Source: Patescibacteria group bacterium (lineage in GTDB: Bacteria > Patescibacteriota > Patescibacteriia > UBA1558 > GWA2-36-10). Taken from it: 64,000 nt of DNA. Numbering within the stretch: the stretch's first letter is position 1; every line of letters begins with the position of its first letter. The notes below the pieces were generated by a model. That model was not told the DNA's origin. It saw only the letters and a list, made by a program, of their open reading frames with translations, and did not search any database. Positions 1 to 64,000 of the stretch are shown one piece after another. The DNA is taken from NCBI GenBank assembly GCA_041665505.1, contig JBAYIR010000005.1, positions 225 through 64,224 of the forward strand, read 5' to 3'. A program made the position numbers and the translations under genes.

Positions 1-456
1 CAAGAAATAGCTAGTCTTTATAATCCTTTATTACCAGCTCAAAGTTTGGTCGACTCAGGTCTGGTCACCAAGTTTATAAATGATAGCTATGCTTATAATA
101 TTTTGCGACCAAAAACTTGGTTAGTAAAAACTCTAGCTGATGTTTTGGATAATGTTCTAGTTTTACCAGATTCAGAAAGTGGTGAGTCATTTAGTATTTT
201 AGCCGAAGATAATTCAGCTGGTCAAACTTTAAATGAAGCTCTAGCTTCTCGAGCGACAGAATTGGGCAGTCCAGCTAATTACCAAAATTATTCTTTAGCT
301 GGTCAACCAGCCTTAAGGTCAAAAGATGGGAGAAATGTAATTAGTATTCATGGCAAGTATATATATGTGATATCTCATTCAGTTAGTCCTTCAGGAGAGG
401 TAAATTTTACCAATATTTTTGAAATGATGCTCAATAGTTTTGCTTGGGTAAATTAA
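1..456 (+). CDS. 3'-partial CDS, hypothetical protein (reading frame open from position 1)
   Basis: Frame 1 is open from nt 1 through the TAA at 454-456, so the ORF-track TTG at 46 is internal. No recognisable motif. Confidence 0.4.
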   Translation, partial: QEIASLYNPLLPAQSLVDSGLVTKFINDSYAYNILRPKTWLVKTLADVLDNVLVLPDSESGESFSILAEDNSAGQTLNEALASRATELGSPANYQNYSLAGQPALRSKDGRNVISIHGKYIYVISHSVSPSGEVNFTNIFEMMLNSFAWVN

Positions 457-473
457 TAAAAATTAAATAATAA

Positions 474-887
474 ATGACAGAGTTATTAAATATAAATAAA
501 AGAGGATTAGTAGCTGATTTTTCTTGGCTAGGAATTTTGGAAAAAATTATCAAGACTGATTTTAAATTAAAAAAACAAATATCCATTGCTTTATTAAGTG
601 ACAAAGAAATTCGTGATTTAAATAGAGTTTATAGAAAGAAGAATAAAGTAACTGACGTTTTGTCATTTAATATGGATAGTGATGAGATGCTAGGAGAAGT
701 ATTGATTTGTCTGACTCAAGCTCATCGTCAGGCGAAGGCTAAAAAAAATACTTATCGAGCCGAATTACAACTTTTGACTGTCCATGGTATTTTACATCTT
801 CTGGGCTATGATCATGAAAAAAGCCTAGTAGAAGAAAAAAGACAAGAAATGGCAGAGCATACTATACTGGAAAGATTAAGAAAATAA
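474..887 (+). CDS. ybeY: Endoribonuclease YbeY (rRNA maturation factor)
   Basis: 137 aa with the HGILHLLGYDHE zinc-binding H-x3-H-x5-H motif typical of YbeY. Sits directly upstream of dgkA as in Firmicutes-type operons. Confidence 0.9.
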   Translation: MTELLNINKRGLVADFSWLGILEKIIKTDFKLKKQISIALLSDKEIRDLNRVYRKKNKVTDVLSFNMDSDEMLGEVLICLTQAHRQAKAKKNTYRAELQLLTVHGILHLLGYDHEKSLVEEKRQEMAEHTILERLRK

Positions 888-890
888 TTT

Positions 891-1232
891 ATGGATTGGC
901 AATTTTACAAAAATTTTAGATTTGCTTTTCGTGGACTGAAAACAGTCTTTACAGCCGAAAAAACTTTTCGTTTACATACCCTAATTGCTATCTTGGTAAT
1001 TATTTATTCTTGGTGGCAAGGTATAGAAAAAATATATTGGGTAGTAATTTTAATGATTATTGCTTTGGTAATGGCCTTAGAGATTTTTAATTCAGCCATT
1101 GAAAGATTGGTGGATATGCTGGCTCCTCGTACTCATAATTTTGCCAAAGAAGTAAAAGATTTATTAGCGGCTATGGTGCTTTTGGTGTCACTTTTTGCCG
1201 CGGCTATAGGCTTTATTGTATTTTTGTGGTAA
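891..1232 (+). CDS. dgkA: Diacylglycerol/undecaprenol kinase (DgkA family)
   Basis: 113 aa with three TM helices and the conserved NSAIE motif. Confidence 0.8.
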   Translation: MDWQFYKNFRFAFRGLKTVFTAEKTFRLHTLIAILVIIYSWWQGIEKIYWVVILMIIALVMALEIFNSAIERLVDMLAPRTHNFAKEVKDLLAAMVLLVSLFAAAIGFIVFLW

Positions 1233-1286
1233 ATCATTTGGCAAATATGGATAATTTAGTTATAATTAGTAATCATAAGATATAAA

Positions 1287-2537
1287 ATGGTCAGCAACAA
1301 AGATATTATCACTGGTCTGGATATTGGTACTAATGCTATTAGGGTAGTTATGGGGCAAAAAATGCCCGATGGCCGCCTCAAGATCATTGGCGCAGCCGAT
1401 ACTCCATCGGAAGGAGTTATTCGCGGTAGCATCAATTCTATTGAAGATGCTGTTTCTTGTATTTCTGAGACTATAGAAAAATGTGAGCGCATGACGGGAC
1501 TGCGTATTGATAAGATGGTAGTCGGTATATCTGGGGGGCATATCAAGACCATTAGTAGTAAAGGAGTAGTAGCTGTAGCCAAAGCCAATGAACAAGTAGA
1601 AGATTCTGATGTGGAGAGAGCTTTGGAAGTAGCAGAAAATACTACTACGATGCCCAATTATGAAATATTACATGTTTTACCAATTAGCTATAATTTAGAC
1701 GATCAAAAAAACATTAGAGAACCACAAGGCATGAGTGGCGTGCGTTTAGAAGTAGAGACACAAGTAGTAATGGCTTTATCTTCTCAGGTCAAAAATATGA
1801 CCAAGGTGATTTATCGCACCGGAGTAGATATAGAGTTTATTGTTTTTTCAATTTTAGCCACAGCTGAAGCAGTTTTAACGACCAAGCAAAAAGAATTAGG
1901 AGTAGCTGTAGTCAATATTGGTTCAGCTACTACATCTTTGGCAATTTTTGAAGAAGGTAATATCTTGCACACAGCAGTTTTACCAGTTGGAGCTGGTCAT
2001 ATCACCAATGATTTGGCAATTGGGCTCAAAACCTCGGTGGAGGTGGCTGAAGCAGTGAAGATAGACCATGGTCAGGCTCTAAGTGGAGATATTTCTAAGA
2101 GAGATGAAGTAGATCTTCATAAATATTCGGAAGATGAGAAAAAAGGTTCTTATGTTTTTAAAAAAGATATAGCTGATATTGCTGAAGCACGACTAGAAGA
2201 AATATTTTCTTTAGTCAAAGATGAATTAAAAGTTATTGACAGAGATGGTAAATTGCCTTCAGGTATTGTACTCACTGGTGGTGGAGCCAAAATGCCTATG
2301 ATTGTTGATTTAGCCAAAGAAATATTAGAACTGCCAGTATTTTTGGGTATGCCAGTAGATAGCAATTTTCCTATTGATAAATTAAATGATACAGAATATA
2401 CTACAGCTCTAGGTTTAGTCTTATGGGCCAATAAAAATATGGAAAATGGTGGTAATTTTTTAAATAACATCTCCGCTATTGGCCAAAGCACAGATAAGAT
2501 GAAAAGATGGTTTAAATCTTTGTGGCCATCTTCATAA
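1287..2537 (+). CDS. ftsA: Cell division protein FtsA
   Basis: 416 aa actin-like ATPase. N-terminus GLDIGTNAIRVV..., and it sits immediately upstream of ftsZ. Confidence 0.9.
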   Translation: MVSNKDIITGLDIGTNAIRVVMGQKMPDGRLKIIGAADTPSEGVIRGSINSIEDAVSCISETIEKCERMTGLRIDKMVVGISGGHIKTISSKGVVAVAKANEQVEDSDVERALEVAENTTTMPNYEILHVLPISYNLDDQKNIREPQGMSGVRLEVETQVVMALSSQVKNMTKVIYRTGVDIEFIVFSILATAEAVLTTKQKELGVAVVNIGSATTSLAIFEEGNILHTAVLPVGAGHITNDLAIGLKTSVEVAEAVKIDHGQALSGDISKRDEVDLHKYSEDEKKGSYVFKKDIADIAEARLEEIFSLVKDELKVIDRDGKLPSGIVLTGGGAKMPMIVDLAKEILELPVFLGMPVDSNFPIDKLNDTEYTTALGLVLWANKNMENGGNFLNNISAIGQSTDKMKRWFKSLWPSS

Positions 2538-2565
2538 AATTATATTTATTTAAATTATAAAAATA

Positions 2566-3750
2566 ATGTTAAAAAAGAATATCAAAGAAGTAATACCTCC
2601 AGTCGAGACTTTTGCTAATATAAAAGTAATCGGTGTCGGTGGTTCTGGTGGATCAGCTATTAATCGTATGGTGGCTGCTAAAATTAGGGGTGTAGATTTT
2701 ATTGCTATAAATACTGATGCTCAGGCTTTACATAGTTCTATTGCACCAAATAAAATTCACATTGGCAAAACTACTACCAAAGGTTTGGGAGCGGGTATGA
2801 ATCCAGACTTAGGACTTAAAAGTGCTGAAGAAAATGAAGCTGATATCATTGGGCATCTACAGGGAGCAGATATGGTTTTTATTACTTGTGGATTGGGTGG
2901 TGGCACTGGCACTGGTGCAGCACCACTGATAGCCGATTTAGCCAGAGAAGCTGGAGCACTGACAGTAGCAGTAGTAACCAAACCTTTTACTTTTGAGGGG
3001 GTACATAGAAAAGATATAGCCGAAAGAGGTCTAGAAAAGTTGATGGATAAAGTAGATACTATTATTACTATTCCCAACGATAGATTGTTGCAGATTATTG
3101 ATAAAAAAACTTCTTTACTAGAAGCTTTTTCTATTGTTGATGAGGTCTTAAAGCAAGGTGTTCAAGGAATTTCAGAAGTTATTACTGTGCCCGGTCTAGT
3201 TAATGTAGATTTTGCTGATGTCAAAACTATCATGAGCCAATCGGGTAGTGCCCTAATGGGTATTGGTAATGCTAGTGGAGAAAATAGAGCTAGAGATGCT
3301 GCTAAAGCGGCTATAGATAGTCCGTTATTAGAATTGTCCATCAATGGTGCTACTGGTGTATTGTTTACTATCTCCGGCAGTAGTGATTTATCTATGTTTG
3401 AGGTCAATGAGGCCGCTGAAGTAATTACCGCCAACTGTGATCCAGAAGCTAGAATTATTTTTGGTACAGTGATTGACGAAGCCTTGGGCGATGAAGTAAA
3501 AGTGACAGTTATTGCCACTGGTTTTAAAGCCAATGACAATATGTCAAATAAATCTAGTGTCTCTTCAGAATTAAGTATGAGTCATCCCGAAGCCTTTGCC
3601 AAAAAATCAGAGGAAAGAAGAGAAAAACAGGCTTTTGAAAAAAGAAGAGATGATAGAGCTGAAGAAGAAGTAACAGAGTTACCAAAGAGTAAAAAAGAAG
3701 AAGAGCTTGATATACCAGCTTTTTTACGCAAAAAATTAAGAAGTAGATAG
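2566..3750 (+). CDS. ftsZ: Cell division GTPase FtsZ
   Basis: [13 protein letters not shown] and the tubulin signature [10 protein letters not shown], with an acidic C-terminal tail. Confidence 0.95.
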
Positions 3751-3753
3751 TCG

Positions 3754-4221
3754 ATGAATTGCCCAGTTTGCAATCATAAAGATACCAAAGTAAGAGACTC
3801 TCGTCTTAGTGGCGAGGGTTTTAGTATTCGTCGTCGCCGTTTATGTCAAAAATGTCATTTTCGTTTTTCTACTATTGAAGAAACAGAGCTTTTGGATTTG
3901 ATAGTTATTAAACGTGATGGACACAGGGAAAATTATGATAAAGACAAATTAATTCGTGGTCTGAGGACATCTTTGGAAAAAAGACAATATTTAGCAGAAA
4001 ATTTTCATAAACTTATCAATGATATTGAAAGAGATATTCAAAAAACATCTAAAAATGAAATTACTTCCAAGCAGTTGGGTGAGATAGTGATGAAAAGATT
4101 AAAATCTTTTGATCAGGTTGCTTATATCAGGTATGCTTCTGTTTATAGGTCTTTCAAGGATGCTGAGACTTTTCAAAGGGAGCTTAATCAACTTTTAAAA
4201 AAGAAAAAAAAGATTAAATAG
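3754..4221 (+). CDS. nrdR: Transcriptional repressor NrdR
   Basis: N-terminal zinc ribbon CPVC...CQKC followed by an ATP-cone, 155 aa. Confidence 0.9.
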   Translation: MNCPVCNHKDTKVRDSRLSGEGFSIRRRRLCQKCHFRFSTIEETELLDLIVIKRDGHRENYDKDKLIRGLRTSLEKRQYLAENFHKLINDIERDIQKTSKNEITSKQLGEIVMKRLKSFDQVAYIRYASVYRSFKDAETFQRELNQLLKKKKKIK

Positions 4222-4269
4222 TTATACACTTGTCACTCCATTTTTTCTGTGATAAGCTCAGATTACTTT

Positions 4270-4470
4270 TACGAAGCATTTTAACAATCAAATCAGGGAA
4301 GTGAGGTGAGATTCCTCCACAGTCCTAGCTACGGTAGTCTGGTATTTGCCAGATGATAGTCCGACACCTGAGATATTTACTTTCTCCTAAGGAGAGAAGG
4401 GTTAAATTTATTAACAATCATAATAATTTTACCTCTGCTTTTCTTAGGCAGGGATTTTTTATTTTTTGTT
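4270..4470 (+). promoter_or_regulatory. Candidate cobalamin (B12) riboswitch with terminator-type expression platform
   Basis: AGGGAA (4295-4300) followed by GGTGAGATTCC, and a B12-box-like AGTCCGACACCTGAG at 4358-4372. A hairpin CCTCTGC...GCAGGG plus T-run at 4432-4467 lies just before the ATG at 4492. Confidence 0.5.
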
Positions 4471-4491
4471 TATAAAAATTATTATAATACT

Positions 4492-6267
4492 ATGAAAAAA
4501 TTTATTCTTACTATTTTTGCTCTAGTTATTTTTGTCAGCCCCAATTTGATTTTAGCTGATAATGACAATACTATTGCCTATTTACAAGGGCAAAGTCAAA
4601 ATACTTGGATTAGCCAAGCTTTGGCAGCTGCGACGGCGGGTGGCATTGATATTAGCTATCTTGATTATCAAACTACAGATTTGATGGCGGCCTCTAAAAA
4701 TATTTTGACTTTAGCAGCCGTTGAATCACAAGACACAGATAATATTAGACAATTATTATCAGTTATAGAGTCTAGCAAGAATAATGGTCAATTTGGTTCA
4801 AGTGATTTACTCAATGATGATTTTTGGGTTTTAATGGCCTTGGCCTCGGTCAATCAATTAGCTGACACAGACAGTGCTAAAAATTTTATCTTAGACCATC
4901 AAAATACTGATGGAGGCTGGAGTTGGTCAGCTAGTGGCACTTCAGATAGCAATGACACAGCCGCAGCTATTATGGCTTTACTTGATTTAGGTTTAGATAG
5001 TAGCTCAACAGCGATTGTTAATGCTTTAGCTTATTTACAGACTAGCCAAAATGCCGATGGAGGTTTTGCTTATGATCTTGATAGTAGCTCCGATGGAGCT
5101 TCTACGGCTTGGGTTATTGCCGCTTTAAATAAAGCCAATATTTCGGCTAGCTCTTGGCAAAAAGATAATAATGATCCAATATCTTTTTTGGAAAGTTTAA
5201 GACAAGATAATGGTTCGTTTTTATGGATGCCTAGTGACGGGCAAGGTTCAACTATGGTGACAGCTTATGCCTTAGTAGCTTTAAGTGGCAAAGCTTATCC
5301 TATAAATTATATAGATATAGCAATAAATGAAGAAGTACTTGGTGGGCATAGTTTGCGTATTGAAGGACCAGCTGGCACTATTTGCCTAGCCAACAATTTA
5401 GAAGCTACTACAGTTTTGGAATTATTAGAGGCAGGTTCTAATGTTTGTGATTTTGAATATATTAGTCAAGATAGTGCTTATGGTGTTTATATTTCAGCTA
5501 TTGATGGAGTAAGTGCCTCTGGTATGGATGGTTGGCAATATTTTGTCGATTGGCAAGCTGGTATGTTGGCTGTGACAGATTTTATTTTAGAAGATAATCA
5601 AGAAGTGTTGTGGGCTTATGGAGGTTGGCCTTTTTATCCAGTTAAATTGGAAGTAAATGATAGTCATTTTGAGGTGGGAGAGACTTTGATGGTTGATTTT
5701 AAATATTACAACGGAGAGTCATGGTTGCCTTTGGCGGGAGCGGGCATAGTTTTTGGGGCAGAGACTTATTCTACTGATGCCAGTGGTCAATTTAGTTTGG
5801 TTCTGGATAGTGAGGGAATTTTCCCTATTTTTTCTCAGCCTAGTAGCACTTATGCCAGAAGCAATAAAGAATATATAGTAGTCGGTAGTGGCATTTCTCA
5901 AACAGTTGATTTATCAGTTAATGTAGAATCTGATGATGGTGGTGGAGTAGAAGAGGATGATGTGATTGCTTTTAATGTGGATAGATCAAGTATTAATTTT
6001 GGTACTTTAAATCCTGGTCAAGCCGTTGATACTATTGTATCTTTGTCCAATACCGGTAACGTTAATATCTATATCGAAGCTAGTGTTTTAGGGGATCAAG
6101 TTTTTACAGACTTTACCAGCTTAGATCAAGATCAATGGTCAGACTATAATCTTGATTTAGCCACAGGCTCCAGTGAAGCAGTAAATGTGGGGCTAGCTAT
6201 TCCTAGTAGTTTTTCGGCTTTAGGTCAAAAACAAGGCCAATTGATTTTTTGGGGTATTAATCAGTAA
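4492..6267 (+). CDS. Secreted alpha/alpha-toroid repeat protein with transcobalamin-beta-like (DUF4430-like) C-terminal region; putative extracellular cobalamin-binding protein
   Basis: Signal peptide, then repeated QNTDGGWSW / QNADGGFAY / RQDNGSF motifs (prenyltransferase/terpenoid-cyclase-like toroid repeats). Later GMDGWQYFVDWQ...DFILEDNQEVLWAYG resembles the GW.Y.VNG...D.v.W.Y pattern of the transcobalamin beta-domain. A riboswitch-like leader lies directly upstream. Confidence 0.5.
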   Translation: MKKFILTIFALVIFVSPNLILADNDNTIAYLQGQSQNTWISQALAAATAGGIDISYLDYQTTDLMAASKNILTLAAVESQDTDNIRQLLSVIESSKNNGQFGSSDLLNDDFWVLMALASVNQLADTDSAKNFILDHQNTDGGWSWSASGTSDSNDTAAAIMALLDLGLDSSSTAIVNALAYLQTSQNADGGFAYDLDSSSDGASTAWVIAALNKANISASSWQKDNNDPISFLESLRQDNGSFLWMPSDGQGSTMVTAYALVALSGKAYPINYIDIAINEEVLGGHSLRIEGPAGTICLANNLEATTVLELLEAGSNVCDFEYISQDSAYGVYISAIDGVSASGMDGWQYFVDWQAGMLAVTDFILEDNQEVLWAYGGWPFYPVKLEVNDSHFEVGETLMVDFKYYNGESWLPLAGAGIVFGAETYSTDASGQFSLVLDSEGIFPIFSQPSSTYARSNKEYIVVGSGISQTVDLSVNVESDDGGGVEEDDVIAFNVDRSSINFGTLNPGQAVDTIVSLSNTGNVNIYIEASVLGDQVFTDFTSLDQDQWSDYNLDLATGSSEAVNVGLAIPSSFSALGQKQGQLIFWGINQ

Positions 6268-6272
6268 AAATA

Positions 6273-6836
6273 ATGAAAGCTTTTAAAATATTTTTATTTA
6301 TATTGTTTTTTCTGCCTCTGCCATCTCAGGCTGTTGGTATTTCTGTCCAGCCATCTTCTATAGATTTATTATCGCCAGACGTAGTTGAAAAAAAACTTAG
6401 TGTCAAAAATATTTCTAAAGAACCAATAGTAGTCCATATTTATGTAGATGATTTTTCGGATAATATAAACATAGAACCAAATGAATTTGAACTTTTACCT
6501 GAGCAAGTGACGTCAGTCAGAATTTCTGGGGATTTTAGTAATTTTTCAGCTGGCACCCAAAAAACCAATATATCAGTTTTGTCTAAGGCTTTAGACAAAA
6601 AAAGTTTTAATGCTATTTCTGGTATCAAAATTCCACTGAGCATTTATATAAATAAAGATTACTTTCAGTGGTCAGGTCCAGCTGTTTTTGTAGTGGTGTT
6701 TTTGGGTGGCCTAATCATTTTTTATCTATTTAGAGTTTTTGTTAGGATTTTTAGTAAGCAAAAAAAGAAAGGCCACTGGTTTTCCATTAATCTATTGGTC
6801 CATCATAAAAAAAAGAGCTGGTATAAATGGCGCTAG
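6273..6836 (+). CDS. Hypothetical secreted protein with C-terminal membrane anchor
   Basis: Signal peptide, a beta-rich middle, one C-terminal TM helix and a basic tail. Tightly linked downstream of the 4492 gene. Confidence 0.55.
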   Translation: MKAFKIFLFILFFLPLPSQAVGISVQPSSIDLLSPDVVEKKLSVKNISKEPIVVHIYVDDFSDNINIEPNEFELLPEQVTSVRISGDFSNFSAGTQKTNISVLSKALDKKSFNAISGIKIPLSIYINKDYFQWSGPAVFVVVFLGGLIIFYLFRVFVRIFSKQKKKGHWFSINLLVHHKKKSWYKWR

Positions 6837-6880
6837 GCATATAAAATAACAATAAGCTATTATTTTTTTAATTCTGCAAA

Positions 6881-6903
6881 CGTAGCCGAAGGGCTATTTT
6901 TTT
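6881..6903 (+). terminator. Intrinsic terminator
   Basis: Hairpin GTAGCCgaagGGCTA followed by TTTTTTT. Confidence 0.6.
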
Positions 6904-6996
6904 GCTATAATCAAGATAATAAAAGTTAATATATTTATTATTAGCTAGTAGTATTTGGCTTTTAGTAGCAATTTAATAGAATAAATAACAATTATT

Positions 6997-7359
6997 ATGA
7001 TGGACGAAGAATTAAAAAGAATTATCAACCAAAATCAAGAAACTTTGGCCGATATTGACAAAAGATTGCATCGTATTGAAAAAAAATTCGTTTGGAATGG
7101 TATTTTTGGCTTTATAAAAACTTTTATTATTTTAGCACCAATCATTGTTGGTGCTATTTACCTGACGCCAATTCTAAAAGATTATATCAAAATCTTTGAG
7201 CCAATTTTTAGAAACATGCCACTGACTTTACAGAATCTAAGTAATGCTTCTTCGCAAATAAATAAAGGAACCAATGAAGCATCTGGGCAAGTCAATGGTT
7301 TAGAGGCTTTCTGTAACCAAGAGTCTCGTCAAGCGATGGTTGACCAACTTTGTCAGTAA
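6997..7359 (+). CDS. Hypothetical small membrane protein
   Basis: 120 aa with one central TM segment. No recognised motif. Confidence 0.45.
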   Translation: MMDEELKRIINQNQETLADIDKRLHRIEKKFVWNGIFGFIKTFIILAPIIVGAIYLTPILKDYIKIFEPIFRNMPLTLQNLSNASSQINKGTNEASGQVNGLEAFCNQESRQAMVDQLCQ

Positions 7360-8455
7360 AAAAATATCAGTGGAAGAACTACGTACTAAAATAAAAGAAC
7401 TGCATTCTGAAATTTCCAAAGCTTTGGACATTTTGGATTTGGCCAATAAGAAAAATAAAGTAATAGCCTTAAAACAAGAGATGATTGCTCCTGATTTTTG
7501 GAATGATCAGGATAGAGCCAAAACAATTAGTCTAGAAGCTAGTGTTTTAGAAGGGCAGATTGATGTTTGGCAGACTTTAGTTAAAGAAGTGTCCGAACTT
7601 TCTGAGATGTCACAAGATAAACAAGCTGATGAATTATTAATTGATATCCAAAATAAATATCAAAGTCTTGACAGTCAATTTAAAGATTTATCACAGCAGC
7701 TTTATTTACAGGGTAAGCATGACCATTTACCAGCTATTGTTACTATCAATGCTGGAGCCGGAGGAGTGGATGCTCAAGATTGGGCACAGATGGTAGAAAG
7801 AATGTATCTTCGTTTGGCTGAAAAAAATAATTGGACGCTTAGTTATTTATCTCGTTCTATGGGAGCGGAAGCGGGTATAAAAAGTGCTACTTTCAAAATC
7901 AATGGTTTGTATGCTTATGGTTATCTCAAAAATGAAGCTGGTGTGCATCGTTTGGTGAGGCTTTCTCCATATGATGGCGATCACGCTAGACATACTTCTT
8001 TTGCTATGTTAGAAGTGTTACCAGAATTATTACAAACAGATATGGATATTAAAGATGATGATTTAAAGATAGATACTTTCAGATCTTCTGGTAATGGTGG
8101 ACAGTCTGTCAACACTACTGATTCAGCTGTTCGTATTACTCATTTACCAACCGGTATTTCTACTAGTTGTCAAAATGAAAGATCACAGTTACAAAATAAA
8201 AAACAAGCTCTTGCTTATTTATATGGTAAACTGCAAAAATATTATGAAGCAGAAAGAGAGGAAGAAAAAAAATTACTCAAAGGAGAATATACAGAAGCAG
8301 CTTGGGGCAATCAAATCAGATCATATGTTATCCATCCTTATAAAATGGTCAAAGATCATCGTACTAATTTTCAATCCAAAGACCCAGACAGAGTGTTAGA
8401 CGGGGATTTGATGCCTTTTATCAGAGCAAATTTGGAAAAAAATGTAGTGGCTTAA
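7340..8455 (+). CDS. prfB: Peptide chain release factor 2 (intact, no programmed frameshift)
   Basis: GGQ motif (SSGNGGQSVNTTDSAVRITH), N-terminal DFWNDQDRA, and an RF2-type tripeptide region reading SPY instead of the canonical SPF. No CTT-TGA-C shift site upstream. Confidence 0.85.
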   Translation: MTNFVSKKISVEELRTKIKELHSEISKALDILDLANKKNKVIALKQEMIAPDFWNDQDRAKTISLEASVLEGQIDVWQTLVKEVSELSEMSQDKQADELLIDIQNKYQSLDSQFKDLSQQLYLQGKHDHLPAIVTINAGAGGVDAQDWAQMVERMYLRLAEKNNWTLSYLSRSMGAEAGIKSATFKINGLYAYGYLKNEAGVHRLVRLSPYDGDHARHTSFAMLEVLPELLQTDMDIKDDDLKIDTFRSSGNGGQSVNTTDSAVRITHLPTGISTSCQNERSQLQNKKQALAYLYGKLQKYYEAEREEEKKLLKGEYTEAAWGNQIRSYVIHPYKMVKDHRTNFQSKDPDRVLDGDLMPFIRANLEKNVVA

Positions 8456-8515
8456 GATATTTTGTGCTATAATAAATATATGTTTGAACACTTAGGACCA
8501 GTTCCAGAAGTCAGG

Positions 8516-9958
8516 ATGAGTAAAAAAGAAACAAATTATAAATTGTATTTGAGTTTGTTATTTTTTTCAGTTGTTGTTTTTGTTTTTTCTATGGGTGTCA
8601 GTAGAGGGCCAAGCTCCAAGGCAGAGGAATCAGCTACTTTGTCAGCTCAGGTTTTTGTTGACTCAAGTGATAAAAAAATTGTCTCCACTGCCAAAAATTT
8701 TTCAGTTTTCGATTTCGTCATAGATATTAACCAAAATAATACCTCTCTTTATAAATTAAATATTTTAGCCAATGGTGTTTATGATTTAAATGTTATTGGT
8801 GATCTAAAATTATTTCACGAAGGTGTGCAGCTAGGTCAAATAGATAAGATGGATCAAAATGGTAAAATATATTTTGATTTAGCTGAGTATCAGCTCAAAG
8901 CTGGCAAAAATACATTCTCTTTATTTTTCAACAATGGAGATAGTCTTAGCCCAGGACTGGCTCTAAGTTTTAGTATTTCTGACCAAGAAGATATATTTTT
9001 GATTAAAGATGGACATGTGTTTAGACCACAAGCAGATTTTCCTATTGCTGGAGGCCTAGTATCAGTTTTAGAAAAAGGTGAAGCCTTGGCTTCTAATCTT
9101 TATGTAGTCAATGATTTTTTAATTAACTCTGATGTCCCACAACAAGTGGCTTCTTTTGAGCTTAGCTCTATTGGTGAAAAATTGGATCTTAGGCAAATAA
9201 AATTATCTTACCAAGATTTAGAGAGTGATGATTATCCAGATTTGGATTTTGTCTTAATACATAATAAGCAACCATTAGCTCAGGCCACCTCTAGGCAAGG
9301 AGAAATTATATTTGTTTTGCCAGAGACTATAATTCTTCAGGATTTACAAAGGGAACAATTTGATTTACATGTTATAGCAATGCCAGTTGGGCGTTATCAA
9401 TTTTTTATAAAAGATATTTTAGCTCAAGGAGCTCTATCGGGTTTGGATATTTCATTGCTTGATAAATTAGCTTTAAGTAGTGTCGAAGCTAGTAAGTATT
9501 TTATACAACTTCAAGCCGGTGATTTGGACAAAAAATTATCAGCTGGCTGGAATAAAATTTATAGTTTGAATATCAAAACCAAGGGTATAGATAAAGCTTA
9601 TTTAGATAGAATAACTTGGCAGATAGACAAACAAAATTTAGATATTGAGTCTGTGGAAATTTGGAAAAATGGTCAGCCTTATATTGCTAATGTGGTTTTA
9701 AAAGATAATATGATTATTGTCAAAACAGATGCTTCAAATCCTTTGGAGATTTCTCAAACCGACACTGAAATTTCACTTTTAGCTAATATAGTTAATTTAG
9801 AGCCAAAAGCCAAGATAGAAGCCTTTGTTTTGCCTGACTATCAGCCAATTGATGAAGATCTTCTTTTAGGTAATATTATTTGGTCAGATGGAGAGAATTT
9901 TTATAATAGTTATAAAATACCATATTTACCACTAGAGCCGAGTATTTTGGCTAATTAA
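8516..9958 (+). CDS. Hypothetical membrane-anchored extracytoplasmic protein
   Basis: Start taken at ATG 8516 (MSKKETNYK) rather than the ORF-track start at 8462. N-terminal TM anchor, rest without recognised motifs. An extended -10 TGCTATAAT lies at 8465-8473. Confidence 0.55.
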   Translation: MSKKETNYKLYLSLLFFSVVVFVFSMGVSRGPSSKAEESATLSAQVFVDSSDKKIVSTAKNFSVFDFVIDINQNNTSLYKLNILANGVYDLNVIGDLKLFHEGVQLGQIDKMDQNGKIYFDLAEYQLKAGKNTFSLFFNNGDSLSPGLALSFSISDQEDIFLIKDGHVFRPQADFPIAGGLVSVLEKGEALASNLYVVNDFLINSDVPQQVASFELSSIGEKLDLRQIKLSYQDLESDDYPDLDFVLIHNKQPLAQATSRQGEIIFVLPETIILQDLQREQFDLHVIAMPVGRYQFFIKDILAQGALSGLDISLLDKLALSSVEASKYFIQLQAGDLDKKLSAGWNKIYSLNIKTKGIDKAYLDRITWQIDKQNLDIESVEIWKNGQPYIANVVLKDNMIIVKTDASNPLEISQTDTEISLLANIVNLEPKAKIEAFVLPDYQPIDEDLLLGNIIWSDGENFYNSYKIPYLPLEPSILAN

Positions 9959-10275
9959 TAATTCTAGCAGAATATAATAAAACATTCACTTATTTGGTGG
10001 ATGTTTTTTAGGTAGGTCTTTTCTTATATCTATGCTATAATTTATTTTCAATTTTTAATTAATAAAAATTATAAATAAAATAAATAGTAATGAAGAGTAA
10101 AGATAATTTAATAGTTTTAGGTACAATAATAATTTTTATTTTGGGATTTTCCATAATAATTTTTGATGTCTAGCGTCATTTTAAACGGAATTGACAAATA
10201 AATATAAATAGGCTTAAATAGGACTTGAGGAAGAAGAATTAATCCTCCTTCGCTAAAGCTGGGGAGGATTGGAAG

Positions 10276-11595
10276 GTGATTTTGATGAGCAAAAGCAAAA
10301 GTTTTTTGTTGGCTAGTCTTATTTTTTTATTGAGTAATTTAGTTTATTTGCTTTATTTTGAAAATAAAGGCAATCATAGTTTTAACTATGGTTCTTTTTA
10401 TACTTTTAAAGCTATTGTCAAAAACACAGACAAAAAATTAAATGGCTATAATTTGATAGTAGAGCCGATAGACTTGGCCAATTTTTCTGGTCAGATATTA
10501 GTTTATACGGACTTATATCCAGAATATAGTTATGGTGATATTTTACTTATCAAAGCCAAAGTTTATCAACCAGAGCCCATTGCCGATGAAACTGGAAAAG
10601 TCTTTAGGTATGATAAATATTTAGCTAAGGATGATATTTTTGCTACTTGTTTTCGCCCTCAGATAGAAGTGTCTGATCAACAAAAGGATTGGTTTTTTTA
10701 TGTTTATCGGCTTCGACAACATCTGTGGAATAATTTAGATAGGCATCTGGTCGAGCCAGCTTCGTCACTAGCCAAGGCTATGCTTTTGGGTACTCAGCGT
10801 GAATTTGCTCCAGAGATCAGAGCTATTTTTTCTCAAGTGGGCTTAAGTCATATTATTGCTATTTCTGGTTCACATATGGTGATTGTAGTTTGGCTAATAC
10901 AAATTATTTTTCTTTCTTTTGGTTTTAATCGTAAGTTAATATTTTGGCTTTTACTTATATCTTTATTTTTGTATTTGGCTTTAATTGGGTTTTTACCGCC
11001 AGCTCTTCGATCCAGTCTAATGGTTATAATTAGTTTAGCCGGACCATTTTTGGGGCGTTCAAATTTATCAGTCTGCAGTTTGCTCTTAGTAGCTGATTTG
11101 ATGATTATTTTCAATCCTTACTTACTGATTTATGATTTGGGCTTTCAACTGTCTTTTTTATCAGTTTTGGGGCTTATTTATTATAGCCATTTTTTTACCA
11201 GATTATTTTCTTTTTTGCCTGATGTTTTTAAGATTAGAGAAGTTTTGGCTACGACGATGTCAGCTCAATTTTTTATTGTGCCACTGATTTTGTATCATTT
11301 TGGTATTTTGTCTCTTATTTCACCTTTAGCCAATTTTTTGGTTTTACCTTTAGCTACTATGATTTTAATTTTTAGTTTTCTGCTAGCTATTTTTGGTGCT
11401 TGGTCATTTTTGGCAGTGATATTTTCTTGGCCACTTTATATTTTGTTTAAAATAATGGTAGAGATTAGTGAATTTTTAGCTCGTCTGCCTTGGTCTTATT
11501 TTAATATTGATAATTTTAATGTTTATTATTTATTAATTTCTTATGTATTTTTAATTATTATTACTTTTATTTTAAAACCCCTTGAATATGAATAA
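10276..11595 (+). CDS. comEC: ComEC/Rec2 N-terminal part (DUF4131 + competence channel domain)
   Basis: Polytopic membrane protein carrying the ComEC competence-domain signature QVGLSHIIAISGSHMV. Confidence 0.8.
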   Translation: MILMSKSKSFLLASLIFLLSNLVYLLYFENKGNHSFNYGSFYTFKAIVKNTDKKLNGYNLIVEPIDLANFSGQILVYTDLYPEYSYGDILLIKAKVYQPEPIADETGKVFRYDKYLAKDDIFATCFRPQIEVSDQQKDWFFYVYRLRQHLWNNLDRHLVEPASSLAKAMLLGTQREFAPEIRAIFSQVGLSHIIAISGSHMVIVVWLIQIIFLSFGFNRKLIFWLLLISLFLYLALIGFLPPALRSSLMVIISLAGPFLGRSNLSVCSLLLVADLMIIFNPYLLIYDLGFQLSFLSVLGLIYYSHFFTRLFSFLPDVFKIREVLATTMSAQFFIVPLILYHFGILSLISPLANFLVLPLATMILIFSFLLAIFGAWSFLAVIFSWPLYILFKIMVEISEFLARLPWSYFNIDNFNVYYLLISYVFLIIITFILKPLEYE

Positions 11596-12388
11596 AAATT
11601 ATTATTTTTTATTTATTTTTTTACTTCTACTAATCTTATTTTTTACTTTAAAAAATGATGAAAAATTAGCAGTGTATTTTCTCGACGTCGGTCAAGGCGA
11701 TGCTATTTTAATCAGAACGCCAGAGAATCAAAATATTTTAATAGACGGCGGGCCGGATAATAATTTACTTTATCAAGTAGCCAATCATTTACCTTGGTGG
11801 GAAAGGACTATTGATTATTTAGTTATTACGCATTATCACACAGATCATTATGTCGGTTTTTTGGATTTATTAGATAAATATAAGATAAAAAATATTTTAG
11901 TGACAGCCAATGAGCCAAATGATTTTTTATATTATCAGTGGTTAGAAAAATTAAAAGAAAAAAATCTAAAGCCCAGTGTGGTCAGGGCAGGGGAGAACTT
12001 TGTAGTCAGTCCAGACTTAAATTGGCGAGTGCTTTTGGCGGATAGTCAGCACGAAGATTTAAATGAAAATTCTATAGTTATAAAATTGACTTATAAAGAT
12101 ACAGATTTTTTGTTGATGGGCGATTTGCCAGTGGAAGGTGAGCAAAAATTATTAGCCAGCGATTTTGATCTTGATTCGGAAATACTCAAAGTTGGCCATC
12201 ACGGTAGTAAATATTCATCTTCGGAAGAATTTTTAAAAGCAGTTTCTCCAGAAATTTGTGTGATTCAATCAGGACTAGACAATAAATTTAATCATCCCCA
12301 TGAGGAAGCTATGACAAGATTAGAAAATATCGGCTGTGATATAAGAAATACACAAAATTTAGGGCTAATTAGTTTGTTTTTTGATTAG
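11582..12388 (+). CDS. ComEC-type metallo-beta-lactamase domain protein (separate ORF, own N-terminal TM anchor)
   Basis: LDVGQGDAILIRTP and HYHTDHYVGF (HxHxDH) motifs of the ComEC C-terminal MBL domain. Overlaps the preceding ORF by 14 nt in another frame. Confidence 0.8.
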   Translation: MNMNKNYYFLFIFLLLLILFFTLKNDEKLAVYFLDVGQGDAILIRTPENQNILIDGGPDNNLLYQVANHLPWWERTIDYLVITHYHTDHYVGFLDLLDKYKIKNILVTANEPNDFLYYQWLEKLKEKNLKPSVVRAGENFVVSPDLNWRVLLADSQHEDLNENSIVIKLTYKDTDFLLMGDLPVEGEQKLLASDFDLDSEILKVGHHGSKYSSSEEFLKAVSPEICVIQSGLDNKFNHPHEEAMTRLENIGCDIRNTQNLGLISLFFD

Positions 12389-12506
12389 TATTGTCAAATT
12401 TTTTGGATATTGCTAAAATTAAATAACTTGTGAGCGATGCTTACGAGTGTTGCTCACCTAACGGCGCACCATGTGCGCCAGGCCTCTAGCCGAGGGAGAG
12501 ATTCCT

Positions 12507-12647
12507 ATGAGAATCACCATCCATCCGACGTTGACCGCGCGAAGACGGAAGAACACCGAGCAGGCGACGCAGAAGGCCACGGCGACCAAGAAGGCCGCGA
12601 GGAAGAAGAACGCCAAGAAGGCGACGAGCAGCGAGGCGATCGTCTAG
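12507..12647 (+). CDS. Candidate small basic protein (46 aa) inside island 1
   Basis: SD GGGAGAG 6 nt upstream of ATG 12507 and ~89% GC3. The overlapping acidic frame 12437..12727 has ~50% GC3 and is probably not coding. Terminator hairpin 12676-12696 plus T-run follows. Confidence 0.35.
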   Translation: MRITIHPTLTARRRKNTEQATQKATATKKAARKKNAKKATSSEAIV

Positions 12648-12955
12648 GAGACGACTTCTCCGATGATGACGAGGGGCCCCCGGACACTACGGGGGCTCTA
12701 CTTTTTTTACTGCGATTTATTATTTAGTCTTATTTATAAATATTAGTTTGGATTGACTAGTTTTAGCCTCTTTGCTATCCTAAAATCAGCATTTCTCGCA
12801 TAGCTTGTTAGCTCGGTAAGGAGGAAGTCTCAAACAAAGAGCTCTCGAGTTTTCGGGAAATGTAGCCACAAGGCTTAACCAAGGAGGTTTTAACCGATCA
12901 TCACATGCCACTATGAGAGTGGCATTCACTCCGTCATGCATGGAGGTTTGTGGGC

Positions 12956-13480
12956 ATGAAGCCTATTCTTCGGTGGGCATGCCTCAGCGGTGTGCTGGCC
13001 ATTCTGGCTATCTTGACGCCCTGCCAGGGAGCCACCTGCCAGAATGACGAAGCGGTCATCATGACCGCGCTGAATATCGCCAGTTGCGACGGCACGAGCG
13101 CCATCGCTCTGAGCGAAGTCAAGCTGACGGCTAATCCCGCGGATGGGAACGTCGTCAAGGTCACCATCAACCACCTGATGAGCGGACAGACCGTGGCTAC
13201 TGCCGGTGATGCTATTTGGCTCTACTACGCGCCTTCCTACGACGCCCGGCAGTTCAGCGACGCTTACGCGACTACTGTCGTCCTGGACGCCAACATGATC
13301 GCTTCGCCGGCACTCTTCACCTACACGCACACGGCCCGGGGTGCCCTGATGCCCGGCGACCAGCTGGTGGTTCAGCCCACCTACAATACCTCCAATACCT
13401 CGGCCAGCTCGGCCCGTACGTGGAGCTCTGATGCCACGGGCATTGCCGACATTGACATGGGCGGTCAGCAGGCCGCCTAG
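12956..13480 (+). CDS. Secreted Ala/Thr/Ser-rich protein (high-GC codon usage) inside island 1
   Basis: GGAGG 9 nt upstream of ATG 12956, signal peptide MKPILRWACLSGVLAILAILTPCQGA, TAG stop. The 8-bp inverted repeat ATGCCACT/AGTGGCAT at 12905-12925 lies just upstream. Confidence 0.5.
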   Translation: MKPILRWACLSGVLAILAILTPCQGATCQNDEAVIMTALNIASCDGTSAIALSEVKLTANPADGNVVKVTINHLMSGQTVATAGDAIWLYYAPSYDARQFSDAYATTVVLDANMIASPALFTYTHTARGALMPGDQLVVQPTYNTSNTSASSARTWSSDATGIADIDMGGQQAA

Positions 13481-13595
13481 TTCGATCTCCCGGTTCAGAG
13501 GACATACAGATCTGTGAACACCACACCGCTTTCCAAGCGGCAACAGTTGGTTTGTATCCATCTGTAAAGTCCTTCGGGTCAAGAAATGGCCCATT

Positions 13596-13660
13596 CCCGG
13601 CAAGAAGACACTATCTGGTTTCGGCCAGAGAAGACTTCTTGCCGGGTCTTCTTTTTGTCT
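13596..13660 (+). terminator. Intrinsic terminator closing island 1
   Basis: 12-bp perfect stem CCCGGCAAGAAG / CTTCTTGCCGGG followed by TCTTCTTTTTGTCTTG. Confidence 0.7.
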
Positions 13661-13709
13661 TGATTTTTATATTTATTTGACATATAATATAAGCATAAAT
13701 TATTAATAA

Positions 13710-14102
13710 TTGCGTTTTATGGCAGAAAATAAAACTAAAATTTTGTTAATCGAAGATGAAGAAATGTTGGCCAATATGTATGAGGTCAAATTTAAAAACG
13801 AAGGTTTTGATTTAGAAAAAGCCCTTGATGGTGCCGATGGATTAGTCAAAGCCAAAGCTAATAAACCAGATTTTATATTATTAGATATCATCATGCCTAA
13901 GATGGATGGTTTTTCTGTACTCAAAGCTCTTAAAGAAAATGAATCTACCAAAGATGTGCCAGTAATGCTTTTGACCAATCTTGGTCAAGATGAGGATATT
14001 GAAAGAGGCAAAGAGCTGGGTGCAGTTGGCTATTTAGTCAAAGCCAATGTTACTCCTTCCGAAGTAGTAGATGAGGTTAAGAAAAAATTAGCTAAAAAAT
14101 AA
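13710..14102 (+). CDS. Stand-alone response-regulator receiver domain (CheY-like)
   Basis: LLIEDEE, DFILLDIIMPKMDG and a conserved Lys in LVKANV. 130 aa with no output domain. Confidence 0.85.
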   Translation: MRFMAENKTKILLIEDEEMLANMYEVKFKNEGFDLEKALDGADGLVKAKANKPDFILLDIIMPKMDGFSVLKALKENESTKDVPVMLLTNLGQDEDIERGKELGAVGYLVKANVTPSEVVDEVKKKLAKK

Positions 14103-14123
14103 TTTAAGCCAAAGTAAAATATG

Positions 14124-14165
14124 AACCCCCGCTAGAAATTTACGAAGTTCTACGGGGTTTTCAAA
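14124..14165 (+). terminator. Intrinsic terminator
   Basis: AACCCCCG...CGGGGTT hairpin followed by TTTCAAAAG. Confidence 0.6.
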
Positions 14166-14180
14166 AGTAAAATTATAATT

Positions 14181-14717
14181 ATGAAAAATAATAAAATTTC
14201 TAACGGGGTGAATGATAAATTAGAAAGAAGTCTTGTTTTGTTAAAACCAGATGCTATCAATAGGGGATTAATAGGAGAGATTTTACACCGTTTTGAAAGA
14301 ACTGGTCTGAAGTTGGTTGGATTAAAATTGGTTTGGTCTGATGAAGATACAGCTTTGAAACATTATAGCGAAGATTTGGCCAAACGCCGTGGTCAAAGAG
14401 TTAGAGATATTATGGTGGAGATGATTACTTCTGGACCAATAGTAGCTATTGCCATTGAAGGTGTGGAGGCAGTAGAGATAGTACGTAAAATGGTTGGTGC
14501 TACTGAACCAAAGAGTGCTGCTCCTGGCACTATCAGAGGCGACTATGCCCATCTTTCATTTAAGCACGCTGATGATAATCAGATGGCAGTGTTCAATCTG
14601 ATTCATGCTTCATCTAGTGTTCCAGAAGCTAAAGAAGAAATTTCTTATTGGTTTCATGACTTTGAGCTTTATTCTCATCAGCCAGATTATACCAAGCATA
14701 CTTTATTAGAAAAATAA
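14181..14717 (+). CDS. ndk: Nucleoside diphosphate kinase
   Basis: GTIRGDYA and NLIHASSS motifs. The catalytic His lies in NLIHAS. Confidence 0.9.
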   Translation: MKNNKISNGVNDKLERSLVLLKPDAINRGLIGEILHRFERTGLKLVGLKLVWSDEDTALKHYSEDLAKRRGQRVRDIMVEMITSGPIVAIAIEGVEAVEIVRKMVGATEPKSAAPGTIRGDYAHLSFKHADDNQMAVFNLIHASSSVPEAKEEISYWFHDFELYSHQPDYTKHTLLEK

Positions 14718-14774
14718 TCTCTCGACACTTCGACTGTGCAGAGCACTGGCTAAGCTCGAGATAAAAAAATAAAA

Positions 14775-14800
14775 AGAGCTAAGTTTAGCTCTTTTAACTT
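14775..14800 (+). terminator. Intrinsic terminator after ndk
   Basis: AGAGCTaagtttAGCTCT followed by TTTAACTT. Confidence 0.55.
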
Positions 14801-15149
14801 GATAGTTTGCTAGGCTATTTTTTTAGTGTTATAATCAAGTTGTAGCCTCTTCTTTTACAAAATATGTAACTCTACAACAATGTTACATTGGAACTCTATA
14901 TTAGCTGGGACTTTGGTCTACAGTTTGCGAGTGCCACCCTTTTCAATAGGGGTTATACATATTAAAAAGAATGCTATGTAGTCAATTTTATCAGTAACCA
15001 TATCAAACATGCTGACATGTGACTAGCAAAAAGGTGTTTTATCAGTACTTCACTATACAAACGCCTTTTTGTTTTGTGTATATTTTTTTAAATAATTTAT
15101 ATTAATTTGTGTGAAATAAAAAATCGTCCGAGGCGATTTTTTAGAGCAA

Positions 15150-15180
15150 TCAAAAAACCTGCCTAAGAGCAGGTGGATAA
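15150..15180 (-). terminator. Intrinsic terminator for rpmB (reverse strand)
   Basis: ACCTGCctaagaGCAGGT hairpin, followed on the reverse strand by a T-run. Confidence 0.6.
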
Positions 15181-15183
15181 AAA

Positions 15184-15375
15184 TTATTTTGAAGTTTGGT
15201 TTTTCTTCAATTTATTTAGAGTCTTCAAACAAGAAGTACAAACAATCATTCTAGAACCACCAATTTTTTTTGATTGCAAGTTTATTTTCATAGTTCTTTT
15301 ACTAGCAATATTGGAGTGACTGCGTTGATTGCCAGTTACTTTTCCTCTGTTGCAGATATCACATGCTTTAGCCAT
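15184..15375 (-). CDS. rpmB: 50S ribosomal protein L28
   Basis: 63 aa reading MAKACDICNRGKVTGNQRSHSN... Confidence 0.85.
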   Translation of the reverse strand: MAKACDICNRGKVTGNQRSHSNIASKRTMKINLQSKKIGGSRMIVCTSCLKTLNKLKKNQTSK

Positions 15376-15460
15376 ATATTTTGAATTTCTAATTAATTAA
15401 GCTATAATTATTTATACAACGTAGAATAATTTATCATAAAAGTAACTTTTTGTCAAAGCT

Positions 15461-16090
15461 ATGTTAATATCTTCATTATTTTCAGATCCAACATTATTTT
15501 TAATTACAGTCTTATCTATCATATACGCGCTGACTATTCATGAGTTTTCGCATGCTTTAGTGGCTACTTATTTGGGAGATAACACCGCCAAATACAATGG
15601 GCGCCTTAATCTCAACCCATTATCCCATATGGAGTTTTTTGGTACTTTGATGCTACTTTTTGCTGGTTTTGGTTGGGGGAAACCAGTACCAATTAATCCT
15701 TACAATCTAAGATGGAAAAGATGGGGGAGTGCTTTGGTTGCTTTGGCTGGACCAATATCAAATTTCATTTCCGCCTTTATTTTTGTGACTGTTGTCAATA
15801 TTTTGACCAATTTTATACCAGCTGATAGTTTAGTTTTTGATTTTTTAGTGTATTTAATATTCATCAATTTTATATTAGGGATGTTTAATCTTATTCCCAT
15901 CCCTCCTTTAGATGGTTCTAAAGTACTTTTTGCCGCTTTACCAGCTCGTATGGATGAGTTTAAACGTCAATTTAGCGTTAATGGGCCTTGGATATTATTG
16001 GGTCTTATTTTTCTAGACAATTTTGCTGGGGTAAATATTTTTGGTCGAATCTTTGAATTTTTTATAAATTTGATATATTTATTGTTTTAA
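15461..16090 (+). CDS. Membrane zinc metalloprotease, peptidase M50 (site-2 protease-like) family
   Basis: HEFSHAL (HExxH) motif embedded in a TM helix. Polytopic membrane protein of 209 aa. Confidence 0.6.
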   Translation: MLISSLFSDPTLFLITVLSIIYALTIHEFSHALVATYLGDNTAKYNGRLNLNPLSHMEFFGTLMLLFAGFGWGKPVPINPYNLRWKRWGSALVALAGPISNFISAFIFVTVVNILTNFIPADSLVFDFLVYLIFINFILGMFNLIPIPPLDGSKVLFAALPARMDEFKRQFSVNGPWILLGLIFLDNFAGVNIFGRIFEFFINLIYLLF

Positions 16091-16158
16091 ACCAGCCTAG
16101 CTAGCAGCTAAAAAAGTCAATAAAATAGGGGTTTTTATAGAATATTTGTCATTTACTC

Positions 16159-16186
16159 TTGACAAATTTTTTATTTGTGCTATAGT
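16159..16186 (+). promoter_or_regulatory. Near-consensus sigma70 promoter reading into island 2
   Basis: TTGACA (16159-16164), 16-nt spacer, extended -10 TGcTATAGT (16178-16186). A TGGTGAttTCACCA palindrome sits at the predicted transcription start. Confidence 0.6.
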
Positions 16187-16332
16187 ACACAATCTGGTGA
16201 TTTCACCATCCGTACCATTGACATTACACAGCTTGAAACAGGCTGTAGCATATTCCTCCACTAGGGAGGTATCCGCGCTTCTTGATTTCGGTCAAGAGGC
16301 ATAGTTCATGGCTCAATCATGGAGGTTTTTCC

Positions 16333-16434
16333 ATGCCCAACTGCCGCGGACCCACGCATCGCCGTCTCTCGAGTTTTCACAAGGACAACATCTTCACCAC
16401 CGACCGCGTCGCGGCCGCCAGCCCCCAGGCCTGA
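16333..16434 (+). CDS. Candidate small ORF (33 aa) in island 2
   Basis: GGAGG 8 nt upstream of ATG 16333, ~85% GC3, TGA stop. The overlapping ORF-track frame 16319..16504 has lower GC3. Confidence 0.25.
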   Translation: MPNCRGPTHRRLSSFHKDNIFTTDRVAAASPQA

Positions 16435-16666
16435 CCCGGGCGCCGGCGTCGTGATCGTGCTCCGGGAGAAATCCTGGGGCGTCCATCCACTGTTGGGTAG
16501 ATAAGGAGGCATTCGTCTATGCTTTCCTGGCTTCTGCCCGACGATGACCGTGTTGTCGAAGCCCTCGTCTGGGTCAGACAGCACAGAGTGGACCGCACCG
16601 TAAAGGCCGGTGTATGGACCACGCGTCATCGTTTTCTGACACCTGAACTGACAAGGAGAAACCAAA

Positions 16667-16780
16667 GTGTTCTTCCTCCTACCCGAGTACCGCGGGAAGG
16701 TCGCCGAAGGCGACGACCCTCACGCGGAGCGACGCGGGTTCCGCAGCGTTGTGGACGCTGTATGGGCCCATGATGAGTAG
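16667..16780 (+). CDS. Candidate small ORF (37 aa) in island 2
   Basis: AAGGAGAAACC upstream of GTG 16667, ~75% GC3, TAG stop. A further candidate ATG 16519 is preceded by TAAGGAGG, but its extent is ambiguous. Confidence 0.2.
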   Translation: MFFLLPEYRGKVAEGDDPHAERRGFRSVVDAVWAHDE

Positions 16781-17366
16781 CCTATTGCTGCTCATGAGTT
16801 CAGCCCTGGTTTTTTCCTAGGGAACGTTTGGTGCTTTGCGTCGAGGCCAGACTCGGCCCCTTTCTCTGAGAGGGCGCCGCCGGCGGTACGACGGATTGCT
16901 ACACAGCTAAAGACTTGCGCATCCCTGCGTAGCGCGCGTGCCTACGCTGCACCTGTTTCCTAGCTCGGCCCTCGGGCCCCGATGTCATGCGGACGCTTCC
17001 AGCGCCCGCGCAGACTGGGGCTCGAGGGCCTCTCATCAACACGGCCGCCAGCCGGCCTCCTTCAAGTGTTCCTCGTATTTTTTGATATGAGGTTGTCCCC
17101 GCGGGACATAATTCGCAGGATGCCCGGTGTGGTTCGTGTTGTTCTTCCCCTCGGGGGGCGCCTTCGTTTGCCGACTGCTCAGTAGCAGCCGACAATTCGA
17201 ATGGCGCTTCCCGGGGGCCTATTTTTTTTATTAAAAATTTTTATAAACAGTCCAAATCCTTGACTTTAATATTTTATTATGCTATTTTATTGGGGACTTT
17301 TGTCGCGTAATAATAATTAATTTTACGGACAGAATAGTCGCATTTTTTTATTTTTATTAACAAAAT

Positions 17367-17798
17367 ATGCCAACAGTAAATCAATTATTGAAAAAACCTA
17401 GGAAAAATAAGAAAGCTAAGAGTAGTACTCCAGCTTTACATACTGTTTTAAATAGTTTGAGAAGAAAGAAAAAAGAACTTCCAGAAGGAGCTCCATTTAA
17501 ACGTGGTGTTTGTGTGAAGGTAACTACTAGCACGCCAAAGAAACCAAACTCTGCTTTGCGTAAAATTGCTAGGGTCAGACTTTCCAACGGAATGGAAGTA
17601 ACTGCTTATATTCCCGGAGAAGGACATAATCTACAAGAACACAGTATTGTGCTTATTCGTGGTGGTAGGGTCAAAGATTTACCTGGTGTCCGTTATCATA
17701 TTGTCCGTGGTGTTTATGATACTCAAGGAGTGAACGGTAGAAAACAAGGCCGATCTTTGTATGGTACTAAGAGAGAAAAAGCAGCCAAAAAAAAGTAA
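17367..17798 (+). CDS. rpsL: 30S ribosomal protein S12
   Basis: N-terminus [13 protein letters not shown]..., str operon position, conserved [17 protein letters not shown]-17-TATTTT promoter lies about 17290-17320. Confidence 0.9.
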
Positions 17799-17828
17799 AA
17801 TAATATTTCAATAAATTCAATATAAATT

Positions 17829-18293
17829 ATGAGAGGAAACAAAATTCCAAAAAGAGATATTTTACCAGATCCTAAATTTCAAAGGATAGATATTGCCAAA
17901 TTGATTAACAAAGTAATGTCTAACGGTAAAAAAACTACAGCTCAAAAAGTTGTTTATGAGGCTTTGCAATATATTTCTGAAAAAACCAAACAAGATCCTT
18001 TAGAGGTATATGATTCAGCTATTAGAAATGTATCTCCTAGTTTAGAAGTCAAAGGTAAAAGAATTGGTGGAGCCAACTACCAAGTGCCTATTGTGGTGAC
18101 TGGAGAAAGAAAACTTATTTTGGCTTATCGTTGGATTTTGGAAGCTGCTCGTGCTAAAAAAGGAGCTACTATGGCCAAAAGATTGGGTGATGAACTGATA
18201 GCCGCTTCTAATAGTGAAGGCGCTGCTATGAAAAAACGTGAAGATGTCCAACGTATGGCTGAATCAAATAAGGCCTTTGCACATTTCGCTTAA
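17829..18293 (+). CDS. rpsG: 30S ribosomal protein S7
   Basis: 154 aa between rpsL and fusA. Confidence 0.9.
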   Translation: MRGNKIPKRDILPDPKFQRIDIAKLINKVMSNGKKTTAQKVVYEALQYISEKTKQDPLEVYDSAIRNVSPSLEVKGKRIGGANYQVPIVVTGERKLILAYRWILEAARAKKGATMAKRLGDELIAASNSEGAAMKKREDVQRMAESNKAFAHFA

Positions 18294-18369
18294 ATTAACA
18301 ATTATTTAAAATAAAGGCAGACTTTGTCTGCATTTTATTTTTAAAAAATAAATTAAATAAAATAATATT

Positions 18370-20466
18370 ATGGAGCGACACCCTTTAGAAAAAGTAAGAA
18401 ATATTGGAATTATTGCGCATATTGATGCTGGTAAAACTACTGTTACCGAGCGTATTCTTTTTTATACTGGGAAAAAACATAAAATTGGCGAAGTCCATGA
18501 AGGTAAAGCCGAGATGGATTGGATGGAGCAAGAAAAAGAGCGCGGTATTACTATTACCTCAGCCGCTACAACTTGTTTTTGGGATTTACCAGATTGGTTG
18601 GGTGGAGGTAAAGCCAATATTAATATTATTGATACACCAGGTCACGTAGATTTTACTGTCGAAGTAGAAAGATCACTAAGAGTGCTTGATGGTGGCGTGA
18701 TTGTTTTTGATGGAGTAGCTGGTGTAGAACCACAATCAGAAACTGTTTGGAGACAAGCTGATAAATATCATGTGCCAAGATTGGCTTTTATAAATAAGAT
18801 GGATAGAATGGGTGCAGATTTCTATTTTGATATGGATACTATCCACGAGCGCTTGACCAAAAAAGCCTATCCTATGCAATTACCAATTGGTGCCGCTGAA
18901 ACATTTACTGGTATTATCAATGTCTTAGAGCGTGAAGCTTGGTACTATCTTGATGAAGATGGTAAACAATATGAAAAGCGTGAGGTTCCTGATGACATGA
19001 AAGATAAAGTAGAAAAATATCGAGCTGAACTGATTGAAGCAATTGTGGAAAATGATGAAACTTTGATGGAAAAATATCTTGGTGGGCAGGAGCCAGATTT
19101 AGTAGCCATCAAAAAAGTATTAAGACAAGCAGTAATTGATAATAAACTAGTACCAATTTTTTGTGGTAGTGCTTTGAAAAATAAAGGCGTCCAATTTTTA
19201 TTAGACGCAGTAGTATCTTATCTACCATCACCAATTGATGTGCCACCGATTGAAGGTAATGAACCAAGAAATGAAGAAAATATTATCCAAGTCAAGATTG
19301 GTGATAGTGAACCATTTGTTGGTTTGGCTTTTAAAGTAGCTACTGATCCTTATGTTGGCCGATTAACTTTTGTGCGTGTTTATTCAGGTACTTTAAAGGC
19401 TGGTTCTTATGTTTATAATGCTAATACAGAAAAGAAAGAAAGAATTGGTCGAATACTGCGAATGCACGCCAATGCCAGAGAAGAATTAACTGAAATTTTT
19501 AGTGGTGATATTGTGGCCGTAGTTGGTTTAAAAGACACTACCACTGGTCACACTATTTGTGATCCAGCTCGTCCAGTAGTTTTGGAAAGTATGGAATTCC
19601 CAGACCCAGTTATACACGTGGCGGTAGAACCAAAAACCAAGCAAGATCAAGAAAAAATGGGTATGGCTTTGGCCAAATTGACTGAAGAAGATCCTACCTT
19701 TACTGTCAGAAGTGATGAGGAGACAAATCAAACTATTATTGGTGGTATGGGAGAGCTTCACTTAGATATTATCGTTGATCGTATGAAACGTGAGTTTGGT
19801 GTGGAAGCTAATGTCGGTGCTCCTCAGGTAGCTTATAAAGAAACTATTACTGGTAGTGCTGAAGCTGAAGGAAAATATGTCAAGCAATCTGGTGGACGTG
19901 GTCAATATGGTCATTGTTGGTTGCGCTTGGAAGCTCAAGAGCCTGGTAAAGGATTTGAGTTTATAGAACAAATTAAAGGTGGTTCTATTCCTAAAGAGTT
20001 TATTGCGCCGATTGAAAAAGGTGTTAAAGAAACTATGAACAATGGTATTTTGGCTGGTTATCAGATTCAAGATGTCAAAGTGACTGTTTATGATGGATCA
20101 TATCATGATGTTGACTCTTCAGAAGCCGCTTTTAAAGTAGCTGGCTCTATGGCTTTTAAAGCTGCTTTTAGGCTAGCCAATCCAGTAATACTAGAACCAA
20201 TTATGAAAGTAGAAGCAGTTACTCCAGAACAATATATGGGCGATGTGATTGGTGATCTTAATTCCAAGAGAGGACAAATATCAAATATGACTGACAGAGC
20301 TGGGGCTAAGGTAATTAATGCTGAAGTGCCACTAGCTGAAATGTTTGGCTATGCTACTGCTCTTAGATCTATGACTCAAGGTAGAGCTAGTTATTCTATG
20401 GAGTTTGCTAAATATCAAGAAGTGCCTAGAAATGTCGCTGAAGAAATAATGAAAAAAAAGGCTTAA
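18370..20466 (+). CDS. fusA: Elongation factor G
   Basis: [10 protein letters not shown]1 motif and DTPGH. 698 aa. Confidence 0.95.
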
Positions 20467-20482
20467 ATTAATATTTATCTAT

Positions 20483-20513
20483 ACAGTCGCGTCTGACGCG
20501 GCTGTATTTTTTT
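20483..20513 (+). terminator. Intrinsic terminator after fusA
   Basis: ACAGTCGCGtctgaCGCGGCTGT followed by ATTTTTTTTG. Its core is nearly identical to the tuf terminator. Confidence 0.7.
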
Positions 20514-20572
20514 GTTTAAAAAAAGAAGTCGCCCGCCACTGCTGCTGCAGGGCGGGCGACGAAAGCGTCAGC

Positions 20573-20803
20573 CTATGTCGGCTGATGAAGCCTCTTTTCC
20601 AGGCTTCGGACGCGAGAACGCGTGATGCCTTTGGTCTTCAGCTGAGACCAGCTCAGAGCACGGTTCTTCAGCGCTCTTTTGATCATCATGATCATGGTAA
20701 AGAGTGTCAGTTCCGTAGGATCTTCATCCTCGAAGATCAACTGAGCCTTAGTGAGGAGCTCCTCGCTGGTCATATTAAAGTCCAGGTTCACAGCTTCGGA
20801 CAT
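20573..20803 (-). CDS. Hypothetical 76-aa protein (high-GC codon usage), island 3 cassette A
   Basis: AAAGGAG 7 nt upstream of ATG (reverse strand), TAG stop. Terminator GTCGCCCGCC...GCGGGCGAC plus T-run lies at 20527-20566 on the reverse strand. Confidence 0.45.
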   Translation of the reverse strand: MSEAVNLDFNMTSEELLTKAQLIFEDEDPTELTLFTMIMMIKRALKNRALSWSQLKTKGITRSRVRSLEKRLHQPT

Positions 20804-20858
20804 CAACTACTCCTTTTCGACTGTTACATCCTTGTGCAGGGGTGAACGAGGCAACATA

Positions 20859-20890
20859 ATAACATATATTTTAAGTTTAGTCAATCCAGC
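20859..20890 (-). repeat. Direct repeat copy 1 (27-nt exact match with copy 2); encodes reverse-strand promoter TTGACT-17-TATTAT
   Basis: Forward-strand ATAACATATATTTTAAGTTTAGTCAAT(C)CAG. Sits 43 nt upstream of the cassette A start. Confidence 0.7.
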
Positions 20891-20971
20891 TCTTAGTAAG
20901 GAGCTAGATTAATATTCAAAGGGGGCGCTTCTGGCGAAGCGCCCCCTCGGTGTCGGCTGACCGATGTCGGA

Positions 20972-21418
20972 TCAGACGAAGAAGTGTATGATCTTGATGT
21001 CCAGACCGTGATGATAATAGTATTCGCCGTTCATGTCGATGCCGACAACCGAGCCATCGGCAATCTTGTCGGGCAGATCCAACTGCATGGTCTTCATCAG
21101 GATTTCATGAGCCAGTTCGCTATGGATGCTGAACATCTTGATCTTCTGGAGAATCTCGAGATGACGATCGTACTCGCTCTGGCAGGTGCCAGCACAGTGG
21201 CCACGGCACTGCTCCGGCGGACAGAGCTCCTGGTGTTCGCGTTCCAGCTCCTTGAGGTCCTGCACGATTCCGTAGAACAAGCCCCATGCTCGTTTGACGT
21301 CTTTACTCGCTTTGATGCCGAGCAGCCGTCGTGGGTCGAGGATCTCCATCTTGGGCCAAGTGACCTTATCCAGATCGATCCCTTGGGCTCGATCGTTGAG
21401 TTCGCTGAGCAGGTTCAT
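20972..21418 (-). CDS. Hypothetical 148-aa Cys-containing protein (CPPEQCRGHCAGTC), island 3 cassette B
   Basis: AGGAGG 6 nt upstream of ATG (reverse strand), TGA stop. Terminator AGGGGGCGCTTCgccaGAAGCGCCCCCT lies at 20920-20950. The 5'UTR carries the 10-bp inverted repeat TAACGGTGTA / TACACCGTTA. Confidence 0.45.
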   Translation of the reverse strand: MNLLSELNDRAQGIDLDKVTWPKMEILDPRRLLGIKASKDVKRAWGLFYGIVQDLKELEREHQELCPPEQCRGHCAGTCQSEYDRHLEILQKIKMFSIHSELAHEILMKTMQLDLPDKIADGSVVGIDMNGEYYYHHGLDIKIIHFFV

Positions 21419-21593
21419 CTTACTCCTCCTGGATTCCCTTGCTAGGGAATGAAATAACGGTGTAACACAAATACCACATTAGTTAGTACACCGTTAGGCT
21501 AACTAATGTTTTTCAAAACACAGAATTAAAGAATATTATTATTCTTCAAGTCTATATTTTAAAATTTATAAACAACATTTCAGATTTATGTTT

Positions 21594-21625
21594 ATAACAT
21601 ATATTTTAAGTTTAGTCAATTCAGT
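21594..21625 (-). repeat. Direct repeat copy 2; reverse-strand promoter TTGACT-17-TATAAA for cassette B
   Basis: ATAACATATATTTTAAGTTTAGTCAAT(T)CAG. 31 of 32 nt identical to copy 1. Confidence 0.7.
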
Positions 21626-22074
21626 TGCGTCTGACCTGATTGGCCTAAAAATAAAACTCCAGATAAAAATCTGAAGTTTTATTTTATATCCCTCCTAAAT
21701 TTATCACTAGTTGCTAAACTTGGGAGGGGGCCGGTCTTTGTCAGACATTGATCGGCCTTGTGTGTGGGGTATGTGGGCAGATGTAGGCGGAGTAGCGGAG
21801 TTGATGGATAAACCCTTTTTTCCAAGGCATAAATCTGGAGCAGAGCTACCTAGCTTTTGGCCGTAGCCAGCTGAGGTCAGATAAATATACTGAAATTATT
21901 GAGTATAGACCCAATAGAATCTAGCTTTTTATCTGTTCTCTTTACTCCAAATTTATACCTTGGAAGGATGGATATTTAAAGAACTTTTTATGTTAATGTG
22001 GTAGTATAGCATATATTTATATTTTTGTCAAGCATATAAGCTCTGCTATTTGATGTTTTGATATAGCAATTTTC

Positions 22075-22102
22075 TTGACAAAAGACCTGTTTTTGCTATA
22101 AG
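22075..22102 (+). promoter_or_regulatory. sigma70-like promoter
   Basis: TTGACA, 16-nt spacer, extended -10 TGcTATAAG. Confidence 0.5.
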
Positions 22103-22137
22103 ATATGGGGACTTAAGTAGCTTTTAATCATAAAAAT

Positions 22138-22512
22138 ATGTCAAATTATAAGCAAATGGACAAAGTTTTAGATTTAGCAGCTAAAACTGGCGATAAAGTG
22201 ATAGTTTTATCTGATCATCATGATCCTTATGTGATAATGACTGTTAAAGAATATGAAGCTTTATTACATGGTCCATCTTCAGTCAAGGATTTATCAGAAG
22301 ATGAATTGCTTAGTAAAATCAACCGTGATATAGCAGTTTGGAAAGCTTCTAAAGACGATTTAGATGATTATAGTTTAGATGATTTCAAGGTAGATACTTT
22401 ACGTAAAGATTTAAAAAACGTAGAAAAGCCTAGGGAAGATGCAGACAAAATTACTGTTGATAAGTCTATAGTGCCAGAAGAAGATAGATACTATATTGAG
22501 CCTGTAGATTAA
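22138..22512 (+). CDS. Hypothetical acidic protein
   Basis: 124 aa with no recognisable motif. Sits between island 3 and tuf. Confidence 0.5.
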   Translation: MSNYKQMDKVLDLAAKTGDKVIVLSDHHDPYVIMTVKEYEALLHGPSSVKDLSEDELLSKINRDIAVWKASKDDLDDYSLDDFKVDTLRKDLKNVEKPREDADKITVDKSIVPEEDRYYIEPVD

Positions 22513-22569
22513 AATTTTAGCTAATTTTAGCTAAAAGAGCTTAAAAAAGGATTTGGCACTCTTAGAGGC

Positions 22570-22598
22570 TTGCCAAAAGTCAAAAACAGTGCTATAAT
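22570..22598 (+). promoter_or_regulatory. Strong promoter for tuf
   Basis: TTGCCA, 17-nt spacer, extended -10 TGCTATAAT. A perfect palindrome TGTGTTTTAAAAACACACA follows at the predicted start. Confidence 0.65.
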
Positions 22599-22709
22599 CT
22601 TTGTGTTTTAAAAACACACAAAATTAATAAATAATAATTAATATTTTAAGATAGCTGGATCACAAACCCCTGAATTTTGAGGGGGGCTATCACAAGGAGA
22701 AAAAATCAA

Positions 22710-23897
22710 ATGGCAGATATTTTCAAACGTGAAAAGCCACACGTTAATGTGGGCACTATTGGTCACGTCGACCACGGTAAAACTACTTTGACAGCGGCTA
22801 TTTTAAAAGTTTTAAATGCTTCAGGTGGAATAGCTCAACAAAAGGATGTTGATCAAATTGACAATGCACCAGAAGAGAGAGAGCGTGGTATTACTATTGC
22901 TACAGCTCATGTTGAGTATGAATCAACAGCTAGACACTATGCACACGTTGACTGTCCAGGTCATGCTGACTATGTCAAAAACATGATTACTGGTGCAGCT
23001 CAAATGGATGGTGCAATACTAGTAGTATCAGCTGCTGATGGTCCAATGCCTCAAACTAGAGAACATATTCTATTAGCTCGCCAAGTTGGTGTGCCTTATA
23101 TAGTAGTTTTTCTAAATAAGATGGACCAAGTAGATGATCCAGAATTGGTAGATTTAGTAGAAGAAGAAATTAGAGATTTATTGAAGAAATATGAATTTCC
23201 TGGTGATACCACTCCAATTATTCGTGGTAGTGCTATCAAAGCTTTGGAAAATCCAAGTGGTGAGGATGCTAAACCTATTTTAGATTTAGTAAAAGCTTTG
23301 GATGATTATATTCCAGAACCAAAACGTGATACAGATAAACCATTTTTGATGCCAATTGAAGATATTTTTTCAATTGAAGGTCGTGGTACTGTAGTCACTG
23401 GTCGTATTGATAGAGGTATTATAAAATTGAATGAAGAAGTAGAATTGGTTGGTATCAATGACACCAGTAAGACTGTAGTCACTGGTATTGAGATGTTTAA
23501 CAAACAACTAGAAGAAGGTAGAGCTGGTGATAATGCTGGTTTACTTCTTCGTGGTACCAAGAAAGAAGATGTTGAACGTGGTCAAGTATTGGCCAAACCT
23601 GGTTCTATTACTCCTCATACAGAATTTGAAGCTGAAACTTATATCTTAAGTAAAGAAGAAGGTGGTCGTCATACCCCATTTTTCAAAGGATATAAACCAC
23701 AGTTTTATATTCGTACTACTGATGTTACTGGTGAAGTAGAACTTTCAGAAGGTGCAGAAATGGTTATGCCTGGTGATACAGTTAATTTGAAGATCAAATT
23801 AATATCCCCAGTAGCGCTTGAAGAAAAATCAAGATTTGCTATTCGTGAAGGTGGCCGTACTGTTGGTGCTGGTGTAGTAACCAAAATTATAAAGTAA
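22710..23897 (+). CDS. tuf: Elongation factor Tu
   Basis: [26 protein letters not shown]. Start taken at ATG 22710, which has AAGGAG upstream, rather than the ORF-track start at 22677. Confidence 0.95.
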
Positions 23898-23906
23898 AAT
23901 TATTTA

Positions 23907-23931
23907 CCCAGCCGCGTCTAACGCGGCTGGG
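23907..23931 (+). terminator. Terminator hairpin after tuf
   Basis: CCCAGCCGCGtctaaCGCGGCTGGG perfect stem. Shares its core with the fusA terminator. Confidence 0.6.
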
Positions 23932-23979
23932 CCTAGTAGTTTAAATAATCAATAAGTAAATTAACAATCAAAAAATTTC

Positions 23980-24309
23980 ATGCCAGTCAAAGCTAAAGAA
24001 GATACTCAGTCAAGAATTCGTATCAAGATCAGAGCTTATGATCATAAAATCATTGATCAGTCTACCAAGACTATCATTGAGACTGTTGATCGTAGTGGAG
24101 CAAAGATCGTTGGACCAATTCCACTGCCTACAGAAAAAAAGAAATTCACAGTGCTTCGCTCAACTTTTGTGCACAAAGATGCTCGTGATCAGTATGAAAT
24201 GAGAGTTCATAAAAGACTCTTGGATATTATCGACCCTACTCCACAAACCATTGATGCTTTACAAAGCCTCAATTTACCAGCTGGCGTTGATTTGGAAATT
24301 AAAATGTAA
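23980..24309 (+). CDS. rpsJ: 30S ribosomal protein S10
   Basis: [17 protein letters not shown]... Confidence 0.9.
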
Positions 24310-24625
24310 ACCTTTGACTCAAATGGTCTTAGGTAAAAATTAAAAATACTTTGCTTGTTTATATAACCCTTTATTAGAAGATGATAATAGGAAGTGTGTA
24401 GGGAGGCAAAGCGTTTAAGAAGGATAAAAATCGTAAAAATTTTTAAAAAATATTGTCGAAAGAAATTAGCCAATTAGGTTAATAGTCGCGATTTTATCCT
24501 GAAAAGTATTTTAGTAAGTATTTTTAAAGATAAAATCGCGATTTTTTTACCCACATAATTAACATAGTCAGGGTAATCCCGCCGTAGCAATAGTGCCGAT
24601 GCGGGGTATAAAGATTAAGAAAAAT

Positions 24626-25426
24626 ATGGCCAAGTTTATTTTAGGAAGAAAATTGAATATGACCCAGAAGTTCCAAGCGGATGGTCGTGTAGTTCCAGTC
24701 ACAGTGGTGGAAGCTGGTCCTTGCACAGTGGTGCAAGTGAAAAGCAAAGATAAAGATTCTTACAACGCTGTACAAGTGGGCTTTGCTACCAAAAAAGTGG
24801 TCAATAAACCAATGGCAGGTCATCTAAAAAATTTAGACAATTTTAGATACTTGAAAGAGTTTAGATTGGATAATGTTGAAAATTTTGCTAGAGCTAAAGT
24901 TTTTGATGTTAGTAGTTTCTCAGCTGGTGATAATTTGAAAATCACAGCTACTTCAAAAGGTAAGGGATTCCAAGGTGTAGTAAGAAGACATGGTTTTCAT
25001 GGTTCTCCAGCTACTCATGGTCATAAAGACCAACATAGAATGCCTGGTTCTATTGGAGCTACTGACTCAGCTCGTGTGTTTAAAGGCACTCGTATGGGTG
25101 GACGCATGGGTACAGATACAGTGACTGTCAAAAATCTTGAATTGATTGAAGTTGATGTAGAAAAAAATCTACTTTATATCAAAGGAGCAGTACCTGGATC
25201 TAGAAATGCTTTGGTAACTATTTGGGCTGATGGCGAAATTACTTTTGTAGAAAAAGCTTCTGCTAAAACTTCAGTTGAAAAGACAGAAGAAAAAATAGAA
25301 GATAAAAAAGAAGAGGTAAAAGTAGAAAAGGAAGAAAATGTTGAAACTCCAACTGTAGAAGAAAAATCTGAAAAAGAATCCAAGACCGAAATAGAAGAGG
25401 AAGTTAAGAAAGAAGAAAAAAAATAA
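24626..25426 (+). CDS. rplC: 50S ribosomal protein L3 with ~60-aa K/E-rich C-terminal extension
   Basis: MAKFILGRKLNMTQ... Start at ATG 24626 rather than the ORF-track start at 24593. Confidence 0.85.
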   Translation: MAKFILGRKLNMTQKFQADGRVVPVTVVEAGPCTVVQVKSKDKDSYNAVQVGFATKKVVNKPMAGHLKNLDNFRYLKEFRLDNVENFARAKVFDVSSFSAGDNLKITATSKGKGFQGVVRRHGFHGSPATHGHKDQHRMPGSIGATDSARVFKGTRMGGRMGTDTVTVKNLELIEVDVEKNLLYIKGAVPGSRNALVTIWADGEITFVEKASAKTSVEKTEEKIEDKKEEVKVEKEENVETPTVEEKSEKESKTEIEEEVKKEEKK

Positions 25427-25430
25427 TTAT

Positions 25431-26066
25431 ATGGCAGATATTAAAGTAAAATTATATGATTTCCAAGGTAAGGAGACCGGAGAAGAAATTCTTGATGGAG
25501 CGCTTTTTGGTGTAGTTCCTGATCCAGAACTTATCTATGAAATGGTTACAGCTCAGCAAAAAAATTCTAGAGATGTCTTGGCTCATACCAAAGGAAGAGC
25601 AGAAGTCCGTGGTGGTGGTAAGAAACCATGGAAGCAAAAAGGAACTGGTCGTGCTCGTCATGGCTCTATCCGTTCTCCATTGTGGATTGGTGGAGGTATA
25701 ACTTTTGGTCCAACTAAGGAAAGAAATTTTTCTGTCAAAGTAAATAAAAAAGTTAAACAAAAAGCTTTAGCTATGGTTTTGTCTGATAAAGTAGCTAATA
25801 ATAAATTAATTTTGTTAGAAGCATATAATCTTCCAGAAGCTAAGACCAAAGTTTTACAAACTGCTTTTTCAAATTTACCAAACAAAAATAAATCAACTTT
25901 AGTAGTTACTAAAAATGCTAAGGAGAATATCGTTATAGCTTCAAAAAATTTACCAAAAGTAGAGACAATTAATTTTGGTAGTTTAAATATCGTTGATTTG
26001 ATGAAGAAAGAATATTTAGTGATTAATAAAGAATTACTTAAAAAAGTAAGCGAACATTATTTATAA
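25431..26066 (+). CDS. rplD: 50S ribosomal protein L4
   Basis: Position in the operon and the GTGRARHGS motif. Confidence 0.85.
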   Translation: MADIKVKLYDFQGKETGEEILDGALFGVVPDPELIYEMVTAQQKNSRDVLAHTKGRAEVRGGGKKPWKQKGTGRARHGSIRSPLWIGGGITFGPTKERNFSVKVNKKVKQKALAMVLSDKVANNKLILLEAYNLPEAKTKVLQTAFSNLPNKNKSTLVVTKNAKENIVIASKNLPKVETINFGSLNIVDLMKKEYLVINKELLKKVSEHYL

Positions 26067-26070
26067 ATAT

Positions 26071-26544
26071 ATGGGTTTGTTCAATAAAAAAACCGAAAAC
26101 GACAAAAAAGCCACAGTTGATTCAGCTGGCGCTAAAGTTAAAGCTAGTCAGAAAAAATCTGAAGACCAGAAGTCAGCTAAAATCAAAACAACTGTTGTCA
26201 AAAAAACTACAAGCTCTGAACTTAGTCGAAAAGATGCTAAAAATTCTAATAAAAAAGCTAATCAAGCTTATAGATTTTTACGCCGACCAATTATTTCAGA
26301 GAAAGCCACTGTCGGAGCTGCTGACGGTAAATATATTTTTGAAGTATCAATTGATGCTAATAAAGTAGCTATCAAAAAAGCTATCCAAGAAGTATATGGT
26401 GTGTTGCCAATTGATGTGAATATCATGAATAAAAGCGGAAAAAACATTAGTTCTGGCAGAAGACATGGTCGTACAAAAAATATTAAAAAAGCTGTTGTTA
26501 CACTGAAGAAGGGTGATAGCATCAAATTATACGAAGGTATTTAA
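26071..26544 (+). CDS. rplW: 50S ribosomal protein L23 with ~60-aa Lys-rich N-terminal extension
   Basis: Conserved core LRRPIISEKAT... Confidence 0.8.
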   Translation: MGLFNKKTENDKKATVDSAGAKVKASQKKSEDQKSAKIKTTVVKKTTSSELSRKDAKNSNKKANQAYRFLRRPIISEKATVGAADGKYIFEVSIDANKVAIKKAIQEVYGVLPIDVNIMNKSGKNISSGRRHGRTKNIKKAVVTLKKGDSIKLYEGI

Positions 26545-26553
26545 TAGATATAT

Positions 26554-27402
26554 ATGCCAATTAAAGTTTACAAACCAACTACACCAGCTCGTCGTCAGAC
26601 TAGTGTTTTAGTTGATAAAGATTTATCCAAAAAACGTCCCCAAAAATCTTTAACTAAAATTAGAAAGCAAAAAGCTGGTAGAAACAACCAAGGCCGTATT
26701 TCAGTCAGACACAAGGGTGGCGGAGCTAAAAGAAAAATTAGAATCATTGATTTGAAAAGATTCAAATTTGATATGATAGCCAAAGTAGAGGCCCTTGAAT
26801 ATGACCCAAATAGAAATACTAATATTGCTTTAGTTGTTTATATTGATGGTTCTAGAAGTTATATTTTGGCTCCCGATGGTATGAAAGTCGGTGACAAAGT
26901 AGTTTCCTCTGAACAAAAAATTGATATCAAACTTGGCAATCGTTTGTTATTAAAAAATATACCAACTGGTACTATTGTCTATAATGTAGAATTGACTCCA
27001 GGTAAAGGTGGCCAGATGGCTCGCAGTGCTGGAAATGGTTTGACACTGATGGCTATCTACGATGGTAAAGCTCAGTTAAAGATGCCAAGTGGTGAGATCA
27101 GAACAGTTCCAGAAAAATGTATGGCTTCTATTGGAGCCCCAAGCAATCCAGAACATAGAAATATCCGTTATGGAAAAGCTGGTCGCAAACGTCATATGGG
27201 TATTAGACCAACTGTGCGTGGTAAAGTAATGAATCCAGTTGATCATCCTCATGGTGGTGGTGAAGGTCACAACCCAATTGGTTTGAAGCATCCAAAAACT
27301 TATAAAGGTAAACCAGCTTATGGTGTGAAGACCAGAAAGAAAAACAAAGCTTCAAATAAGATGATTGTTAAACGTCGTGAGTCTAAAACTGGTAGAGATT
27401 AA
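26554..27402 (+). CDS. rplB: 50S ribosomal protein L2
   Basis: [10 protein letters not shown] near the C-terminus. The conserved histidine lies in DHPHGGGEG. Confidence 0.9.
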
Positions 27403-27421
27403 TTAATAAATATCATAAACT

Positions 27422-27703
27422 ATGTCAAGAAGTTTAAAAAAAGGTCCATTTACTGAGCCGAAATTACTAAAAAAGATTGCAGGAATTACTCCAGAGAAAG
27501 CACAAGTAATCAAGACTTGGTCACGAGCATCTGTTATCACACCAGAGATGGTTGGATTTACTTTTGGAGTGCATAATGGCCGGACTCATTTGAATGTTCA
27601 TGTTATAGAAAACATGGTTGGACATCGTCTAGGGGAATTTTCTCCGACTAGAAAATTTGTCAATCATGGTGGTAAAATGGCCAAAAGTCAATCTAAAAGC
27701 TAA
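27422..27703 (+). CDS. rpsS: 30S ribosomal protein S19
   Basis: [10 protein letters not shown]... Confidence 0.9.
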
Positions 27704-27725
27704 CTAATTTAGGTAAATATTCAAT

Positions 27726-28247
27726 ATGGTTGAATCAAAAGCAAAACTGAATCATCTTCGCATATCATCCAAAAAAATTCGTTTGGTAGCTGATACTATC
27801 CGCGGATTAGATGTGGTTGATGCTTTGGCAAAACTACCAGTTATTTTCAAAAAATCTACTCCAGTTATTGAAAAACTTCTAAGATCAGCTGTAGCTAATG
27901 CTACTTCTAAATATAATGTCAAAGAGGAAGATTTGAAAATAAAAAGTATTGTAGTCAATAAGGCAATGGATTTAAAACGTTGGAAACCAGCTGCTTTTGG
28001 TCGTGCTCATCCATTTAGAAAAGCTTCTTCTCATATAGAAATTGTTTTGGTAACCAAAGAAGGAGTAAAAGTTACTAGTAAAGAAAAAGTAAAAGAAGAA
28101 ATTGAGACTGTTGATTTGACTAAAACAGATCAGAAACCAATTTCAAAAAATGCTGATAAAAAGCTTGGTAGTAGCTCAGTTAAAAAATCAGTTAAAGAAT
28201 CTACTGCTGGCGCCGCTAAAGATAAATCCAAAGTAAAAAAAGGTTAA
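27726..28247 (+). CDS. rplV: 50S ribosomal protein L22 with Lys-rich C-terminal extension
   Basis: Position in the operon. The core runs to about aa 110, followed by a K-rich tail. Confidence 0.8.
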   Translation: MVESKAKLNHLRISSKKIRLVADTIRGLDVVDALAKLPVIFKKSTPVIEKLLRSAVANATSKYNVKEEDLKIKSIVVNKAMDLKRWKPAAFGRAHPFRKASSHIEIVLVTKEGVKVTSKEKVKEEIETVDLTKTDQKPISKNADKKLGSSSVKKSVKESTAGAAKDKSKVKKG

Positions 28248-28251
28248 TTAT

Positions 28252-29043
28252 ATGGGAAAAAAGGTAAATCCAATAGTATTTAGATTAGGGCTAAGTGAGA
28301 AATGGAGATCTCGCTGGTATTCTGGTCGTGATTTTGCTAAATTTTTACAGCAAGACGTTTCTTTAAGAAGAAGCCTGAGACTAGAATTAAGAGATGCTGG
28401 TATTGATAGAATTGATATTGAGAGAAGCCGTGGTGAAGTAGTAGTTAATATTTTAGCCGCTAAACCCGGTGTTATTATTGGTCGTGGCGGTAGTGGGATT
28501 GAAGATTTAAAGAAAAAAATTCAAAGTAAATTTTTGGATAAAGATACTAAATTGAATATAAATATCAAAGAGGTGGCTATTCCAAATTTATCAGCCAGTG
28601 TGATTGTGGAAGCTATTAGAGTAGATATAGAAAAGCGTATTCCTTTTCGTCGTATCATGAAACAAAATATTGATAAGATGATGAAAGCTGGTGCCAAAGG
28701 AGCAAAAATAATGGTAGCTGGTAGATTAAATGGTGTAGATATTGCTCGTAGTGAAAAAATAGTAGAAGGCAAAATTCCACTTCAGACTCTAAGATCAGAT
28801 ATTGATTATAGTAGAGGAGTAGCCAATACTATTTATGGTGTTATTGGTATCAAAGTTTGGGTTTATAAGGGAGAATATTTTGACAAAAAAGAAAGTAAAG
28901 AAGCCAAAAAACCAGTACCTGTCAAAAGCGCCAAATTATTTTCTGGAGATGATATGAAAAAAGCTCCTGTAGAAAAACCAGGTACTAGACCAACAGCTCG
29001 TCCTTTTGAAAGAGGAGCGGTCGGCGGAAAATTTAAGAAATAA
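28252..29043 (+). CDS. rpsC: 30S ribosomal protein S3
   Basis: MGKKVNPIVFRLG..., with a KH domain. Confidence 0.9.
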   Translation: MGKKVNPIVFRLGLSEKWRSRWYSGRDFAKFLQQDVSLRRSLRLELRDAGIDRIDIERSRGEVVVNILAAKPGVIIGRGGSGIEDLKKKIQSKFLDKDTKLNINIKEVAIPNLSASVIVEAIRVDIEKRIPFRRIMKQNIDKMMKAGAKGAKIMVAGRLNGVDIARSEKIVEGKIPLQTLRSDIDYSRGVANTIYGVIGIKVWVYKGEYFDKKESKEAKKPVPVKSAKLFSGDDMKKAPVEKPGTRPTARPFERGAVGGKFKK

Positions 29044-29093
29044 GATTTGTCTACCTAGCGGTAGGCAGAAAATAAGTTCAACTTAATAAATAT

Positions 29094-29510
29094 ATGTTAG
29101 CACCAAAGAAAGAAAAACACAGAAAGTGGCATAGAGGAGATAAAATCAAAGGCAAAGCTACCCGTATGACAAAGGTAAGCTTTGGCGACTATGGTCTAAA
29201 AAGTTTACAAACTGCTTGGATCACTGCTCGTCAGATTGAATCTGCTCGTCGTGCTATTGTCGGTCATATCCAACGTGGTGGTGAAGTATTTATCCGTATT
29301 TTTCCAGACAAACCAATTACTGCTAAAGGTAGTGAAATGCCTATGGGTAAAGGTAAAGGTGCAGTTGACCATTATATAGCTGTGGTTAAACCCGGTACTA
29401 TAATGTTTGAGATGAAAGGTGTAGATGAGGCTACTGCTAAGCGTTCTCTAGAATTAGCTGGTTATAAATTACCAGTCAAGACAAAAGTTGTTAGCAAGGA
29501 ATTAGTATAA
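29094..29510 (+). CDS. rplP: 50S ribosomal protein L16
   Basis: [15 protein letters not shown]... Confidence 0.9.
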
Positions 29511-29516
29511 AATATT

Positions 29517-29747
29517 ATGAAAATTGCAGAATTAAGAAAATTAGATATAGAAAAACTAAATGAAAATTTAGCTGAGTTTAGAAATAAAAATCGTGAACTT
29601 AGATTTTCTATTGCTAATAATCAATTAAAGAATGTCAGACAGTTACGAGTAATGAAAAAAGATGCCGCTAAAATTTTGACCGTTTTAAATGAAAAGAGAG
29701 TAGCAATTGAAAATAAAACTACTGTTAGTCAAGATCATAAAGAATAG
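29517..29747 (+). CDS. rpmC: 50S ribosomal protein L29
   Basis: 76 aa between L16 and S17. Confidence 0.8.
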   Translation: MKIAELRKLDIEKLNENLAEFRNKNRELRFSIANNQLKNVRQLRVMKKDAAKILTVLNEKRVAIENKTTVSQDHKE

Positions 29748-29785
29748 AAATAATTTTCCCGCCTAAGGCGGAGTGAATAAAACAT

Positions 29786-30049
29786 ATGGAAAATAAAGTA
29801 ATCAAGAGAAAATTTGAAGGTGAGGTAGTTAGTGACAAAATGGATAAAACCGTGTCAGTTTTAGTAGTCACCATCAAAACTCATAGTAAGTATAAAAAAC
29901 AATACAAGTCATCAAAGAAATATAAATCTCATGATGAAAATAATGAGTATAAAATAGGTGACAAAGTAGTGATTGAAGAGTGTCGTCCAATTTCAAAGGA
30001 TAAAAGATGGCGCGTAATTAAAAAAGTATCCGCTCAGAGCGGTAAATAA
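29786..30049 (+). CDS. rpsQ: 30S ribosomal protein S17
   Basis: 87 aa, operon position. Confidence 0.85.
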
Positions 30050-30068
30050 CCCGATAAAGAATACAGAT

Positions 30069-30440
30069 ATGATTCAACACATGTCCATGTTAAAAGTCGC
30101 TGATAACTCAGGTGCAAAACTAGTAAGATGCATCAGAGTTTTAGGTGGTTATAAAAAGAGATATGCTCGTGTTGGCGATTTAATTACTATTGCCGTCAGA
30201 AGTGCTCAACCACATAGCGCTGTTAAAAAAGGTCAAGTCCTTCATGCCGTAATCGTCAGACAAAGAAAAGAAATTAGAAGAACTAATGGTATCTATATTC
30301 GTTTTGATGATAACGCTGTAGTGATTGTAGATAAAAAATCTAAAGAGCTTAAAGGTACTCGTATCTTTGGACCAGTAGCTAGAGAACTTAGAGCCGCTGG
30401 TTACACCAAACTAGTTTCATTAGCTCCTGAAGTATTATAG
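30069..30440 (+). CDS. rplN: 50S ribosomal protein L14
   Basis: [17 protein letters not shown]... Confidence 0.9.
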
Positions 30441-30465
30441 TTCGATAAACTCACTATAAAATTAT

Positions 30466-30795
30466 ATGAAGATAAAAGTAAATGATAAAGTACAAGTAAT
30501 TGCTGGCAAGTACAAGGGTAAAACTGGTAAAGTCTTGCAAGTTTTGCCTGATATGAAAAAAGTTGTGGTAGAAAGCATTAATGTTATGTACAAACATCTT
30601 AGGCCAAGACAAAAAGGTGAAAAAGGCCAAAGAGTACAGTTTAATGGTCCAGTCACCGCTAGTAATCTAATGATTATTTGCCCAAAGTGTAATAAAACTA
30701 GTCGTTTGGGGCTTAAAATTTCTGAAAGCCTTGGAGAGGCAAATAAAAAAACCAAAGCTAGATTTTGTAAAAAATGTAATGAAGTAATTGATTAG
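30466..30795 (+). CDS. rplX: 50S ribosomal protein L24 (with C-terminal CxxC...CxxC zinc-ribbon-like tail)
   Basis: KVKVNDKVQVIAGKYKGKTG core, then CPKCNK...CKKCNE. Confidence 0.8.
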   Translation: MKIKVNDKVQVIAGKYKGKTGKVLQVLPDMKKVVVESINVMYKHLRPRQKGEKGQRVQFNGPVTASNLMIICPKCNKTSRLGLKISESLGEANKKTKARFCKKCNEVID

Positions 30796-30830
30796 TACTT
30801 CTTTGGACGCAGTATAAATATATAAAAAAT

Positions 30831-31394
30831 ATGAGCAGATTAGCAGATAAGTATAAAAAAGAATTAAGAAAACAGCTAAAAGAAACTTTAGGCTTGACCA
30901 ATGTCATGGCCGTGCCAAAAGTTGAAAAAGTTGTGCTTAATATTGGTATTGGTAAAGCTACTCAAGATAAACAGTGGGTTGAATTGGCCACTTCCATTTT
31001 GAGCCGTATTACTGGTCAAAAACCATTAACTACCAAAGCCAAAAAATCTATTTCCAACTTTAAAGTAAGACAAGGTATGATAGTTGGCGCCAAAGTTACT
31101 TTGCGAGGAGAAAGAATGTATGATTTTTTGGATAAATTGGTCAATATTACCTTACCTAGACTGAGAGATTTTTTTGGTCTAGATCTTAAGAAAGGTTTTG
31201 ATAAAAATGGAAATTATACAATTGGTTTTAGAGAACATATAGTATTTCCAGAAATTGGTAATGAAGATATAGACAGAACACATGGTTTGGAAGTGACTAT
31301 TGCTACATCAGCAAAAAATAATGAAGAAGCTCTAGAGTTGTTAAAGGCTTTAGGATTCCCATTTAAAAAAGTAAAAAATAATTCTAATAAATAA
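30831..31394 (+). CDS. rplE: 50S ribosomal protein L5
   Basis: Operon position, 187 aa. Confidence 0.9.
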
Positions 31395-31396
31395 AT

Positions 31397-31582
31397 ATGG
31401 CAACATCAGCACAAGTAGCAAAATCAAAAAGAAAGCCAAAATTTTCAACACGCACTACCAGTCGTTGTTGGCGATGTGGCAGACACCGTGCTTATATGAG
31501 AAAGTTTGATCTTTGTCGTATCTGTTTTAGGGAATTAGCCAATAAAGGCGAAATTCCAGGAATTAAAAAAGCAAGTTGGTAA
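31397..31582 (+). CDS. rpsN: 30S ribosomal protein S14, zinc-binding type Z
   Basis: 61 aa with the [10 protein letters not shown]...CRIC zinc ribbon. Confidence 0.9.
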
Positions 31583-31603
31583 TTAATTTAAATTTAAAAT
31601 ATC

Positions 31604-31993
31604 ATGACAGATCCTATTGCAGACATGCTAACAAGAATCAGGAATGCCGTGGCCGTTAAAAAGCCAGAGGTAGTTTTGCCTTATTCAAAACTAAAGTTCA
31701 ATGTAGCCAAAGTCTTGGAAGCAGAAAATTATGTAGGTAAAGTAACTAAGATCACAAACGGTAAGTTTGATGAGCTTAAGATTGAATTGAAATATACTGA
31801 AAAAGGTCCAGCTATTCGTCACATCAAGAGACTTTCTAGTCCTGGTCAAAGAATTTATTCAGCTGGTAAAGAGTTGCCCTATATTTTAAATGGTTATGGT
31901 GTGGCTATTATTTCTACTTCTAAGGGAGTTATGACAAACAAAGAAGCAAAACGTCAGAATATAGGTGGAGAATTAATGTGTGAAATTTGGTAA
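31604..31993 (+). CDS. rpsH: 30S ribosomal protein S8
   Basis: MTDPIADMLTRIRNA... Confidence 0.9.
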   Translation: MTDPIADMLTRIRNAVAVKKPEVVLPYSKLKFNVAKVLEAENYVGKVTKITNGKFDELKIELKYTEKGPAIRHIKRLSSPGQRIYSAGKELPYILNGYGVAIISTSKGVMTNKEAKRQNIGGELMCEIW

Positions 31994-32002
31994 TATAAAA
32001 TT

Positions 32003-32554
32003 ATGTCAAGAGTCGGAAAAAAATCAATCAAAATACCTAAAGGCGTTGAAATAAAAATCAATGTTGAAGAAACAGGTAATAAAGTAAATATCAAAGGCCC
32101 AAAAGGATCTTTGGAACTTATTTTAAATAAAAGTGTAAGCATTGAGCAAAAAGATGATCAAATTGTTTTTATGGTTGAAAATCAAGAATTAGGATCAGAC
32201 AAAGCACTTTGGGGTCTAGTCAGAACATTGGTGAATAATGCAGTAATTGGAGTAGTGGAAGGTTTTTCCAAAGAGTTAGAAATCAACGGTGTTGGTTTCA
32301 AGGTAGCTTTACAAGGTAAAAAATTGATACTTAATGTTGGTTTTTCTCACCCAGTAGAATATAATTTACCAGAAGGCATCAGCGCTATAGTAGAAAAAAA
32401 TAATATTAAACTAGCCGGAATAGACAAACAATTACTTGGCCAAGTAGCCGCTGAAATTAGAAGTATTAAAAAACCAGAACCATATAAAGGAAAAGGTATC
32501 AAATATGTTGATGAACAAATCCGTAGAAAAGCTGGTAAGGTAGTAAAATCTTAG
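32003..32554 (+). CDS. rplF: 50S ribosomal protein L6
   Basis: MSRVGKKSIKIPKGVE... Confidence 0.9.
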   Translation: MSRVGKKSIKIPKGVEIKINVEETGNKVNIKGPKGSLELILNKSVSIEQKDDQIVFMVENQELGSDKALWGLVRTLVNNAVIGVVEGFSKELEINGVGFKVALQGKKLILNVGFSHPVEYNLPEGISAIVEKNNIKLAGIDKQLLGQVAAEIRSIKKPEPYKGKGIKYVDEQIRRKAGKVVKS

Positions 32555-32576
32555 TATCATAAATATATAAAATATT

Positions 32577-32933
32577 ATGAAGGATAAAAATAAAGTAAAA
32601 AGAAGTAATTTCGTCAGAAGACAACGCCGAGCTAGAGCCAAAATTGTTGGTACAGCTAGCAGACCACGCGTTTCTGTTTTTAGAAGTTTGATGCATATCA
32701 GCGTTCAAGCTATTGATGATATTTCTAAAAAAACTTTAGTCGCCGCGACTGATCAAACTATCAAAACCAAGGGTAATAAGACAGAGAAAGCAGCCTTACT
32801 TGGTGAAGAATTTGGTAAAAAATTGAAAGATAACAAAATTGATTCAATTATTTTTGATAAAGGTGCTTATAAATATCACGGCAGAGTAAAATCTCTAGCT
32901 GATGGAATTAGAAAAGTAGGCATAAATTTTTAA
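32577..32933 (+). CDS. rplR: 50S ribosomal protein L18
   Basis: Operon position, 118 aa. Confidence 0.85.
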   Translation: MKDKNKVKRSNFVRRQRRARAKIVGTASRPRVSVFRSLMHISVQAIDDISKKTLVAATDQTIKTKGNKTEKAALLGEEFGKKLKDNKIDSIIFDKGAYKYHGRVKSLADGIRKVGINF

Positions 32934-32936
32934 TAT

Positions 32937-33680
32937 ATGGAAGATAAAAAGACAAAAGAAGCCACAGAAATTCAAGCAACAGTAGCTCCAATAGAATCAG
33001 CTACCAGCAAAAAATTTCCTCCAAGAAAAAAAGGTGGTTTTAAAAAACCAGGGGCTAGAAAAACACCAGAAAAACCAAAGGATGATTTTGAACAAAAAGT
33101 TTTGGATTTAGCTCGAGTTACTCGTGTCATGGCTGGTGGTAAAAGAATGAAATTTAGAGCCACTATGGTTATTGGTGATAAGAAAGGTAAAGTCGGTCTT
33201 GGTATTGCCAAAGGAGCAGATGTGTCTATGGCTATTCAGAAAGCAGTGGCCAAAGCTAGAAAAAATATTATTGAAGTAGCTATTATTGATGGTACAGTGC
33301 CTCATGAAGTCCGGATTAGTAATCATTCAGCCAAATTAATGCTTAGACCAGCTCGTCAAGGTAGTGGTATCAAAGCCGGCGGTGTAATGCGTATCGTATT
33401 TGAGTTAGTTGGTATTAAAGATGTGGTGGCTAAGATTTTAGGCACCAGCAACAAAGTAAATAATGCTAAGGCTACTATTCAGGCTTTGAGTTCTTTTGTA
33501 CCACAAGCTGTCACAGCGGCTAAATCCAGAGCAGCTAATAAAAAGGTTTTTGTGCCACAACCAGCTATTAAAAGACCTCCTTTTAAACCACAAGCCGCAC
33601 CCAAAAAAATAGTTAAGGCTGAGGAAAGTAAAAATGATAAAACCGAAGATCCTAAGCAGGGTCAAGGGGAAAGTAAATAA
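32937..33680 (+). CDS. rpsE: 30S ribosomal protein S5 with N- and C-terminal low-complexity extensions
   Basis: Conserved core RVTRVMAGGKRMKFRA... Followed directly by L15 with no L30 gene. Confidence 0.85.
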   Translation: MEDKKTKEATEIQATVAPIESATSKKFPPRKKGGFKKPGARKTPEKPKDDFEQKVLDLARVTRVMAGGKRMKFRATMVIGDKKGKVGLGIAKGADVSMAIQKAVAKARKNIIEVAIIDGTVPHEVRISNHSAKLMLRPARQGSGIKAGGVMRIVFELVGIKDVVAKILGTSNKVNNAKATIQALSSFVPQAVTAAKSRAANKKVFVPQPAIKRPPFKPQAAPKKIVKAEESKNDKTEDPKQGQGESK

Positions 33681-33682
33681 AT

Positions 33683-34213
33683 ATGTTGAGTCTGAATAAT
33701 TTAAAAAAGTCAAAAGGGATTGGCAAAAAAAGAGAGAGAAAAGGACGCGGTAATGCTACTGGTAGCGGTAATTATTCTACCCGTGGTATGAAAGGTCAAC
33801 GTTCTCGTTCTGGCGGTAAGTCAGGTTTAGCTCTACGAAGTATCAAGAGCTATCTTTTGGGAATTCCTAAGACTAGAGGTTTTAAATCACTAAACAAATC
33901 TAGAGAAGTTGTAAATGTTGGTGCCTTAGATAAAATTTTTGCTAATGGTTCAACTGTCAACGCTAGAGCTATGCTCAAAGCAGGTTTGATTACTACTATT
34001 TCTGGTGGTGTTAAAATATTATCAGAAGGAAAAATAACTAAAAATTTAACCGTAGAAGCTAATGCTTTTTCTCTAGGTGCTAAGACCAAAATTGAAGCAG
34101 CTGGGGGTAAAATAATAGTGATATCTACTACCAAAGAAGAAAATAAAAAAACAGCTAAAACTACTGATAAAGCTGAGACAACTCCAGTGGAAAAAACTGT
34201 TGATAATAAATAA
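33683..34213 (+). CDS. rplO: 50S ribosomal protein L15
   Basis: KGRGNATGSGNYSTRGMKGQRSRSG. Confidence 0.85.
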   Translation: MLSLNNLKKSKGIGKKRERKGRGNATGSGNYSTRGMKGQRSRSGGKSGLALRSIKSYLLGIPKTRGFKSLNKSREVVNVGALDKIFANGSTVNARAMLKAGLITTISGGVKILSEGKITKNLTVEANAFSLGAKTKIEAAGGKIIVISTTKEENKKTAKTTDKAETTPVEKTVDNK

Positions 34214-34238
34214 TTTTCTAAACTTTAATAAAATATTT

Positions 34239-35516
34239 ATGTTAGCCAAACTACAACAAATTTTTAAGGCTAAAGATATCAGGAACAATATATTTTTTGT
34301 TCTAGCTCTTTTGGTTGTGTTTAGGATAGCCGCTCATATTCCTGTGCCTGGTATAAATGTTGTAGATTTAAAAATGTATTTTGAAGGTAATCAAGTTTTA
34401 GGTTTGTTAGATCTATTTTCTGGTGGAGCGATGCAAAATTTTTCGGTGGTGATGCTTGGTGTCGGTCCTTATATTACAGCCTCTATTATCTTTCAATTGC
34501 TAGTGATGATAGTACCAAAGTTGGAAGCACTATCCAAAGAAGGTGAGTATGGACGAGAGAAAATAAATCAATATACTAGATTATTGACTGTACCATTAGC
34601 TTTTATTCAAGGCTACAGTTTCATAAAATTATTATCTAACCAGACCAATGGCAGATTATTGTCTGATGTTACTACTATGCAGCTAATTGCTACTTTAGTA
34701 ATAGTGACGGCTGGTACTATGTTTTTAATGTGGATTGGTGAGCTAATTACTGAACGTCATATTGGCAATGGTGTTTCACTTTTAATTTTTTCAGGTATTG
34801 TTAGCGGTTTGCCACAATCAATCAGAAATACTTTCATAGCTATTGATAATACTATGATATTAAATTTGCTAATTTTTGCAGTCATTGCTTTGGTTACTAT
34901 TGCGGCAATTGTTTTGATTACTGAAGGTACTAGAAATATTCCAGTTTCTTATGCTCGTCATGTAGTTGGTCAAAAAAATGTCGGGGGAGTAAAGACACAT
35001 TTACCACTACGCGTTAATCAAGCTGGCGTTATTCCAATCATTTTTGCTATTTCGGTGATTATATTTCCTCCAATGGTAGCTCAGTTTTTTGTCCGTTCGC
35101 AAGTTGCTTGGGTAGCTAATTCTTCCCAATGGATAATAGATATTTTTGCTAATCAGACTTTTTACGCAGCATTTTATTTCTTAATGGTTATATTTTTTAC
35201 TTATTTTTATACTTCAGTTATTTTTAAACCGGTAGAAATAGCAGAAAATTTGCAAAAACAAGGTGGTTTCATTCCGGGTATTAGACCAGGTAGACAGACT
35301 TCTGATTATCTTGGTACTACTATGAATCGCATTGTGTTTATTGGGGCTATATTTTTGGGCTTGATTGCCATTTTGCCTCTAGTAGTGGGGCCTATTACTG
35401 GCATTGCTACTATTGGTTTAGGTGGTACTAGTTTACTGATTACAGTGTCTGTAGTTATAGAAACAGTCAAACAAATTGATGCTCAATTAATAATGAGAGA
35501 TTACGAAGGATTTTAA
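34239..35516 (+). CDS. secY: Preprotein translocase subunit SecY
   Basis: Ten-TM protein. Start at ATG 34239 (MLAKLQQIF...) rather than the ORF-track start at 34200. Confidence 0.9.
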   Translation: MLAKLQQIFKAKDIRNNIFFVLALLVVFRIAAHIPVPGINVVDLKMYFEGNQVLGLLDLFSGGAMQNFSVVMLGVGPYITASIIFQLLVMIVPKLEALSKEGEYGREKINQYTRLLTVPLAFIQGYSFIKLLSNQTNGRLLSDVTTMQLIATLVIVTAGTMFLMWIGELITERHIGNGVSLLIFSGIVSGLPQSIRNTFIAIDNTMILNLLIFAVIALVTIAAIVLITEGTRNIPVSYARHVVGQKNVGGVKTHLPLRVNQAGVIPIIFAISVIIFPPMVAQFFVRSQVAWVANSSQWIIDIFANQTFYAAFYFLMVIFFTYFYTSVIFKPVEIAENLQKQGGFIPGIRPGRQTSDYLGTTMNRIVFIGAIFLGLIAILPLVVGPITGIATIGLGGTSLLITVSVVIETVKQIDAQLIMRDYEGF

Positions 35517-35540
35517 TTTTTATTTATTATAATTATAAAT

Positions 35541-35600
35541 TCCCCTGTTAGGGGGATTTTTAATAGATTTTTATCCAGCCCCTCGCGAGGGGCTGGATTG
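35541..35600 (+). terminator. Tandem intrinsic terminators after secY
   Basis: TCCCCTgttaGGGGGA plus T-run, then CCAGCCCCTCGCGAGGGGCTGG plus ATTGATTTT. Confidence 0.65.
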
Positions 35601-35653
35601 ATTTTAAGCAGTTAATTTGGTATAATTTGACTGAATGTAATTAATTAGAACAT

Positions 35654-36292
35654 ATGAAAAAAGTTGTATTAATAGGTCCTCAGGCCTCTGGGAAAAGTAC
35701 TCAAGCCAAGATAATTACTGATTTTTTGCATATTCCCATGGTTTCAGCTAGCCAAGTTCTTCGTGAAATGGTAGCTAGAGGTACTAATTTGGGTGAGAGA
35801 CTAAAAGAAAAAATGGATAAAGGCCTTTTAGTGCCAGACGATCAAATGATTAACCTAGTTTTAGGTGAATTAGGCGGTGATTATTGTCTTAATGGCTATC
35901 TACTAGATGGTTTTCCTAGGAATCTTAATCAAGCTCAAGCTTTAGATACTAGTTGTGGGGTGGATAAGGTTTTTAATATTGAAATATCCGATGAAGAAGC
36001 TATGAAGCGTATTTCTGGTCGGCGGATGTGCAATCGGGGGCATGTTTTTCATTTAGAGTTTAAGCCTTCTAGTCAGGGAGAATTTTGTGATATTTGTGGA
36101 GATAAATTATCTCAAAGAGATGATGATAAGGAAGAAGTAGTCAAAAAACGTTTGTCTATTTATAGAGCCGAGACTTCAAAATTGCTTGAGCATTATAAAA
36201 AACAGGGTAAGCTGATAGTTTTTGATGGAGAAAAAGATATTGTTCAGGTCTCTGAGGACATATTAAATTATTTAAAGACAAATGCTAGATAA
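35654..36292 (+). CDS. adk: Adenylate kinase (zinc-lid type)
   Basis: P-loop GPQASGKSTQ. Lid region contains C..H...CDIC. Confidence 0.9.
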   Translation: MKKVVLIGPQASGKSTQAKIITDFLHIPMVSASQVLREMVARGTNLGERLKEKMDKGLLVPDDQMINLVLGELGGDYCLNGYLLDGFPRNLNQAQALDTSCGVDKVFNIEISDEEAMKRISGRRMCNRGHVFHLEFKPSSQGEFCDICGDKLSQRDDDKEEVVKKRLSIYRAETSKLLEHYKKQGKLIVFDGEKDIVQVSEDILNYLKTNAR

Positions 36293-37028
36293 AAAAACTC
36301 CCGAAGAAATAAAAATTCTTCAAGTGGGGGGCAAAAAATTAGCTGATATTCTTCGCCAATTAGCTAGTGAGGTCAAAGTTGGCCATACTGGCAAGCAGCT
36401 AAATGCCTTGGCTGAAGAATTGATAAAAAAAGCTAGTGGTACACCGTCTTTTAAAAATTATCACGGTTTTCCAGCGGCTTTATGTGTTTCTATAAATGAA
36501 GCAGTAGTGCATGGCATTCCGACAGATGAGCCTTTTGAAGAGGGTGATTTGGTGGGCATTGATATTGGTATGAAATATCAGGGTTTCTATACTGATACAG
36601 CCGTGACTGTTGGAGTAGGTAAAATCAGTCCAGAGGCAGAAAAATTATTATTTGCCACCAAAAAATCACTAGATTTGGCTATTGAACAGTTAAAAGTAGG
36701 CGGATATATTTCAGATATTGGCAAAACTATAGAAAAATTTATTAGGCCTTATGGCTATGGTATAGTTAGGGATTTAGCTGGTCATGGAGTAGGTCGTCAA
36801 GTTCATGAAGACCCTAGCGTACCAAATTATTATCCAGGCAGAAAAACTGAGCAGATTTTTGATGGTTTAGTTATTGCTATTGAACCGATGCTGACTATGG
36901 GTGGTGATTGGAAAGTAAAAACTAGGGAAAATAATTGGGATGTAATTTCTAAAGACGGTAGTCTGACTGCTCATTTTGAGCATTCTATTGCTATTACCCA
37001 AGATGGACCAATTATTTTGACACAGTAA
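36282..37028 (+). CDS. map: Methionine aminopeptidase type I
   Basis: Pita-bread fold; HGIPT and FYTDTAVTVGVG are visible. Confidence 0.85.
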   Translation: MLDKKTPEEIKILQVGGKKLADILRQLASEVKVGHTGKQLNALAEELIKKASGTPSFKNYHGFPAALCVSINEAVVHGIPTDEPFEEGDLVGIDIGMKYQGFYTDTAVTVGVGKISPEAEKLLFATKKSLDLAIEQLKVGGYISDIGKTIEKFIRPYGYGIVRDLAGHGVGRQVHEDPSVPNYYPGRKTEQIFDGLVIAIEPMLTMGGDWKVKTRENNWDVISKDGSLTAHFEHSIAITQDGPIILTQ

Positions 37029-37029
37029 T

Positions 37030-37422
37030 TTGTATATTATGCGAAATAAATTTTTAGGAATTGATTATGGCGACCAAAGAGTCGGCCTAGCTTTAGCAGA
37101 AGGTAGTGGGCCAGCTTTGCCATTTAAGGTACTTAAAAATACTAAAAGATTAATAGAAGACATCAAAGATATTATTAAACAGGAAGATATTAATAACATT
37201 GTAGTTGGTCTGCCACATAGTTTTTCTGGCCAAGAAAATGAGCGCTTGATTATTACCAAAAATTTTATTAAAGATTTACAAAAAGTTTTAGATATCAATG
37301 TCGCCACAGTAGATGAGCAATTAACTTCCAAACTTTATGAAAAAATGGGTGTGGTCAAAGATATAGATAAACATGCGGCCACAGCAATTTTAGATACTTA
37401 CTTAATTAAAAATGATTTCTAA
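37030..37422 (+). CDS. ruvX: Putative pre-16S rRNA nuclease / Holliday-junction-resolvase-like YqgF (RuvX)
   Basis: LGIDYGDQRVGLALAEGSG, the RNase H-like N-terminal motif of YqgF. Confidence 0.75.
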   Translation: MYIMRNKFLGIDYGDQRVGLALAEGSGPALPFKVLKNTKRLIEDIKDIIKQEDINNIVVGLPHSFSGQENERLIITKNFIKDLQKVLDINVATVDEQLTSKLYEKMGVVKDIDKHAATAILDTYLIKNDF

Positions 37423-38476
37423 TCCACAAAAATTTATTTTAGTTTTTGCCTTGGCAGTTTTTCTAGCCTGGGTATTTTCAAAATTAGTTATTTTTTTAGC
37501 CTATAAATTTAATATTTTAGATTATCCTAGTCAGGAAAGGAAAATACATAAACAGCCAATTCCACTTTTGGGTGGTCTAGCTATTTATGCATCTTTTTTA
37601 GTGACAGTTTTAGTATTATGGCAAGCTAACTTATTATTAGATAGTAGAGTCAGTTTAGTGGCTATTGTCTGGTTTTTGCTAGCCGGGCTCATTTTGATGC
37701 TTAATGGGTATTTAGACGATAAATACTCTTTAAGCCCTAAAATCACCATTTTAGGGCCTATTTTGGCTTCATTAGTAGTCATTTTAGGTGGTTTAAAAAT
37801 CGCTTATATTACTAATCCTAGTGGGGGGATATTATATTTAGACCAATTATCTATTTGGAGTTTTATCGGACCCTTGATTACTTTTTTATGGCTAATGGGT
37901 ATCACTTACACTACCAAACTTTTAGATGGTATTGACGGGCTTACTTCTAGTATTGGACTGATAGCTAGTTTGGTCATTTTTGCGGTTAGTCTGTCTTGGG
38001 ATGTAGCTGGCTCTAGCACTTCTTTTTTATCATTAGCTTTAGCTGGCTCTATCTTTGGTTTTTTGATTTTTAATTGGCATCCAGCCAAAATATTTTTAGG
38101 TGAAGGAGGTAGCACCTTAATAGGTTTTTCCTTAGGGGTTTTATCTATTATCTCTGGTTCCAAAATTGCCACAGCGCTACTAGTCATGGGGTTACCAGTT
38201 TTAGATATTTTTTGGGTGATTGTCAGGCGTATCAAGCAAGGTAAGGCCTTTTGGCAAGGTGATAAGGAGCATCTACATTTTAGAATGCTGAGAGCTGGTT
38301 TTTCTCAAAAACAAATTGTTCTTTTTTTGGGTTTAGTATCTTTGTCTTTTGGAGTAGTATCTATTTTTTTTACTACCAAGATAAAAATTAGCGCTCTCTT
38401 GATAATTTTTGTTTTAATGTTTGTACTCAGCTCTTGGCTCAATTATCGTTTAAAAGAAAAACATGAAGAAACATAA
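37412..38476 (+). CDS. Polyprenyl-phosphate N-acetylhexosamine-1-phosphate transferase (TagO/WecA/MraY family)
   Basis: Polytopic membrane protein with the LLDGIDGL motif, PAKIFLGEGGS and DKEHLHFRML (TagO-like DKNHLHHRL). Confidence 0.7.
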   Translation: MISNPQKFILVFALAVFLAWVFSKLVIFLAYKFNILDYPSQERKIHKQPIPLLGGLAIYASFLVTVLVLWQANLLLDSRVSLVAIVWFLLAGLILMLNGYLDDKYSLSPKITILGPILASLVVILGGLKIAYITNPSGGILYLDQLSIWSFIGPLITFLWLMGITYTTKLLDGIDGLTSSIGLIASLVIFAVSLSWDVAGSSTSFLSLALAGSIFGFLIFNWHPAKIFLGEGGSTLIGFSLGVLSIISGSKIATALLVMGLPVLDIFWVIVRRIKQGKAFWQGDKEHLHFRMLRAGFSQKQIVLFLGLVSLSFGVVSIFFTTKIKISALLIIFVLMFVLSSWLNYRLKEKHEET

Positions 38477-38921
38477 ATTTACAATATTTTTGTTGATTGT
38501 AGTGCTAGCTCTATTGGGTCTAGCTTATTATAGTTTTTTGACTTATCAGCAGACGACGGTTAGTATCAATGGTTTTGTGTTTAAGACGGATGTTGTTAAA
38601 AATGCCAAAGAATTAGAGCGGGGTTTATCTGGTCAAGAGACTCTAGCTGATGATCAGGCGATGTTATTTATTTTTCCAGATAAAAATAAGCGTGTTTTTT
38701 GGATGAAAGAAATGAATTTTAATATTGATCTTTTATGGATAGATGGCGATAAGGTCATTGCTTATGAAAAAAATATGCCAGCCCCAGATAAAAATCAACT
38801 ATTAGATGCTTTAGTAAAATATAATTCACCGTCAGCAGTTGATAAAGTTTTGGAAATAAAAGCCGGCTTAATTGATGTTTTAGGTATAAAAGTAGGCGAT
38901 ATAATAAAATTTAATATTTAG
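38463..38921 (+). CDS. DUF192-family protein (N-terminal membrane anchor)
   Basis: MLFIFPDKNKRVFWMKEMNFNIDLLWIDGD resembles the DUF192 core GMLFvF...fWMknT..pLDiiFid. Confidence 0.5.
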   Translation: MKKHKFTIFLLIVVLALLGLAYYSFLTYQQTTVSINGFVFKTDVVKNAKELERGLSGQETLADDQAMLFIFPDKNKRVFWMKEMNFNIDLLWIDGDKVIAYEKNMPAPDKNQLLDALVKYNSPSAVDKVLEIKAGLIDVLGIKVGDIIKFNI

Positions 38922-38952
38922 TTTAGCTCAATTTATTTAAAATAATAAATAT

Positions 38953-39270
38953 ATGACCAAAGAACGCTTCCAGGAAATAAAGGCTAATATAAAACAAAAT
39001 TTTAGTATAGAAGATAATTACGAAGAAGATTTAGAACCAGGTATAGCAGAACTAATAGAATTTATCGGTCCCCAAGGCAGAACGCTCTTACGATTTGTTA
39101 CTAAACCAAAATTATTGGATAAAAAAACCAGTTTTTCCAATCGAGCTGGTTCTGACGTCAAGGTAGATTATGTTTATTCTGAAGAGGAAACAGTTTCTTA
39201 TTTGGAAGTTTATAATTGGTCAGAAGACAAAGATGATTGGATAAAGCTAGACGTCGAAGCTTCATTTTAG
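38953..39270 (+). CDS. Hypothetical protein
   Basis: 105 aa, acidic, no motif. Confidence 0.4.
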   Translation: MTKERFQEIKANIKQNFSIEDNYEEDLEPGIAELIEFIGPQGRTLLRFVTKPKLLDKKTSFSNRAGSDVKVDYVYSEEETVSYLEVYNWSEDKDDWIKLDVEASF

Positions 39271-39283
39271 TTATAATAGAGAT

Positions 39284-39739
39284 ATGTTTAAAAATAGACA
39301 AAAAATAATTTTTAAAAGTGATAATCAAACGAAAAATATTTTGTTTTTAGTGTTGGTATTTATTGCTATAGGTTTGGTAAGTATATTTTTTACGCACCAA
39401 GCTCCTCAGTCAGACGTTTCAAGAATTTTAGTATCTCAGGAGAATTATGTAAATTACATCAAACCATGGATGAATAGTGTCTATTTAGATCAATCGGTAG
39501 CCAATATAACAGTTATAAAAAATAATTTTCTCAATTTTCAAGGGGCTGATCAATCAATCGGGCCAGCTCATATTGCTTTATTTTTGGCCTTAGATGCTTG
39601 GGAAAAGTTTTTGCTGACTGGTGATGATAACAATAAACAGCAAGCTATCAGACATTTCTCTTCAGCAGCTGATTTATTGCCAGAGCTTAGTTTAGAAATA
39701 AAAAATTTAGCTAATATTTTAAAAAGACAAAATGTTTAA
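39284..39739 (+). CDS. Hypothetical membrane-anchored protein
   Basis: 151 aa with one N-terminal TM helix. Confidence 0.4.
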   Translation: MFKNRQKIIFKSDNQTKNILFLVLVFIAIGLVSIFFTHQAPQSDVSRILVSQENYVNYIKPWMNSVYLDQSVANITVIKNNFLNFQGADQSIGPAHIALFLALDAWEKFLLTGDDNNKQQAIRHFSSAADLLPELSLEIKNLANILKRQNV

Positions 39740-40460
39740 ATATTTCAGCATATTTATTAGCCCACTTTTATTATTGTTTGGTTTTTGGTCTTTATTTTAT
39801 AGCCAAAAAAGCATACATTATTGGTTGCTCGGGCTAGCTATAGTGGTTATTTTACTATCGGGGCGTATTTTGGCCAGAAATAAGTTTTGGAAGTTTAAGG
39901 TTTTATGGCTTAATTTGATTTTAGTTTATATTTCTCAGTTATTATTTATATTATTATTAATTTCCGGAGGAGCTAGGTATGTCTTATCTTTTATTTTAGC
40001 TTTATCATGGTTGCTTATCTGGTGGTTGATGGCTAAATATTTTGAGAACATAGATAGTAGTATAGTCAGTAGTAATTATTTGGCAGTGAATAAATTTTTT
40101 TATTATCTAGGTTTTTGGTTTTTATCTACTAGTCTATATTCCTTAGTCATATTTTTACATTTTCCAATATTTTATGCTGGCCTGATAATGTTAGGAGCGA
40201 CATTTTTTTGGTCATTAGACATTATCAGAAGTCGAGATGATCTTAATTGGCCTTATTTGCTCTTTACTTTATTTTTACTTAGTCAAATACTAACAGTAGT
40301 TTATTTATTACCGCTTAGTTTTTATGTGGCTGGCACTATTGCAACTTTATGGTTTTTCTTTATAATAGATAGTACAGCCAATACTTTAAAATCATTCAAA
40401 TTGTATTTAAGCTTGTTTTTATTGAGCATTTTGCTATTATTAATTACTTCTATAATATAA
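39732..40460 (+). CDS. Hypothetical polytopic membrane protein
   Basis: 242 aa with about seven hydrophobic helices. Confidence 0.5.
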   Translation: MFKYFSIFISPLLLLFGFWSLFYSQKSIHYWLLGLAIVVILLSGRILARNKFWKFKVLWLNLILVYISQLLFILLLISGGARYVLSFILALSWLLIWWLMAKYFENIDSSIVSSNYLAVNKFFYYLGFWFLSTSLYSLVIFLHFPIFYAGLIMLGATFFWSLDIIRSRDDLNWPYLLFTLFLLSQILTVVYLLPLSFYVAGTIATLWFFFIIDSTANTLKSFKLYLSLFLLSILLLLITSII

Positions 40461-40547
40461 TCAAATACCTGCTTATAAGGTAGGTAGGTGTGCATTCTTT
40501 ATAAATCGTAGTCAATAACGGGGGCTAATAATTAAATTTCTAATGAG

Positions 40548-41633
40548 ATGGAAGAAAAATATAAACATTTTGTCAGACCAACTACTCAAAGACCACCATC
40601 TATGTTTAATTTGACTATTTGGACTATTTTAGTAGGATTAGTGGCTGGATTCGGAGGCTATTTATTGGCCAATTATATATTACCATCTAGTAGCGCTAAC
40701 TATTTTAATATCAATAACCCCGATCGTGAAATTAAAGTAGCTATAGAACAGCCTTTGGTCAATATTGGTGAGAAAAATCAAAAAAGCGTGGCTGGTATTT
40801 ATAAACAACAAAAAGCCTTATCAGCTGTGGGGCAGGCTTTATTTTCTAAGGAAGATTTTTTAGGCTCGGCCGTGGTGGTGACTTCTGATGGCTGGTTGAT
40901 GACCACTGACCAAGTAGCTGCTGATATTGGTCTAAGTGTCGTATTGGCAGATAAAATATATCAAGTAGAAAAGCTGACTAAAGATGAATTTAGTGGTTTA
41001 GTATTTTTGAAAATAAATGATAATTCTCTGCAGCCAGTTAATTTTCAATTGACAGATGATATAAAGATAGGGGAGAAGCTATTTACTAGCATAGATATCC
41101 CCAATGCTTATAATCATTATTTTGCTACTACTTATTTAAGTAACAACCATTATTCTCCTAGTAAATATTTATTTACAGATACTATAGATTATTATATCAA
41201 AATTTCAGACATCAATTTGGAACCAGCTTCCCCATATTTCAATCTAACTGGAGATTTACTTGGTTTATCATACAATGTGGAGGATGAAATATTACTTATT
41301 CCTTCAGAATATATAAAACAAGCAGTCAAGAATTTACTCAATAATACTGAGCGTTTTAAATTGGGTATTAGATATGTAGATATGGAAAATAATAGTGGTT
41401 TTGATCGTAAAGGTAGTTTGGTTTATAATCCGCAAACAGTGCCAGTAGTTTATAATTCTCCAGCTTATAAAGCGGGTATAAAACTTGGTGATCAGATAGT
41501 AGCTATAAATAATGATATTATATCCAATTATAGAAGCCTGACTTCAATTTTACAAAATTATAGGCCAGGTGATGTGGTAATTATAAAAATTTTACGAGAA
41601 GGAATAGAACAAGATATAGAGATATCTCTTTAA
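40548..41633 (+). CDS. Membrane-anchored HtrA-like protein with C-terminal PDZ domain, probably catalytically degenerate
   Basis: GSAVVVTSDGWLMTTDQV aligns to the HtrA block GSGF.I..DGYILTNNHV, with the catalytic His replaced by Gln. No GNSGG block. PDZ-like IKLGDQIVAINNDII...GDVVIIKILREG. Confidence 0.4.
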   Translation: MEEKYKHFVRPTTQRPPSMFNLTIWTILVGLVAGFGGYLLANYILPSSSANYFNINNPDREIKVAIEQPLVNIGEKNQKSVAGIYKQQKALSAVGQALFSKEDFLGSAVVVTSDGWLMTTDQVAADIGLSVVLADKIYQVEKLTKDEFSGLVFLKINDNSLQPVNFQLTDDIKIGEKLFTSIDIPNAYNHYFATTYLSNNHYSPSKYLFTDTIDYYIKISDINLEPASPYFNLTGDLLGLSYNVEDEILLIPSEYIKQAVKNLLNNTERFKLGIRYVDMENNSGFDRKGSLVYNPQTVPVVYNSPAYKAGIKLGDQIVAINNDIISNYRSLTSILQNYRPGDVVIIKILREGIEQDIEISL

Positions 41634-41639
41634 TGTAAA

Positions 41640-41708
41640 AAACATAAATTCCCCTAACCCCGCTTCATCCCTCTGCTTCGCTCGGGATTTCGCGGGGCAG
41701 GCAGGGGC
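41640..41708. terminator. Bidirectional terminator hairpin
   Basis: AAAAAACATAA...GC-rich stem...TTATGTTTTTTT lying between convergent genes. Confidence 0.6.
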
Positions 41709-41997
41709 TTATGTTTTTTTATTTAGTGCCAGTTTGATATGAGGGCTAAATTTTTTGTTGTTTATTTTCCACTTGTCTACATATTGCCCAATACCTTGAT
41801 TGTCCAATTGATTGGAGCGGCGAGTGGACTGCCGTGACCAGTCTACTAAAGAGACAAAGTTAATTTTATATCTTCCTTTGACGACAATATATTTTATTTG
41901 TTCTTCTTTAATGGCTTGGCGAATAGTTTTACTAGATACACCAAAGAGGCGGGCAGCCTCTGACACAGATACTCGGATGACATTATCATTTTTAAGC
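41709..41997 (-). CDS. Small helix-turn-helix DNA-binding protein (excisionase/MerR-like HTH)
   Basis: SVSEAARLFGVSSKTIRQAIKEEQI. Start taken at the internal Met of MLKNDNVIRV; the ORF-track start at 42041 is probably too long. Confidence 0.5.
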
Positions 41998-42332
41998 ATA
42001 TACTTGTGGATAATATAAAATATTATAAATAAAGTATACATTATTCTAGACTTTATTACAATATTGTGGATAAATATATTTATTTTATAGATAAAAAAAG
42101 ACTTAAAAAATAGCTAATTTTAGCCTATTTTTCTCTTTACATAAATTTTAAAAAGTGTTATAATCTCTAAGATTACAATCAATAAAAATCTTTATCAATA
42201 ATAAAGAAATAACTAATACAGTAATGAATATCGATATATTAGCTAATATTAGCTAATATATTAACTAGACTTTAAACCCAATCGCGCGCTTATTTTAGTG
42301 TAATATTTTGGGTCTTTTTTCCGTCTATATAT

Positions 42333-42881
42333 ATGCAAAGTATAAAAAGTAATTTACAAGAAAGAATAGCTTTTTTAAAGCTTAGATCAGGAGATTCTGA
42401 CGCTTTTGCCTTTTTTTATGATAAGTATGTAAAAAGTATTTATCGTTTCGTCTATATAAAGGTTGGTAACAAACAAGTAGCTGAAGATTTGACCCAAGAT
42501 ATATTTTTGAAAATTTGGCAACATTTGGTAGACAAAAAGAATGTTAGAAGTTTTCAAGCTTTCATATTCCGTATAGCTAGAAACACAGTCGTAGATCACT
42601 ATCGTAGTACTAAACAAGAGTTGCCACTGGATTATGTATCAGAGTCAGTAGAGATTATAGAGGAGACAGTGATAATGGCTGATAAAAATATAGATGCCAC
42701 TATACTACTTAAAGAAATAACTAAGCTAAGATCAGAATATCAAGAAGTATTGTTACTAAGGTATGTTGAGGATATGTCTATTGATGATATAGCTCAAGTA
42801 ATGGATAAAGACAAAAATAATATTAGGGTCACTATTCATAGAGCCTTGGCTAAATTAAAAGCCATCACCAAAGGTAAATAA
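42333..42881 (+). CDS. ECF-type RNA polymerase sigma factor (sigma-70 regions 2 and 4)
   Basis: DLTQDIFLKIWQ (region 2.2) and SIDDIAQVMDKDKNNIRVTIHRALAKLK (region 4 HTH). Confidence 0.85.
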   Translation: MQSIKSNLQERIAFLKLRSGDSDAFAFFYDKYVKSIYRFVYIKVGNKQVAEDLTQDIFLKIWQHLVDKKNVRSFQAFIFRIARNTVVDHYRSTKQELPLDYVSESVEIIEETVIMADKNIDATILLKEITKLRSEYQEVLLLRYVEDMSIDDIAQVMDKDKNNIRVTIHRALAKLKAITKGK

Positions 42882-42899
42882 TAATCGCGAAATAAACTC

Positions 42900-44303
42900 A
42901 TGAGTTTAATAAAAAACATTTCTCACATCAAGCATCTGGATAGTGTCCAGCCAGATAGAAGATGGAGAAATACAGCTAAATACGATTTGCTAGAGGAGAT
43001 CTCATCTCAAAATAGATTGATGCAAGCCTATAAACTATCTAATAATCAAAAGATAGATCTTTTTGTTATGCGTTTTATCAATCGTCTAGCTCCATCAATG
43101 GCTAAACTTATGACAGTGTTTTTGGTCTTTACGATGTTTTTTGGTGTTAATATTGCTGCTCAAGCCTCTGCTCCAGGAGATGATTTGTGGCCAGTCAAAA
43201 GAGCTATTGAAGAAGGTGAAGTATTAGTGGCTTTCAGTCCAGTTGCGAAAGCAGAAATTCATATTGAACATGTTGGTAAAAGATTAAAAGAAATTGATAA
43301 GATTTTACAAAAGCCAACTAACACCGAGACTAAAGTCAAAAAAGATAAGGCCATAAAACAAGCTATTAGTCATTTGGAAAAAGATGTGACTTCAGTTGAT
43401 TCGGCTCTGAAGATTGTCAAAGAAGAAAAGAGTCCAATGGAAGTAGTAGAGCTAGTCAAGAAAGTAACAGATGCTACTAAAGGAGTAGATAATAAATTAG
43501 CAGAAAAAAAAGTAGAAGCTCAAAATACTAATGATAAAGAACTTGGTAAAGCAATAGATAGTGCTAAAGTTTTAAATAAACAGGTCAAAAAAGCCGCCGT
43601 AGAAGTAGCTATAGAAGTGCACGAGGAGTTGCAAAAGATAGCAGAAGATAAAGCAGTCTTAGATGCTAGCATCACTGACGGGGCAAGGACGAATATTGAT
43701 AATACTGGGTCTTTAGAAACTGGTACAGTTGATATAGTAGACTCAGGAGCAGTGGAAGAAGTAAGCCCAGAGGAAGTAGAAGCTATTGGTAATTTAGTCA
43801 AAGAAATATTAGCTTCAGAAATTAGTGATTTGTCAGAAGAAGTCAAAGACGTCAAGCAAAAAGTAGAAATAGTAAATGAAGAAGCTTTAAAGACTATTAA
43901 GCATGAGGCTTTGGGTGAAGAAAATACAGAAAAAATTATTACTGCTGAGCTAGATGAATTTGATGTCATTAAAAAAGAAAGTTCTCAGGAAAGTGAAGTA
44001 GTATTGGAAGAAGCTAAAGTGTTGCTAGATAATGGAATGTTTAAAGATGTTTTTAATAAAGTATCTGAGGCTAACGAAAAATATGAAAAAGCAGAAGTTA
44101 CTTTGAAGAAAATAGAAGAGGTCATTGAAGTGAAACAAGAAATTGAAAATCAAAATCCAACTATTATAGAAACACCAAATAATTTCAAGACGCCATCTTC
44201 TCCTAGTGCTTATCTTAATGCTAGCGACCAAAATATTATTAGAGCTTCAGCCATTGATATAAGTGGTCAAGAAGCCAAAGAGCTAGAAACTTTAGTAGAA
44301 TAA
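42900..44303 (+). CDS. Putative anti-sigma factor / membrane protein with long E/K-rich extracytoplasmic coiled-coil region
   Basis: Immediately downstream of the ECF sigma gene. One TM helix at about aa 68-90, and a long charged C-terminal part. Confidence 0.4.
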   Translation: MSLIKNISHIKHLDSVQPDRRWRNTAKYDLLEEISSQNRLMQAYKLSNNQKIDLFVMRFINRLAPSMAKLMTVFLVFTMFFGVNIAAQASAPGDDLWPVKRAIEEGEVLVAFSPVAKAEIHIEHVGKRLKEIDKILQKPTNTETKVKKDKAIKQAISHLEKDVTSVDSALKIVKEEKSPMEVVELVKKVTDATKGVDNKLAEKKVEAQNTNDKELGKAIDSAKVLNKQVKKAAVEVAIEVHEELQKIAEDKAVLDASITDGARTNIDNTGSLETGTVDIVDSGAVEEVSPEEVEAIGNLVKEILASEISDLSEEVKDVKQKVEIVNEEALKTIKHEALGEENTEKIITAELDEFDVIKKESSQESEVVLEEAKVLLDNGMFKDVFNKVSEANEKYEKAEVTLKKIEEVIEVKQEIENQNPTIIETPNNFKTPSSPSAYLNASDQNIIRASAIDISGQEAKELETLVE

Positions 44304-44774
44304 GCCAATTTAATTTGTAGTTTAATAATTAACGCGTCTTGGTTGTTTAATCAAATAGCTAAGGCCAATATACAAACTTCTATCGCGACGTGCTGATCTA
44401 GTCAATCAGGAGGCATTAGACAAGATAGGTTGAGGGTATTTAGCTTTTATTCCCATGCGTAAAAAGAATAAGAGCTATTATCCCTAACTTATCGCCTTAA
44501 TCGCGCGCGAATTAGGGTTTAGTTTATAGCTTGCTATAGAGGGCTATAAACAAATTCTTATTATCAGGCCCTGCCTGATAATAAGATCTTAATCAACGTT
44601 CCTAGATAATTCATTTTTTCAGACGGATTGGTAAACCTATTAATTTAGTTGACCAGAAAGGTCGGCATGGCAATGCCGTGGGCGCTAAATCTAGTAGTTT
44701 TAGCCTCTGTAAGACAGAGACGTTTGCTAATTAGCTGATGAGATAGTATTTAGAGAACTTTTAAAATCGAACAA

Positions 44775-47700
44775 ATGAGTTTAATAAAAAGACTTTTTGT
44801 GTTTTCCTTGGTACTTACCACTGTCCTATGGTCATTTGGTGGCCTAAAGGTTAATGCAGCTGGTAACTACGGAGCAGGATCACTTCTTGCTTTACAGGGA
44901 CAAAGCGGAGCTGCTGTCTATTACATTGGTTCAGATGGTAAAAAATATGTTTTCCCTGATGGAAAAACTTATGCTACCTGGTATGCCAATTTTAACGATG
45001 TTGTTAGAGTTAGCGTAACTGAACTAGATATGTATCCTGATGGTGGTGCCGTTACTTATCGTGCTGGTACAAAATTAATCAAACACGAAAATACAGCCAA
45101 AATTTATGCTGTGGGCAATGGTGGAACTATCCACTGGGTTCCTAGCGAAGCAATCGCTGTAGCTTTATATGGTGCAACTTGGTATACAAAAGTCATGGAT
45201 GTAATTCCTGGCTATTTTTCATCAAGCTACACTTTAGGAGCTGATTTATCTGACAAATACCCAAGTGGAACTTTGTTACAAATGGGTGAAAATATGTACG
45301 TTGTAGATGGTACATCTGTCAGACCATTTGCTGATGCTGATGCTTTTGAAGCCAACAATTTTGTCTATGCCAACTTAATCGAAGTTACTAGCATTGCTGG
45401 TTATTCCACAGGTGAATCTGTCACTGGTGAGGAAGTTGCTTTATCCGGCTTTATGGCCGCTGAAGAAGACGATACAGTAGTGGTAGATGGAAACTTAACA
45501 GTTTCTCTATACCAAACTCCAGAGGCTATGAATATGCCAGAGTTGTCATCAAATGATTTCTTAGGATTAAAACTAGCTGCTGGTTCTTCAGCTGTTAGTG
45601 TAGAATCATTGACTTTGACCTCTTATGGTCTAGGTGATTCTGAAAATGTTGATGATGTTACTATTTACCAAAATGGTGTCAAAGTTGGTACTTCCAAGAA
45701 TGTCAACTCAGACAGAAAAGCTGTATTTAACTTTTCTACCCCAATCGAAATTGCTGCCAACAGCTCAGTTATGTTGACAGTAAAAGCTACTATTGCTGCC
45801 GCTGCAGTTGCTAGCGAAACCTATGGTTTAGGTATTGCTTCAGCTAGTGACATAGTCACTGGTGGAACTGTTGGTGGTTCTTTCCCAGTCATGGGTAACT
45901 TAATGACAGATGTAGCAGCTAATATTGGAACTGTTGTTTTGTCAGGCGTTCAAAATTCTGATAACGTAGCAGTAAATTTTGGTGAAGACAATGTCTTGTT
46001 AGCAGAATTTACTTTGACTACTGGTTCAAATGAACCATTGCTATGGGAAACTGCCAGATTTAGAAATGGTGGTACCAACAACGCTGATGTTTTAGACAAC
46101 TTAAGAATTGAAGTTGACGGTGACATTGTCGCTGAAGGTGCTTCATTGGTTGATAAATACATCAACTTTGATATGGGCAGTTTATTACTTGATAAGAGTA
46201 AAGCTGTTAATGTAGAAGTATATGGTGATATTGGTGTTGCTAGTGTAAATAACACTATTGACCTATATATTGACAATGCTTCTGACTTTGTATTTATGGG
46301 TCAAACCTATGGATACGGAGTACAAATTACTAGCATTGCTACATTAGATGCAGCTGGTGATGGTATCCAAGCTCTTTTAGCTGCTGCTGATTTCACATTA
46401 GATATGGACAAAGCTGCTACTCCTTCCAAGGATGTAAAAGCTGGTGATGATAATGTAGTATTAGCTACAATGTCTTTCACATCAAATGGTGAAAATGCTA
46501 CTATCAATGATATTAGTAACACTGGAACAGCTACTGCTGCTCAAATGGATTTCTATGTTGAAACTAATAGCTCTCAAGCCGCTGGTTTTGATGACGAGTT
46601 GTCCAATTTTGAGTTAAGAGATGTCTCTAATGGTATTTTATATGATATCACAGCTACAGCTTCTACAACTTTCAAAGGTTGGGCCTTAGCTATGACTGAT
46701 GAAATAGCATTGACAGCTGGTGTAACCAAGACTTTTGAGTTGAGAGTAGATGTAGCTGGTACTGGGGATACTGATGCAGCTGATGATGCTGATACTTATA
46801 AAGTTTATCTAGAAAGTAGCGCTATGAATGTCACTGGTGATGATTCAGATGCTACTATCAGTGATATTACTCCAAGCTCTGTTTCAGGCACTACAGCCAC
46901 TGTTAGAGATGGTTCACTTAAAGTAACAACAGTTGCTTTGACCAACAAGTCAGTAGTAGGTGGTGCTGGTTCTGTAACTCCAGTAGTGGTTTACAAAGCT
47001 GGTTTGGAAGTTGGCGATTCATCAGATTTGACTTTAACTTCTTATCAAGTTGATGTTACTAATGAATATCCTAACTTCACTGGTTTTGAAGATAGTAATG
47101 TAGCTCAATTAGATTTATATATCGTTGAAAATGGAGTATCTAGATTGTTGAAATCTACTTCAAATGATATTACTAATGATGGTTTAGCTACAGCTTATAT
47201 CAACTTTACTAGCTTAAATACTACAAATAGAGTATTGAAGGCTGGTGTTGATGTTGAGTTGGAAGTAAGAGCATTATTTGCTTCAAGCTTCTCATCTACT
47301 ACTACTGAGTACTTTGCTCTAGAGCAAGTAGACAACTCAGGACTTAACGTTGTAGTAAAAGATTCAGACAACACAGATGTTGATGAAACTATTGCTAATG
47401 GAGGCACAGATTCACGTGTAATGACATTGTCCTCTGCTGGTACTTTGAAAGCTGAAATTTTAACTACAGATACCAAAGCTAATGATGATATGTACATCTT
47501 AGCTGGTTCTGAATCAACTCATGGTAGATATTTAGCTGAATTGAAATTCACTACAGCTAATGAAGCTATTAAGTTGACGGATTTAGCTTTGCAAGAATAT
47601 GGCGATAGTACTGGTGCTGATGTCAAAGTTGTAAAACTTTATGATTCAGCTGGTACAGTTGTAGCTTACAAGAGTCCAACAGCTGATGGTCATGTCCATT

Positions 47701-48521
47701 TTGAAGAAGGAGACTTCTTGAACAGCAAAAATGTATTAGCTGCTGATCAATCAACTTCATTCTTTGTTGGTGTATTGACCAAAACTATCAATGCTGATGG
47801 TGATGTTGAAGGTACTGCTACCTTTGATAATGGCATCCGATATGGTTTTGCTTCATCTGCTGCTTTGGCTGTATTTACAGACTTAGCTGTTGGTGATGCT
47901 GTTAAAGCTACTGGTGTTGATAGTGGTAGCGACATCTCATTGGTTGAAGATACCAATGGCGGTGCTGCTGAAGTTGGTGATTATACAATTTCTTCTACCA
48001 AATCAAAGACAGCTTCTACTACTGGTTCTATCTTGACTGTAATCACCAATGACATGGCTAATAGCACATTGTCTGGTGGTAACAACAAGATCATTGGTGA
48101 ATACAAGTTTGTATTCAACAATGGTAATAACAGAACAGCTGCTAATACAGAATTAAAAGCTCAATTGAGACAGTTGATTTTGACTATTGCTACATCTTCC
48201 ACCACAAACGTTACAGATGTACAAGTCTACATTGAAGGCGATGAGTCTAATAAGACAACCGCTGTCGATCCTCTTGTAGGTGTTGCAACTGTGGACCTTA
48301 CAACTTTACTTACTGATACCAATTTGGTTGATGGAACAGTTACCTTAGTTGTAATTGGTGACTTAGCTGTAGTTGGTGCTGATCAATATGTCCAGACCGA
48401 AATTGCTAGTTTAACCACTGACTTTACCTACAATGGTAACAATGGTACTTCAGGCGCTAACTGGGTAAATGCTAGATTAGATGGCATTTCTCAAGTAACT
48501 GGAGCTACTCTATCTAACTAA
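44775..48521 (+). CDS. Giant secreted Ser/Thr/Ala/Val/Asp-rich surface protein (S-layer-like or adhesin); three ~55-aa N-terminal tandem repeats
   Basis: Signal peptide MSLIKRLFVFSLVLTTVLWSFGGLKVNA. 1248 aa, no Cys, beta-rich low-complexity. Followed by a very strong terminator. Confidence 0.8.
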   Translation: MSLIKRLFVFSLVLTTVLWSFGGLKVNAAGNYGAGSLLALQGQSGAAVYYIGSDGKKYVFPDGKTYATWYANFNDVVRVSVTELDMYPDGGAVTYRAGTKLIKHENTAKIYAVGNGGTIHWVPSEAIAVALYGATWYTKVMDVIPGYFSSSYTLGADLSDKYPSGTLLQMGENMYVVDGTSVRPFADADAFEANNFVYANLIEVTSIAGYSTGESVTGEEVALSGFMAAEEDDTVVVDGNLTVSLYQTPEAMNMPELSSNDFLGLKLAAGSSAVSVESLTLTSYGLGDSENVDDVTIYQNGVKVGTSKNVNSDRKAVFNFSTPIEIAANSSVMLTVKATIAAAAVASETYGLGIASASDIVTGGTVGGSFPVMGNLMTDVAANIGTVVLSGVQNSDNVAVNFGEDNVLLAEFTLTTGSNEPLLWETARFRNGGTNNADVLDNLRIEVDGDIVAEGASLVDKYINFDMGSLLLDKSKAVNVEVYGDIGVASVNNTIDLYIDNASDFVFMGQTYGYGVQITSIATLDAAGDGIQALLAAADFTLDMDKAATPSKDVKAGDDNVVLATMSFTSNGENATINDISNTGTATAAQMDFYVETNSSQAAGFDDELSNFELRDVSNGILYDITATASTTFKGWALAMTDEIALTAGVTKTFELRVDVAGTGDTDAADDADTYKVYLESSAMNVTGDDSDATISDITPSSVSGTTATVRDGSLKVTTVALTNKSVVGGAGSVTPVVVYKAGLEVGDSSDLTLTSYQVDVTNEYPNFTGFEDSNVAQLDLYIVENGVSRLLKSTSNDITNDGLATAYINFTSLNTTNRVLKAGVDVELEVRALFASSFSSTTTEYFALEQVDNSGLNVVVKDSDNTDVDETIANGGTDSRVMTLSSAGTLKAEILTTDTKANDDMYILAGSESTHGRYLAELKFTTANEAIKLTDLALQEYGDSTGADVKVVKLYDSAGTVVAYKSPTADGHVHFEEGDFLNSKNVLAADQSTSFFVGVLTKTINADGDVEGTATFDNGIRYGFASSAALAVFTDLAVGDAVKATGVDSGSDISLVEDTNGGAAEVGDYTISSTKSKTASTTGSILTVITNDMANSTLSGGNNKIIGEYKFVFNNGNNRTAANTELKAQLRQLILTIATSSTTNVTDVQVYIEGDESNKTTAVDPLVGVATVDLTTLLTDTNLVDGTVTLVVIGDLAVVGADQYVQTEIASLTTDFTYNGNNGTSGANWVNARLDGISQVTGATLSN

Positions 48522-48561
48522 GATTGAGTAAGAACTAGAGACGATTAATTTCGTCAAAAAA

Positions 48562-48594
48562 ACACCCTCCCCTTTGGGGGAGGGTGTTTTGATT
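48562..48594 (+). terminator. Strong intrinsic terminator
   Basis: ACACCCTCCCCtttgGGGGAGGGTGT followed by TTTGATTT. Confidence 0.8.
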
Positions 48595-48649
48595 TATTTA
48601 TAGCTATTTGCTATAGTATAGGCACTAAATAGCTAACTTATTAATCAAT

Positions 48650-50839
48650 ATGGTCTTAGAACACAAGTTAAAAAAGATAAATCTGGTTCTAGCATTGTTT
48701 ATAATGTTTAGTCCACTAATAGCTCATTATGAGTATATTTTTCCTTATATTTATTTGAAAAATATTGTTTTTAGATCCCTAGTTCTTTTGGGGATATTTT
48801 TTGTGGCTTGGTATACTTTACACAAGGACAAAATCAGTGTTAAGAAATATCTAATATTTTTGGCTTTTATAGTTTTTTTGCTAGTGCAAATACTAGCTAC
48901 TATCTTTGGTGTAAATGTGATTAATAGCACTTTGGGAAATTTTGAGAGAATGGACGGCTTATTAAATTTAATATCACTAGCTTTATATTTTTTATTTTTG
49001 ATAAATACTTTCAAAAGCACCAAAGATTGGTTATGGATATTTAGGGCCTCTATTATAGCCTCTCTACTGGTTGTTGCTTATGAACTTTTTGGTCGCTGGG
49101 GTTGGATAGGTGATACGCCTATTCCTCATAAATCTGGCACTATTGGTACTACTTTGTATTTTGGTTCTTATTTGATGTTTAATGTATTTTTTGCTTTATT
49201 GGCCTATTACATAGATAGACATAGATATTGGAAAATATTTTATTTGTTAAGCATAATTCTGGAAGTAGTTTTTATTTTTATTAATGCTTCTCGTTCTTCT
49301 ATGATTGGTTTAGTAGCGGGCATGGGTTTGCTACTAGTATTTATGTTTTTTAGGGTTAATAAAAAATTAAAAATATTATTTATTAGCTTGATTATTATTT
49401 TCCTATCTTTAGTGGGACTGGTGATAGCTCAGAGAAATAGTGCTTGGGTGCAAAATATTTATTTTTTAGAGCGTTTGACCAATATTTCTAGAGATGATTT
49501 TTCTACTAATAATAGATTATTGACTTGGCAGGTATCACTAAAGGCTTTTTATGATAAGCCAATTTTAGGCTATGGTCCAGAAAATGCTGTCTATGCCGTG
49601 AGTAAGTATCATAATCCAGAAGTTTCAGAACAATGGTTTGATAGAGCCCATAATTTTGTGCTAGATCATTTGCTCAACGCTGGTATTTTAGGGCTTTTAA
49701 GTTTCTTGGCTATATTTGTTCTAGCCTTTAAAGCTTCTTGGCACTATCTTAAAAAACATTATTTTTTAGCAGCTACTTTGATGGCTACTTTAGTGGCTTA
49801 TCTCATTAGTAATTTATTTACTTTTGATTCTTTGGTTACTTGGTTGCCACTAGTGCTCATCTTGGCTTTTATAGATTTTTTGGCTATTCAAGATAAGGAA
49901 GTTAAACAAATAGAATTGCCACTGTGGCTGAGAAAAAGTAAAAAAATAATATTGGTAATTATCCTTATATTATTTTCTACTTATGCTTACTTTATGATTA
50001 TTAGACCGACTCAGGCCAATAAATTGGGCATTAGAGCGGTTAGATCTATATATACTCAGACAAGTAATATGGATAAGAGTTTGGAAAAATTCCAGCAAGC
50101 TTTTGATTATAATACTTATGGTAATGGTGAGATTGCTAGAGCGCTAGCCGATATAGCTAAATTGAAAATAGCTTCTGAAGATGTGACTGTTAGTGATAAA
50201 GAAAAAATTGTTTTGGAGTTGGAAAGAGAAGTTTTGTTTATTTTGGAGCGTGATCCTATCAATGTCCGTATGAGGATGATGTTGGCTGATATTTATCTTG
50301 ATATAGCTGAGTTTGATATTTCTTATGCCGATAAAGCTATCGAAATAGTAGAGCCTGGCTTTGCTGATTCTCCAAATAGATTGGAGCTTCATGCTATCAT
50401 GGCTAGGGCTTATCTGACTAAAAATGATTTAGGTAAAGCTTTGGAATATTTGGAGCAGTCTCTAGCTATTTATGATGGTCGGGAACAAGATTATCTAAAT
50501 GTGTTTTATTTACTCTACAAACACAACGATATAGAAAAAATGGACTCTTATATGACTAAATATTTGGCTAGATTTGATAATATTAGTGTAGAAAATTATA
50601 ATATTATAGCTCGTTATTATATCAATATGTTGGCCGGACAAAAATTATTGGACAGCGGTATTTGTCAGCGTTTGATTGAGCTACAGCCAGAGGTCATTGG
50701 GCACCGAACAGTATTGTTGGATGCTTACAATAGTGCTGGCTTAAAAGCAGAGGCTTTAGAATATATAGCTAGTATGTCTGCTATAAATCCTGAATGGCCT
50801 GATAAACTTCAAAAATATTGGAAGCTAATACAAGATTAA
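48650..50839 (+). CDS. O-antigen-ligase-like (Wzy_C) polytopic membrane protein with C-terminal TPR domain; candidate O-oligosaccharyltransferase
   Basis: About twelve TM helices. Wzy_C-like block RLLTWQVSLKAFYDKPILGYGPEN...FDRAHNFVLDHLLNAGILG. Soluble C-terminal TPR-like repeats. Confidence 0.65.
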   Translation: MVLEHKLKKINLVLALFIMFSPLIAHYEYIFPYIYLKNIVFRSLVLLGIFFVAWYTLHKDKISVKKYLIFLAFIVFLLVQILATIFGVNVINSTLGNFERMDGLLNLISLALYFLFLINTFKSTKDWLWIFRASIIASLLVVAYELFGRWGWIGDTPIPHKSGTIGTTLYFGSYLMFNVFFALLAYYIDRHRYWKIFYLLSIILEVVFIFINASRSSMIGLVAGMGLLLVFMFFRVNKKLKILFISLIIIFLSLVGLVIAQRNSAWVQNIYFLERLTNISRDDFSTNNRLLTWQVSLKAFYDKPILGYGPENAVYAVSKYHNPEVSEQWFDRAHNFVLDHLLNAGILGLLSFLAIFVLAFKASWHYLKKHYFLAATLMATLVAYLISNLFTFDSLVTWLPLVLILAFIDFLAIQDKEVKQIELPLWLRKSKKIILVIILILFSTYAYFMIIRPTQANKLGIRAVRSIYTQTSNMDKSLEKFQQAFDYNTYGNGEIARALADIAKLKIASEDVTVSDKEKIVLELEREVLFILERDPINVRMRMMLADIYLDIAEFDISYADKAIEIVEPGFADSPNRLELHAIMARAYLTKNDLGKALEYLEQSLAIYDGREQDYLNVFYLLYKHNDIEKMDSYMTKYLARFDNISVENYNIIARYYINMLAGQKLLDSGICQRLIELQPEVIGHRTVLLDAYNSAGLKAEALEYIASMSAINPEWPDKLQKYWKLIQD

Positions 50840-50845
50840 TAAATT

Positions 50846-53149
50846 ATGAACACCATTGATAAGTATTTAGACAAAGTATTAAAAATAATTATAGCCAGTA
50901 TATTTTTCTTGCCTTTTGTAATTAGCGCTGATTTTTATTTCCCTTTTATCACGCCTAGAAATTTTTTGTTTAGAATTATAGTTACTATAGTAGTAGCTTT
51001 ATATTTGTATTTATTTTTTAGAAATAAACAAAAATATACTTTTGGTAAAAATAAACTAGTGCTAGCTTATGTAGCTTTGGTGTTTATCATGACCTTGGCT
51101 AGTTTACTAGGAGGCGATTTTCGCTATAGTTTTTGGAGCAACTACGAGCGGATGGATGGTTTATTAAGTTTGTATTATTTAGTAGCATTACTTTTAGTAA
51201 TATTGGGCGTTTATAGACGGAAAAAAGCTTGGTTGGATTTACTGAGGATATCGGTCTGGTCATCACTCTTAATGGCTATTATGGCTATTAGTCAGCATTG
51301 GGATATAAATTTGTTTATGGAGTCATCAGGTGGGGAGAGGGTATCTGGCACCTTAGGCAATGCGGCTTATTTGGCAGCTTATGCTTTGTTTAATTTATTT
51401 TTTGCTTTGTATTTATTTTTTAATGATAAAGATAGGCGACCAAAATTGGAATTATGGTTTTTTTATGTTTTGGATATTTTACTTATTGTATTTGAATTAT
51501 TTGGGCGAGGTAAAGGAATCTTAGCTGAATTATTGGCTGATATTAGAATATTTTTATTGTTTGTAATACCGCAGATATTTATTATATTAAATTATTATTT
51601 TTATAATACCAAAAAAACTATTAAATATAGTTTATCAGCTTATTTTATTTTGATAGCCTTGTTGAATTTTTTGGCTTTGTTTAATACTCAAACTAGAGGA
51701 GTGCTAGTCGGCTTATTTGTAGCGGCTCTCTTAGTAGCAATATTTTTATTGTTTAGTAAATATATAAATAAAAAATTTAAATATTTCATTTTAAGTGCTT
51801 TAGTTTTGTTGATTTTATTTTGTGCTGGCATATTTGTTTTCAAAAATTCTAGTTTTATACAAGCCAATAATACCTTAAGAAGAGTAGCTAATATATCAGT
51901 TTCTGACGCTACCGCAGAAACTAGGCTACTGACTTGGCAGTTGAGTCTCAAAGGTTTTAAAGAAAAACCAATACTGGGTTGGGGGGAAGAAAAATTTTAT
52001 GTAGTGTTTAATAAATATTTTCCAAATCAAATTTTTAAAGATACTGGTTCAAGAGTATGGTTTGATAGGCCACATAATGTATTTTTACAACAATTGGTTC
52101 ATGGGGGTATTTTGGGTTTATTGGCTTATTTGGCAATTTTTCTCTTGGCTTTTAAGAATTTGTGGAGGCATTATAAGAAAACACACAATCCAATCACTAT
52201 TAGTATTTTTGGTGGTTTACTAATAGCTTATCTAGTACAAAACTTTTTTGTTTTTGACAGCATAAATTCTTATATTCCACTTATAGTCTGTTTGGCGGTC
52301 AGTGTATTTTTGGCGGGGGATGCCAAGGGTGATAAAAAAACCAAAGGTTTTGTCGAAGGCTCAGAGCAAGAGCGTGGGAATAAAAATAATAGCAGAGCAA
52401 ATAATACATTAGCTCTGGGAGCAGTATTATTAGTTTTGTTTTTGGGTTATATTTTGAATATTCCACAGCTCTTGACCAATCATAACTTTATCGTTCAATA
52501 TGAAACTTTACGTAAAGGTATTAGCCAAGGTAAATATAAAAAAGCGGATACTGACAAATTATTGGAGATTATAGATAGCCAGTATTTTGGTAAATTTGAG
52601 CTTAGACAAGTCTATGCGGAGTTTGTACCGAGCCTCATAGCCGCTAAAGCTTTATCGCCTTTGGAAACAAAATATTTTATAGATACTGCTGAAGCCAAAA
52701 TGCTTAAAAGCATAGATGAACAACCTGATAATGTGCGCCACCATAGCTTTTTATTAAATTTATATTTATATACCTCTACTTTAGATGCTTCTTATGCAGA
52801 AAAAGCTGTGGCTTTGATAGAAAACAAAGCTATCCCACTTAGTCCGACTCGTATTCAGTTGTATTATTCTCTGGGGCAAGCTTATATGAGTTTGGGTCAA
52901 AAAGATCAGGCAGTTACTAGTTTTTTAAAAGCCAAAGAATTAGCACCAAAAGTTTTTGATTCTTATTATAATTTGATTTATACCTACTTAAATATAGCTG
53001 ACTATAATGCTGCTCAAGCTACTTTGGAAGAAATGCACAGCAATGTGCCTAATATCAGTAATAATAATTATGTGCGCTTGGCGGCTTTGTATAATTATTT
53101 TGGTAAGCAAGAGGAGCTAGATAAAATAATAAATGGTCCACAAAAATAG
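50846..53149 (+). CDS. Second Wzy_C + TPR membrane protein (paralog of 48650..50839)
   Basis: RLLTWQLSLKGFKEKPILGWGEEKF...FDRPHNVFLQQLVHGGILG, and a C-terminal TPR region. Confidence 0.65.
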   Translation: MNTIDKYLDKVLKIIIASIFFLPFVISADFYFPFITPRNFLFRIIVTIVVALYLYLFFRNKQKYTFGKNKLVLAYVALVFIMTLASLLGGDFRYSFWSNYERMDGLLSLYYLVALLLVILGVYRRKKAWLDLLRISVWSSLLMAIMAISQHWDINLFMESSGGERVSGTLGNAAYLAAYALFNLFFALYLFFNDKDRRPKLELWFFYVLDILLIVFELFGRGKGILAELLADIRIFLLFVIPQIFIILNYYFYNTKKTIKYSLSAYFILIALLNFLALFNTQTRGVLVGLFVAALLVAIFLLFSKYINKKFKYFILSALVLLILFCAGIFVFKNSSFIQANNTLRRVANISVSDATAETRLLTWQLSLKGFKEKPILGWGEEKFYVVFNKYFPNQIFKDTGSRVWFDRPHNVFLQQLVHGGILGLLAYLAIFLLAFKNLWRHYKKTHNPITISIFGGLLIAYLVQNFFVFDSINSYIPLIVCLAVSVFLAGDAKGDKKTKGFVEGSEQERGNKNNSRANNTLALGAVLLVLFLGYILNIPQLLTNHNFIVQYETLRKGISQGKYKKADTDKLLEIIDSQYFGKFELRQVYAEFVPSLIAAKALSPLETKYFIDTAEAKMLKSIDEQPDNVRHHSFLLNLYLYTSTLDASYAEKAVALIENKAIPLSPTRIQLYYSLGQAYMSLGQKDQAVTSFLKAKELAPKVFDSYYNLIYTYLNIADYNAAQATLEEMHSNVPNISNNNYVRLAALYNYFGKQEELDKIINGPQK

Positions 53150-53164
53150 TATTTTAAAATAAAA

Positions 53165-53192
53165 AAGCTCTCCACTAAGGAGAGTTTTTTTG
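53165..53192. terminator. Bidirectional terminator
   Basis: AAAAAAGCTCTCCactaaGGAGAGTTTTTTT. Confidence 0.7.
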
Positions 53193-53202
53193 TTTAGAGA
53201 AA

Positions 53203-53592
53203 TTAGGCAGTCATTATGAGTTTAACTTCTTTTTTGTTGATAATCTTTTTATTATCCAAAACTTTTATGAGGGTGTTTACTTTTTTGTCTTTTTTATCTA
53301 CTGTGCCTAGCATATCTATTTTAAGGTCGCTTAGTTTATCATCTAGATAATCTTTGGTCACCATGGTAGATTCAATTTTATCAAAACGTTGATCAATCTT
53401 ATCAAAACGCTCTTCTGTATGGTTAGCAAAATCATTGATAGCACTAGCTAATTTATCAATGTTAGTAGTATTTTGGCTTACTTTCACGTCTAAGTCTTGC
53501 AATTTTTTGTCTAAAACCTGCACTGTTTTGTCTAAACCTTGCACGGCTTGGAGTATTTTTTGATTTGATACGTTGCTTTTCTTCTTAAGCAT
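53203..53592 (-). CDS. Hypothetical coiled-coil protein
   Basis: 129 aa with heptad-like K/D/L-rich repeats. Confidence 0.45.
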   Translation of the reverse strand: MLKKKSNVSNQKILQAVQGLDKTVQVLDKKLQDLDVKVSQNTTNIDKLASAINDFANHTEERFDKIDQRFDKIESTMVTKDYLDDKLSDLKIDMLGTVDKKDKKVNTLIKVLDNKKIINKKEVKLIMTA

Positions 53593-53653
53593 AGTTTTAT
53601 TAGTTAATTATTTAGGTCATTGTATTATACAATGGTGATTTTTAGCTGTCAAT

Positions 53654-54877
53654 TTAGAATAATTTATTATAAATATTCTTAGTTTTTTCTAAAGTATTTT
53701 TAAGATCAAAATTTTCTTGGATATTTTGATAGTTTTTATTTATCATTTCAGGGCTACAATGAATTATGTTTTTGATAGCTTCAGCTAGAGCTAGAGGATT
53801 AGCTGCTTCAACTAATAGCCCAGTAACTCGGTCTGCAATAATTTCTGGCACGCCGCCAACCCGAGTAGCTACTATAGGTATTTTGGCCAGTCCTGCTTCT
53901 AAGAGAGTATAGGGCAGACCTTCTTTGACAGAGGGAAGTATAAAAGCCTCAAAAGCTAGCAGATATTTATAAGCATCATCTTTAGCTCCTAAGAGTTGAA
54001 AATATTTATCTAAATTATTTTCCTTTATTTGTTGTTTAATTTTATTCTGCTCCGGTCCATCACCAATCAGTACAAATTGATATTCATCTAAAATAGGAGA
54101 TTTACTTTCAGCAAGTATTTTGACAGCTTCAACTAAATAATTATAGCCTTTGCTTTGATAAAAACTGGCAATAGTGCCAAAATATTTCTTACTGCTGTCT
54201 AATTTTAATTTTTCCAAGGCACTTTGCCGGTCATAAAATTTGTAATTATCTATATCAATACCATTGTGTATGGTAATTAGTTTTTCTTCATAAGTAATTT
54301 TATTGGCAATAGCACTTTGTCTATCAGCTTCAGAGACAGTAATAATCAGATGTTCAATGCTAGTTGAAATTATTTCAGATAATTTGTATATTTTTTTTCG
54401 GAGTTTTGATAGAGGCTCATTGAAGACAAAACCATGGGCAGTGTACACTAAGCGTAGTTTGGTGTTCATCGGATTAGCGCTATACATACGAGCGGCTAAA
54501 GATCCTAATAATCCTACTTTGGAGCTATTAAGATGAACTAAATCATAATGACCAGCATTGTATATTCTGAGAATTTCCATGATAGCTAAATAATCTCTAC
54601 CCAAATCTATTTGTCTACCTAGGTAGGGGACGGCAATAGATTTTATTTTGAGCTCCTCTAAGATTTGAAAAAATTTAGGGTCTTTATTTTTTTCTTCGCC
54701 ATAAGCTACATGGACTTCATTAGCTCTAGAAAAATATTTGGCTAGCTCCAAGACATATTTTTGGGCTCCTCCCCATTTACTTTGAGTGACAATATAGAGT
54801 ATTTTTTTGTTTTTAAACTCTTTTTTATCCTGTGTTGAGCTTGCCGAAGCATTATCTTTTTGGCTAATATTAGACAT
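53654..54877 (-). CDS. Glycosyltransferase family 4 (GT-B fold)
   Basis: EGLPYTLLEAGLAKIPIVATRVGGVPEII (E-x7-E motif region). Confidence 0.8.
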   Translation of the reverse strand: MSNISQKDNASASSTQDKKEFKNKKILYIVTQSKWGGAQKYVLELAKYFSRANEVHVAYGEEKNKDPKFFQILEELKIKSIAVPYLGRQIDLGRDYLAIMEILRIYNAGHYDLVHLNSSKVGLLGSLAARMYSANPMNTKLRLVYTAHGFVFNEPLSKLRKKIYKLSEIISTSIEHLIITVSEADRQSAIANKITYEEKLITIHNGIDIDNYKFYDRQSALEKLKLDSSKKYFGTIASFYQSKGYNYLVEAVKILAESKSPILDEYQFVLIGDGPEQNKIKQQIKENNLDKYFQLLGAKDDAYKYLLAFEAFILPSVKEGLPYTLLEAGLAKIPIVATRVGGVPEIIADRVTGLLVEAANPLALAEAIKNIIHCSPEMINKNYQNIQENFDLKNTLEKTKNIYNKLF

Positions 54878-54966
54878 TTGTTTAATTGATTTATTTACTA
54901 AATACTGGTATAATTTTATAGTATTTACAGGGCTAAAGCAAGTTTTTAATAGAGAAATATTTTAAG

Positions 54967-56079
54967 ATGAAAATAGTTATTGCTACAGGGGTATATAAAA
55001 TTGGTGGTCCAGCCACTTATACGCGTTTGATGACAGAATATTTATCTTCTCAGAATATTAAGGTAGAGGTCTTAAGTTTTGATGAGGTTAAAAAATTTCC
55101 TAAAGTCATTAGGCATTTTATTTTTTTTATAAAAATATTTATTAAATTATTCAAAACAGATTTAGTCTTTGCTCAGGATCCAGTCAGCGTTGGTTTGCCG
55201 AGTTTATTGGCCGCCAAAATTCTTAGAAAAAAAATAATTATTCGTTTTGTCGGTGATTATGCTTGGGAACAATCTGTCCAGCGATTTTCTGTCAAAGATG
55301 GCATTGACGCTTTCCAAAATAATAAATATGGATTCAAAGTAGAATTTTTACGCCGCATTCAAATATTTGTTTTAAATCATGTAGATAAAATTATTACTCC
55401 TAGTGTTTATTTTGGCGAAGTGGCCAAAAAATGGCTGAAAGACAAAAATAAAGTAAAACCAATCTACAATGGCATTGATACTAATTTGCCGATTTTAAAT
55501 AAGCTTGAGGCTAGAAAAAAATTGTCTTTAAAAAATGAAGACATAATTTTATTTACAGCGGGTAGATTAGTGCCTTGGAAAGGTATTGATGTTTTGATAG
55601 ATATTATGCCGGACTTATTGAAAAAAGATAATAGGTATAGACTGATGATTGTTGGGGACGGTCCAGAGGAAGAAAAATTAAAAAAACAAATTAAAGATTT
55701 GCAATTAAAAAAAGTAGTATACTTCAAGGGGCGTTTGAGTAGAGAAGATTTACTTTTAAATTTACAGGCGGCAGATATTTTTATTTTAAATACAGGTTTT
55801 GAAAGTTTTTCTTTTCAAGTATTAGAGGCTATGTATTATAATGTTCCAGTTATTACTACTAATATTTGTAATTTGCCAGAAATAATAAAAAATAATCAAG
55901 AAGGTATCTTAGTTGATTATAATAATAAAACACAAATTATAGCCGCTATAGAAAAATTGTTAGCTGATAGTAGTTTTAGAGATAGTATAATAAAAAATGC
56001 CAAACAGAGGGCAGAGTATTTCTCTATTCAAAAAACTATGGATAATTTATTGGAGCTTTTAAAAAGCCTAGAGTCATAA
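54967..56079 (+). CDS. Glycosyltransferase family 4
   Basis: FESFSFQVLEAMYYNVPVITTNICNLPEII. Confidence 0.8.
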   Translation: MKIVIATGVYKIGGPATYTRLMTEYLSSQNIKVEVLSFDEVKKFPKVIRHFIFFIKIFIKLFKTDLVFAQDPVSVGLPSLLAAKILRKKIIIRFVGDYAWEQSVQRFSVKDGIDAFQNNKYGFKVEFLRRIQIFVLNHVDKIITPSVYFGEVAKKWLKDKNKVKPIYNGIDTNLPILNKLEARKKLSLKNEDIILFTAGRLVPWKGIDVLIDIMPDLLKKDNRYRLMIVGDGPEEEKLKKQIKDLQLKKVVYFKGRLSREDLLLNLQAADIFILNTGFESFSFQVLEAMYYNVPVITTNICNLPEIIKNNQEGILVDYNNKTQIIAAIEKLLADSSFRDSIIKNAKQRAEYFSIQKTMDNLLELLKSLES

Positions 56080-56091
56080 ATTTATAAGGGG

Positions 56092-57171
56092 ATGAAAGTC
56101 ATAAACTTAAGTTTAGATAATAAAATACTAGATAAAAACTCAGCGGTGGCTCAGAGAGCTATTTCTTATGGCGCTTTATTAGATGAATATTTGATTGTTT
56201 TAGTCGGTAAAAATCAAAATGTTAATTTGTCTGCCAAAACAAAAGTAGTTGCTATGGCAGCTACTAATAAATTTTTTACTTTATTTAAAATTTATAAATA
56301 TCTGCTAGCTAAATTGTCGGTTAATAAATATGATATTATTACTATTCAAGATACTTATTATCTAGCCTTTTTGGGGTTATTTTTAGGCAAAAAATTTCAT
56401 ATCAAAGTAGAACTACAAGTCCATGGCTTTGAAAAATTATCTGGCTTAAGAAAATTTTTAGCTAAATATAATCTCAAGAGAGCTGACACCATCAGAGTAG
56501 TCAGTCAAAGATTAAAAGATAAAATTGTTAGTGAATTTTCTGTGGAGGCAAAAAAGCTTTATATAGTGCCAGTAGCTATAGATAAAGACCATTTGATAGC
56601 CTTACAAGATGGTTTTAATTTGAAAGAACAATATCCTAATAATTTTATTTTTTTGACAGTTTCTAGACTAGTACCGATAAAAAATATTGCTATGCAAATC
56701 AGAGCTTTGTCTCAGATAAAAAATGATAATATAAAACTAGTCATTGTTGGTGAAGGGCCAGAAGAAAATAATTTGAAAAATTTGGTCAGCCAATTAGGCT
56801 TGTCTGATAAAGTAGAGTTCTCTGGTGCTTGGGTTGAACATTTAGCTAGTTATTATCAGAGTGCTGATTGTCTACTACTTAGTTCAAATAGTGAGGGTTA
56901 CGGCATGGTAGTAGCCGAAGCAGTTTTGGCTGGCTTACCAGTAATAATGACAGAAGTAGGAGTAGCCGGCGAATTATTGGAAAATAATGTCAACGGTTTA
57001 GTGGTACCAGTAGCTGATGAGCAGTCTTTTACTCAGGCTATGATGAGGGTAATAGAAGAAGATAGTTTATTACAAAAATTTTCTGCTAATTCTATAGCCT
57101 TTAAAGATAAAATTTTAGACAAAGAGCAGTTAATAAATAAAGTAGTGGAGCATTGGCAGACAATATTATGA
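56092..57171 (+). CDS. Glycosyltransferase family 4
   Basis: EGYGMVVAEAVLAGLPVIMTEVGVAGELL. Ends with a TGA stop at 57169-57171, which overlaps the next gene's ATG. Confidence 0.8.
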   Translation: MKVINLSLDNKILDKNSAVAQRAISYGALLDEYLIVLVGKNQNVNLSAKTKVVAMAATNKFFTLFKIYKYLLAKLSVNKYDIITIQDTYYLAFLGLFLGKKFHIKVELQVHGFEKLSGLRKFLAKYNLKRADTIRVVSQRLKDKIVSEFSVEAKKLYIVPVAIDKDHLIALQDGFNLKEQYPNNFIFLTVSRLVPIKNIAMQIRALSQIKNDNIKLVIVGEGPEENNLKNLVSQLGLSDKVEFSGAWVEHLASYYQSADCLLLSSNSEGYGMVVAEAVLAGLPVIMTEVGVAGELLENNVNGLVVPVADEQSFTQAMMRVIEEDSLLQKFSANSIAFKDKILDKEQLINKVVEHWQTIL

Positions 57172-58238
57172 ATGATAAAGCCAAAAAAATTTGCTACGTC
57201 TTACCCAATTTTGATCTAAATATAGATACACATTATTTTTATTTATATGATTTTATAAATGAAGTAGCCAAAGATTTAGAGCTTACACTGCTCATTGAAA
57301 AAAGCAATTCGGATATTAGTTTTTTTAAAAATGTTCATAAAATTTATCAACAAAAATTTTCATGGAAGCCACTGCGGGTAATAGAAAATTTTTTATTACT
57401 ATTTTGGATTAGACTTGCTGGTGTTAAAAATTATTATATTCACTATTCATACATTTCAGCTATCAATGCAACTGTGATAGCTCGCTTATCAGGAGCCAGG
57501 ACTTTTTATTGGAGCTGTGGCATGATGTGGCTTTTTGCTAGAGATAGAGCTTTGGAATTTATTTTAAAGTCAATTAATTATCTGGTAACTGGTGTAGAGA
57601 CCTTAAAAGCTGGATATATAGAGCATTACAATATTACCCAAGACCGAATAAAGATAATGCCTAATTGGGTTGATTTGGCTAGATTTACTAACATTGATAG
57701 CACTAAGGTTTTGGAAAAATATAAATTAAATAGTAAAGGCTTATATATTCTTTTTGTCCATCGTCTAGCCAAGCGCAAAGGTGCTCACTATATAGCTCAG
57801 CTGGCTAAAGATAATCCAGAATATAAATTTTTAATAGCAGGTGATGGGCCGTATAAAGAAGATTTAGAAAAAGAAATAAAAGATTTAAATAATGTTATAA
57901 TACTTGGCAAAGTACCCAATAAAGATATTCCCAGTTTAATGAAGATTTCCAAATTATTTTTTATGCCCTCAGAAGAAGAAGGTTTTCCCAGAGTACTTTT
58001 GGAAGCTATGGCAGCTGGTCTTCCTTATGTAGCATATGATATTGGTGGGGTCAGAGAAATAAGTAGTCCAGAGCAACAAAAATATATTGTTAGTGGAGTC
58101 AGTAATATGGATAGAGCCATTAAAAGTATTTTGAGTAGTGAGGAAGAATACAATAAATTGAAACAAGCAAATTTAGAGCAGGTCAAACAGTTTGATATCA
58201 AAATAGTTAAAGATAAATTTAGCAGATTATTTTCTTAA
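57168..58238 (+). CDS. Glycosyltransferase family 4
   Basis: EEGFPRVLLEAMAAGLPYVAYDIGGVREI. Start at ATG 57168 (MNDKAKK...). Confidence 0.8.
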   Translation: MNDKAKKICYVLPNFDLNIDTHYFYLYDFINEVAKDLELTLLIEKSNSDISFFKNVHKIYQQKFSWKPLRVIENFLLLFWIRLAGVKNYYIHYSYISAINATVIARLSGARTFYWSCGMMWLFARDRALEFILKSINYLVTGVETLKAGYIEHYNITQDRIKIMPNWVDLARFTNIDSTKVLEKYKLNSKGLYILFVHRLAKRKGAHYIAQLAKDNPEYKFLIAGDGPYKEDLEKEIKDLNNVIILGKVPNKDIPSLMKISKLFFMPSEEEGFPRVLLEAMAAGLPYVAYDIGGVREISSPEQQKYIVSGVSNMDRAIKSILSSEEEYNKLKQANLEQVKQFDIKIVKDKFSRLFS

Positions 58239-58239
58239 T

Positions 58240-59364
58240 ATGGGGGAGAAAAAAATAAAAATTGCGATTGTCATAAATAATATGATGATTGGTGGGGCAC
58301 AGAGATTGATAGTTGATCAGTTTAGATATTTTGATAGAAATAAATTTGATTATTCATTATTGATATTATCCAAATTTTCAGGGCAAGCTGATTTTATGGA
58401 CGAATTACCAAAGGATTTAAAGATTTATCAATTTGATTTTAAAAATTTTAGCAGTTTTAAAGAGTGGTTTAAATTATTTAAAATTTTACAAAAAATAAGA
58501 CCACAGGTAGTAAGATCCAGTCTATTTATGTCCAATACTATTGTCAGAGTTTTTAAACCATTTTTGGGCTATCAGGTGATAATTACAGAAAATAATACGC
58601 ATTACAATAAAAGTAAGTTTAAAATTTATTTGGACAAGCTACTAGCAATTTGGACATATAAAATAACTCCAGATTCTCAGACAGTGACTGATTTTACTAT
58701 CAAGCAGGAAAAAATAAATCAAAATAAATTTTTGACTATTTACAACGGTGTGGATATTGAGGAAATAAAAAATTATCTAAGTCTTAGTCAGGAAAATAAT
58801 TTAAAAAAAGAATTGGGTATAGCTCAAAACGGCAAGATAGTTTTAAATATCGCTAGACTAGTCAGACAAAAAAATCATAAATTACTAATAGAGTCTTTTG
58901 CTAAATTTTCTAAGCTACAGCCAGATTATAATTTGATAATAGTCGGTGATGGGACATTAATGCCAGATCTTAAAAAACAAGCCAAAGATTTGGGAGTGGA
59001 GAACAAAGTATTTTTCCCAGGCGCTAGCAAAGATTTATATCAGTATTATGCTATCAGCGATTTGTTTGTTATTAGCTCTACTCAAGAAGGATTTTGCCTG
59101 ACTGCAGTAATGGCTTTGGCTTTTGGTATACCAGTAGTAGCTACCAAGGTAGCGGGACTGGTAGAATATATAAAAGATGATTATAATGGATTGCTAGCAA
59201 CTTATAATTCAGATGAGCTGTCCCTTAAAATGTCCAAACTAGCTAGTTTGGAAATTGGGCAGAGAGAAATTTATAAAAAAAATTGCCAAGCTACAGCTGA
59301 AAACTTTGATATCAAAAAACACGCCAAAGCTTTTGAAGATTTATTTTTAGCTAGTTTAAATTAA
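58240..59364 (+). CDS. Glycosyltransferase family 4
   Basis: QEGFCLTAVMALAFGIPVVATKVAGLVEYI. Confidence 0.8.
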   Translation: MGEKKIKIAIVINNMMIGGAQRLIVDQFRYFDRNKFDYSLLILSKFSGQADFMDELPKDLKIYQFDFKNFSSFKEWFKLFKILQKIRPQVVRSSLFMSNTIVRVFKPFLGYQVIITENNTHYNKSKFKIYLDKLLAIWTYKITPDSQTVTDFTIKQEKINQNKFLTIYNGVDIEEIKNYLSLSQENNLKKELGIAQNGKIVLNIARLVRQKNHKLLIESFAKFSKLQPDYNLIIVGDGTLMPDLKKQAKDLGVENKVFFPGASKDLYQYYAISDLFVISSTQEGFCLTAVMALAFGIPVVATKVAGLVEYIKDDYNGLLATYNSDELSLKMSKLASLEIGQREIYKKNCQATAENFDIKKHAKAFEDLFLASLN

Positions 59365-59369
59365 AAAAT

Positions 59370-60023
59370 ATGTCCAAAGATTATAATATACAAGTAGATG
59401 CTGACAAGCACTATAAGAATAAAAAATATGATGACTTAGGAAGATTTATTTCTTATTATCATCAAATTGACGAAGCCAGAAAAATGTCTGTTGATAGCAT
59501 ATTGGAGATTGGTATTGGAGGCGGAGTGGTGGCTAATTATCTAAAGAGTATTGGCAAAGAGGTAAAAACTTGTGACTTTGACCAAAAAACAGGAGCAGAT
59601 ATTATCTCAGATATCAGAGATATCAATTCACCAGATAATTCTTTTGATTTGGTGATGGCTTGTCAGATACTAGAACATATTCCTTTTGAAGATTTTGCCA
59701 AAGGTTTGTCAGAAATTAGAAGAGTCAGTAAAAAATACGCCATTATATCTTTGCCTTATCGCTCTTCTTATTTTGAAATGATTATAAAATTTCCTTTTAT
59801 CCGTACACTATTTAAAAAAGATTTCTTTGATTTTAGCATCAAGCGAGCTATCAGATTTCCGGGTTTTGACCAATCAGGCCAGCATTATTGGGAGATAGAT
59901 CAAAAGCAATACAAGCTCAAAGACATCCGTACCAAGCTGGAAGAAAAATTTAAGATTTTAAATGAGTTTAGTCCGATTTTAAATAAATATCATTACTTTT
60001 TTATATTAGAAGTTAAGAAATAA
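59370..60023 (+). CDS. Class I SAM-dependent methyltransferase
   Basis: Motif I ILEIGIGGG, and motif post-I DLVMACQILEH. Confidence 0.75.
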   Translation: MSKDYNIQVDADKHYKNKKYDDLGRFISYYHQIDEARKMSVDSILEIGIGGGVVANYLKSIGKEVKTCDFDQKTGADIISDIRDINSPDNSFDLVMACQILEHIPFEDFAKGLSEIRRVSKKYAIISLPYRSSYFEMIIKFPFIRTLFKKDFFDFSIKRAIRFPGFDQSGQHYWEIDQKQYKLKDIRTKLEEKFKILNEFSPILNKYHYFFILEVKK

Positions 60024-60024
60024 G

Positions 60025-60774
60025 ATGTCAGAAAAAAAATTAGACAATCAATTTGTTAGAGAAGCTTACAATCAATCAATGGGAAATTATCCAGCTGGCT
60101 ATCATCACTGGCGTTGGTTTCGGGAAGCAATATCACGCTATCATTACAAACAGAGTAAGCGTAGTTTTTTGTATGCTCTAAAAGGTTCCCATTTTGATAA
60201 AGCTTTGGAAATAGGCGGTGGCGATGGTGAGTGGACCAAAATACTTTTGTCTTATGTTGGGCAGATAGATTTTTATGATATCTCTGAAGAAATGATGAAA
60301 CAAGCCAAAAATCGTTTGGCTGATAAACAAAATATAAATTTCTTTTTGGGAGATTTTTTGGAAAATGATTTGTCTGATTATAGCTATGATTTTATTTTAT
60401 CTTTTCGTTCTTTTGAGTATTTTGATGATAAAGAAAAGTTTTTTCAAGAAACAAAGAGATTACTCAAAAGTGGAGGGAAAATGATTATGGTTAGCAAAAG
60501 TCCACATTATGATTGGAAAAAATATTATCAAAGTAAAAAACTTCATTCAGGCATTTTGCCTATACAAGAGATAATAAAAATGTTTGCCAGTCATGATTTT
60601 GAAATAGAGTTGGTCAAACCAGCTATTGTTGGCAAAAAGTTGAGCTGGCCACTGATGCGGTTTTTGTTTGATATTTTTCACCGTAGTAATTATTTATTCA
60701 AATTTAATATCTTACCACTTTTTATTTTACAATATATTTCGGAGAGTTTTATTATTAAGGTAGTCAAAAAATAA
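60025..60774 (+). CDS. Class I SAM-dependent methyltransferase
   Basis: ALEIGGGDGEWT motif I. Confidence 0.75.
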   Translation: MSEKKLDNQFVREAYNQSMGNYPAGYHHWRWFREAISRYHYKQSKRSFLYALKGSHFDKALEIGGGDGEWTKILLSYVGQIDFYDISEEMMKQAKNRLADKQNINFFLGDFLENDLSDYSYDFILSFRSFEYFDDKEKFFQETKRLLKSGGKMIMVSKSPHYDWKKYYQSKKLHSGILPIQEIIKMFASHDFEIELVKPAIVGKKLSWPLMRFLFDIFHRSNYLFKFNILPLFILQYISESFIIKVVKK

Positions 60775-60776
60775 TT

Positions 60777-61385
60777 ATGCTCCTAGAATTATATGGACTG
60801 CCGGGTAGCGGTAAGTCAACACTAGCCAAACGCTTGGCAGAGATAGACAGCTCAAAATTTGTAGTAGTCAATTTTTCCAATAAATTGTCTAGATATTTTT
60901 ATTTATTGCTTTATATAATAAATCATCCTGTAAATTTTTATCAATGGATAATGTTTTTATTACAAAATAAAAAATTGTTTATTTATAAATTGCATTTGTT
61001 ATTTTTATCTCTGGCCAAGATGCAAAAAGCCAGCTTTATAAAAAATAAGCAGGCCTTAGTAGATGAAGGATTATTACAAAGAGTTTTGACTATTTCGGAT
61101 AATTTGGTAGATGATAAGTCATTGGATAAATTATTAAAATATTTAGTCAGTCCAGTCCATTTGATTATTATGGAGGGTGGTGTTTTTCATCGTTTTATAA
61201 CAGACGAGCAGAAAGATAATAGCCCTAGATTAAAATTGGGGCAAGATTATTTTGTAGCCTGGCAAAATATGCTAGAGAAAAATAATAATATTATAAAAAG
61301 ATATTTAGCCGATAAAAAAAATTTAAAGGTAGCTATATATAATAAAGAATCTATTAAGGCAGAGGATATTGTCTCTGGCATTTAA
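60777..61385 (+). CDS. P-loop NTPase/kinase-like protein
   Basis: Walker A LYGLPGSGKSTLAKRL at the N-terminus; 202 aa. Confidence 0.55.
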   Translation: MLLELYGLPGSGKSTLAKRLAEIDSSKFVVVNFSNKLSRYFYLLLYIINHPVNFYQWIMFLLQNKKLFIYKLHLLFLSLAKMQKASFIKNKQALVDEGLLQRVLTISDNLVDDKSLDKLLKYLVSPVHLIIMEGGVFHRFITDEQKDNSPRLKLGQDYFVAWQNMLEKNNNIIKRYLADKKNLKVAIYNKESIKAEDIVSGI

Positions 61386-61452
61386 TTTTTGGGTAAATAA
61401 AGAAGCGCCTCACGGGTGGACTGATGTCCCGCCGCGAGGCGCCCAAGACGAT

Positions 61453-61878
61453 TCATACAACATCGCCGCTGTCTTCATATCGTACGCCATCGCTATCGAG
61501 GCGTACCTCAATGCTGGTGTCAAACACGCTGCAGAGGGTTTGGCACAACTCTACGACTTCTTGGCGATGCATTTCGCCGTTGAATTCAAAGACCCAGTGG
61601 TCTTCGGTAGCACTTCGCCGGCTGTTCTCGAACCAGATGACACCGATGAGCAGGTGCATGTGTTGTCCCAGCAGCAGACGCAGCAGGCCCCGGCGAGGCT
61701 TCTTGGTGGGGTTCCATTTGAGAATCCCCAGTGAATCTTCGGGTGACAGGGGAGCTTTGAGTTTACTCCCGCCACATGATGCCAACTCCCAGCCTTGGTT
61801 CTTGAGCCATCGCCCAACTCGGATCGAGATGTGGACATCTGACACCTTAACTTCAGGAGTGTTCACGTCTAACCTCAC
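61453..61878 (-). CDS. Candidate 141-aa protein in island 4 (GTG start, weak SD)
   Basis: Reverse frame with plausible amino-acid composition, GC3-biased codons and a TGA stop. Other overlapping frames look like high-GC artefacts. Confidence 0.3.
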   Translation of the reverse strand: MRLDVNTPEVKVSDVHISIRVGRWLKNQGWELASCGGSKLKAPLSPEDSLGILKWNPTKKPRRGLLRLLLGQHMHLLIGVIWFENSRRSATEDHWVFEFNGEMHRQEVVELCQTLCSVFDTSIEVRLDSDGVRYEDSGDVV

Positions 61879-61934
61879 TTGCTAGGGGTGTACATTCATT
61901 GCCGCACTACTTTTGTAGTAGTCTTGACCTTGTG

Positions 61935-62489
61935 TCAGGCCAGACCGCGTCGCAGCTTGGCTGCGAAGTCCTTGGCGTAGTCTTCCTTGACCTGGAAGTC
62001 GGCCTGAGCTTCCGGCAGCAGACAGCGGAACTGTCCGATCACGTGCTGCTCCAAGTAGCTCAGCGACTCTTCCACGGTCTTGCCCATCGCCGCCCCACTG
62101 GCGAAGGTCTTGACGATCCAGAAGGTCTCGCCACCCTCCAAGAGGTGGGCATCGTGGACGATGTCGCCTTCGATGGTCAGGATGTCGTCGGGATTGGTGT
62201 CCTTCTGAGAATCCCAGGCAGTCCGGACAATGCGAGCAATGTCGCCCTCGCACACCTGCTGCGAACGCAGGAAAGTGATGGTGGCTTCTTCGCCGCCGGG
62301 CAGATGAATAACGCCATGGAAGTACAGCGCGACCCGGATCAGCTTCAGACTGGCCTCAGGGTAGTTCCGGGTCAGTTTCACGGAGATGTCCCAGATGCGG
62401 TCGATGTGGCACATGTTGTGCATCACGTCTTTGGCTTCGTAGTAGGGAGCTACGAAGTTGGAGACAGAGGAGAGCTTGAGTTTATCCAT
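61935..62489 (-). CDS. Hypothetical 184-aa protein in island 4
   Basis: ATG 62489 with AAAGG 9 nt upstream, TGA stop, GC3-biased. Contains MHNMCHIDRIW...YFHGVIH, His-rich and possibly metal-binding. The ORF-track start at 62558 runs into the promoter. Confidence 0.5.
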   Translation of the reverse strand: MDKLKLSSVSNFVAPYYEAKDVMHNMCHIDRIWDISVKLTRNYPEASLKLIRVALYFHGVIHLPGGEEATITFLRSQQVCEGDIARIVRTAWDSQKDTNPDDILTIEGDIVHDAHLLEGGETFWIVKTFASGAAMGKTVEESLSYLEQHVIGQFRCLLPEAQADFQVKEDYAKDFAAKLRRGLA

Positions 62490-62529
62490 CGTGTGGCCTT
62501 TCGGTTGGGGTACATAGGGCGGACTATAT

Positions 62530-62558
62530 ATAATAGCATATATGTTAGTTTTTGTCAA
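62530..62558 (-). promoter_or_regulatory. Consensus sigma70 promoter (reverse strand) driving the island 4 genes
   Basis: Reverse strand reads TTGACA, 17-nt spacer AAAACTAACATATATGC, then TATTAT. Lies in AT-rich DNA flanking the island. Confidence 0.65.
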
Positions 62559-62622
62559 TAAGAATCAATAATAACATATTTGACTTTTAAGGCTCTAAAT
62601 GGTATGGTTTTTTAAGTAATTT

Positions 62623-63861
62623 ATGCAAATTTTACGCAATATTAAAGCAATTATTCGTAGTATTTTGGCCTGGATTATCTATGGTTTATCTTTTTTAGTA
62701 CCCAAAGATAAAAAGCTATGGATTGTCATGGGTTGGCGAAAAAATAAGCAAGGAGAGCTATTTGGTGATAATGCTAAGTATTTTTTTCTATATGCTTCAC
62801 AAAATCTCAAAGATATTAAAGTAATTTGGCTTGGACAAGATAATAGAATATGTCAGAGACTCAAAGAGCATAATTACCTAGCTTATAATCTTAATAGTTT
62901 AAAAGGTATTTGGGCATCTATGCGAGCCGGCTATACTATAGTTGATGCTAATATTCGTCTAGAAAATTGGCAGTATAGTGGTGGTTCTAGATTAGTGCAA
63001 CTCTGGCATGGTAAGTCACTGAAAAAAATGGGGCATAATAGTCCTTACGCTATGGGTAAATACAGAAAATTTTTAGCCCCAAATTTATTTCGCAAATTTT
63101 ATCTATTAACAGCGGCTTCTAAGTTTTTGGGAGATTTTAATGTCTCAGGTTTTAGAATGAAGTCAGAAGATTTATTGGTCAGTGGTCTGCCCCGCTATGA
63201 TATTTTATTTTCTGATATTAAAGATTCCGATATAGATGTAGATAAAGATTTTGAAGAAAAATTAAAAGAGTTAAAAGCCAAAAATTATAATAAGATAATT
63301 TTTTATGCGCCGACTTTTCGTCCAGATGGTAGCAATCCTTTAGCTGGTGCCGACTTAGTAGCTTTGGATAAAGTTTTAGAGCAGCAAAATGATTATTGTC
63401 TGGTGTCACTTCATCCCAAGTTTGCCACCAAAGATTGGCAACCAGATGAAAAATTTCATAATTTGGAATTTGTAAATACTGGTTCGGATTTATATCCTTT
63501 GATGAAATATTTTGATTTACTAATTACTGATTATTCATCTTTAGCTTTGGATTTTCTATTAGTCAAAGTACCAGCTATATTATATATTTATGATTTAGAA
63601 TCTTTTAAAGCCGGTATGGGTCTACACAAAGAAATAGTAGAAGCTACGCCAGGTCCTAGAGTAGCGACTTTTCCAGATTTGTTAGAGGTGCTAAAAGGTG
63701 ATAGCTATATTTGGTCTAGTGAACATGATAAAGCTAGGGATTTATTTTTTTCTTATCAAGATGCTCATTCAGCCAAGAGAATAGCTGATGAACTGATCAG
63801 TGTAATGGATGTATCTGGACAAACTATAGCAGAGAGCAAAAAATTTTTAACAGCTAAATAA
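62623..63861 (+). CDS. CDP-glycerol glycerophosphotransferase (TagF/TagB family, Glyphos_transf)
   Basis: IIFYAPTFRPDG and LITDYSSLALDFLL motifs. N-terminal membrane-association region. Confidence 0.8.
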   Translation: MQILRNIKAIIRSILAWIIYGLSFLVPKDKKLWIVMGWRKNKQGELFGDNAKYFFLYASQNLKDIKVIWLGQDNRICQRLKEHNYLAYNLNSLKGIWASMRAGYTIVDANIRLENWQYSGGSRLVQLWHGKSLKKMGHNSPYAMGKYRKFLAPNLFRKFYLLTAASKFLGDFNVSGFRMKSEDLLVSGLPRYDILFSDIKDSDIDVDKDFEEKLKELKAKNYNKIIFYAPTFRPDGSNPLAGADLVALDKVLEQQNDYCLVSLHPKFATKDWQPDEKFHNLEFVNTGSDLYPLMKYFDLLITDYSSLALDFLLVKVPAILYIYDLESFKAGMGLHKEIVEATPGPRVATFPDLLEVLKGDSYIWSSEHDKARDLFFSYQDAHSAKRIADELISVMDVSGQTIAESKKFLTAK

Positions 63862-63868
63862 TATAATT

Positions 63869-64000
63869 ATGTCCAAAATAAAAATATTAATTACTGACAA
63901 TATAGATCAAACAGGCGTAGATATGATGGAGGCCGAAGGCTATGAAGTAAGGCAAGAACAAAAATTGTCCAATGATGCTCTGCTACTCATAATTAAAGAC
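63869..64000 (+). CDS. 5'-partial CDS, probable D-isomer-specific 2-hydroxyacid dehydrogenase (e.g. phosphoglycerate dehydrogenase-like)
   Basis: MSKIKILITDNIDQTGVDMMEAEGYEVR... is typical of the N-terminus of this family. Runs off the window. Confidence 0.45.
   Translation, partial: MSKIKILITDNIDQTGVDMMEAEGYEVRQEQKLSNDALLLIIKD

Follow-up and report, generated by a model that had tools for sequence, protein, structure and literature searches.

A probable cobalamin riboswitch scoring below curated Rfam thresholds ahead of a transcobalamin-like gene in a Patescibacteria genome

Cobalamin riboswitches are among the best known riboswitches. Members of class Cbl-I carry a P2 loop-stem-loop between P1 and P3 together with an elaborate P7-P11 extension of P6; members of Cbl-II have no P2 arm, bear a loop or simple stem-loop on P6, and possess a P1 with a J1/3 bulge adjoining P3 (PMC7367189). 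Within the second class, Cbl-IIa senses HyCbl and MeCbl and Cbl-IIb senses AdoCbl, with a selectivity that is plastic, and in all cobalamin riboswitch classes a kissing loop between L5 and L13 links the aptamer to the expression platform (PMC7367189). The DNA analysed here, referred to as the window, is a stretch of 64 000 nucleotides from a Patescibacteria group bacterium (GCA_041665505.1, JBAYIR010000005.1:225-64224). Positions 4293-4467 on its plus strand very probably form a cobalamin riboswitch that acts as the transcriptional OFF switch of a two-gene B12-capture operon. The element is not new in kind; it is of an ordinary kind that, in this Patescibacteria lineage, is missed by standard annotation thresholds.

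The element lies downstream of nrdR (ORF 3754-4221; TIGR00244, 179.8 bits against a cut-off of 124.65; ATP-cone and Zn-ribbon), with the next ORF starting at 4492. A first-pass annotation had described an untranslated gap of 270 nt at this place, containing AGGGAA and B12-box-like motifs and ending in a hairpin and T-run ahead of the next gene, and had read it as a B12 riboswitch with the layout of a transcription terminator. The length of the gap (4222-4491) proved exact and the motifs were found where they had been placed, with AGGGAA at 4295-4300, GGTGAGATTCC at 4305-4315 and AGTCCGACACCTGAG at 4358-4372. A terminator scan likewise recovered the hairpin, which has eight pairs (4433-4453) and is followed by two U-runs (4455-4460 and 4462-4467, giving U6-A-U6), 25 nt 5' of the ATG. 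The reading as a riboswitch with a terminator is supported by orthologous leaders, covariation and two-state folds. The features of the locus are collected in Table 1.

Table 1. Positions of the predicted riboswitch, its promoter and the genes that it precedes, numbered from the first nucleotide of the window
Feature	Position	Strand	Sequence or basis
Putative sigma-70-type promoter	4230-4258	+	Consensus match and conserved spacing
Cobalamin riboswitch aptamer overall (P3-P6, P6 hairpin, B12 box, P13/L13)	4293-4400	+	
Aptamer core, four-way junction	4293-4371	+	RF01482/RF01689 alignments, RNAalifold
P3	4293-4297 with 4367-4371	+	UCAGG/CCUGA
J3/4	4298-4300	+	GAA
P4/L4	4301-4318	+	L4 UGAGAUU
P5/L5	4321-4330	+	L5 CCUA, 4324-4327
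P6	4332-4334 with 4361-4363	+	
Short P6 extension hairpin, sole peripheral element	4337-4354	+	GUCUGGU-AUUU-GCCAGAU
B12 box	4358-4372	+	AGUCCGACACCUGAG; spans 3' strand of P6, J6/3 and 3' strand of P3
J6/3	4364-4366	+	ACA
P13 hairpin	4380-4400	+	7-nt loop L13 CUAAGGA, 4387-4393
Antiterminator (ligand-free fold)	4381-4454	+	Unconstrained MFE of the window leader
Intrinsic terminator	4433-4467	+	Stem 4433-4440/4446-4453, loop UUCUU, U6-A-U6 4455-4467
Gene 1, 591-aa secreted transcobalamin-like protein	4492-6267	+	Pfam, profile, predicted fold
Gene 2, p187	6273-6836	+	Translation; starts 6 nt after the end of gene 1

The putative promoter at the start of the gap consists of a -35 hexamer TTGTCA (4230-4235), a 17-nt spacer and an extended -10 element TGaTAAGCT (TGATAAGCT, 4250-4258). 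A TTGNCA-type hexamer stands exactly 20 nt before the TG of TGnTAnnnT in nine of 11 leaders (the window and ten orthologs), and the sequence would place the transcription start near 4265. A generic promoter scan had missed this site because its -10 hexamer matches the consensus at three of six positions. No terminator-like site was found between nrdR and the leader, and transcripts could therefore also arrive by read-through from nrdR; with either source of transcript, the terminator of the riboswitch gates entry into the operon. Two further features were observed in this region. An AGTTATnnAC motif, kept in several orthologs, overlaps the nrdR stop codon and lies directly 5' of the -35 hexamer (window 4220-4258), and CUUGUCAC (4229-4236) and GUGAUAAG (4249-4256) form an inverted repeat across the -35 to -10 region of the window that can be drawn as a hairpin and could be an operator or UP-like element.

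When the whole 64-kb window was searched against 4227 Rfam families at curated gathering thresholds, no match to any family was obtained. The best match of cmscan in 4150-4560 (411 nt) was to RF01482 (AdoCbl) at 4279-4409 on the plus strand, with 34.6 bits against a gathering score of 50 and an E-value of 8.6e-05, which becomes about 0.01 when scaled to the whole window. The alignment ran from end to end of the model with high posterior probability in the core, and the outer 12-bp P1/P2 helix of the model was deleted. For the aptamer alone (4262-4379), the best model was RF01689 (AdoCbl-II), with 28.4 bits (E 3.4e-05; gathering score 36.5), and RF00174 scored below RF01482 and RF01689 in the window, at less than 31.5. 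The window element thus lies below the gathering scores of all three models of clan CL00101 (RF00174, RF01482 and RF01689). Other Rfam matches in the gap (IsrR antisense, PyrG leader, anti-hemB, greA, PyrR and L10 leader) had E-values of 0.03-8 and were rejected as compositional because all of them fell on the terminator or the AT-rich part.

Homologs of the 591-aa protein number in the hundreds and mostly carry Patescibacteria names; one is 100% identical and derives from a metagenome-assembled genome (MAG) named 'Patescibacteria group bacterium'. An alignment of 30 homologs was used to retrieve 80 genomic loci, numbered with the prefix L. Ten of these, of Komeilibacteria/Parcubacteria type (L001-L010), share the gene order of the window, ftsA-ftsZ-nrdR-[gap]-591aa-p187-p120-prfB, and an nhmmer search with the 131-nt window element matched the same gap in all ten (E 1e-12 to 1e-23). 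Gathering scores were reached by seven of the ten orthologous leaders, six with RF00174 (L002, L003, L007, L008 at 46.5 bits, L009 and L010) and one with RF01689 (L006, 44.4 bits); the leaders of L001, L004 and L005 fell below them, like that of the window. Leaders above threshold were also present in two more distant genomes (L013 and L014) and, among the 16 loci of a further batch (L016-L031), immediately before the homolog in 10 (six with RF01482, four with RF00174), so that an above-threshold CL00101 match stood just upstream in 19 of the 31 loci with the homologous gene. By synteny and by nhmmer, the window element is homologous to accepted CL00101 elements. The leaders of its clade score around the Rfam thresholds, and the window lies on the wrong side of them.

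The gathering threshold is an operational criterion for annotation and not a structural one. The first-pass annotation had taken a cmsearch score below it as refutation, and formally the window element falls there; this rule is the wrong test here because the orthologous leaders pass the cut-offs and covariation supports the fold. A search of the whole window at gathering thresholds would have given a false negative. A covariance model, R1, built from 11 orthologous leaders, gave the window element 120.8 bits, a score that holds by construction because the window sequence is among the 11 training sequences. R1 found no second copy of the element in the window. Across the retrieved loci it had matches at E<=1 in 34, on the plus strand and mostly 100-300 nt upstream of the homologous gene. 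An additional small ORF of 132-162 aa was observed between the riboswitch and the transcobalamin-like gene in four relatives (L004:3450-3938; L005:3523-3921; L009:3470-3928; L006:2036-2443) and is absent from the window. Its product carries a signal sequence with a lipobox-like Cys, matches no Pfam family and may be another surface component controlled by the riboswitch.

Leaders of the window and L001-L010 were aligned with MAFFT and folded with RNAalifold. This covariation-aware folding, which the first-pass annotation had put forward as a check, recovered P3, P4, P5 and P6 without guidance, as well as the P6 extension (with partial covariation) and a long helix in which the 5' terminator strand is paired to UAAGGAGA. 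Compensatory changes were present in every helix that varies, comprising UA to AU, AU to GC and GC to AU in P3, GC to AU and AU to GC in P4, and GC to UA in P6 in four sequences. An explicit structure consisting of P3, P4, P5, P6, P13 and the kissing loop was then scored against controls in which the pairing partners were slid by 1-3 columns. Standard pairs occupied 96.4% of cells, compared with 44.5-62.0% in the slid controls, and eight pairs were changed on both sides, compared with 1-4; none of 500 shuffles reached the observed values for pairing, double changes or covariation. The P13 helix was 89.9% paired, with two pairs changed on both sides. The four-way junction of P3-P6 is present with its core sequences (GGGAAG, L4 GGUGAnAnUCC and the B12 box), and the B12 box, which is nearly invariant in the 11 orthologs, aligns to the AAGUCAG...CC segment conserved in the Rfam models. 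The P6 insert, 20-32 nt of unrelated sequence, forms a single hairpin in 10 of 11 orthologs and is lacking in L006.

Neither RNAalifold nor an exhaustive scan of column pairs detected a conserved helix outside P3 that would correspond to P1 or P2, and the column-pair scan gave no conserved stack of more than three pairs joining the 5' leader to sequence downstream of P3. The RF01689 alignment suggests a P1 (4278-4283 with 4369-4374) that conflicts with P3, a helix supported by covariation, by overlapping it. A 5' segment (UUUGACAAU-like) was observed to be conserved in the leaders. Directly 5' of P3, positions 4279-4292 (A2 columns 30-46) are conserved in the clade with consensus ACUUUGACAAUUUAA and no detectable helix; this segment might be the equivalent of the J1/3 that contacts the ligand in Cbl-II riboswitches.

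A simple scan had reported a terminator-like hairpin at 4380-4400. It lacks a U-run downstream and its loop is one partner of the kissing loop, and it was for these reasons assigned to P13. Within L13, AGGA (4390-4393) is complementary to UCCU of L5 (4323-4326). Both loops (L5 UCCUA, L13 CUAAGGA) are invariant inside the window clade, where no covariation between them is possible, and the kissing loop is therefore supported solely by covariation between clades. This covariation extends through the family in five different pair combinations: beside UCCU:AGGA in the window clade, the L5:L13 pairs are UGC:GCA in seven loci, GGC:GCC in L031, ACC:GGU in L017, AUC:GAU in L018 and UCC:GGA in L021 and L036. 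Two loci, L016 and L022, have a single mismatch.

Downstream of the aptamer, two mutually exclusive folds were predicted. The free MFE of 4372-4460 is one long hairpin of -25.8 kcal/mol, in which L13 and the 3' strand of P13 (4381-4401) pair with 4433-4454, that is with the 5' strand, loop and part of the 3' strand of the terminator, around a central hairpin at 4403-4431. The RNAalifold consensus of this antiterminator helix is UAAGGAGA/UCUUCUUA, with G-U to G-C changes. When P13 was forced and L13 kept unpaired, three hairpins resulted (4380-4400, 4403-4431 and the terminator at 4433-4453; -19.6 kcal/mol), and locking P13 left an intrinsic terminator and U-run in all 10 leaders folded in full (L006 excepted). 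The antiterminator was the free MFE in eight of 11 leaders (window, L001-L005, L007 and L010). For L008 and L009, unconstrained folding itself favours the terminator state, by about 1 kcal/mol, which makes the thermodynamic pattern uneven among the leaders. In 11 of 11 orthologs a terminator was found at the same place, with U-run and covarying stem. The ortholog stems differ (CUCUGC/GCAGAG, CUCUCC/GGGGAG, UCUCCU/AGGAGA) and stay complementary both to themselves and to AAGGAGAG. This platform is of the classical design for ligand-induced termination, in which, going by the mechanism known for the family, ligand binding would stabilise the kissing loop.

Transcription from the promoter in the gap would thus begin near 4265. 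In the absence of corrinoid, L13 together with the 3' strand of P13 would pair with the 5' half of the terminator, and RNA polymerase would read through the resulting antiterminator into 4492-6836. With a corrinoid in the junction, the kissing loop between L5 (UCCU) and L13 (AGGA) would lock P13 and free the terminator hairpin and its U-run, so that transcription would halt before the genes. The element is probably a ligand-responsive stop of the transcobalamin-like gene that operates when B12 is plentiful. A B12-replete cell would by this means shut off B12 scavenging, as the operon encodes a transcobalamin-like binder and a membrane-anchored partner.

The same kissing loop could in principle act on translation by sequestering a ribosome-binding site (AAGGAG) in L13, as in the marine Cbl-IIa (env8-type) riboswitches. 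The sequence of L13 and the 3' strand of P13, CUAAGGAGAG, is indeed Shine-Dalgarno-like, and it is the class II model RF01689 that best fits the aptamer alone. Translational control is nevertheless very unlikely. The ATG of gene 1 is 98 nt downstream of AAGGAG, and a start codon follows AAGGAG at the right distance in four of 11 orthologs, where the resulting ORFs are not conserved; on these grounds a role of this sequence as a ribosome-binding site or in a leader peptide was rejected. The AAGGAG segment is complementary to the 5' strand of a terminator whose covarying stem and U-run are kept in all 11 leaders.

A decaying, non-functional relic would account for the scores below threshold with all three clan models and for the loss of P1, and the window clade has also lost the DUF4430 and DUF6580 genes that complete the operon in other Patescibacteria. 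Such decay is highly improbable: the core nucleotides of the leader are invariant in 11 genomes across which the protein encoded next to it is only 49-69% identical, the changes in the helices are compensatory, and the complementarities that form the terminator and the antiterminator are both kept while the sequences drift, which together are the signature of purifying selection on structure. A chance resemblance, with the gap holding merely a terminator for nrdR and a promoter for the gene that follows, in an AT-rich, low-complexity region that also attracts weak unrelated matches (IsrR, PyrG leader, anti-hemB), is effectively refuted, as the cobalamin matches span full models on the correct strand at far lower E-values than the unrelated ones, orthologs pass curated thresholds, covariation is present, and the link to the transcobalamin-like gene holds across dozens of genomes.

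The first gene that the riboswitch would control encodes a protein with a signal peptide-like N-terminus, an alpha/alpha-toroid, a DUF4430 beta-domain and C-terminal beta-sandwich domains. Pfam matches were to Prenyltrans (residues 121-216) and DUF4430 (307-377), and a family profile matched the transcobalamin beta-domain (5no0, E 2e-5; 4zrp/2bb5, E 3.4e-4). An AlphaFold2 model had a mean pLDDT of 81.5, with values of >90 over most of residues 30-270, and its best 14 PDB matches in Foldseek were transcobalamin, intrinsic factor and haptocorrin (E 7e-11 to 5e-9, probability 1.00), with about 415 aligned columns covering both domains and a large rmsd that reflects domain orientation. The transcobalamin architecture, an alpha6/alpha6 toroid followed by a DUF4430 beta-domain, was present. 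By domains, sequence and modelled fold, the protein is a putative transcobalamin-like cobalamin binder. The second gene encodes p187, which has a signal peptide, an Ig-like domain (with a faint match to Cep192_D6), a C-terminal transmembrane anchor and a basic tail; about 40 loci have a p187 homolog after the transcobalamin-like gene. The two genes would be co-transcribed, and a terminator-like site at 6882-6897 with a T-run closes the operon.

Further genes were observed beyond the operon. Ahead of the listed prfB ORF and overlapping it (window 6997-8455) lies p120, a conserved 120-aa ORF without Pfam match, and the pair is kept in L001-L010. The RF2 match (TIGR00020, 434.6 bits) begins at residue 18 of the prfB ORF and continues in one frame, so that prfB is here apparently without its usual programmed +1 frameshift. 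Two large ORFs have no Pfam match at E<=0.001, 44775-48521 (1248 aa) and 8462-9958 (498 aa), and several relatives encode a homolog of the 498-aa protein close to the B12 operon (p534 of L082). ARAGORN found no tRNA in the 64 kb, just as Rfam found no family at gathering score, and a block of ribosomal-protein and translation genes at ~17-39 kb was assigned from the order of the ORFs, by visual inspection.

Among the ~38 window ORFs scanned, which lie outside the ~17-39 kb block, no B12-dependent enzyme, cob gene, B12 transporter or adenosyltransferase was found, and tblastn with the NrdJ, BtuR, small DUF4430 and DUF6580 proteins of relatives gave no match in the window; RNR/BtuR and DUF6580 were also absent from the L001-L010 loci by tblastn. 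The first-pass annotation had noted that the lineage appears to lack B12 biosynthesis genes in this window and would need to scavenge corrinoids. The scavenging part is supported by the transcobalamin-like nature of the regulated gene; a lack of biosynthesis throughout the lineage cannot be concluded from a single window. Elsewhere, by tblastn, about 11 loci have RNR and/or BtuR adjacent to the operon and about 22 have DUF6580 there. One locus, L082 (6648-13406; the same genome as L018), has the order ftsA, ftsZ, RNR, cobA/BtuR, riboswitch, binder gene, p187-like gene, small DUF4430 and DUF6580, with a B12-dependent RNR (NF006417, 1185.7 bits against 961; NrdJ_Z, 766 bits), a cobA/BtuR adenosyltransferase (TIGR00708, 170.3 bits against 167.75) and a riboswitch at 9800-9911 (RF01482, 52.5 bits in L018). 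Neighbourhoods of the RNR and BtuR type were also observed in L011, L016, L018, L020, L022-L024 and L068, and the operon of relatives was seen to extend into genes for a small DUF4430 protein (151 aa) and the membrane protein DUF6580 (179 aa). The likely B12 consumer would be the AdoCbl-dependent class II ribonucleotide reductase seen beside the operon in relatives. The rationale of B12 scavenging is well supported for the family, and DUF6580 is a candidate B12 translocator. A literature search, outside which most subscription journals fell, returned nothing on this system or on DUF6580, which is weak evidence of absence.

A true riboswitch that fails every curated Rfam threshold was here rescued by synteny and covariation, and this matters for the annotation of reduced, AT-rich CPR genomes. 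A broader interpretation is offered tentatively, as one possibility. The riboswitch may head an uncharacterised cobalamin-capture system of Patescibacteria, made up of a secreted bacterial protein homologous to transcobalamin/intrinsic factor and of an Ig-like partner anchored in the membrane, joined in most relatives by a small DUF4430 protein and DUF6580 as candidate new B12 translocator, and feeding an AdoCbl-dependent class II RNR. The window clade would then represent a P1-less, Cbl-II-like subtype whose kissing loop of 4 bp (UCCU:AGGA) is coupled to a terminator, and B12 regulation would be under-annotated in the lineage because Rfam thresholds miss this subtype. Through guilt by association, the riboswitch supplies regulatory evidence that the widespread proteins of Patescibacteria, Chloroflexota and Bathyarchaeia in which prenyltransferase-like and DUF4430 domains are combined are cobalamin binders, equivalent in prokaryotes to transcobalamin and intrinsic factor. 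Taken with the NrdJ and BtuR genes beside the operon of relatives, it suggests that B12 is a nutrient that these episymbiotic bacteria actively scavenge for the synthesis of DNA precursors, and it points to DUF6580 as a transporter candidate.

With regard to the described riboswitch classes, membership of Cbl-I is not indicated, as no conserved helix was found 5' of P3 and the P6 insert is a single hairpin. The absence of P2 and the simple P6 element are those of Cbl-II, whose model RF01689 is the best for the aptamer alone and is passed by L006; this membership is architectural and incomplete because no conserved P1 was found. The window element is accordingly Cbl-II-like, without detectable P1. 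Adenosylcobalamin, which the first-pass annotation had named for in-line probing, stays one candidate ligand; given the Cbl-II-like architecture it is not the sole one, and MeCbl or HyCbl are also possible.

The element shares with Cbl-II riboswitches (RF01689, env8-type) the four-way junction of P3-P6, the lack of a P2 arm, a loop or short hairpin on P6, an L5 with CCU, and an L5-L13 kissing loop with an AAGGAG-like sequence in L13. It differs from them in its score (28.4 against a gathering score of 36.5), in having no conserved P1 or J1/3 that could be detected, in an L5 that is one nucleotide longer (CCUA), and in the use of the AAGGAG of L13 as the antiterminator strand and not as the ribosome-binding site of the gene. 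With RF01482 and RF00174, whose thresholds are passed by orthologous and paralogous leaders, it has in common GGGAAG, the GGUGAnAnUCC L4, the GCUAC-G-GUA box, the B12 box and a P13 with a 7-nt loop; the outer 12-bp P1/P2 helix and the long P7-P11 extension are missing from it, and it scores 34.6 against 50. The yvrC riboswitch of Bacillus subtilis resembles it in its short P6 hairpin, in a P13/L13 kissing loop followed by a terminator platform, and in transcriptional OFF control of a B12-uptake operon, but its large P2 arm, which supports the adenosyl pocket, has no equivalent in the window element (PMC7367189). The putative binder, for its part, has the alpha/alpha-toroid and DUF4430-type beta-domain of transcobalamin, intrinsic factor and haptocorrin in the same order; in contrast to these proteins, to which it is 12-16% identical, it is bacterial, carries a signal peptide, and has about 200 extra C-terminal beta-sandwich residues and a membrane-anchored partner.

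Follow-up and report, generated by a model that had tools for sequence, protein, structure and literature searches.

Introduction

Patescibacteria have very small genomes and are generally unable to make cofactors, and to our knowledge no Patescibacterial route to B12 has been established. The locus described here, part of a 64-kb stretch of Patescibacterial DNA that was analysed as a whole (the window), raises the question of whether B12 might be captured outside the cell by a dedicated protein. An earlier note had proposed that a secreted protein of 591 residues, encoded behind a B12-box and built from an alpha/alpha toroid and a segment like the beta domain of transcobalamin, is a bacterial analogue of the eukaryotic B12 carrier, and that a membrane-anchored, beta-rich protein of 187 residues encoded next to it could be its partner. 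We call the two genes A and B. Our reading, to which we assign a probability of roughly 0.65, is that they form an operon repressed by B12, in which protein A captures an extracellular corrinoid and protein B holds or receives protein A at the cell surface.

Organization of the locus

Read 5' to 3', the aptamer (4271-4414) is followed by a terminator-like hairpin (4433-4453) with its T-run and by the start codon of gene A at 4492 (Table 1). The hairpin was found by a pattern scan and consists of 8 pairs, followed by ATTTTTTATT; in the region 3700-7400, 8 terminator-like sites were counted, compared with 1.8 expected from shuffled sequences. Genes A and B are 5 nt apart in the list of open reading frames, and the locus is most likely a two-gene operon turned off by B12, running from riboswitch and terminator through A and B to a second terminator.

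Conservation supports the suggested partnership between the two proteins. Gene B lies directly 3' of gene A in about 72 of 84 loci, and the adjacency is kept in a Nealsonbacteria genome in which the flanking genes are others. Clustered at 50% identity, the gene A family amounts to about 1,400 clusters (E up to 1e-30).

Table 1. Features of the locus and their positions in the window
Feature	Position	Strand	Basis
Predicted cobalamin riboswitch aptamer, divergent and compact; 3' hairpin 4380-4400	4271-4414	+	Rfam RF01482 (sub-threshold), model R2, covariation
Intrinsic-terminator-like hairpin 4433-4453 and T-run; candidate riboswitch expression platform	4433-4470	+	Pattern scan
Gene A, predicted secreted transcobalamin-like protein	4492-6267	+	ORF, 591 aa
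Predicted signal peptide, aa 1-22 (...LILA/DNDN)	4492-4557	+	Sole hydrophobic segment; low pLDDT at residues 14-21
Alpha/alpha toroid domain, aa 25-265	4564-5286	+	Pfam Prenyltrans and SQHop_cyclase_C, AF2
DUF4430/SLBB beta-grasp domain, aa 286-378, corresponding to the beta domain of transcobalamin	5347-5625	+	Pfam, domain profile
Beta-sandwich domain 1, aa 380-465	5629-5886	+	AF2 strands, pLDDT 83-94
PapD/ASH-like C-terminal beta-sandwich, aa 491-591	5962-6264	+	Weak Pfam match, CEP192 profile match, AF2
Gene B, predicted single-pass membrane protein	6273-6836	+	ORF, 187 aa
Terminator-like hairpin and T-run closing the two-gene operon	6882-6904	+	GTAGCCGAAGGGCTAT then TTTTTTTG

A divergent cobalamin riboswitch

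The B12-box claimed upstream of gene A falls short of the Rfam cut-off but stands on comparative evidence. At gathering thresholds, Rfam models found nothing in the whole 64-kb window; in a permissive scan of 4100-4700, the AdoCbl family (RF01482) matched positions 4279-4409 with 34.6 bits against a cut-off of 50 (E = 1.3e-4). An RNA model, R2, was built from nine elements of distant loci that pass Rfam cut-offs, leaving out the clade to which the window belongs. Its only significant match in the window is the aptamer at 4271-4414 (25.5 bits, E 0.0011, the E-values of purpose-built RNA models being rough). Matches to R2 lie upstream of the gene, on its strand, in 76 of 79 related loci.

Several of these relatives carry elements that Rfam accepts. 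Upstream elements at or above the cut-off occur in loci L001, L032, L041, L042, L044, L047, L050, L061, L064, L072 and L078. At the same position as in the window, RF01482 scores 71.3 bits in L032, 57.1 in L047, 54.5 in L042, 52.5 in L044 and 51.4 in L064, while RF00174 passes its cut-off in L078 (45.9 bits) and L001 (35.5 bits). Across the alignment of RNA-model matches, the paired fraction of cells is 94%, and compensatory changes are seen at 15 of the 18 pairs, judged against shuffled and slid controls; the alignment was fitted to the RNA model, which favours the structure. Because of this comparative evidence we regard the riboswitch as real despite its sub-threshold Rfam score: judged by its sequence, the element at 4271-4414 is a genuine cobalamin riboswitch (Rfam clan CL00101), and one that is almost universally tied to the gene A family.

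Domain structure of protein A

Protein A is 100% identical to a Patescibacteria MAG protein at NCBI, where it bears the name 'prenyltransferase/squalene oxidase repeat-containing protein'. Its only strongly hydrophobic stretch is residues 1-24 and, because this stretch contains no Cys, the N-terminus looks like a Sec signal peptide rather than a lipoprotein signal, in agreement with the earlier note. The AF2 model has an overall pLDDT of 84 and orders the domains as toroid, flexible linker (aa 278-284, low pLDDT) and beta-grasp. The toroid is complete, with 11-12 helices over aa 25-265 at pLDDT >90, and was confirmed by the Pfam families Prenyltrans (PF00432; 40.9 bits, cut-off 26.5) and SQHop_cyclase_C (31.1 bits, cut-off 26.1). 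The count of 'at least four' Q-x-x-DGG(W/F) repeats has to be corrected, since the motif occurs in two exact copies, beginning at Q137 and Q186, and two others match it imperfectly (KNNGQF near aa 96 and QDNGSF near aa 238).

The proposed DUF4430 segment was borne out by a match to PF14478 over aa 307-377, which includes the stretch GMDGWQYFVDWQ...EVLWAYG. This match scores 28.5 bits against a cut-off of 23.8 and rises to 32.2 bits in a scan of the isolated domain. Six residues of the beta domain, C298, C319, G331, Y333, G347 and W348, are invariant in the family. Two further domains follow. The first beta-sandwich gave no match in the Pfam scan. The second, preceded by a disordered acidic linker (aa 467-490), matches Pfam Cep192_D4 weakly, at 20.5 bits and below the cut-off; its family profile matches CEP192 (9fh8) with E 0.001, and its strands have a pLDDT of about 65-86 in the AF2 model.

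Likeness to animal cobalamin carriers

When the model of protein A was compared with the PDB by Foldseek, ranks 1-15 were taken by transcobalamin, intrinsic factor and haptocorrin, with both domains aligned (E 2.7e-11 to 3e-8, about 420 aligned columns, identity about 12-17%), and enzymes that share the toroid only ranked below them. The comparison with transcobalamin that the earlier note had asked of the structure thus came out in favour of the carriers by rank but not by global fit: superposition of the whole protein on transcobalamin is poor, with an rmsd of about 23 A and a target-normalised TM of 0.39-0.45. The poor fit arises because the two domains are placed differently in the ligand-free model. 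In animal carriers the alpha and beta domains depend on bound cobalamin to associate (PMC11107200), which can explain the differing arrangement.

The two domains differ in where their closest sequence relatives lie. A PDB search with the beta-domain profile yields, below E = 0.2, no proteins other than transcobalamin, haptocorrin and intrinsic factor (best 5no0, E 2.2e-6). In the alignment with human transcobalamin, its segments SGPYL and EFWQ lie opposite the invariant G331-x-Y333 and G347-W348. The toroid, in contrast, is closer by sequence to repeats of the squalene-hopene-cyclase type than to the transcobalamin alpha domain, and the eukaryotic cobalamin-binding family, which we take to be the Pfam entry Cobalamin_bind, is absent from the Pfam matches of protein A at E up to 1.

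Like the animal carriers (PDB 2BB5, 4ZRP, 2PMV and 4KKI), protein A is predicted to be secreted and consists of an N-terminal toroid, a flexible linker and a C-terminal SLBB/DUF4430 domain. It differs from them in having two additional C-terminal beta-sandwich domains, in being expressed under a riboswitch, and in having an anchored PapD-like partner where they use receptors such as CD320 or cubilin. From its fold, its homology and the riboswitch, we infer that protein A most likely binds a corrinoid between toroid and beta-grasp, as animal carriers do. The idea of a bacterial analogue is supported by fold and homology, with B12 as the probable ligand.

Protein B, a predicted anchored partner

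Protein B begins with a signal-like segment and continues with a beta-rich domain (aa ~21-128), a membrane-spanning helix placed at about aa 131-161 or, more narrowly, aa ~135-160, and a basic tail, as expected from its description as membrane-anchored and beta-rich. Its AF2 model (pLDDT 84.6) predicts an extracellular PapD/MSP-like domain, one C-terminal membrane helix and a cytoplasmic tail. The top Foldseek matches are the N-domains of the chaperones Caf1M, DraB and FaeE, the ASH domain of CEP192, and MSP, with E about 1e-7 and a target-based TM as high as 0.72; a match to Pfam Cep192_D6 lies below its cut-off. The chaperones of chaperone-usher pili have two domains, whereas protein B has one domain and a membrane helix, so that only the fold is in common, and no usher or pilin genes were found near gene B.

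A common origin of the C-terminal domain of protein A and the ectodomain of protein B was considered and rejected: hhalign gave only P = 0.003 and a probability of 9.6%, and the two domains share a fold class only. In loci L047 and L074, B and an anchored DUF4430 protein (protein C, below) form one fused protein, both domains being predicted to lie outside the membrane.

Extended and split operons in relatives

In about half of the related loci, some 38, the gene order is A-B-C-D, where C is a membrane-anchored, stand-alone DUF4430 protein and D a membrane protein of the DUF6580 family (Pfam, about 165 bits). Searched against the PDB, the profile of protein D has a single match (E 4.4e-5), a membrane chain of 182 aa in 6FNP; the similarity is remote, covers about the first 115 residues and is reached by the profile only, a single DUF6580 sequence finding no match. 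The structure 6FNP is ECF-CbrT of Lactobacillus delbrueckii, for which B12 transport has been shown experimentally (PMC5997447), and by its length the 182-aa chain would be CbrT, the B12-specific S-component. Some DUF6580 proteins also match Pfam ECF_trnsprt, and the family has >4,000 matching database proteins (as 90%-identity clusters). Unlike ECF-CbrT, the loci that carry D have no ECF module nearby.

The two halves of protein A are encoded separately in some relatives. In L077, L079, L082 and L084 the riboswitch is followed by a stand-alone DUF4430 protein and then by a toroid-only protein; L081 and L083 also have toroid-only proteins, with C and D upstream of the riboswitch. In an hhalign comparison, the stand-alone DUF4430 proteins match the beta domain of A with 97.6% probability. 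Split pairs of DUF4430 and toroid proteins behind the same riboswitch therefore support the coupling of the two domains in A.

In the clade of the window the riboswitch is followed by A and B only. Proteins C and D were found neither in the 64-kb window, nor in the 10 kb beyond it, nor in the 4-6 kb flanks of close relatives, and an iterative search that finds DUF6580 in 39 loci gave no such ORF, and hence no D-type gene, in the window. The ten large window ORFs that were scanned include neither a transporter for B12 nor an ABC ATPase nor an enzyme dependent on B12; the LSGGQ motif is in no ORF of the window, and none of the 84 loci has an ABC ATPase. The window takes up about positions 198-64197 of a 94-kb contig, and over the window and the next 10 kb no ECF module or B12 enzyme was seen.

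Some relatives have an ORF of 116-162 aa between riboswitch and gene A, with a signal of the twin-arginine or lipoprotein type. Its assignment to DUF4430, on the strength of a 'GxxGYEYFING' motif, was dropped: it has no Pfam or NCBIfam match, and its hhalign probability of matching the SLBB profile was 1.2%.

A model for corrinoid capture

At low intracellular B12, the riboswitch would permit transcription into A and B, because read-through at low B12 is the usual logic of cobalamin riboswitches before uptake genes. Protein A would be exported through its signal peptide and take up a corrinoid between the alpha/alpha toroid and the DUF4430/SLBB domain. Protein B would display its PapD/MSP-like domain outside the cell and hold or receive A, possibly in contact with the PapD-like domain at the C-terminus of A itself. 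In relatives with C and D, the corrinoid would pass from A to B/C at the membrane and on to the CbrT-like D. An extension of this model, tentative and in our judgement rather doubtful, is a hitherto undescribed Patescibacterial B12 relay in which A docks on B through their PapD-like domains and hands over to C and then to D, which would act either without an ECF module of its own or with a shared one.

Alternative explanations

Protein A might bind B12 and yet feed no dedicated importer, sequestering the vitamin or stripping it from a host or from competitors. The clade of the window, with just A and B and with no C, D or ABC ATPase in the window or 10 kb beyond, is what such a function would look like, and Patescibacteria are often episymbionts, a life style that an A-B-only operon would fit. 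That search spans the window and 10 kb, however, and C and D may lie elsewhere in the genome; about half of the family joins A-B to C-D with its CbrT-like membrane protein; and repression by B12, typical of acquisition genes under cobalamin riboswitches, follows the logic of uptake. We therefore hold sequestration to be unlikely. It is more improbable still that A binds another tetrapyrrole or cofactor, such as heme, and that the system imports that compound. A split transcobalamin-like pair of Lactobacillus sakei has been proposed as a heme scavenger on the basis of docking and uptake phenotypes (bioRxiv 10.1101/864751). Against heme stand the cobalamin-class riboswitch before the family in 76 of 79 loci, several of them above Rfam cut-offs, the cobalamin carriers as the only PDB sequence relatives of the beta domain, and the resemblance of D to CbrT, hemin being no competitor of cobalamin uptake by ECF-CbrT (PMC5997447).

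The database name points to a different reading, an enzyme of the terpene-cyclase/prenyltransferase class acting on envelope lipids. The best PDB sequence matches of A are indeed squalene-hopene cyclases and drimenyl diphosphate synthase (E 1e-10 with the single sequence, 1e-26 with the profile), and NCBI uses the prenyltransferase/squalene oxidase repeat name. In class II cyclases the middle Asp of the DxDD motif is the catalytic general acid; in A, D152-S-N154-D155 aligns with the DVDD motif, and N154, invariant in 43 sequences, replaces this residue. Protein A moreover has a single toroid, is predicted to be secreted, is fused to SLBB and lies under a B12 riboswitch, and Foldseek places the cobalamin carriers above all enzymes. 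Its QxxDGGW-type repeats are a sign of shared fold ancestry and no evidence of enzyme activity, and we consider an enzymatic role very improbable. Hardly any weight can be given to the last alternative, in which the upstream RNA, matching by chance or decayed, is no functional B12 riboswitch and expression of A-B does not depend on B12. It draws on the Rfam score, 34.6 bits against a gathering score of 50, and on the rough E-values of purpose-built RNA models. Yet the aptamer is the sole significant match of R2, a model made without the window's clade, the element sits at the same position in 76 of 79 loci, compensatory changes preserve its helices, and a terminator lies downstream. Capture of a corrinoid for uptake, under control of the riboswitch, is accordingly the reading that we prefer.

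Relation to known systems

Secreted bacterial and archaeal proteins with a toroid and an SLBB domain, some of them fused to Ig folds, were predicted to bind B12 by Burroughs, Balaji, Iyer and Aravind in 2007 (PMC1796856). That paper treats the toroid-SLBB clade as a Gram-positive innovation and mentions riboswitches 0 times. Protein A shares with its group the architecture of signal peptide, toroid and SLBB domain, to which Ig-fold domains are sometimes joined, as well as the function predicted for it, the capture of B12 outside the cell. The protein is thus of a kind predicted in 2007 and therefore a further member of that group. A bacterial analogue of the eukaryotic carrier had already been proposed; the operon context is new. 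What is added to the 2007 work is a family in Patescibacteria, a near-universal riboswitch, an anchored PapD-like partner and the DUF4430-DUF6580 extension. Our literature search found no paper on these four features, no experimental test of a secreted bacterial transcobalamin-like B12 capture protein, and nothing on DUF6580. Papers linking Patescibacteria to cobalamin riboswitches, or the Candidate Phyla Radiation to transcobalamin, did not turn up in it either.

Extracytoplasmic proteins that bind corrinoids with high affinity and feed a transporter, usually under riboswitch control, are familiar from BtuG and BtuH on the surface of Bacteroides and from BtuF of BtuCDF. BtuG is a beta-propeller and BtuF a two-lobe periplasmic binding protein, folds unrelated to that of protein A, and their envelope context differs. 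Another parallel is the split pair Lsa1840/Lsa1839, a toroid protein and an SLBB protein, both secreted, that are encoded in an ECF-like operon of Lactobacillus sakei together with a transporter of the S-component type (bioRxiv 10.1101/864751). The pair recalls both the split arrangement of L077, L079, L082 and L084 and the A-B-C-D operons; it differs in that heme has been proposed as its ligand and that it has its own ECF ATPase and T components.

Implications

With the protein A family, a deep-branching lineage of bacteria comes into a question posed in 2007, namely whether animals obtained their B12 carriers from bacteria. The operon context in relatives ties DUF4430 and DUF6580 to B12 uptake and suggests that extracellular capture proteins are possible for transporters of the S-component type. 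If the relay is true, DUF4430 and DUF6580 would each gain a function, ECF-type S-components would be paired with the extracellular capture protein that they are believed to lack, and prokaryotes would have an equivalent of the carriers and receptors of animals, in the domain order of transcobalamin. For Patescibacteria themselves, this widespread, riboswitch-controlled operon is a concrete and expressible candidate for the acquisition of B12.

Organization of the locus

The gene for protein A, a secreted transcobalamin-like protein, and the gene for its partner, protein B, form an operon between the ftsA-ftsZ-nrdR cluster and the gene for release factor 2 (Table). The short ORF that lies between the hairpin 3' of B and the release factor 2 gene is conserved, encodes one hydrophobic helix and overlaps by 20 nt the release factor 2 gene at its TTG start; relatives keep this pair in the same order. 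Many release factor 2 genes have a programmed frameshift site; the gene here reads as a single uninterrupted ORF of 371 aa.

Table. Features of the A-B locus, its products and related loci (L numbers, related loci carrying an A-family gene; aa, residues)
Feature	Position	Strand	Remarks
ftsA	1287-2537	+	
ftsZ	2566-3750	+	
nrdR	3754-4221	+	
Spacer, nrdR to A		+	270 nt
Match to AdoCbl, RF01482	4279-4409		
Match to R2	4271-4414		
Terminator-like hairpin	4433-4453		8 pairs, then T-run; between aptamer and start codon
ORF A	4492-6267	+	591 aa
A signal peptide	aa 1-22		AlphaFold2
A toroid	aa 25-265		11-12 helices; pLDDT mostly >90
A linker	aa 278-284		low confidence
A beta-grasp domain	aa 286-378		AlphaFold2
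A beta-sandwich	aa 380-465		AlphaFold2
A acidic linker	aa 467-490		disordered
A second beta-sandwich	aa 491-591		AlphaFold2
ORF B	6273-6836	+	187 aa; 5 nt after A
B signal peptide			model
B beta-sandwich	aa 18-126		model
B membrane helix	aa 135-160		model; basic tail follows
Terminator-like hairpin	6882-6897		3' of B
120-aa ORF	6997-7359		
Release factor 2 gene	7340-8455		
G+C islands	12401-13651, 16201-17301, 20451-21501, 61351-62551		
EF-G gene	18370-20466		
EF-Tu gene	22677-23897		
Two riboswitches, L047	2464-2630, 3755-3937		
Two riboswitches, L050	3130-3250, 3760-3946		
Two riboswitches, L051	2394-2559, 3761-3931		
Riboswitch, L055	3490-3679	-	
C-D pair, L044	6361-7394		tight; 3' of A-B
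C-D pair, L036	6363-7323		tight; 3' of A-B; likewise in ~36 other loci
Small protein before A, L009	3384-3866		
Small protein before A, L011	3450-3938		
Small protein before A, L013	3523-3921		
Small protein before A, L016	2036-2443		

Protein A and the animal cobalamin carriers

The window corresponds to about positions 198-64197 of a metagenomic contig of 94,076 nt. Protein A is 100% identical to an NCBI entry named [quoted passage not shown]. An earlier note on this DNA had read a toroid and a DUF4430 or transcobalamin beta-type domain from its sequence, and Pfam detected both, with Prenyltrans (40.9 bits, curated cut-off 26.5) and SQHop_cyclase_C (31.1 bits, cut-off 26.1) matching the toroid, and DUF4430 matching residues 307-377 (28.5 bits, cut-off 23.8). 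The toroid is also present in an AlphaFold2 model based on 43 aligned homologues (mean pLDDT 84). The last domain of A gave weak matches of PapD/ASH type. The note's "at least four" QxxDGG(W/F) repeats proved an overcount, two motifs being exact and two degenerate.

The proposed likeness to transcobalamin extends over both domains. In a Foldseek search of the PDB with the model of A, the first 15 ranks went to transcobalamin, intrinsic factor and haptocorrin (E 2.7e-11 to 3e-8), with alignments of approximately 420 columns that took in both the toroid and the beta-grasp domain; terpene cyclases and prenyltransferase beta subunits ranked after the carriers and matched the toroid only. Superposition on the carriers gave a global rmsd of ~23 Å and a TM score of ~0.44, indicating that the two domains are placed differently in the model. 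Since the animal carriers' alpha and beta domains come together only with cobalamin bound (PMC11107200), a ligand-free model of A need not be closed. The A-family profile matched haptocorrin and, in transcobalamin, the beta domain (5no0, E 1.6e-5). A profile built from the beta domain only matched nothing but transcobalamin, haptocorrin and intrinsic factor below E = 0.2 (best E 2.2e-6). Two invariant motifs of A, G331-x-Y333 and G347-W348, fall opposite SGPYL and EFWQ of human transcobalamin in the alignment.

A divergent cobalamin riboswitch

At gathering thresholds Rfam yielded no match in the whole window; a permissive scan placed the AdoCbl family (RF01482) upstream of A at 34.6 bits (cut-off 50, E 1.3e-4). 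Three metagenome homologue loci each had a cobalamin-class match upstream of the gene, one of them above the cut-off. For comparison, 79 Patescibacteria loci were taken from a scan of one genome per species. An RNA model built from four elements, the window's own included (R1), matched 39 loci at E < 0.01, all upstream of the gene and on the same strand. Its alignment, which was fitted to the model and hence favours the structure, showed pairing in 94% of cells and compensatory changes in 15 of 18 pairs, far above shuffled and slid controls.

Rfam itself, at gathering thresholds, detected cobalamin riboswitches upstream of the gene in 10 further loci (71.3 bits in L032, for example). A second model, R2, was made from only nine of these cut-off-passing elements, none from the window's clade. 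Its sole significant match in the 64 kb was the element upstream of A (25.5 bits, E 0.0011; next E 0.83), and it found counterparts upstream on the gene's strand in 76 of the 79 loci; of the other three, one lacks any upstream sequence. We conclude that the B12-box suspected in the earlier note is a cobalamin riboswitch, divergent but genuine, whose expression platform is the terminator; by analogy with the usual action of such riboswitches, it would be off with B12 bound.

Some related loci carry two cobalamin riboswitches. The first of the two stands 5' of a second, toroid-only paralogue in L051 (332 aa, twin-arginine signal, C-terminal membrane helix) and 5' of an extra DUF4430 gene in L050. 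In L055 a riboswitch on the minus strand faces a DUF4430 gene that is transcribed divergently.

The membrane-anchored partner

In about 72 of 84 loci the gene directly after A encodes a homologue of B, most often at a distance of 0-10 nt; among them is a closed Nealsonbacteria genome with flanking genes unlike those of the window. The protein taken in the earlier note as a possible partner is conserved next to A. The model of B (pLDDT 84.6) agrees with the predicted membrane-anchored, beta-rich protein. Foldseek matched it to the N-terminal domains of Caf1M, DraB and FaeE, the CEP192 ASH domain and major sperm protein (E ~1e-7). With chaperone-usher chaperones B has the fold alone in common, and it is no pilus chaperone. 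Direct profile similarity between the last domain of A and B was weak; B may tether A through PapD/ASH-type domains.

Split, fused and extended operons

In four loci (L077, L079, L082 and L084) the counterpart of A has the toroid without the SLBB domain, and a separate membrane-anchored DUF4430 protein (Pfam, 66.8 bits; hhalign, 97.6% probability against the beta domain of A) is encoded just upstream, behind the same riboswitch. L081 and L083 have toroid-only proteins too, but with C, a stand-alone DUF4430 protein, and D, a DUF6580 membrane protein, upstream of the riboswitch. The occurrence of toroid and SLBB domains fused in one lineage and apart in another ties the two to one function.

The operon order A-B-C-D occurs in about 38 loci, where C is membrane-anchored (142-169 aa) and D is a multi-pass protein of ~180 aa (Pfam DUF6580, ~165 bits). 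B and C are one protein in L047 and L074, comprising a signal peptide, a PapD-like domain, two membrane helices and DUF4430, with both domains predicted to lie outside the membrane. Searched against the PDB, the profile of D matched one chain only, a membrane protein of 182 aa in 6FNP (E 4.4e-5). This entry is the ECF-CbrT of Lactobacillus delbrueckii, for which transport of B12 and cobinamide was shown experimentally (PMC5997447); the length of the chain suggests that it is the S-component CbrT. Some members of the family are named "DUF6580 family putative transport protein" by NCBI and a few also match Pfam ECF_trnsprt; >4,240 database proteins (90%-identity clusters) match DUF6580. No ABC ATPase gene was found in any of the 84 loci. 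The linkage is conserved across lineages and connects the A family with DUF4430 and CbrT-like proteins. In the window's clade only riboswitch, A and B are present, C and D being absent from the window, from 10 kb beyond and from the flanks of close relatives.

Part of this clade (L009, L011, L013, L016, L019, L021, L022, L024, L026 and L029) encodes a small secreted protein between the riboswitch and A that is absent from the window. This protein of 116-162 aa carries a signal of twin-arginine-like or lipoprotein type as well as a conserved "DWDFG...Y.YYING" region; Pfam and NCBIfam gave no match for it, and no SLBB domain was detectable. Many related contigs (L015, L016, L017, L019, L031, L032 and others) have public record titles that read "uncultured Gammaproteobacteria bacterium" or "Candidatus Saccharibacteria", yet their operon is of the same Patescibacteria type and, among close relatives, the genes around it agree as well; the titles are probably taxonomic mislabels of metagenome bins.

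Other features of the window

Four islands of ~1.1-1.25 kb reach 43-53% G+C in a window of ~33%. Most of their ORFs are short, spurious-looking and on both strands; one (12950-13480, 176 aa) starts with a signal-peptide-like segment. The islands show no similarity to each other; Rfam gave no match at gathering level in any of the four, nor at E up to 0.01 in the first three. Seven island ORFs had no Pfam match, and the second island no plasmid match. Structured RNAs that lack annotation, or inserts of foreign origin, are possible explanations. ARAGORN found no tRNA gene in the 64 kb, despite the presence of translation genes such as those for EF-G and EF-Tu.

Proposed mechanism and alternatives

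The folds and homologies of both proteins, the riboswitch with its terminator and the structure of the operon are established here. We propose that scarcity of B12 leads to production of A and B. A would leave the cell and bind a corrinoid between toroid and SLBB domain, and B would retain or accept A at the membrane; the corrinoid would be passed to a membrane transporter, presumably D where it occurs. We give this mechanism as a whole a probability of roughly 0.65, and hold corrinoid binding by A with more confidence than tethering by B.

Other roles were considered. The toroid of A is nearer in sequence to squalene-hopene-cyclase-type repeats, and A might have an enzymatic role. However, where the DxDD motif of class II cyclases has its central Asp, A has an invariant Asn at the aligned position (D152-S-N154-D155), which, together with secretion and the single toroid domain, argues against such activity. 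The ligand could instead be another tetrapyrrole such as heme, the ligand put forward for the split pair of L. sakei. It is also conceivable that B12 is sequestered without import, or that the riboswitch is non-functional.

Proteins of this kind were known as a prediction: Burroughs et al. (2007), who defined the SLBB superfamily, predicted that secreted bacterial toroid-SLBB proteins, some with Ig-fold fusions, bind B12, and suggested that the animal carriers were acquired from bacteria (PMC1796856). A is a member of this group, in a family for which an E limit of 1e-30 gives 1,421 cluster representatives. The literature searched contained no experimental study of B12 binding by a bacterial DUF4430 protein, and nothing on the Patescibacteria family, its riboswitch link or DUF6580. 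What is new is the near-universal association of the family with a riboswitch, its PapD-like anchored partner and its operon link to a CbrT-like DUF6580 protein.

Follow-up and report, generated by a model that had tools for sequence, protein, structure and literature searches.

Four GC-rich intergenic islands in an AT-rich Patescibacteria genome are old, often-lost loci of deviant composition

The window analysed here, a stretch of 64,000 nucleotides (64 kb) from Patescibacteria contig JBAYIR010000005.1, contained four GC-rich islands. In 300-nt windows, the background GC content was 0.335 ± 0.042 with a maximum of 0.443, and no 300-nt window above 0.48 was found outside the four islands within the 64 kb. 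The overall GC content of islands 1, 2, 3 and 4 was 0.550, 0.593, 0.516 and 0.559, respectively (z of the mean 4.2–6.4), with peaks of 57–63%. A preliminary description of this DNA had reported an abrupt jump from about 33% to about 60% GC. The sliding-window analysis reproduced the jump, as the four islands stood out from the rest of the window, but 60% was the peak value and the island averages were 52–59%. The GC3 of the island ORFs was high as claimed (0.66–0.79, compared with 0.18–0.28 in host genes), although somewhat below the 75–90% originally given. The flanking core genes held a GC3 of 0.18–0.28 right up to their stop codons and the island boundaries were sharp. The untranslated regions of the island units had 44–72% GC, and islands 1 and 3 each contained an AT-rich promoter spacer, 84 and 57 nt long, respectively (26% GC). 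The composition of the islands follows function, not region.

All four islands were located between host genes, in agreement with their earlier description as intergenic. Island 1 was flanked by genes for a ComEC-type lactamase and a response regulator, island 2 by an M50 peptidase gene on one side and rpsL on the other, island 3 by fusA and tuf, and island 4 by a 202-aa ORF on one side and a Glyphos_transf gene on the other. The ComEC gene adjoining island 1 is a competence gene. Together, the islands comprised six autonomous transcription units (cassettes), with two units each in islands 1 and 3, separated by the AT-rich promoter spacer:

12391..12419, + strand: cassette 1a promoter, TTGTCA-17-TAAAAT, TG-extended, conserved in relative L002
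12427..12709, + strand: cassette 1a transcript with 5' hairpin and Shine–Dalgarno (SD) site GAGGGAGAG
12507-12647, + strand: cassette 1a ORF, 46-aa Lys/Arg/Ala-rich basic peptide, TAG stop (NCBI call WCV71_03355)
12673-12699, + strand: cassette 1a terminator, followed by a T-run
12753..12781, + strand: cassette 1b promoter, TTGACT-17-TATCCT, TG-extended, in the 84-nt spacer
12790..13662, + strand: cassette 1b, 166-nt 5'UTR, ORF and 182-nt 3'UTR
12956-13480, + strand: cassette 1b ORF, 174 aa with an N-terminal signal-like hydrophobic segment, TAG stop, GC3 0.77
13627-13654, + strand: cassette 1b terminator, in the 3'UTR
16159..16186, + strand: cassette 2 promoter, TTGACA-16-TATAGT, 11/12 matches, TG-extended
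16195..16780, + strand: cassette 2 5' half, 5'-terminal hairpin followed by three SD-led small ORFs
16333-16434, + strand: ORF A, 33 aa
from 16519, + strand: ORF B, approximately the first 33 aa conserved
16667-16780, + strand: ORF C, 37 aa, GTG start
16781..17232, + strand: cassette 2 3' half, 450 nt, 61% GC, hairpin-dense, without a conserved ORF
17140-17218, + strand: cassette 2 terminator, followed by a T-run
20517..20884, − strand: cassette 3a, promoter 20884-20856 (TTGACT-17-TATTAT), SD AAAGGAG
20573-20803, − strand: cassette 3a ORF, 76 aa, TAG stop, GC3 0.66
20528-20560, − strand: cassette 3a terminator hairpin, followed by a T-run
20907..21619, − strand: cassette 3b, promoter 21619-21591, matching the 3a promoter at 30/31 positions
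20972-21418, − strand: cassette 3b ORF, 148 aa, SD AGGAGGAG, motif CPPEQCRGHCAGTC, TGA stop
20921-20946, − strand: cassette 3b terminator
61935..62558, − strand: cassette 4 first gene, promoter 62558-62530 (TTGACA-17-TATTAT, 11/12 matches)
61935-62489, − strand: HD gene ORF, 184 aa, without SD, TGA stop, GC3 0.79
61394..61934, − strand: cassette 4 distal part, on the same transcript as the HD gene
61453-61878, − strand: candidate ORF, 141 aa, GTG start, weak SD, gene callers disagree
61405-61442, − strand: cassette 4 terminator hairpin, followed by a T-run

This anatomy bore out the view of the islands as self-contained promoter, SD, ORF and terminator units in a style foreign to the remaining genome. 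TG-extended, sigma-70-type promoters, corresponding to the proposed host-type promoters, were located at 12391(+), 12753(+), 16159(+), 20884(−) and 62558(−); a 31-mer at 20859-20889 was duplicated at 21594-21624. Closing GC-rich hairpins with T-runs were likewise found: three plus-strand terminators by scan (12673, 13627, 17206) and three minus-strand ones by reading of the sequence (20517-20560, 20907-20946, 61394-61442), because their loops or tails break the scan rule. The island ORFs ended in TAG or TGA only, in contrast to the host genes (n = 52: TAA 42, TAG 9, TGA 1), as had been noted. Strong SD sites preceded 7/9 island ORFs, compared with 1/52 host genes; the earlier claim of good SD sites holds for these seven, but not for the HD gene, which has none, or the 141-aa candidate, in which the site is weak. 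The core genes of GC-rich relatives were likewise without SD sites. The reported absence of integrases and transposases from the islands was confirmed, and no att-like repeats or tRNA were found at the islands. Searches of the islands with Pfam, NCBIfam, PADLOC and PHROGs returned nothing except a weak HD match, so that the description of the proteins as belonging to no nameable family held for all but one HD hydrolase. Gene callers were at odds inside the islands. GC1>GC2<GC3 periodicity was seen in 1a, 1b, 3a, 3b and the HD gene.

In island 1, cassette 1a had a GC content of 0.59–0.61 over UTRs and ORF. Its orthologue in L002 was 40 aa long, the difference being an in-frame 18-nt indel. The island 1a differences between two sequences were 21 SW versus 20 WS, with equal GC in both. 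The 5'UTR of cassette 1b contained two additional SD-like motifs. The sole relative found of the 1b protein (P0015/L100) was 81% identical, with a dS of 0.17 and an omega of 0.49; the AF2 model of 1b was unusable (pLDDT 31). L002 retained a 5'-truncated remnant of 1b, and positions 13526-13665 were 100% identical between the window and L002. The promoter block of cassette 2 was kept at its site in L002, L003, L013 and L014, in the latter two even though the transcribed body was unalignable. SD sites and frames of ORFs A–C were preserved in L002 and L003, with an in-frame 3-nt indel in ORF C, and pN/pS was approximately 1 for ORF A and 0.3–0.65 for ORFs B and C, making the three plausible candidate coding sequences. 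Eight predicted pairs in the 5' half showed compensatory changes. The 3' half was the most conserved part of island 2 (between 16850 and 17050, 2–4 positions varied per 50 nt), with an MFE z of −7.8 against dinucleotide shuffles and no Rfam match. Its 134 predicted pairs were mostly invariant or showed one-sided changes, and in L004 the stems of the tail were retained and the loops altered. In L101 and L102, the M50–rpsL gap that holds island 2 here was empty.

In island 3, the approximately 170-nt 5' leader of cassette 3b was highly conserved, and its distal 120 nt were AT-rich (23% GC). Compared with L099, and with few informative siblings behind the comparisons for islands 3 and 4, 3b had a dS of 0.69, dN of 0.22 and omega of 0.32, with in-frame indels and mosaic divergence, and 3a a dS of 0.55 and omega of 0.21. 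A search of 1.84 billion proteins yielded only 6 representatives of the 3b family. A homologue of 3a in L013 shared 47% identity; in L164, the adjacent ORF matched 3a weakly (32% over 38 aa, E 0.047), this homology being mainly positional. The AF2 model of 3b was a helical hairpin (pLDDT 67) without a Foldseek match at E<0.001. On this model, 3b may be a helical protein; it carries a Cys motif and is paired with the 76-aa 3a. In distant relatives the pair adjoined a p124 homologue; p124 was 72% identical, 3b only 28%. The GC3 of the pair in these relatives was 0.75–0.87.

From its sequence, the 184-aa protein of island 4 is predicted to be a YedJ/YpgQ/Lin1889-type HD-domain phosphohydrolase. 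It had 11 homologues with conserved H..HD..D, and its profile matched PDB 3b57 (7e-13), 3gw7 (YedJ) and 5dqv. With those chains it shares the metal-binding motif, but it is shorter, restricted to Patescibacteria and represented by only the 11 sequences. On Komeilibacteria contigs, orthologues were found at the equivalent position and, as here, in opposed orientation, and the GC content of the gene was 58%, 42%, 39% and 36% depending on the lineage (42% and 39% in the syntenic orthologues of L093 and L097). The distal segment was absent from L093 and L097, and the 141-aa product was absent from the protein collection. GC2 was low both in the 141-aa minus-strand frame and in an antisense 121-aa plus-strand frame (61369-61734).

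The islands recurred at the same junctions in independent assemblies (SRR28219341, SRR22387796, SRR22216446, SRR28219346/47, SRR6484324, JGI 3300037810 and ERZ27247837), diverging by 0–18% from the window sequence. Some relatives lacked an island, which could reflect gain instead of loss. Among 5.8 billion + 1.84 billion proteins searched, relatives of the island proteins were found solely in Patescibacteria or on unnamed metagenome contigs. Inheritance of the units in this clade is vertical, apparently with frequent loss or remodelling, and the coding parts are under purifying but relaxed selection, with omega values of 0.21–0.49 and in-frame indels. The GC3 of 3b was 0.72 in the window, 0.78 in L099, 0.79 in L013 and 0.87 in L164, compared with 0.18–0.27 in neighbouring genes. 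A two-state decay model required an ancestral GC3 of at least 1.0 at dS 0.55–0.69. In island 2, polarised with L002 as the outgroup, the window branch carried 10 S>W and 9 W>S changes and the L003 branch 28 and 18, respectively, these counts being small. Judging from these comparisons, the GC content of the islands is probably stationary rather than decaying. The islands, each placed in a gap between conserved core genes, are old and fast-evolving loci that belong to the accessory genome of a single Patescibacteria clade (Parcubacteria/Komeilibacteria-like) and are often lost; in them a GC-rich, SD-led, TAG/TGA style has been kept far from the genome composition over long divergence.

We hypothesize, with a probability of about one half, that this style is maintained by selection on the transcript, that is, on the RNA. 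The core mRNAs of this genome are AT-rich and SD-less; the cassette RNAs, short and monocistronic, would be built for strong folding, starting with a 5' hairpin as a cap and ending, after a GC-rich body, in a strong terminator. A strongly folded message would require an SD site for ribosome recruitment, and the cassette messages would thereby form a class apart, either long-lived or translated conditionally. The folding energy per nucleotide of the cassette RNAs was approximately twice that of host mRNAs. Whole-transcript MFE z-scores were −3.9 to −7.8 in islands 1–3 versus +0.5 to −2.3 in host genes, values inflated by the terminators and by the mix of AT-rich leaders with GC-rich bodies. Cassettes 1a and 2 had hairpins at their predicted 5' ends, as did their counterparts in L013, L014 and L101. 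In synonymous-codon shuffles, only 1b (z −3.2) and 3a (−2.9) were more folded than expected; 3b, HD, 4b and 1a showed no extra folding and two host genes scored like 1b and 3a, therefore indicating no specific selected structure in the ORF bodies beyond composition. Counter to selection on the RNA, the 3b leader is AT-rich although predicted to be transcribed, and the HD gene is GC-rich but without SD. Gram-positive mRNA stabilisers include the cry3A STAB-SD (GAAAGGAGG) and the 5' hairpin of the aprE leader. The cassettes share 5'-terminal stem-loops with these; the SD-like motifs of the 1b leader have no start codon after them, and cassettes of relatives carry GAAAGGAG motifs. Unlike in STAB-SD systems, host core genes use no SD sites, and a stabilising role in the cassettes is putative.

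Alternatively, the cassettes may come from a GC-rich, SD-using mobile pool shared among Patescibacteria and be swapped repeatedly into hot spots flanked by core genes, a serious candidate that we nevertheless consider unlikely. The carriers would be unsampled plasmids, phages or transformation-borne fragments, and the composition would mirror the pool. The architecture resembles that of morons, which Hendrix/Juhala et al. 2000 reportedly described as promoter-ORF-terminator units between phage genes adjacent in relatives. Lambdoid and other prophage morons and the cassettes have in common their own sigma-70-type promoter and intrinsic terminator, a site between genes adjacent in relatives, deviant composition and no mobility gene. 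The cassettes, however, are chromosomal, among ribosomal, translation and envelope genes rather than in a prophage, and are old and syntenic, their deviant composition being maintained and no mark of recent arrival. A pool is also suggested by the content of three gaps, which varied between close relatives and included empty ones, by the 81 GC islands, most of which were singletons in an all-against-all tblastx, by the near-orphan cassette genes, by the ComEC gene beside island 1 and by the foreign-looking SD sites and stops. In contrast, IMG/VR viral contigs and phage and plasmid records yielded no relative, the window region had no near match among plasmids or phages, and integrase genes, att-like repeats and tRNA were lacking. 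The dS of 3b and 3a was in line with the 0.25–0.74 obtained for adjacent core genes in comparison with the L002 lineage, as expected under co-inheritance. Promoters and leaders were conserved along with the site, the synteny of the HD gene, like that of the 3b/3a pair, was exact at deep divergence, and SD sites were missing from the core genes of GC-rich relatives.

GC-biased gene conversion, distinctly unlikely in our assessment, would turn the gaps into hot spots of recombination in a lineage capable of natural transformation, where repeated heteroduplex repair would lead to W>S fixation and faster protein evolution. The mouse Fxy gene is the precedent for such fast evolution. Very high GC3 together with the rapid divergence of 3b relative to p124, the mosaic divergence inside 3b, the raised GC of UTRs as well as ORFs and the lineage-dependent GC of the HD gene are consistent with it. 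The sharp boundaries, however, run along functional elements, the AT-rich promoter spacers survive inside the tracts, flanking core genes keep their low GC3 up to the stops, and the small polarised island-2 counts are balanced, without a W>S excess. To our knowledge, the effect needed here far exceeds any reported in bacteria.

We regard it as very unlikely that the islands are genes for structured non-coding RNAs, in which GC-rich sequence gives rise to ORFs by chance. GC-rich intergenic regions flag structured non-coding RNAs in AT-rich genomes (GC-IGR/DIMPL; PMC8723152, PMC6429828, PMC11109978), and the islands are likewise long GC-rich intergenic segments; a resemblance to folded RNAs is seen in the island-2 tail, in the 1b 3'UTR and in several islands of relatives. 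The strongly folded island-2 3' half with its kept stems, variable loops and compensatory pairs nearby, the disagreement among gene callers and the pN/pS of ORF A fit such genes, as does L107 7776-8750, which reaches 72% GC (100-nt bins) and has one ORF of at least 80 aa, an 82-aa minus-strand ORF at its edge. Most units here are protein-coding, in contrast, with high GC3 and SD sites; 1a, 1b, 3a, 3b and HD showed omega <0.5, in-frame indels, codon periodicity and conserved families or motifs, and no Rfam family matched even at E up to 5.

The proposed recent capture from a high-GC non-CPR donor, such as an actinobacterial host, not yet ameliorated, has a remote chance of being correct. The abrupt composition, the absence of an island from some close relatives, and the use of SD sites and of TAG/TGA stops, which many high-GC bacteria typically show, favour it, as does a codon choice (CTG, ATC, GGC) that looks typical of such bacteria. 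A homologue search of 5.8 billion + 1.84 billion proteins, however, placed the relatives on CPR-type contigs only, syntenic orthologues occurred in deeply diverged relatives, GC3 was unchanged after a dS of ~0.7 and at saturation, and substitutions were balanced (islands 2, 1a). Small horizontally acquired genomic islets share the composition anomaly, core-gene hot spot, orphan content and presence/absence pattern; the cassettes differ in having no donor, integrase, tRNA, repeats or amelioration and in orthologues syntenic across genera. Assembly chimerism and engineered insertion, also raised in the preliminary description, can practically be discounted, as nothing but the sharp junctions and textbook cassette design speaks for them, no vector or plasmid similarity was detected, and the same junctions were present, with natural divergence, in at least nine independent assemblies.

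Four abrupt jumps in base composition, from approximately 33% to 50–61% GC, were visible in a 500-nt profile at 12427–13665, 16195–17225, 20527–21500 and 61392–62535 (islands 1–4). In 300-nt windows, the background GC was 0.335 ± 0.042 (maximum 0.443), and none of the 300-nt windows outside the islands exceeded 0.48. The mean GC of islands 1–4 was 0.550, 0.593, 0.516 and 0.559, respectively, 4–6 SD over the background. Both profiles bore out the abrupt switch reported in the preliminary description, and all four islands lay between host genes. The source, a Patescibacteria metagenome-assembled genome, carries the NCBI locus tags WCV71_*; its nearest named relatives were Parcubacteria and Komeilibacteria.

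Location of the GC-rich islands in the window.
Island 1, 12427–13665: between a ComEC-type lactamase gene and a response regulator gene (Lact-RR gap)
Island 2, 16195–17225: between an M50 peptidase gene and rpsL (M50-rpsL gap)
Island 3, 20527–21500: between fusA and tuf (fusA-tuf gap)
Island 4, 61392–62535: between host genes within a glycosyltransferase/teichoic-type cluster

Six transcription units were resolved by reading the sequence and by pattern scans, with promoters and terminators predicted from consensus matches only.

Transcription units of the islands.
1a, plus strand: 46-aa basic peptide
1b, plus strand: 174-aa protein with a signal-like N-terminus and long UTRs
2, plus strand: three small ORFs led by Shine-Dalgarno (SD) sites, then a hairpin-dense 450-nt tail
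3a, minus strand: 76-aa protein
3b, minus strand: 148-aa Cys-motif protein with a leader of approximately 170 nt, the distal 120 nt of which are AT-rich
4, minus strand: 184-aa HD-domain hydrolase (HD) and a distal segment of 0.5 kb whose coding status is uncertain

The predicted island promoters were TG-extended, the same type as the rpsL promoter, and therefore of host type. Those of units 3a and 3b were identical at 30 of 31 positions, and this duplicated 31-nt promoter was the only repeat found in 12300–21700. Within islands 1 and 3, promoter spacers had 26% GC and UTRs 44–72%.

Third-position GC (GC3) of the island ORFs was 0.66–0.79, with GC1 > GC2 < GC3, compared to 0.18–0.28 in ten host genes. 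It was strongly raised, as claimed earlier, although the earlier range of 75–90% was slightly overstated. The GC anomaly was accompanied by a switch in the translation-initiation signal: seven of nine island ORFs had an SD duplex of −8 to −12 kcal/mol, whereas one of 52 host genes had an SD site (mean duplex energy −0.5 kcal/mol). All island ORFs ended in TAG or TGA, while the 52 host genes ended in TAA (42), TAG (9) or TGA (1). In its account of SD sites and stop codons, and of islands devoid of integrases and transposases, none of which turned up in the island family searches, the preliminary description was essentially right. SD sites were also nearly absent from core genes of relatives spanning 33% to 58% GC.

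Units 1a, 1b, 3a and 3b and the HD gene of unit 4 are protein genes, judging by their omega values, in-frame indels and conserved motifs or homologues. Comparisons were made with loci from related metagenome contigs or genomes (L numbers). Against L099, 3b had a dS of 0.69, a dN of 0.22 and an omega of 0.32, with two in-frame indels and an invariant CPPEQCRGHCAGTCQ motif. Omega was 0.21 for 3a and 0.49 for 1b (against L100), and 1a differed from its counterpart in L002 by an 18-nt in-frame indel. For HD, 11 homologues were found, and H24, H58, H112-D113 and HDAHLLEGG were invariant in 11 sequences. Its profile matched the PDB entries 3b57 (7e-13), 3gw7 (YedJ; 6e-9) and 5dqv (5.5e-8), the match to NCBIfam PRK10119 (7.7e-8) was below the family cutoff, and two homologues were annotated with Pfam PF01966. 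It thus appears to be an ordinary YedJ/YpgQ-type HD phosphohydrolase. Searches of the island proteins against Pfam, NCBIfam, PADLOC and PHROGs returned a weak HD signal only, which was the sole exception among otherwise non-significant PHROG results. The AF2 model of 3b (pLDDT 67) had no Foldseek match in the PDB below E 0.1; the model of 1b had a pLDDT of 31.

Among the island sequences, only the 3' half of island 2 had no conserved frame, as expected of a non-coding RNA. No Rfam 15 match was found within the islands at gathering thresholds or at E values up to 5, nor a tRNA or tmRNA in a dedicated search. The SD sites and starts of the three small ORFs of island 2 were retained in relatives, and the frames for the most part, with a pN/pS of approximately 1 for ORF A and 0.3–0.65 for B and C, which makes their translation plausible, if unproven. 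The tail (16781–17232) contained no conserved ORF, yet was the most conserved part of the island. It folded 7.8 SD below dinucleotide shuffles, and in L004 loops had changed while stems were retained. In the 5' part, 8 of 187 predicted pairs showed compensatory changes; in the 3' part, 1 of 134 did so, a weak covariation among only 3–4 sequences. The distal segment of island 4 (61453–61878) was not assignable as coding, since its low GC2 suits both a minus-strand 141-aa frame and its antisense and no diverged sibling was available. L010 was considered as such a sibling, but all 49 of its 49 differences lay beyond 63556 and the island region was identical and thus uninformative.

The cassettes are members of a class of small-gene loci found throughout the clade; these are autonomous, evolve fast and persist in a GC-rich, SD-led style. 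The HD slot and its opposed orientation were the same in Komeilibacteria contigs (L093-L097), where HD had 42% and 39% GC and the respective backgrounds 35% and 28%. In L164, a homologue of the 124-aa ORF that neighbours 3b (72% identical, GC3 0.27) was followed by a 3b homologue (28% identical, GC3 0.87) and, at the position of 3a, by an ORF with a GC3 of 0.75 that matched 3a only weakly (32% over 38 aa, E 0.047); both genes of this pair had a separate AT-rich promoter, SD site and terminator. The same pair occupied the fusA-tuf gap of L013 (EF-G 89% identical), with a GC3 of 0.79 and 0.56. GC3 was conserved across four lineages, and not decaying as would be expected of a recently acquired island. 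With L002 as the outgroup, GC-to-AT and AT-to-GC changes in island 2 numbered 10 and 9, respectively, on the branch to the window and 28 and 18 on that to L003, which implies an equilibrium GC of approximately 0.5–0.57, not 0.33. Island 1a showed 21 against 20 such differences and equal GC in both lineages. Polarising island 1b in the same way was abandoned, as L100 is nearer to L002 than to the window and only the L100 branch was usable (four AT-to-GC changes, one GC-to-AT). Under two-state decay to a GC3 of 0.22, today's 0.75 would be unreachable after a dS of 0.55–0.69, even from a GC3 of 1.0. Core genes had a dS of 0.25–0.74 against the L002 lineage, and the cassettes 0.55–0.69 against L099. 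Since these ranges match and L099 stems from the sequencing series of L002, the data are compatible with the cassettes having diverged alongside their neighbours.

The unusual feature is that two styles, compositional and translational, coexist stably in a single small genome, a pattern of which we found no description in the searched literature. The most far-reaching reading, tentatively held at a probability of about 0.3, is that this small CPR genome combines an AT-rich, SD-less core with TAA stops and monocistronic, GC-rich, SD-dependent units with TAG or TGA stops, and that selection holds the latter away from mutational equilibrium throughout the clade. As the cause of the second style we favour selection on the transcript, an inference drawn from four points. 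Composition tracks functional elements, with GC-rich bodies and UTRs and AT-rich embedded promoters. Several units appear to start with a 5'-terminal hairpin and to end with a strong terminator, and the predicted folding energy per nucleotide is approximately twice that of host mRNAs. Where SD sites are otherwise lacking, moreover, initiation on a strongly folded message would require one. Transcript selection is weakened by synonymous-codon shuffles, which revealed no consistent extra structure in the ORF bodies, by the AT-rich leader of 3b and by the HD gene, which has no SD site. Whole-island folding gave similar energies on both strands and was uninformative.

If selection is the cause, a minimal genome would have a layer of regulation, made up of base composition and SD use, that keeps two kinds of message apart. 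The second style could then serve messages that resist nucleases, are long-lived or are translated conditionally, for instance those expressed in dormancy, stress or host contact. More remotely, the cassettes might be built for expression in a GC-rich, SD-using partner cell. Fast-evolving small proteins of the cassettes, such as the one with a signal-like N-terminus and the one with a Cys motif, are candidates for host-interaction functions. To our knowledge, such functions are still unknown for most Patescibacteria.

The first alternative to transcript selection is exchange with an unsampled GC-rich mobile pool, which would account for the variable content of the gaps and for the orphan genes. 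The M50-rpsL gap was AT-rich and 91–155 nt long in L101, L102, L020, L022 and L111, 582 nt long in L013 and L103, and GC-rich and 1.2–2.2 kb long in the window, L002, L003, L014, L015, L107 and L108. The Lact-RR gap was 81–137 nt long in L016, L017 and L112, and in L101, L003, L014, L015 and L102 it held different tiny units of promoter, SD site, small ORF and terminator. In L002, unit 1b was a 5'-truncated remnant. The fusA-tuf gap of L018, L021 and L022 contained different GC-rich minus-strand genes. The overall pattern recurred in the L107 locus, taken from an 847-kb contig, where GC peaked at 72%. Compared all-against-all, 81 GC islands were mostly singletons. For 1b and 3b, one close relative each was found among 5.8 billion proteins, and the 3b family had six members, each on a short metagenome contig, when 1.84 billion representatives were scanned in full with HMMER. 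Exchange with a mobile pool is at odds with the synteny, the matching dS and the failure to find a carrier: profiles of 3b, HD and 1b had no relatives among IMG/VR viral contigs. The island-2 promoter block, moreover, was common to the window, L013 and L014 with unalignable bodies, which suggests that the locus is old, that its body evolves fast and that it has been lost repeatedly.

GC-biased gene conversion at transformation hot spots would explain high GC3 together with accelerated protein evolution, but the island boundaries are sharp and functional and the flanking genes are untouched.

Compositional islands are usually taken as recent horizontal transfer, and detectors of such transfer would flag these cassettes as foreign. 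Here, that reading fails its own tests. The deviation is conserved and syntenic, and its composition is stationary. The islands share deviant composition with recent genomic islands, but not donor homologues, decay, or mobility and repeat traits; no integrase, transposase, flanking tRNA or direct repeats were found for them. Recent capture from a high-GC donor, an origin put forward among others in the preliminary description, is contradicted by relatives found only in Patescibacteria and metagenomes (those of HD were all of the Patescibacteria type), by synteny, by balanced substitutions and by the infeasible decay. GC-rich Patescibacteria relatives were considered as donors and rejected, as their core genes have no SD sites either. 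Chimeric assembly and engineered insertion were excluded, since the same junctions recur in contigs assembled independently from other runs (island 2: L002 and L006, 82% identical, L003, 89%, and L004, 92%; island 3: L099; island 1b: L100; island 4: L009, L010, L011) and 12300–21700 had no megablast similarity to plasmid or phage records. The window matched ENA contig k141_517979; this copy (L001) differed by single bases at 17534, 27126, 27135, 27144 and 27367 and was otherwise identical over 20.4 kb.

In architecture, the island units resemble phage morons: they lie between genes that are directly adjacent in relatives, and a predicted promoter and factor-independent terminator of their own flank a single small gene. 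They differ in being chromosomal and old, with rpsL, fusA, tuf, M50 and glycosyltransferase genes as neighbours and not a phage or prophage. Integron cassettes are promoterless and depend on attC and IntI, whereas each unit has its own promoter and the islands have neither an integrase nor a shared inverted repeat. In a repeat search of 12300–21700, neither template/variable pairs nor target-site duplications nor attC-like elements were found; without such repeats or a reverse transcriptase domain, the islands also differ from diversity-generating retroelements. The island-2 tail and some UTRs fit the GC-rich intergenic folded RNAs of AT-rich genomes, with no Rfam match.

Automatic gene calls for island 4 disagreed between copies of the same sequence (61369–61734, plus strand; L008, L009, L010), and one of the three differing calls had a 220-aa ORF running antisense to the HD gene. 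GC-rich islands are mis-annotated by gene callers trained on the AT-rich bulk.

Several segments around the ORFs were also conserved. The 3b leader region (21419–21625, minus strand) was nearly identical in L099 despite the ORF dS of 0.69 and was partly kept in L013; with several hairpins and no Rfam match, it is a candidate for an RNA that regulates in cis. The final 140 nt of the 3'UTR of 1b (13526–13665), including the terminator, were 100% identical to L002, where flanking genes were 84–88% identical and the segment was kept although the upstream ORF was truncated. The segment directly precedes the response-regulator promoter and is a candidate for a small RNA derived from the 3'UTR, or for a regulatory element. 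A G-rich stretch of moderate GC (21700–21860, gggagggggccgg...gtgtgtggggtatgtgggcagatgtaggcggagtagcggag) lay in the interval from the 3b promoter to the 124-aa ORF.

In the Lact-RR gap of L015 (2950–3650), three tandem small units had promoters ending in '..tgttatactaaaa' or '..tgctatactaaaa' and each carried the terminator 'gaccccttctc..gagaaggggtt', which looks like a repeated small-RNA gene. A long conserved hairpin (cctcatctgaagccactaga...tctagtggattcggatgagg) was common to L018 (12660–12830), L021 (3800–3920) and L022 (9720–9900), between the differing GC-rich post-fusA genes and the downstream region. The fusA-tuf gap of L013 (5883–6410) held a 175-aa ORF of 49% GC with cytidine/deoxycytidylate-deaminase-like motifs (HGEQNAI ... 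CGQC) and a promoter, SD site and terminator of its own. The EF-G match spanned approximately 2.9–3.1 kb and not 2.1 kb in many relatives from Falkowbacteria and other Patescibacteria (L047, L051, L052, L054, L059, L061-L063, L071, L077, L089, L091), which suggests an insertion in fusA, either an intein or an extra domain.
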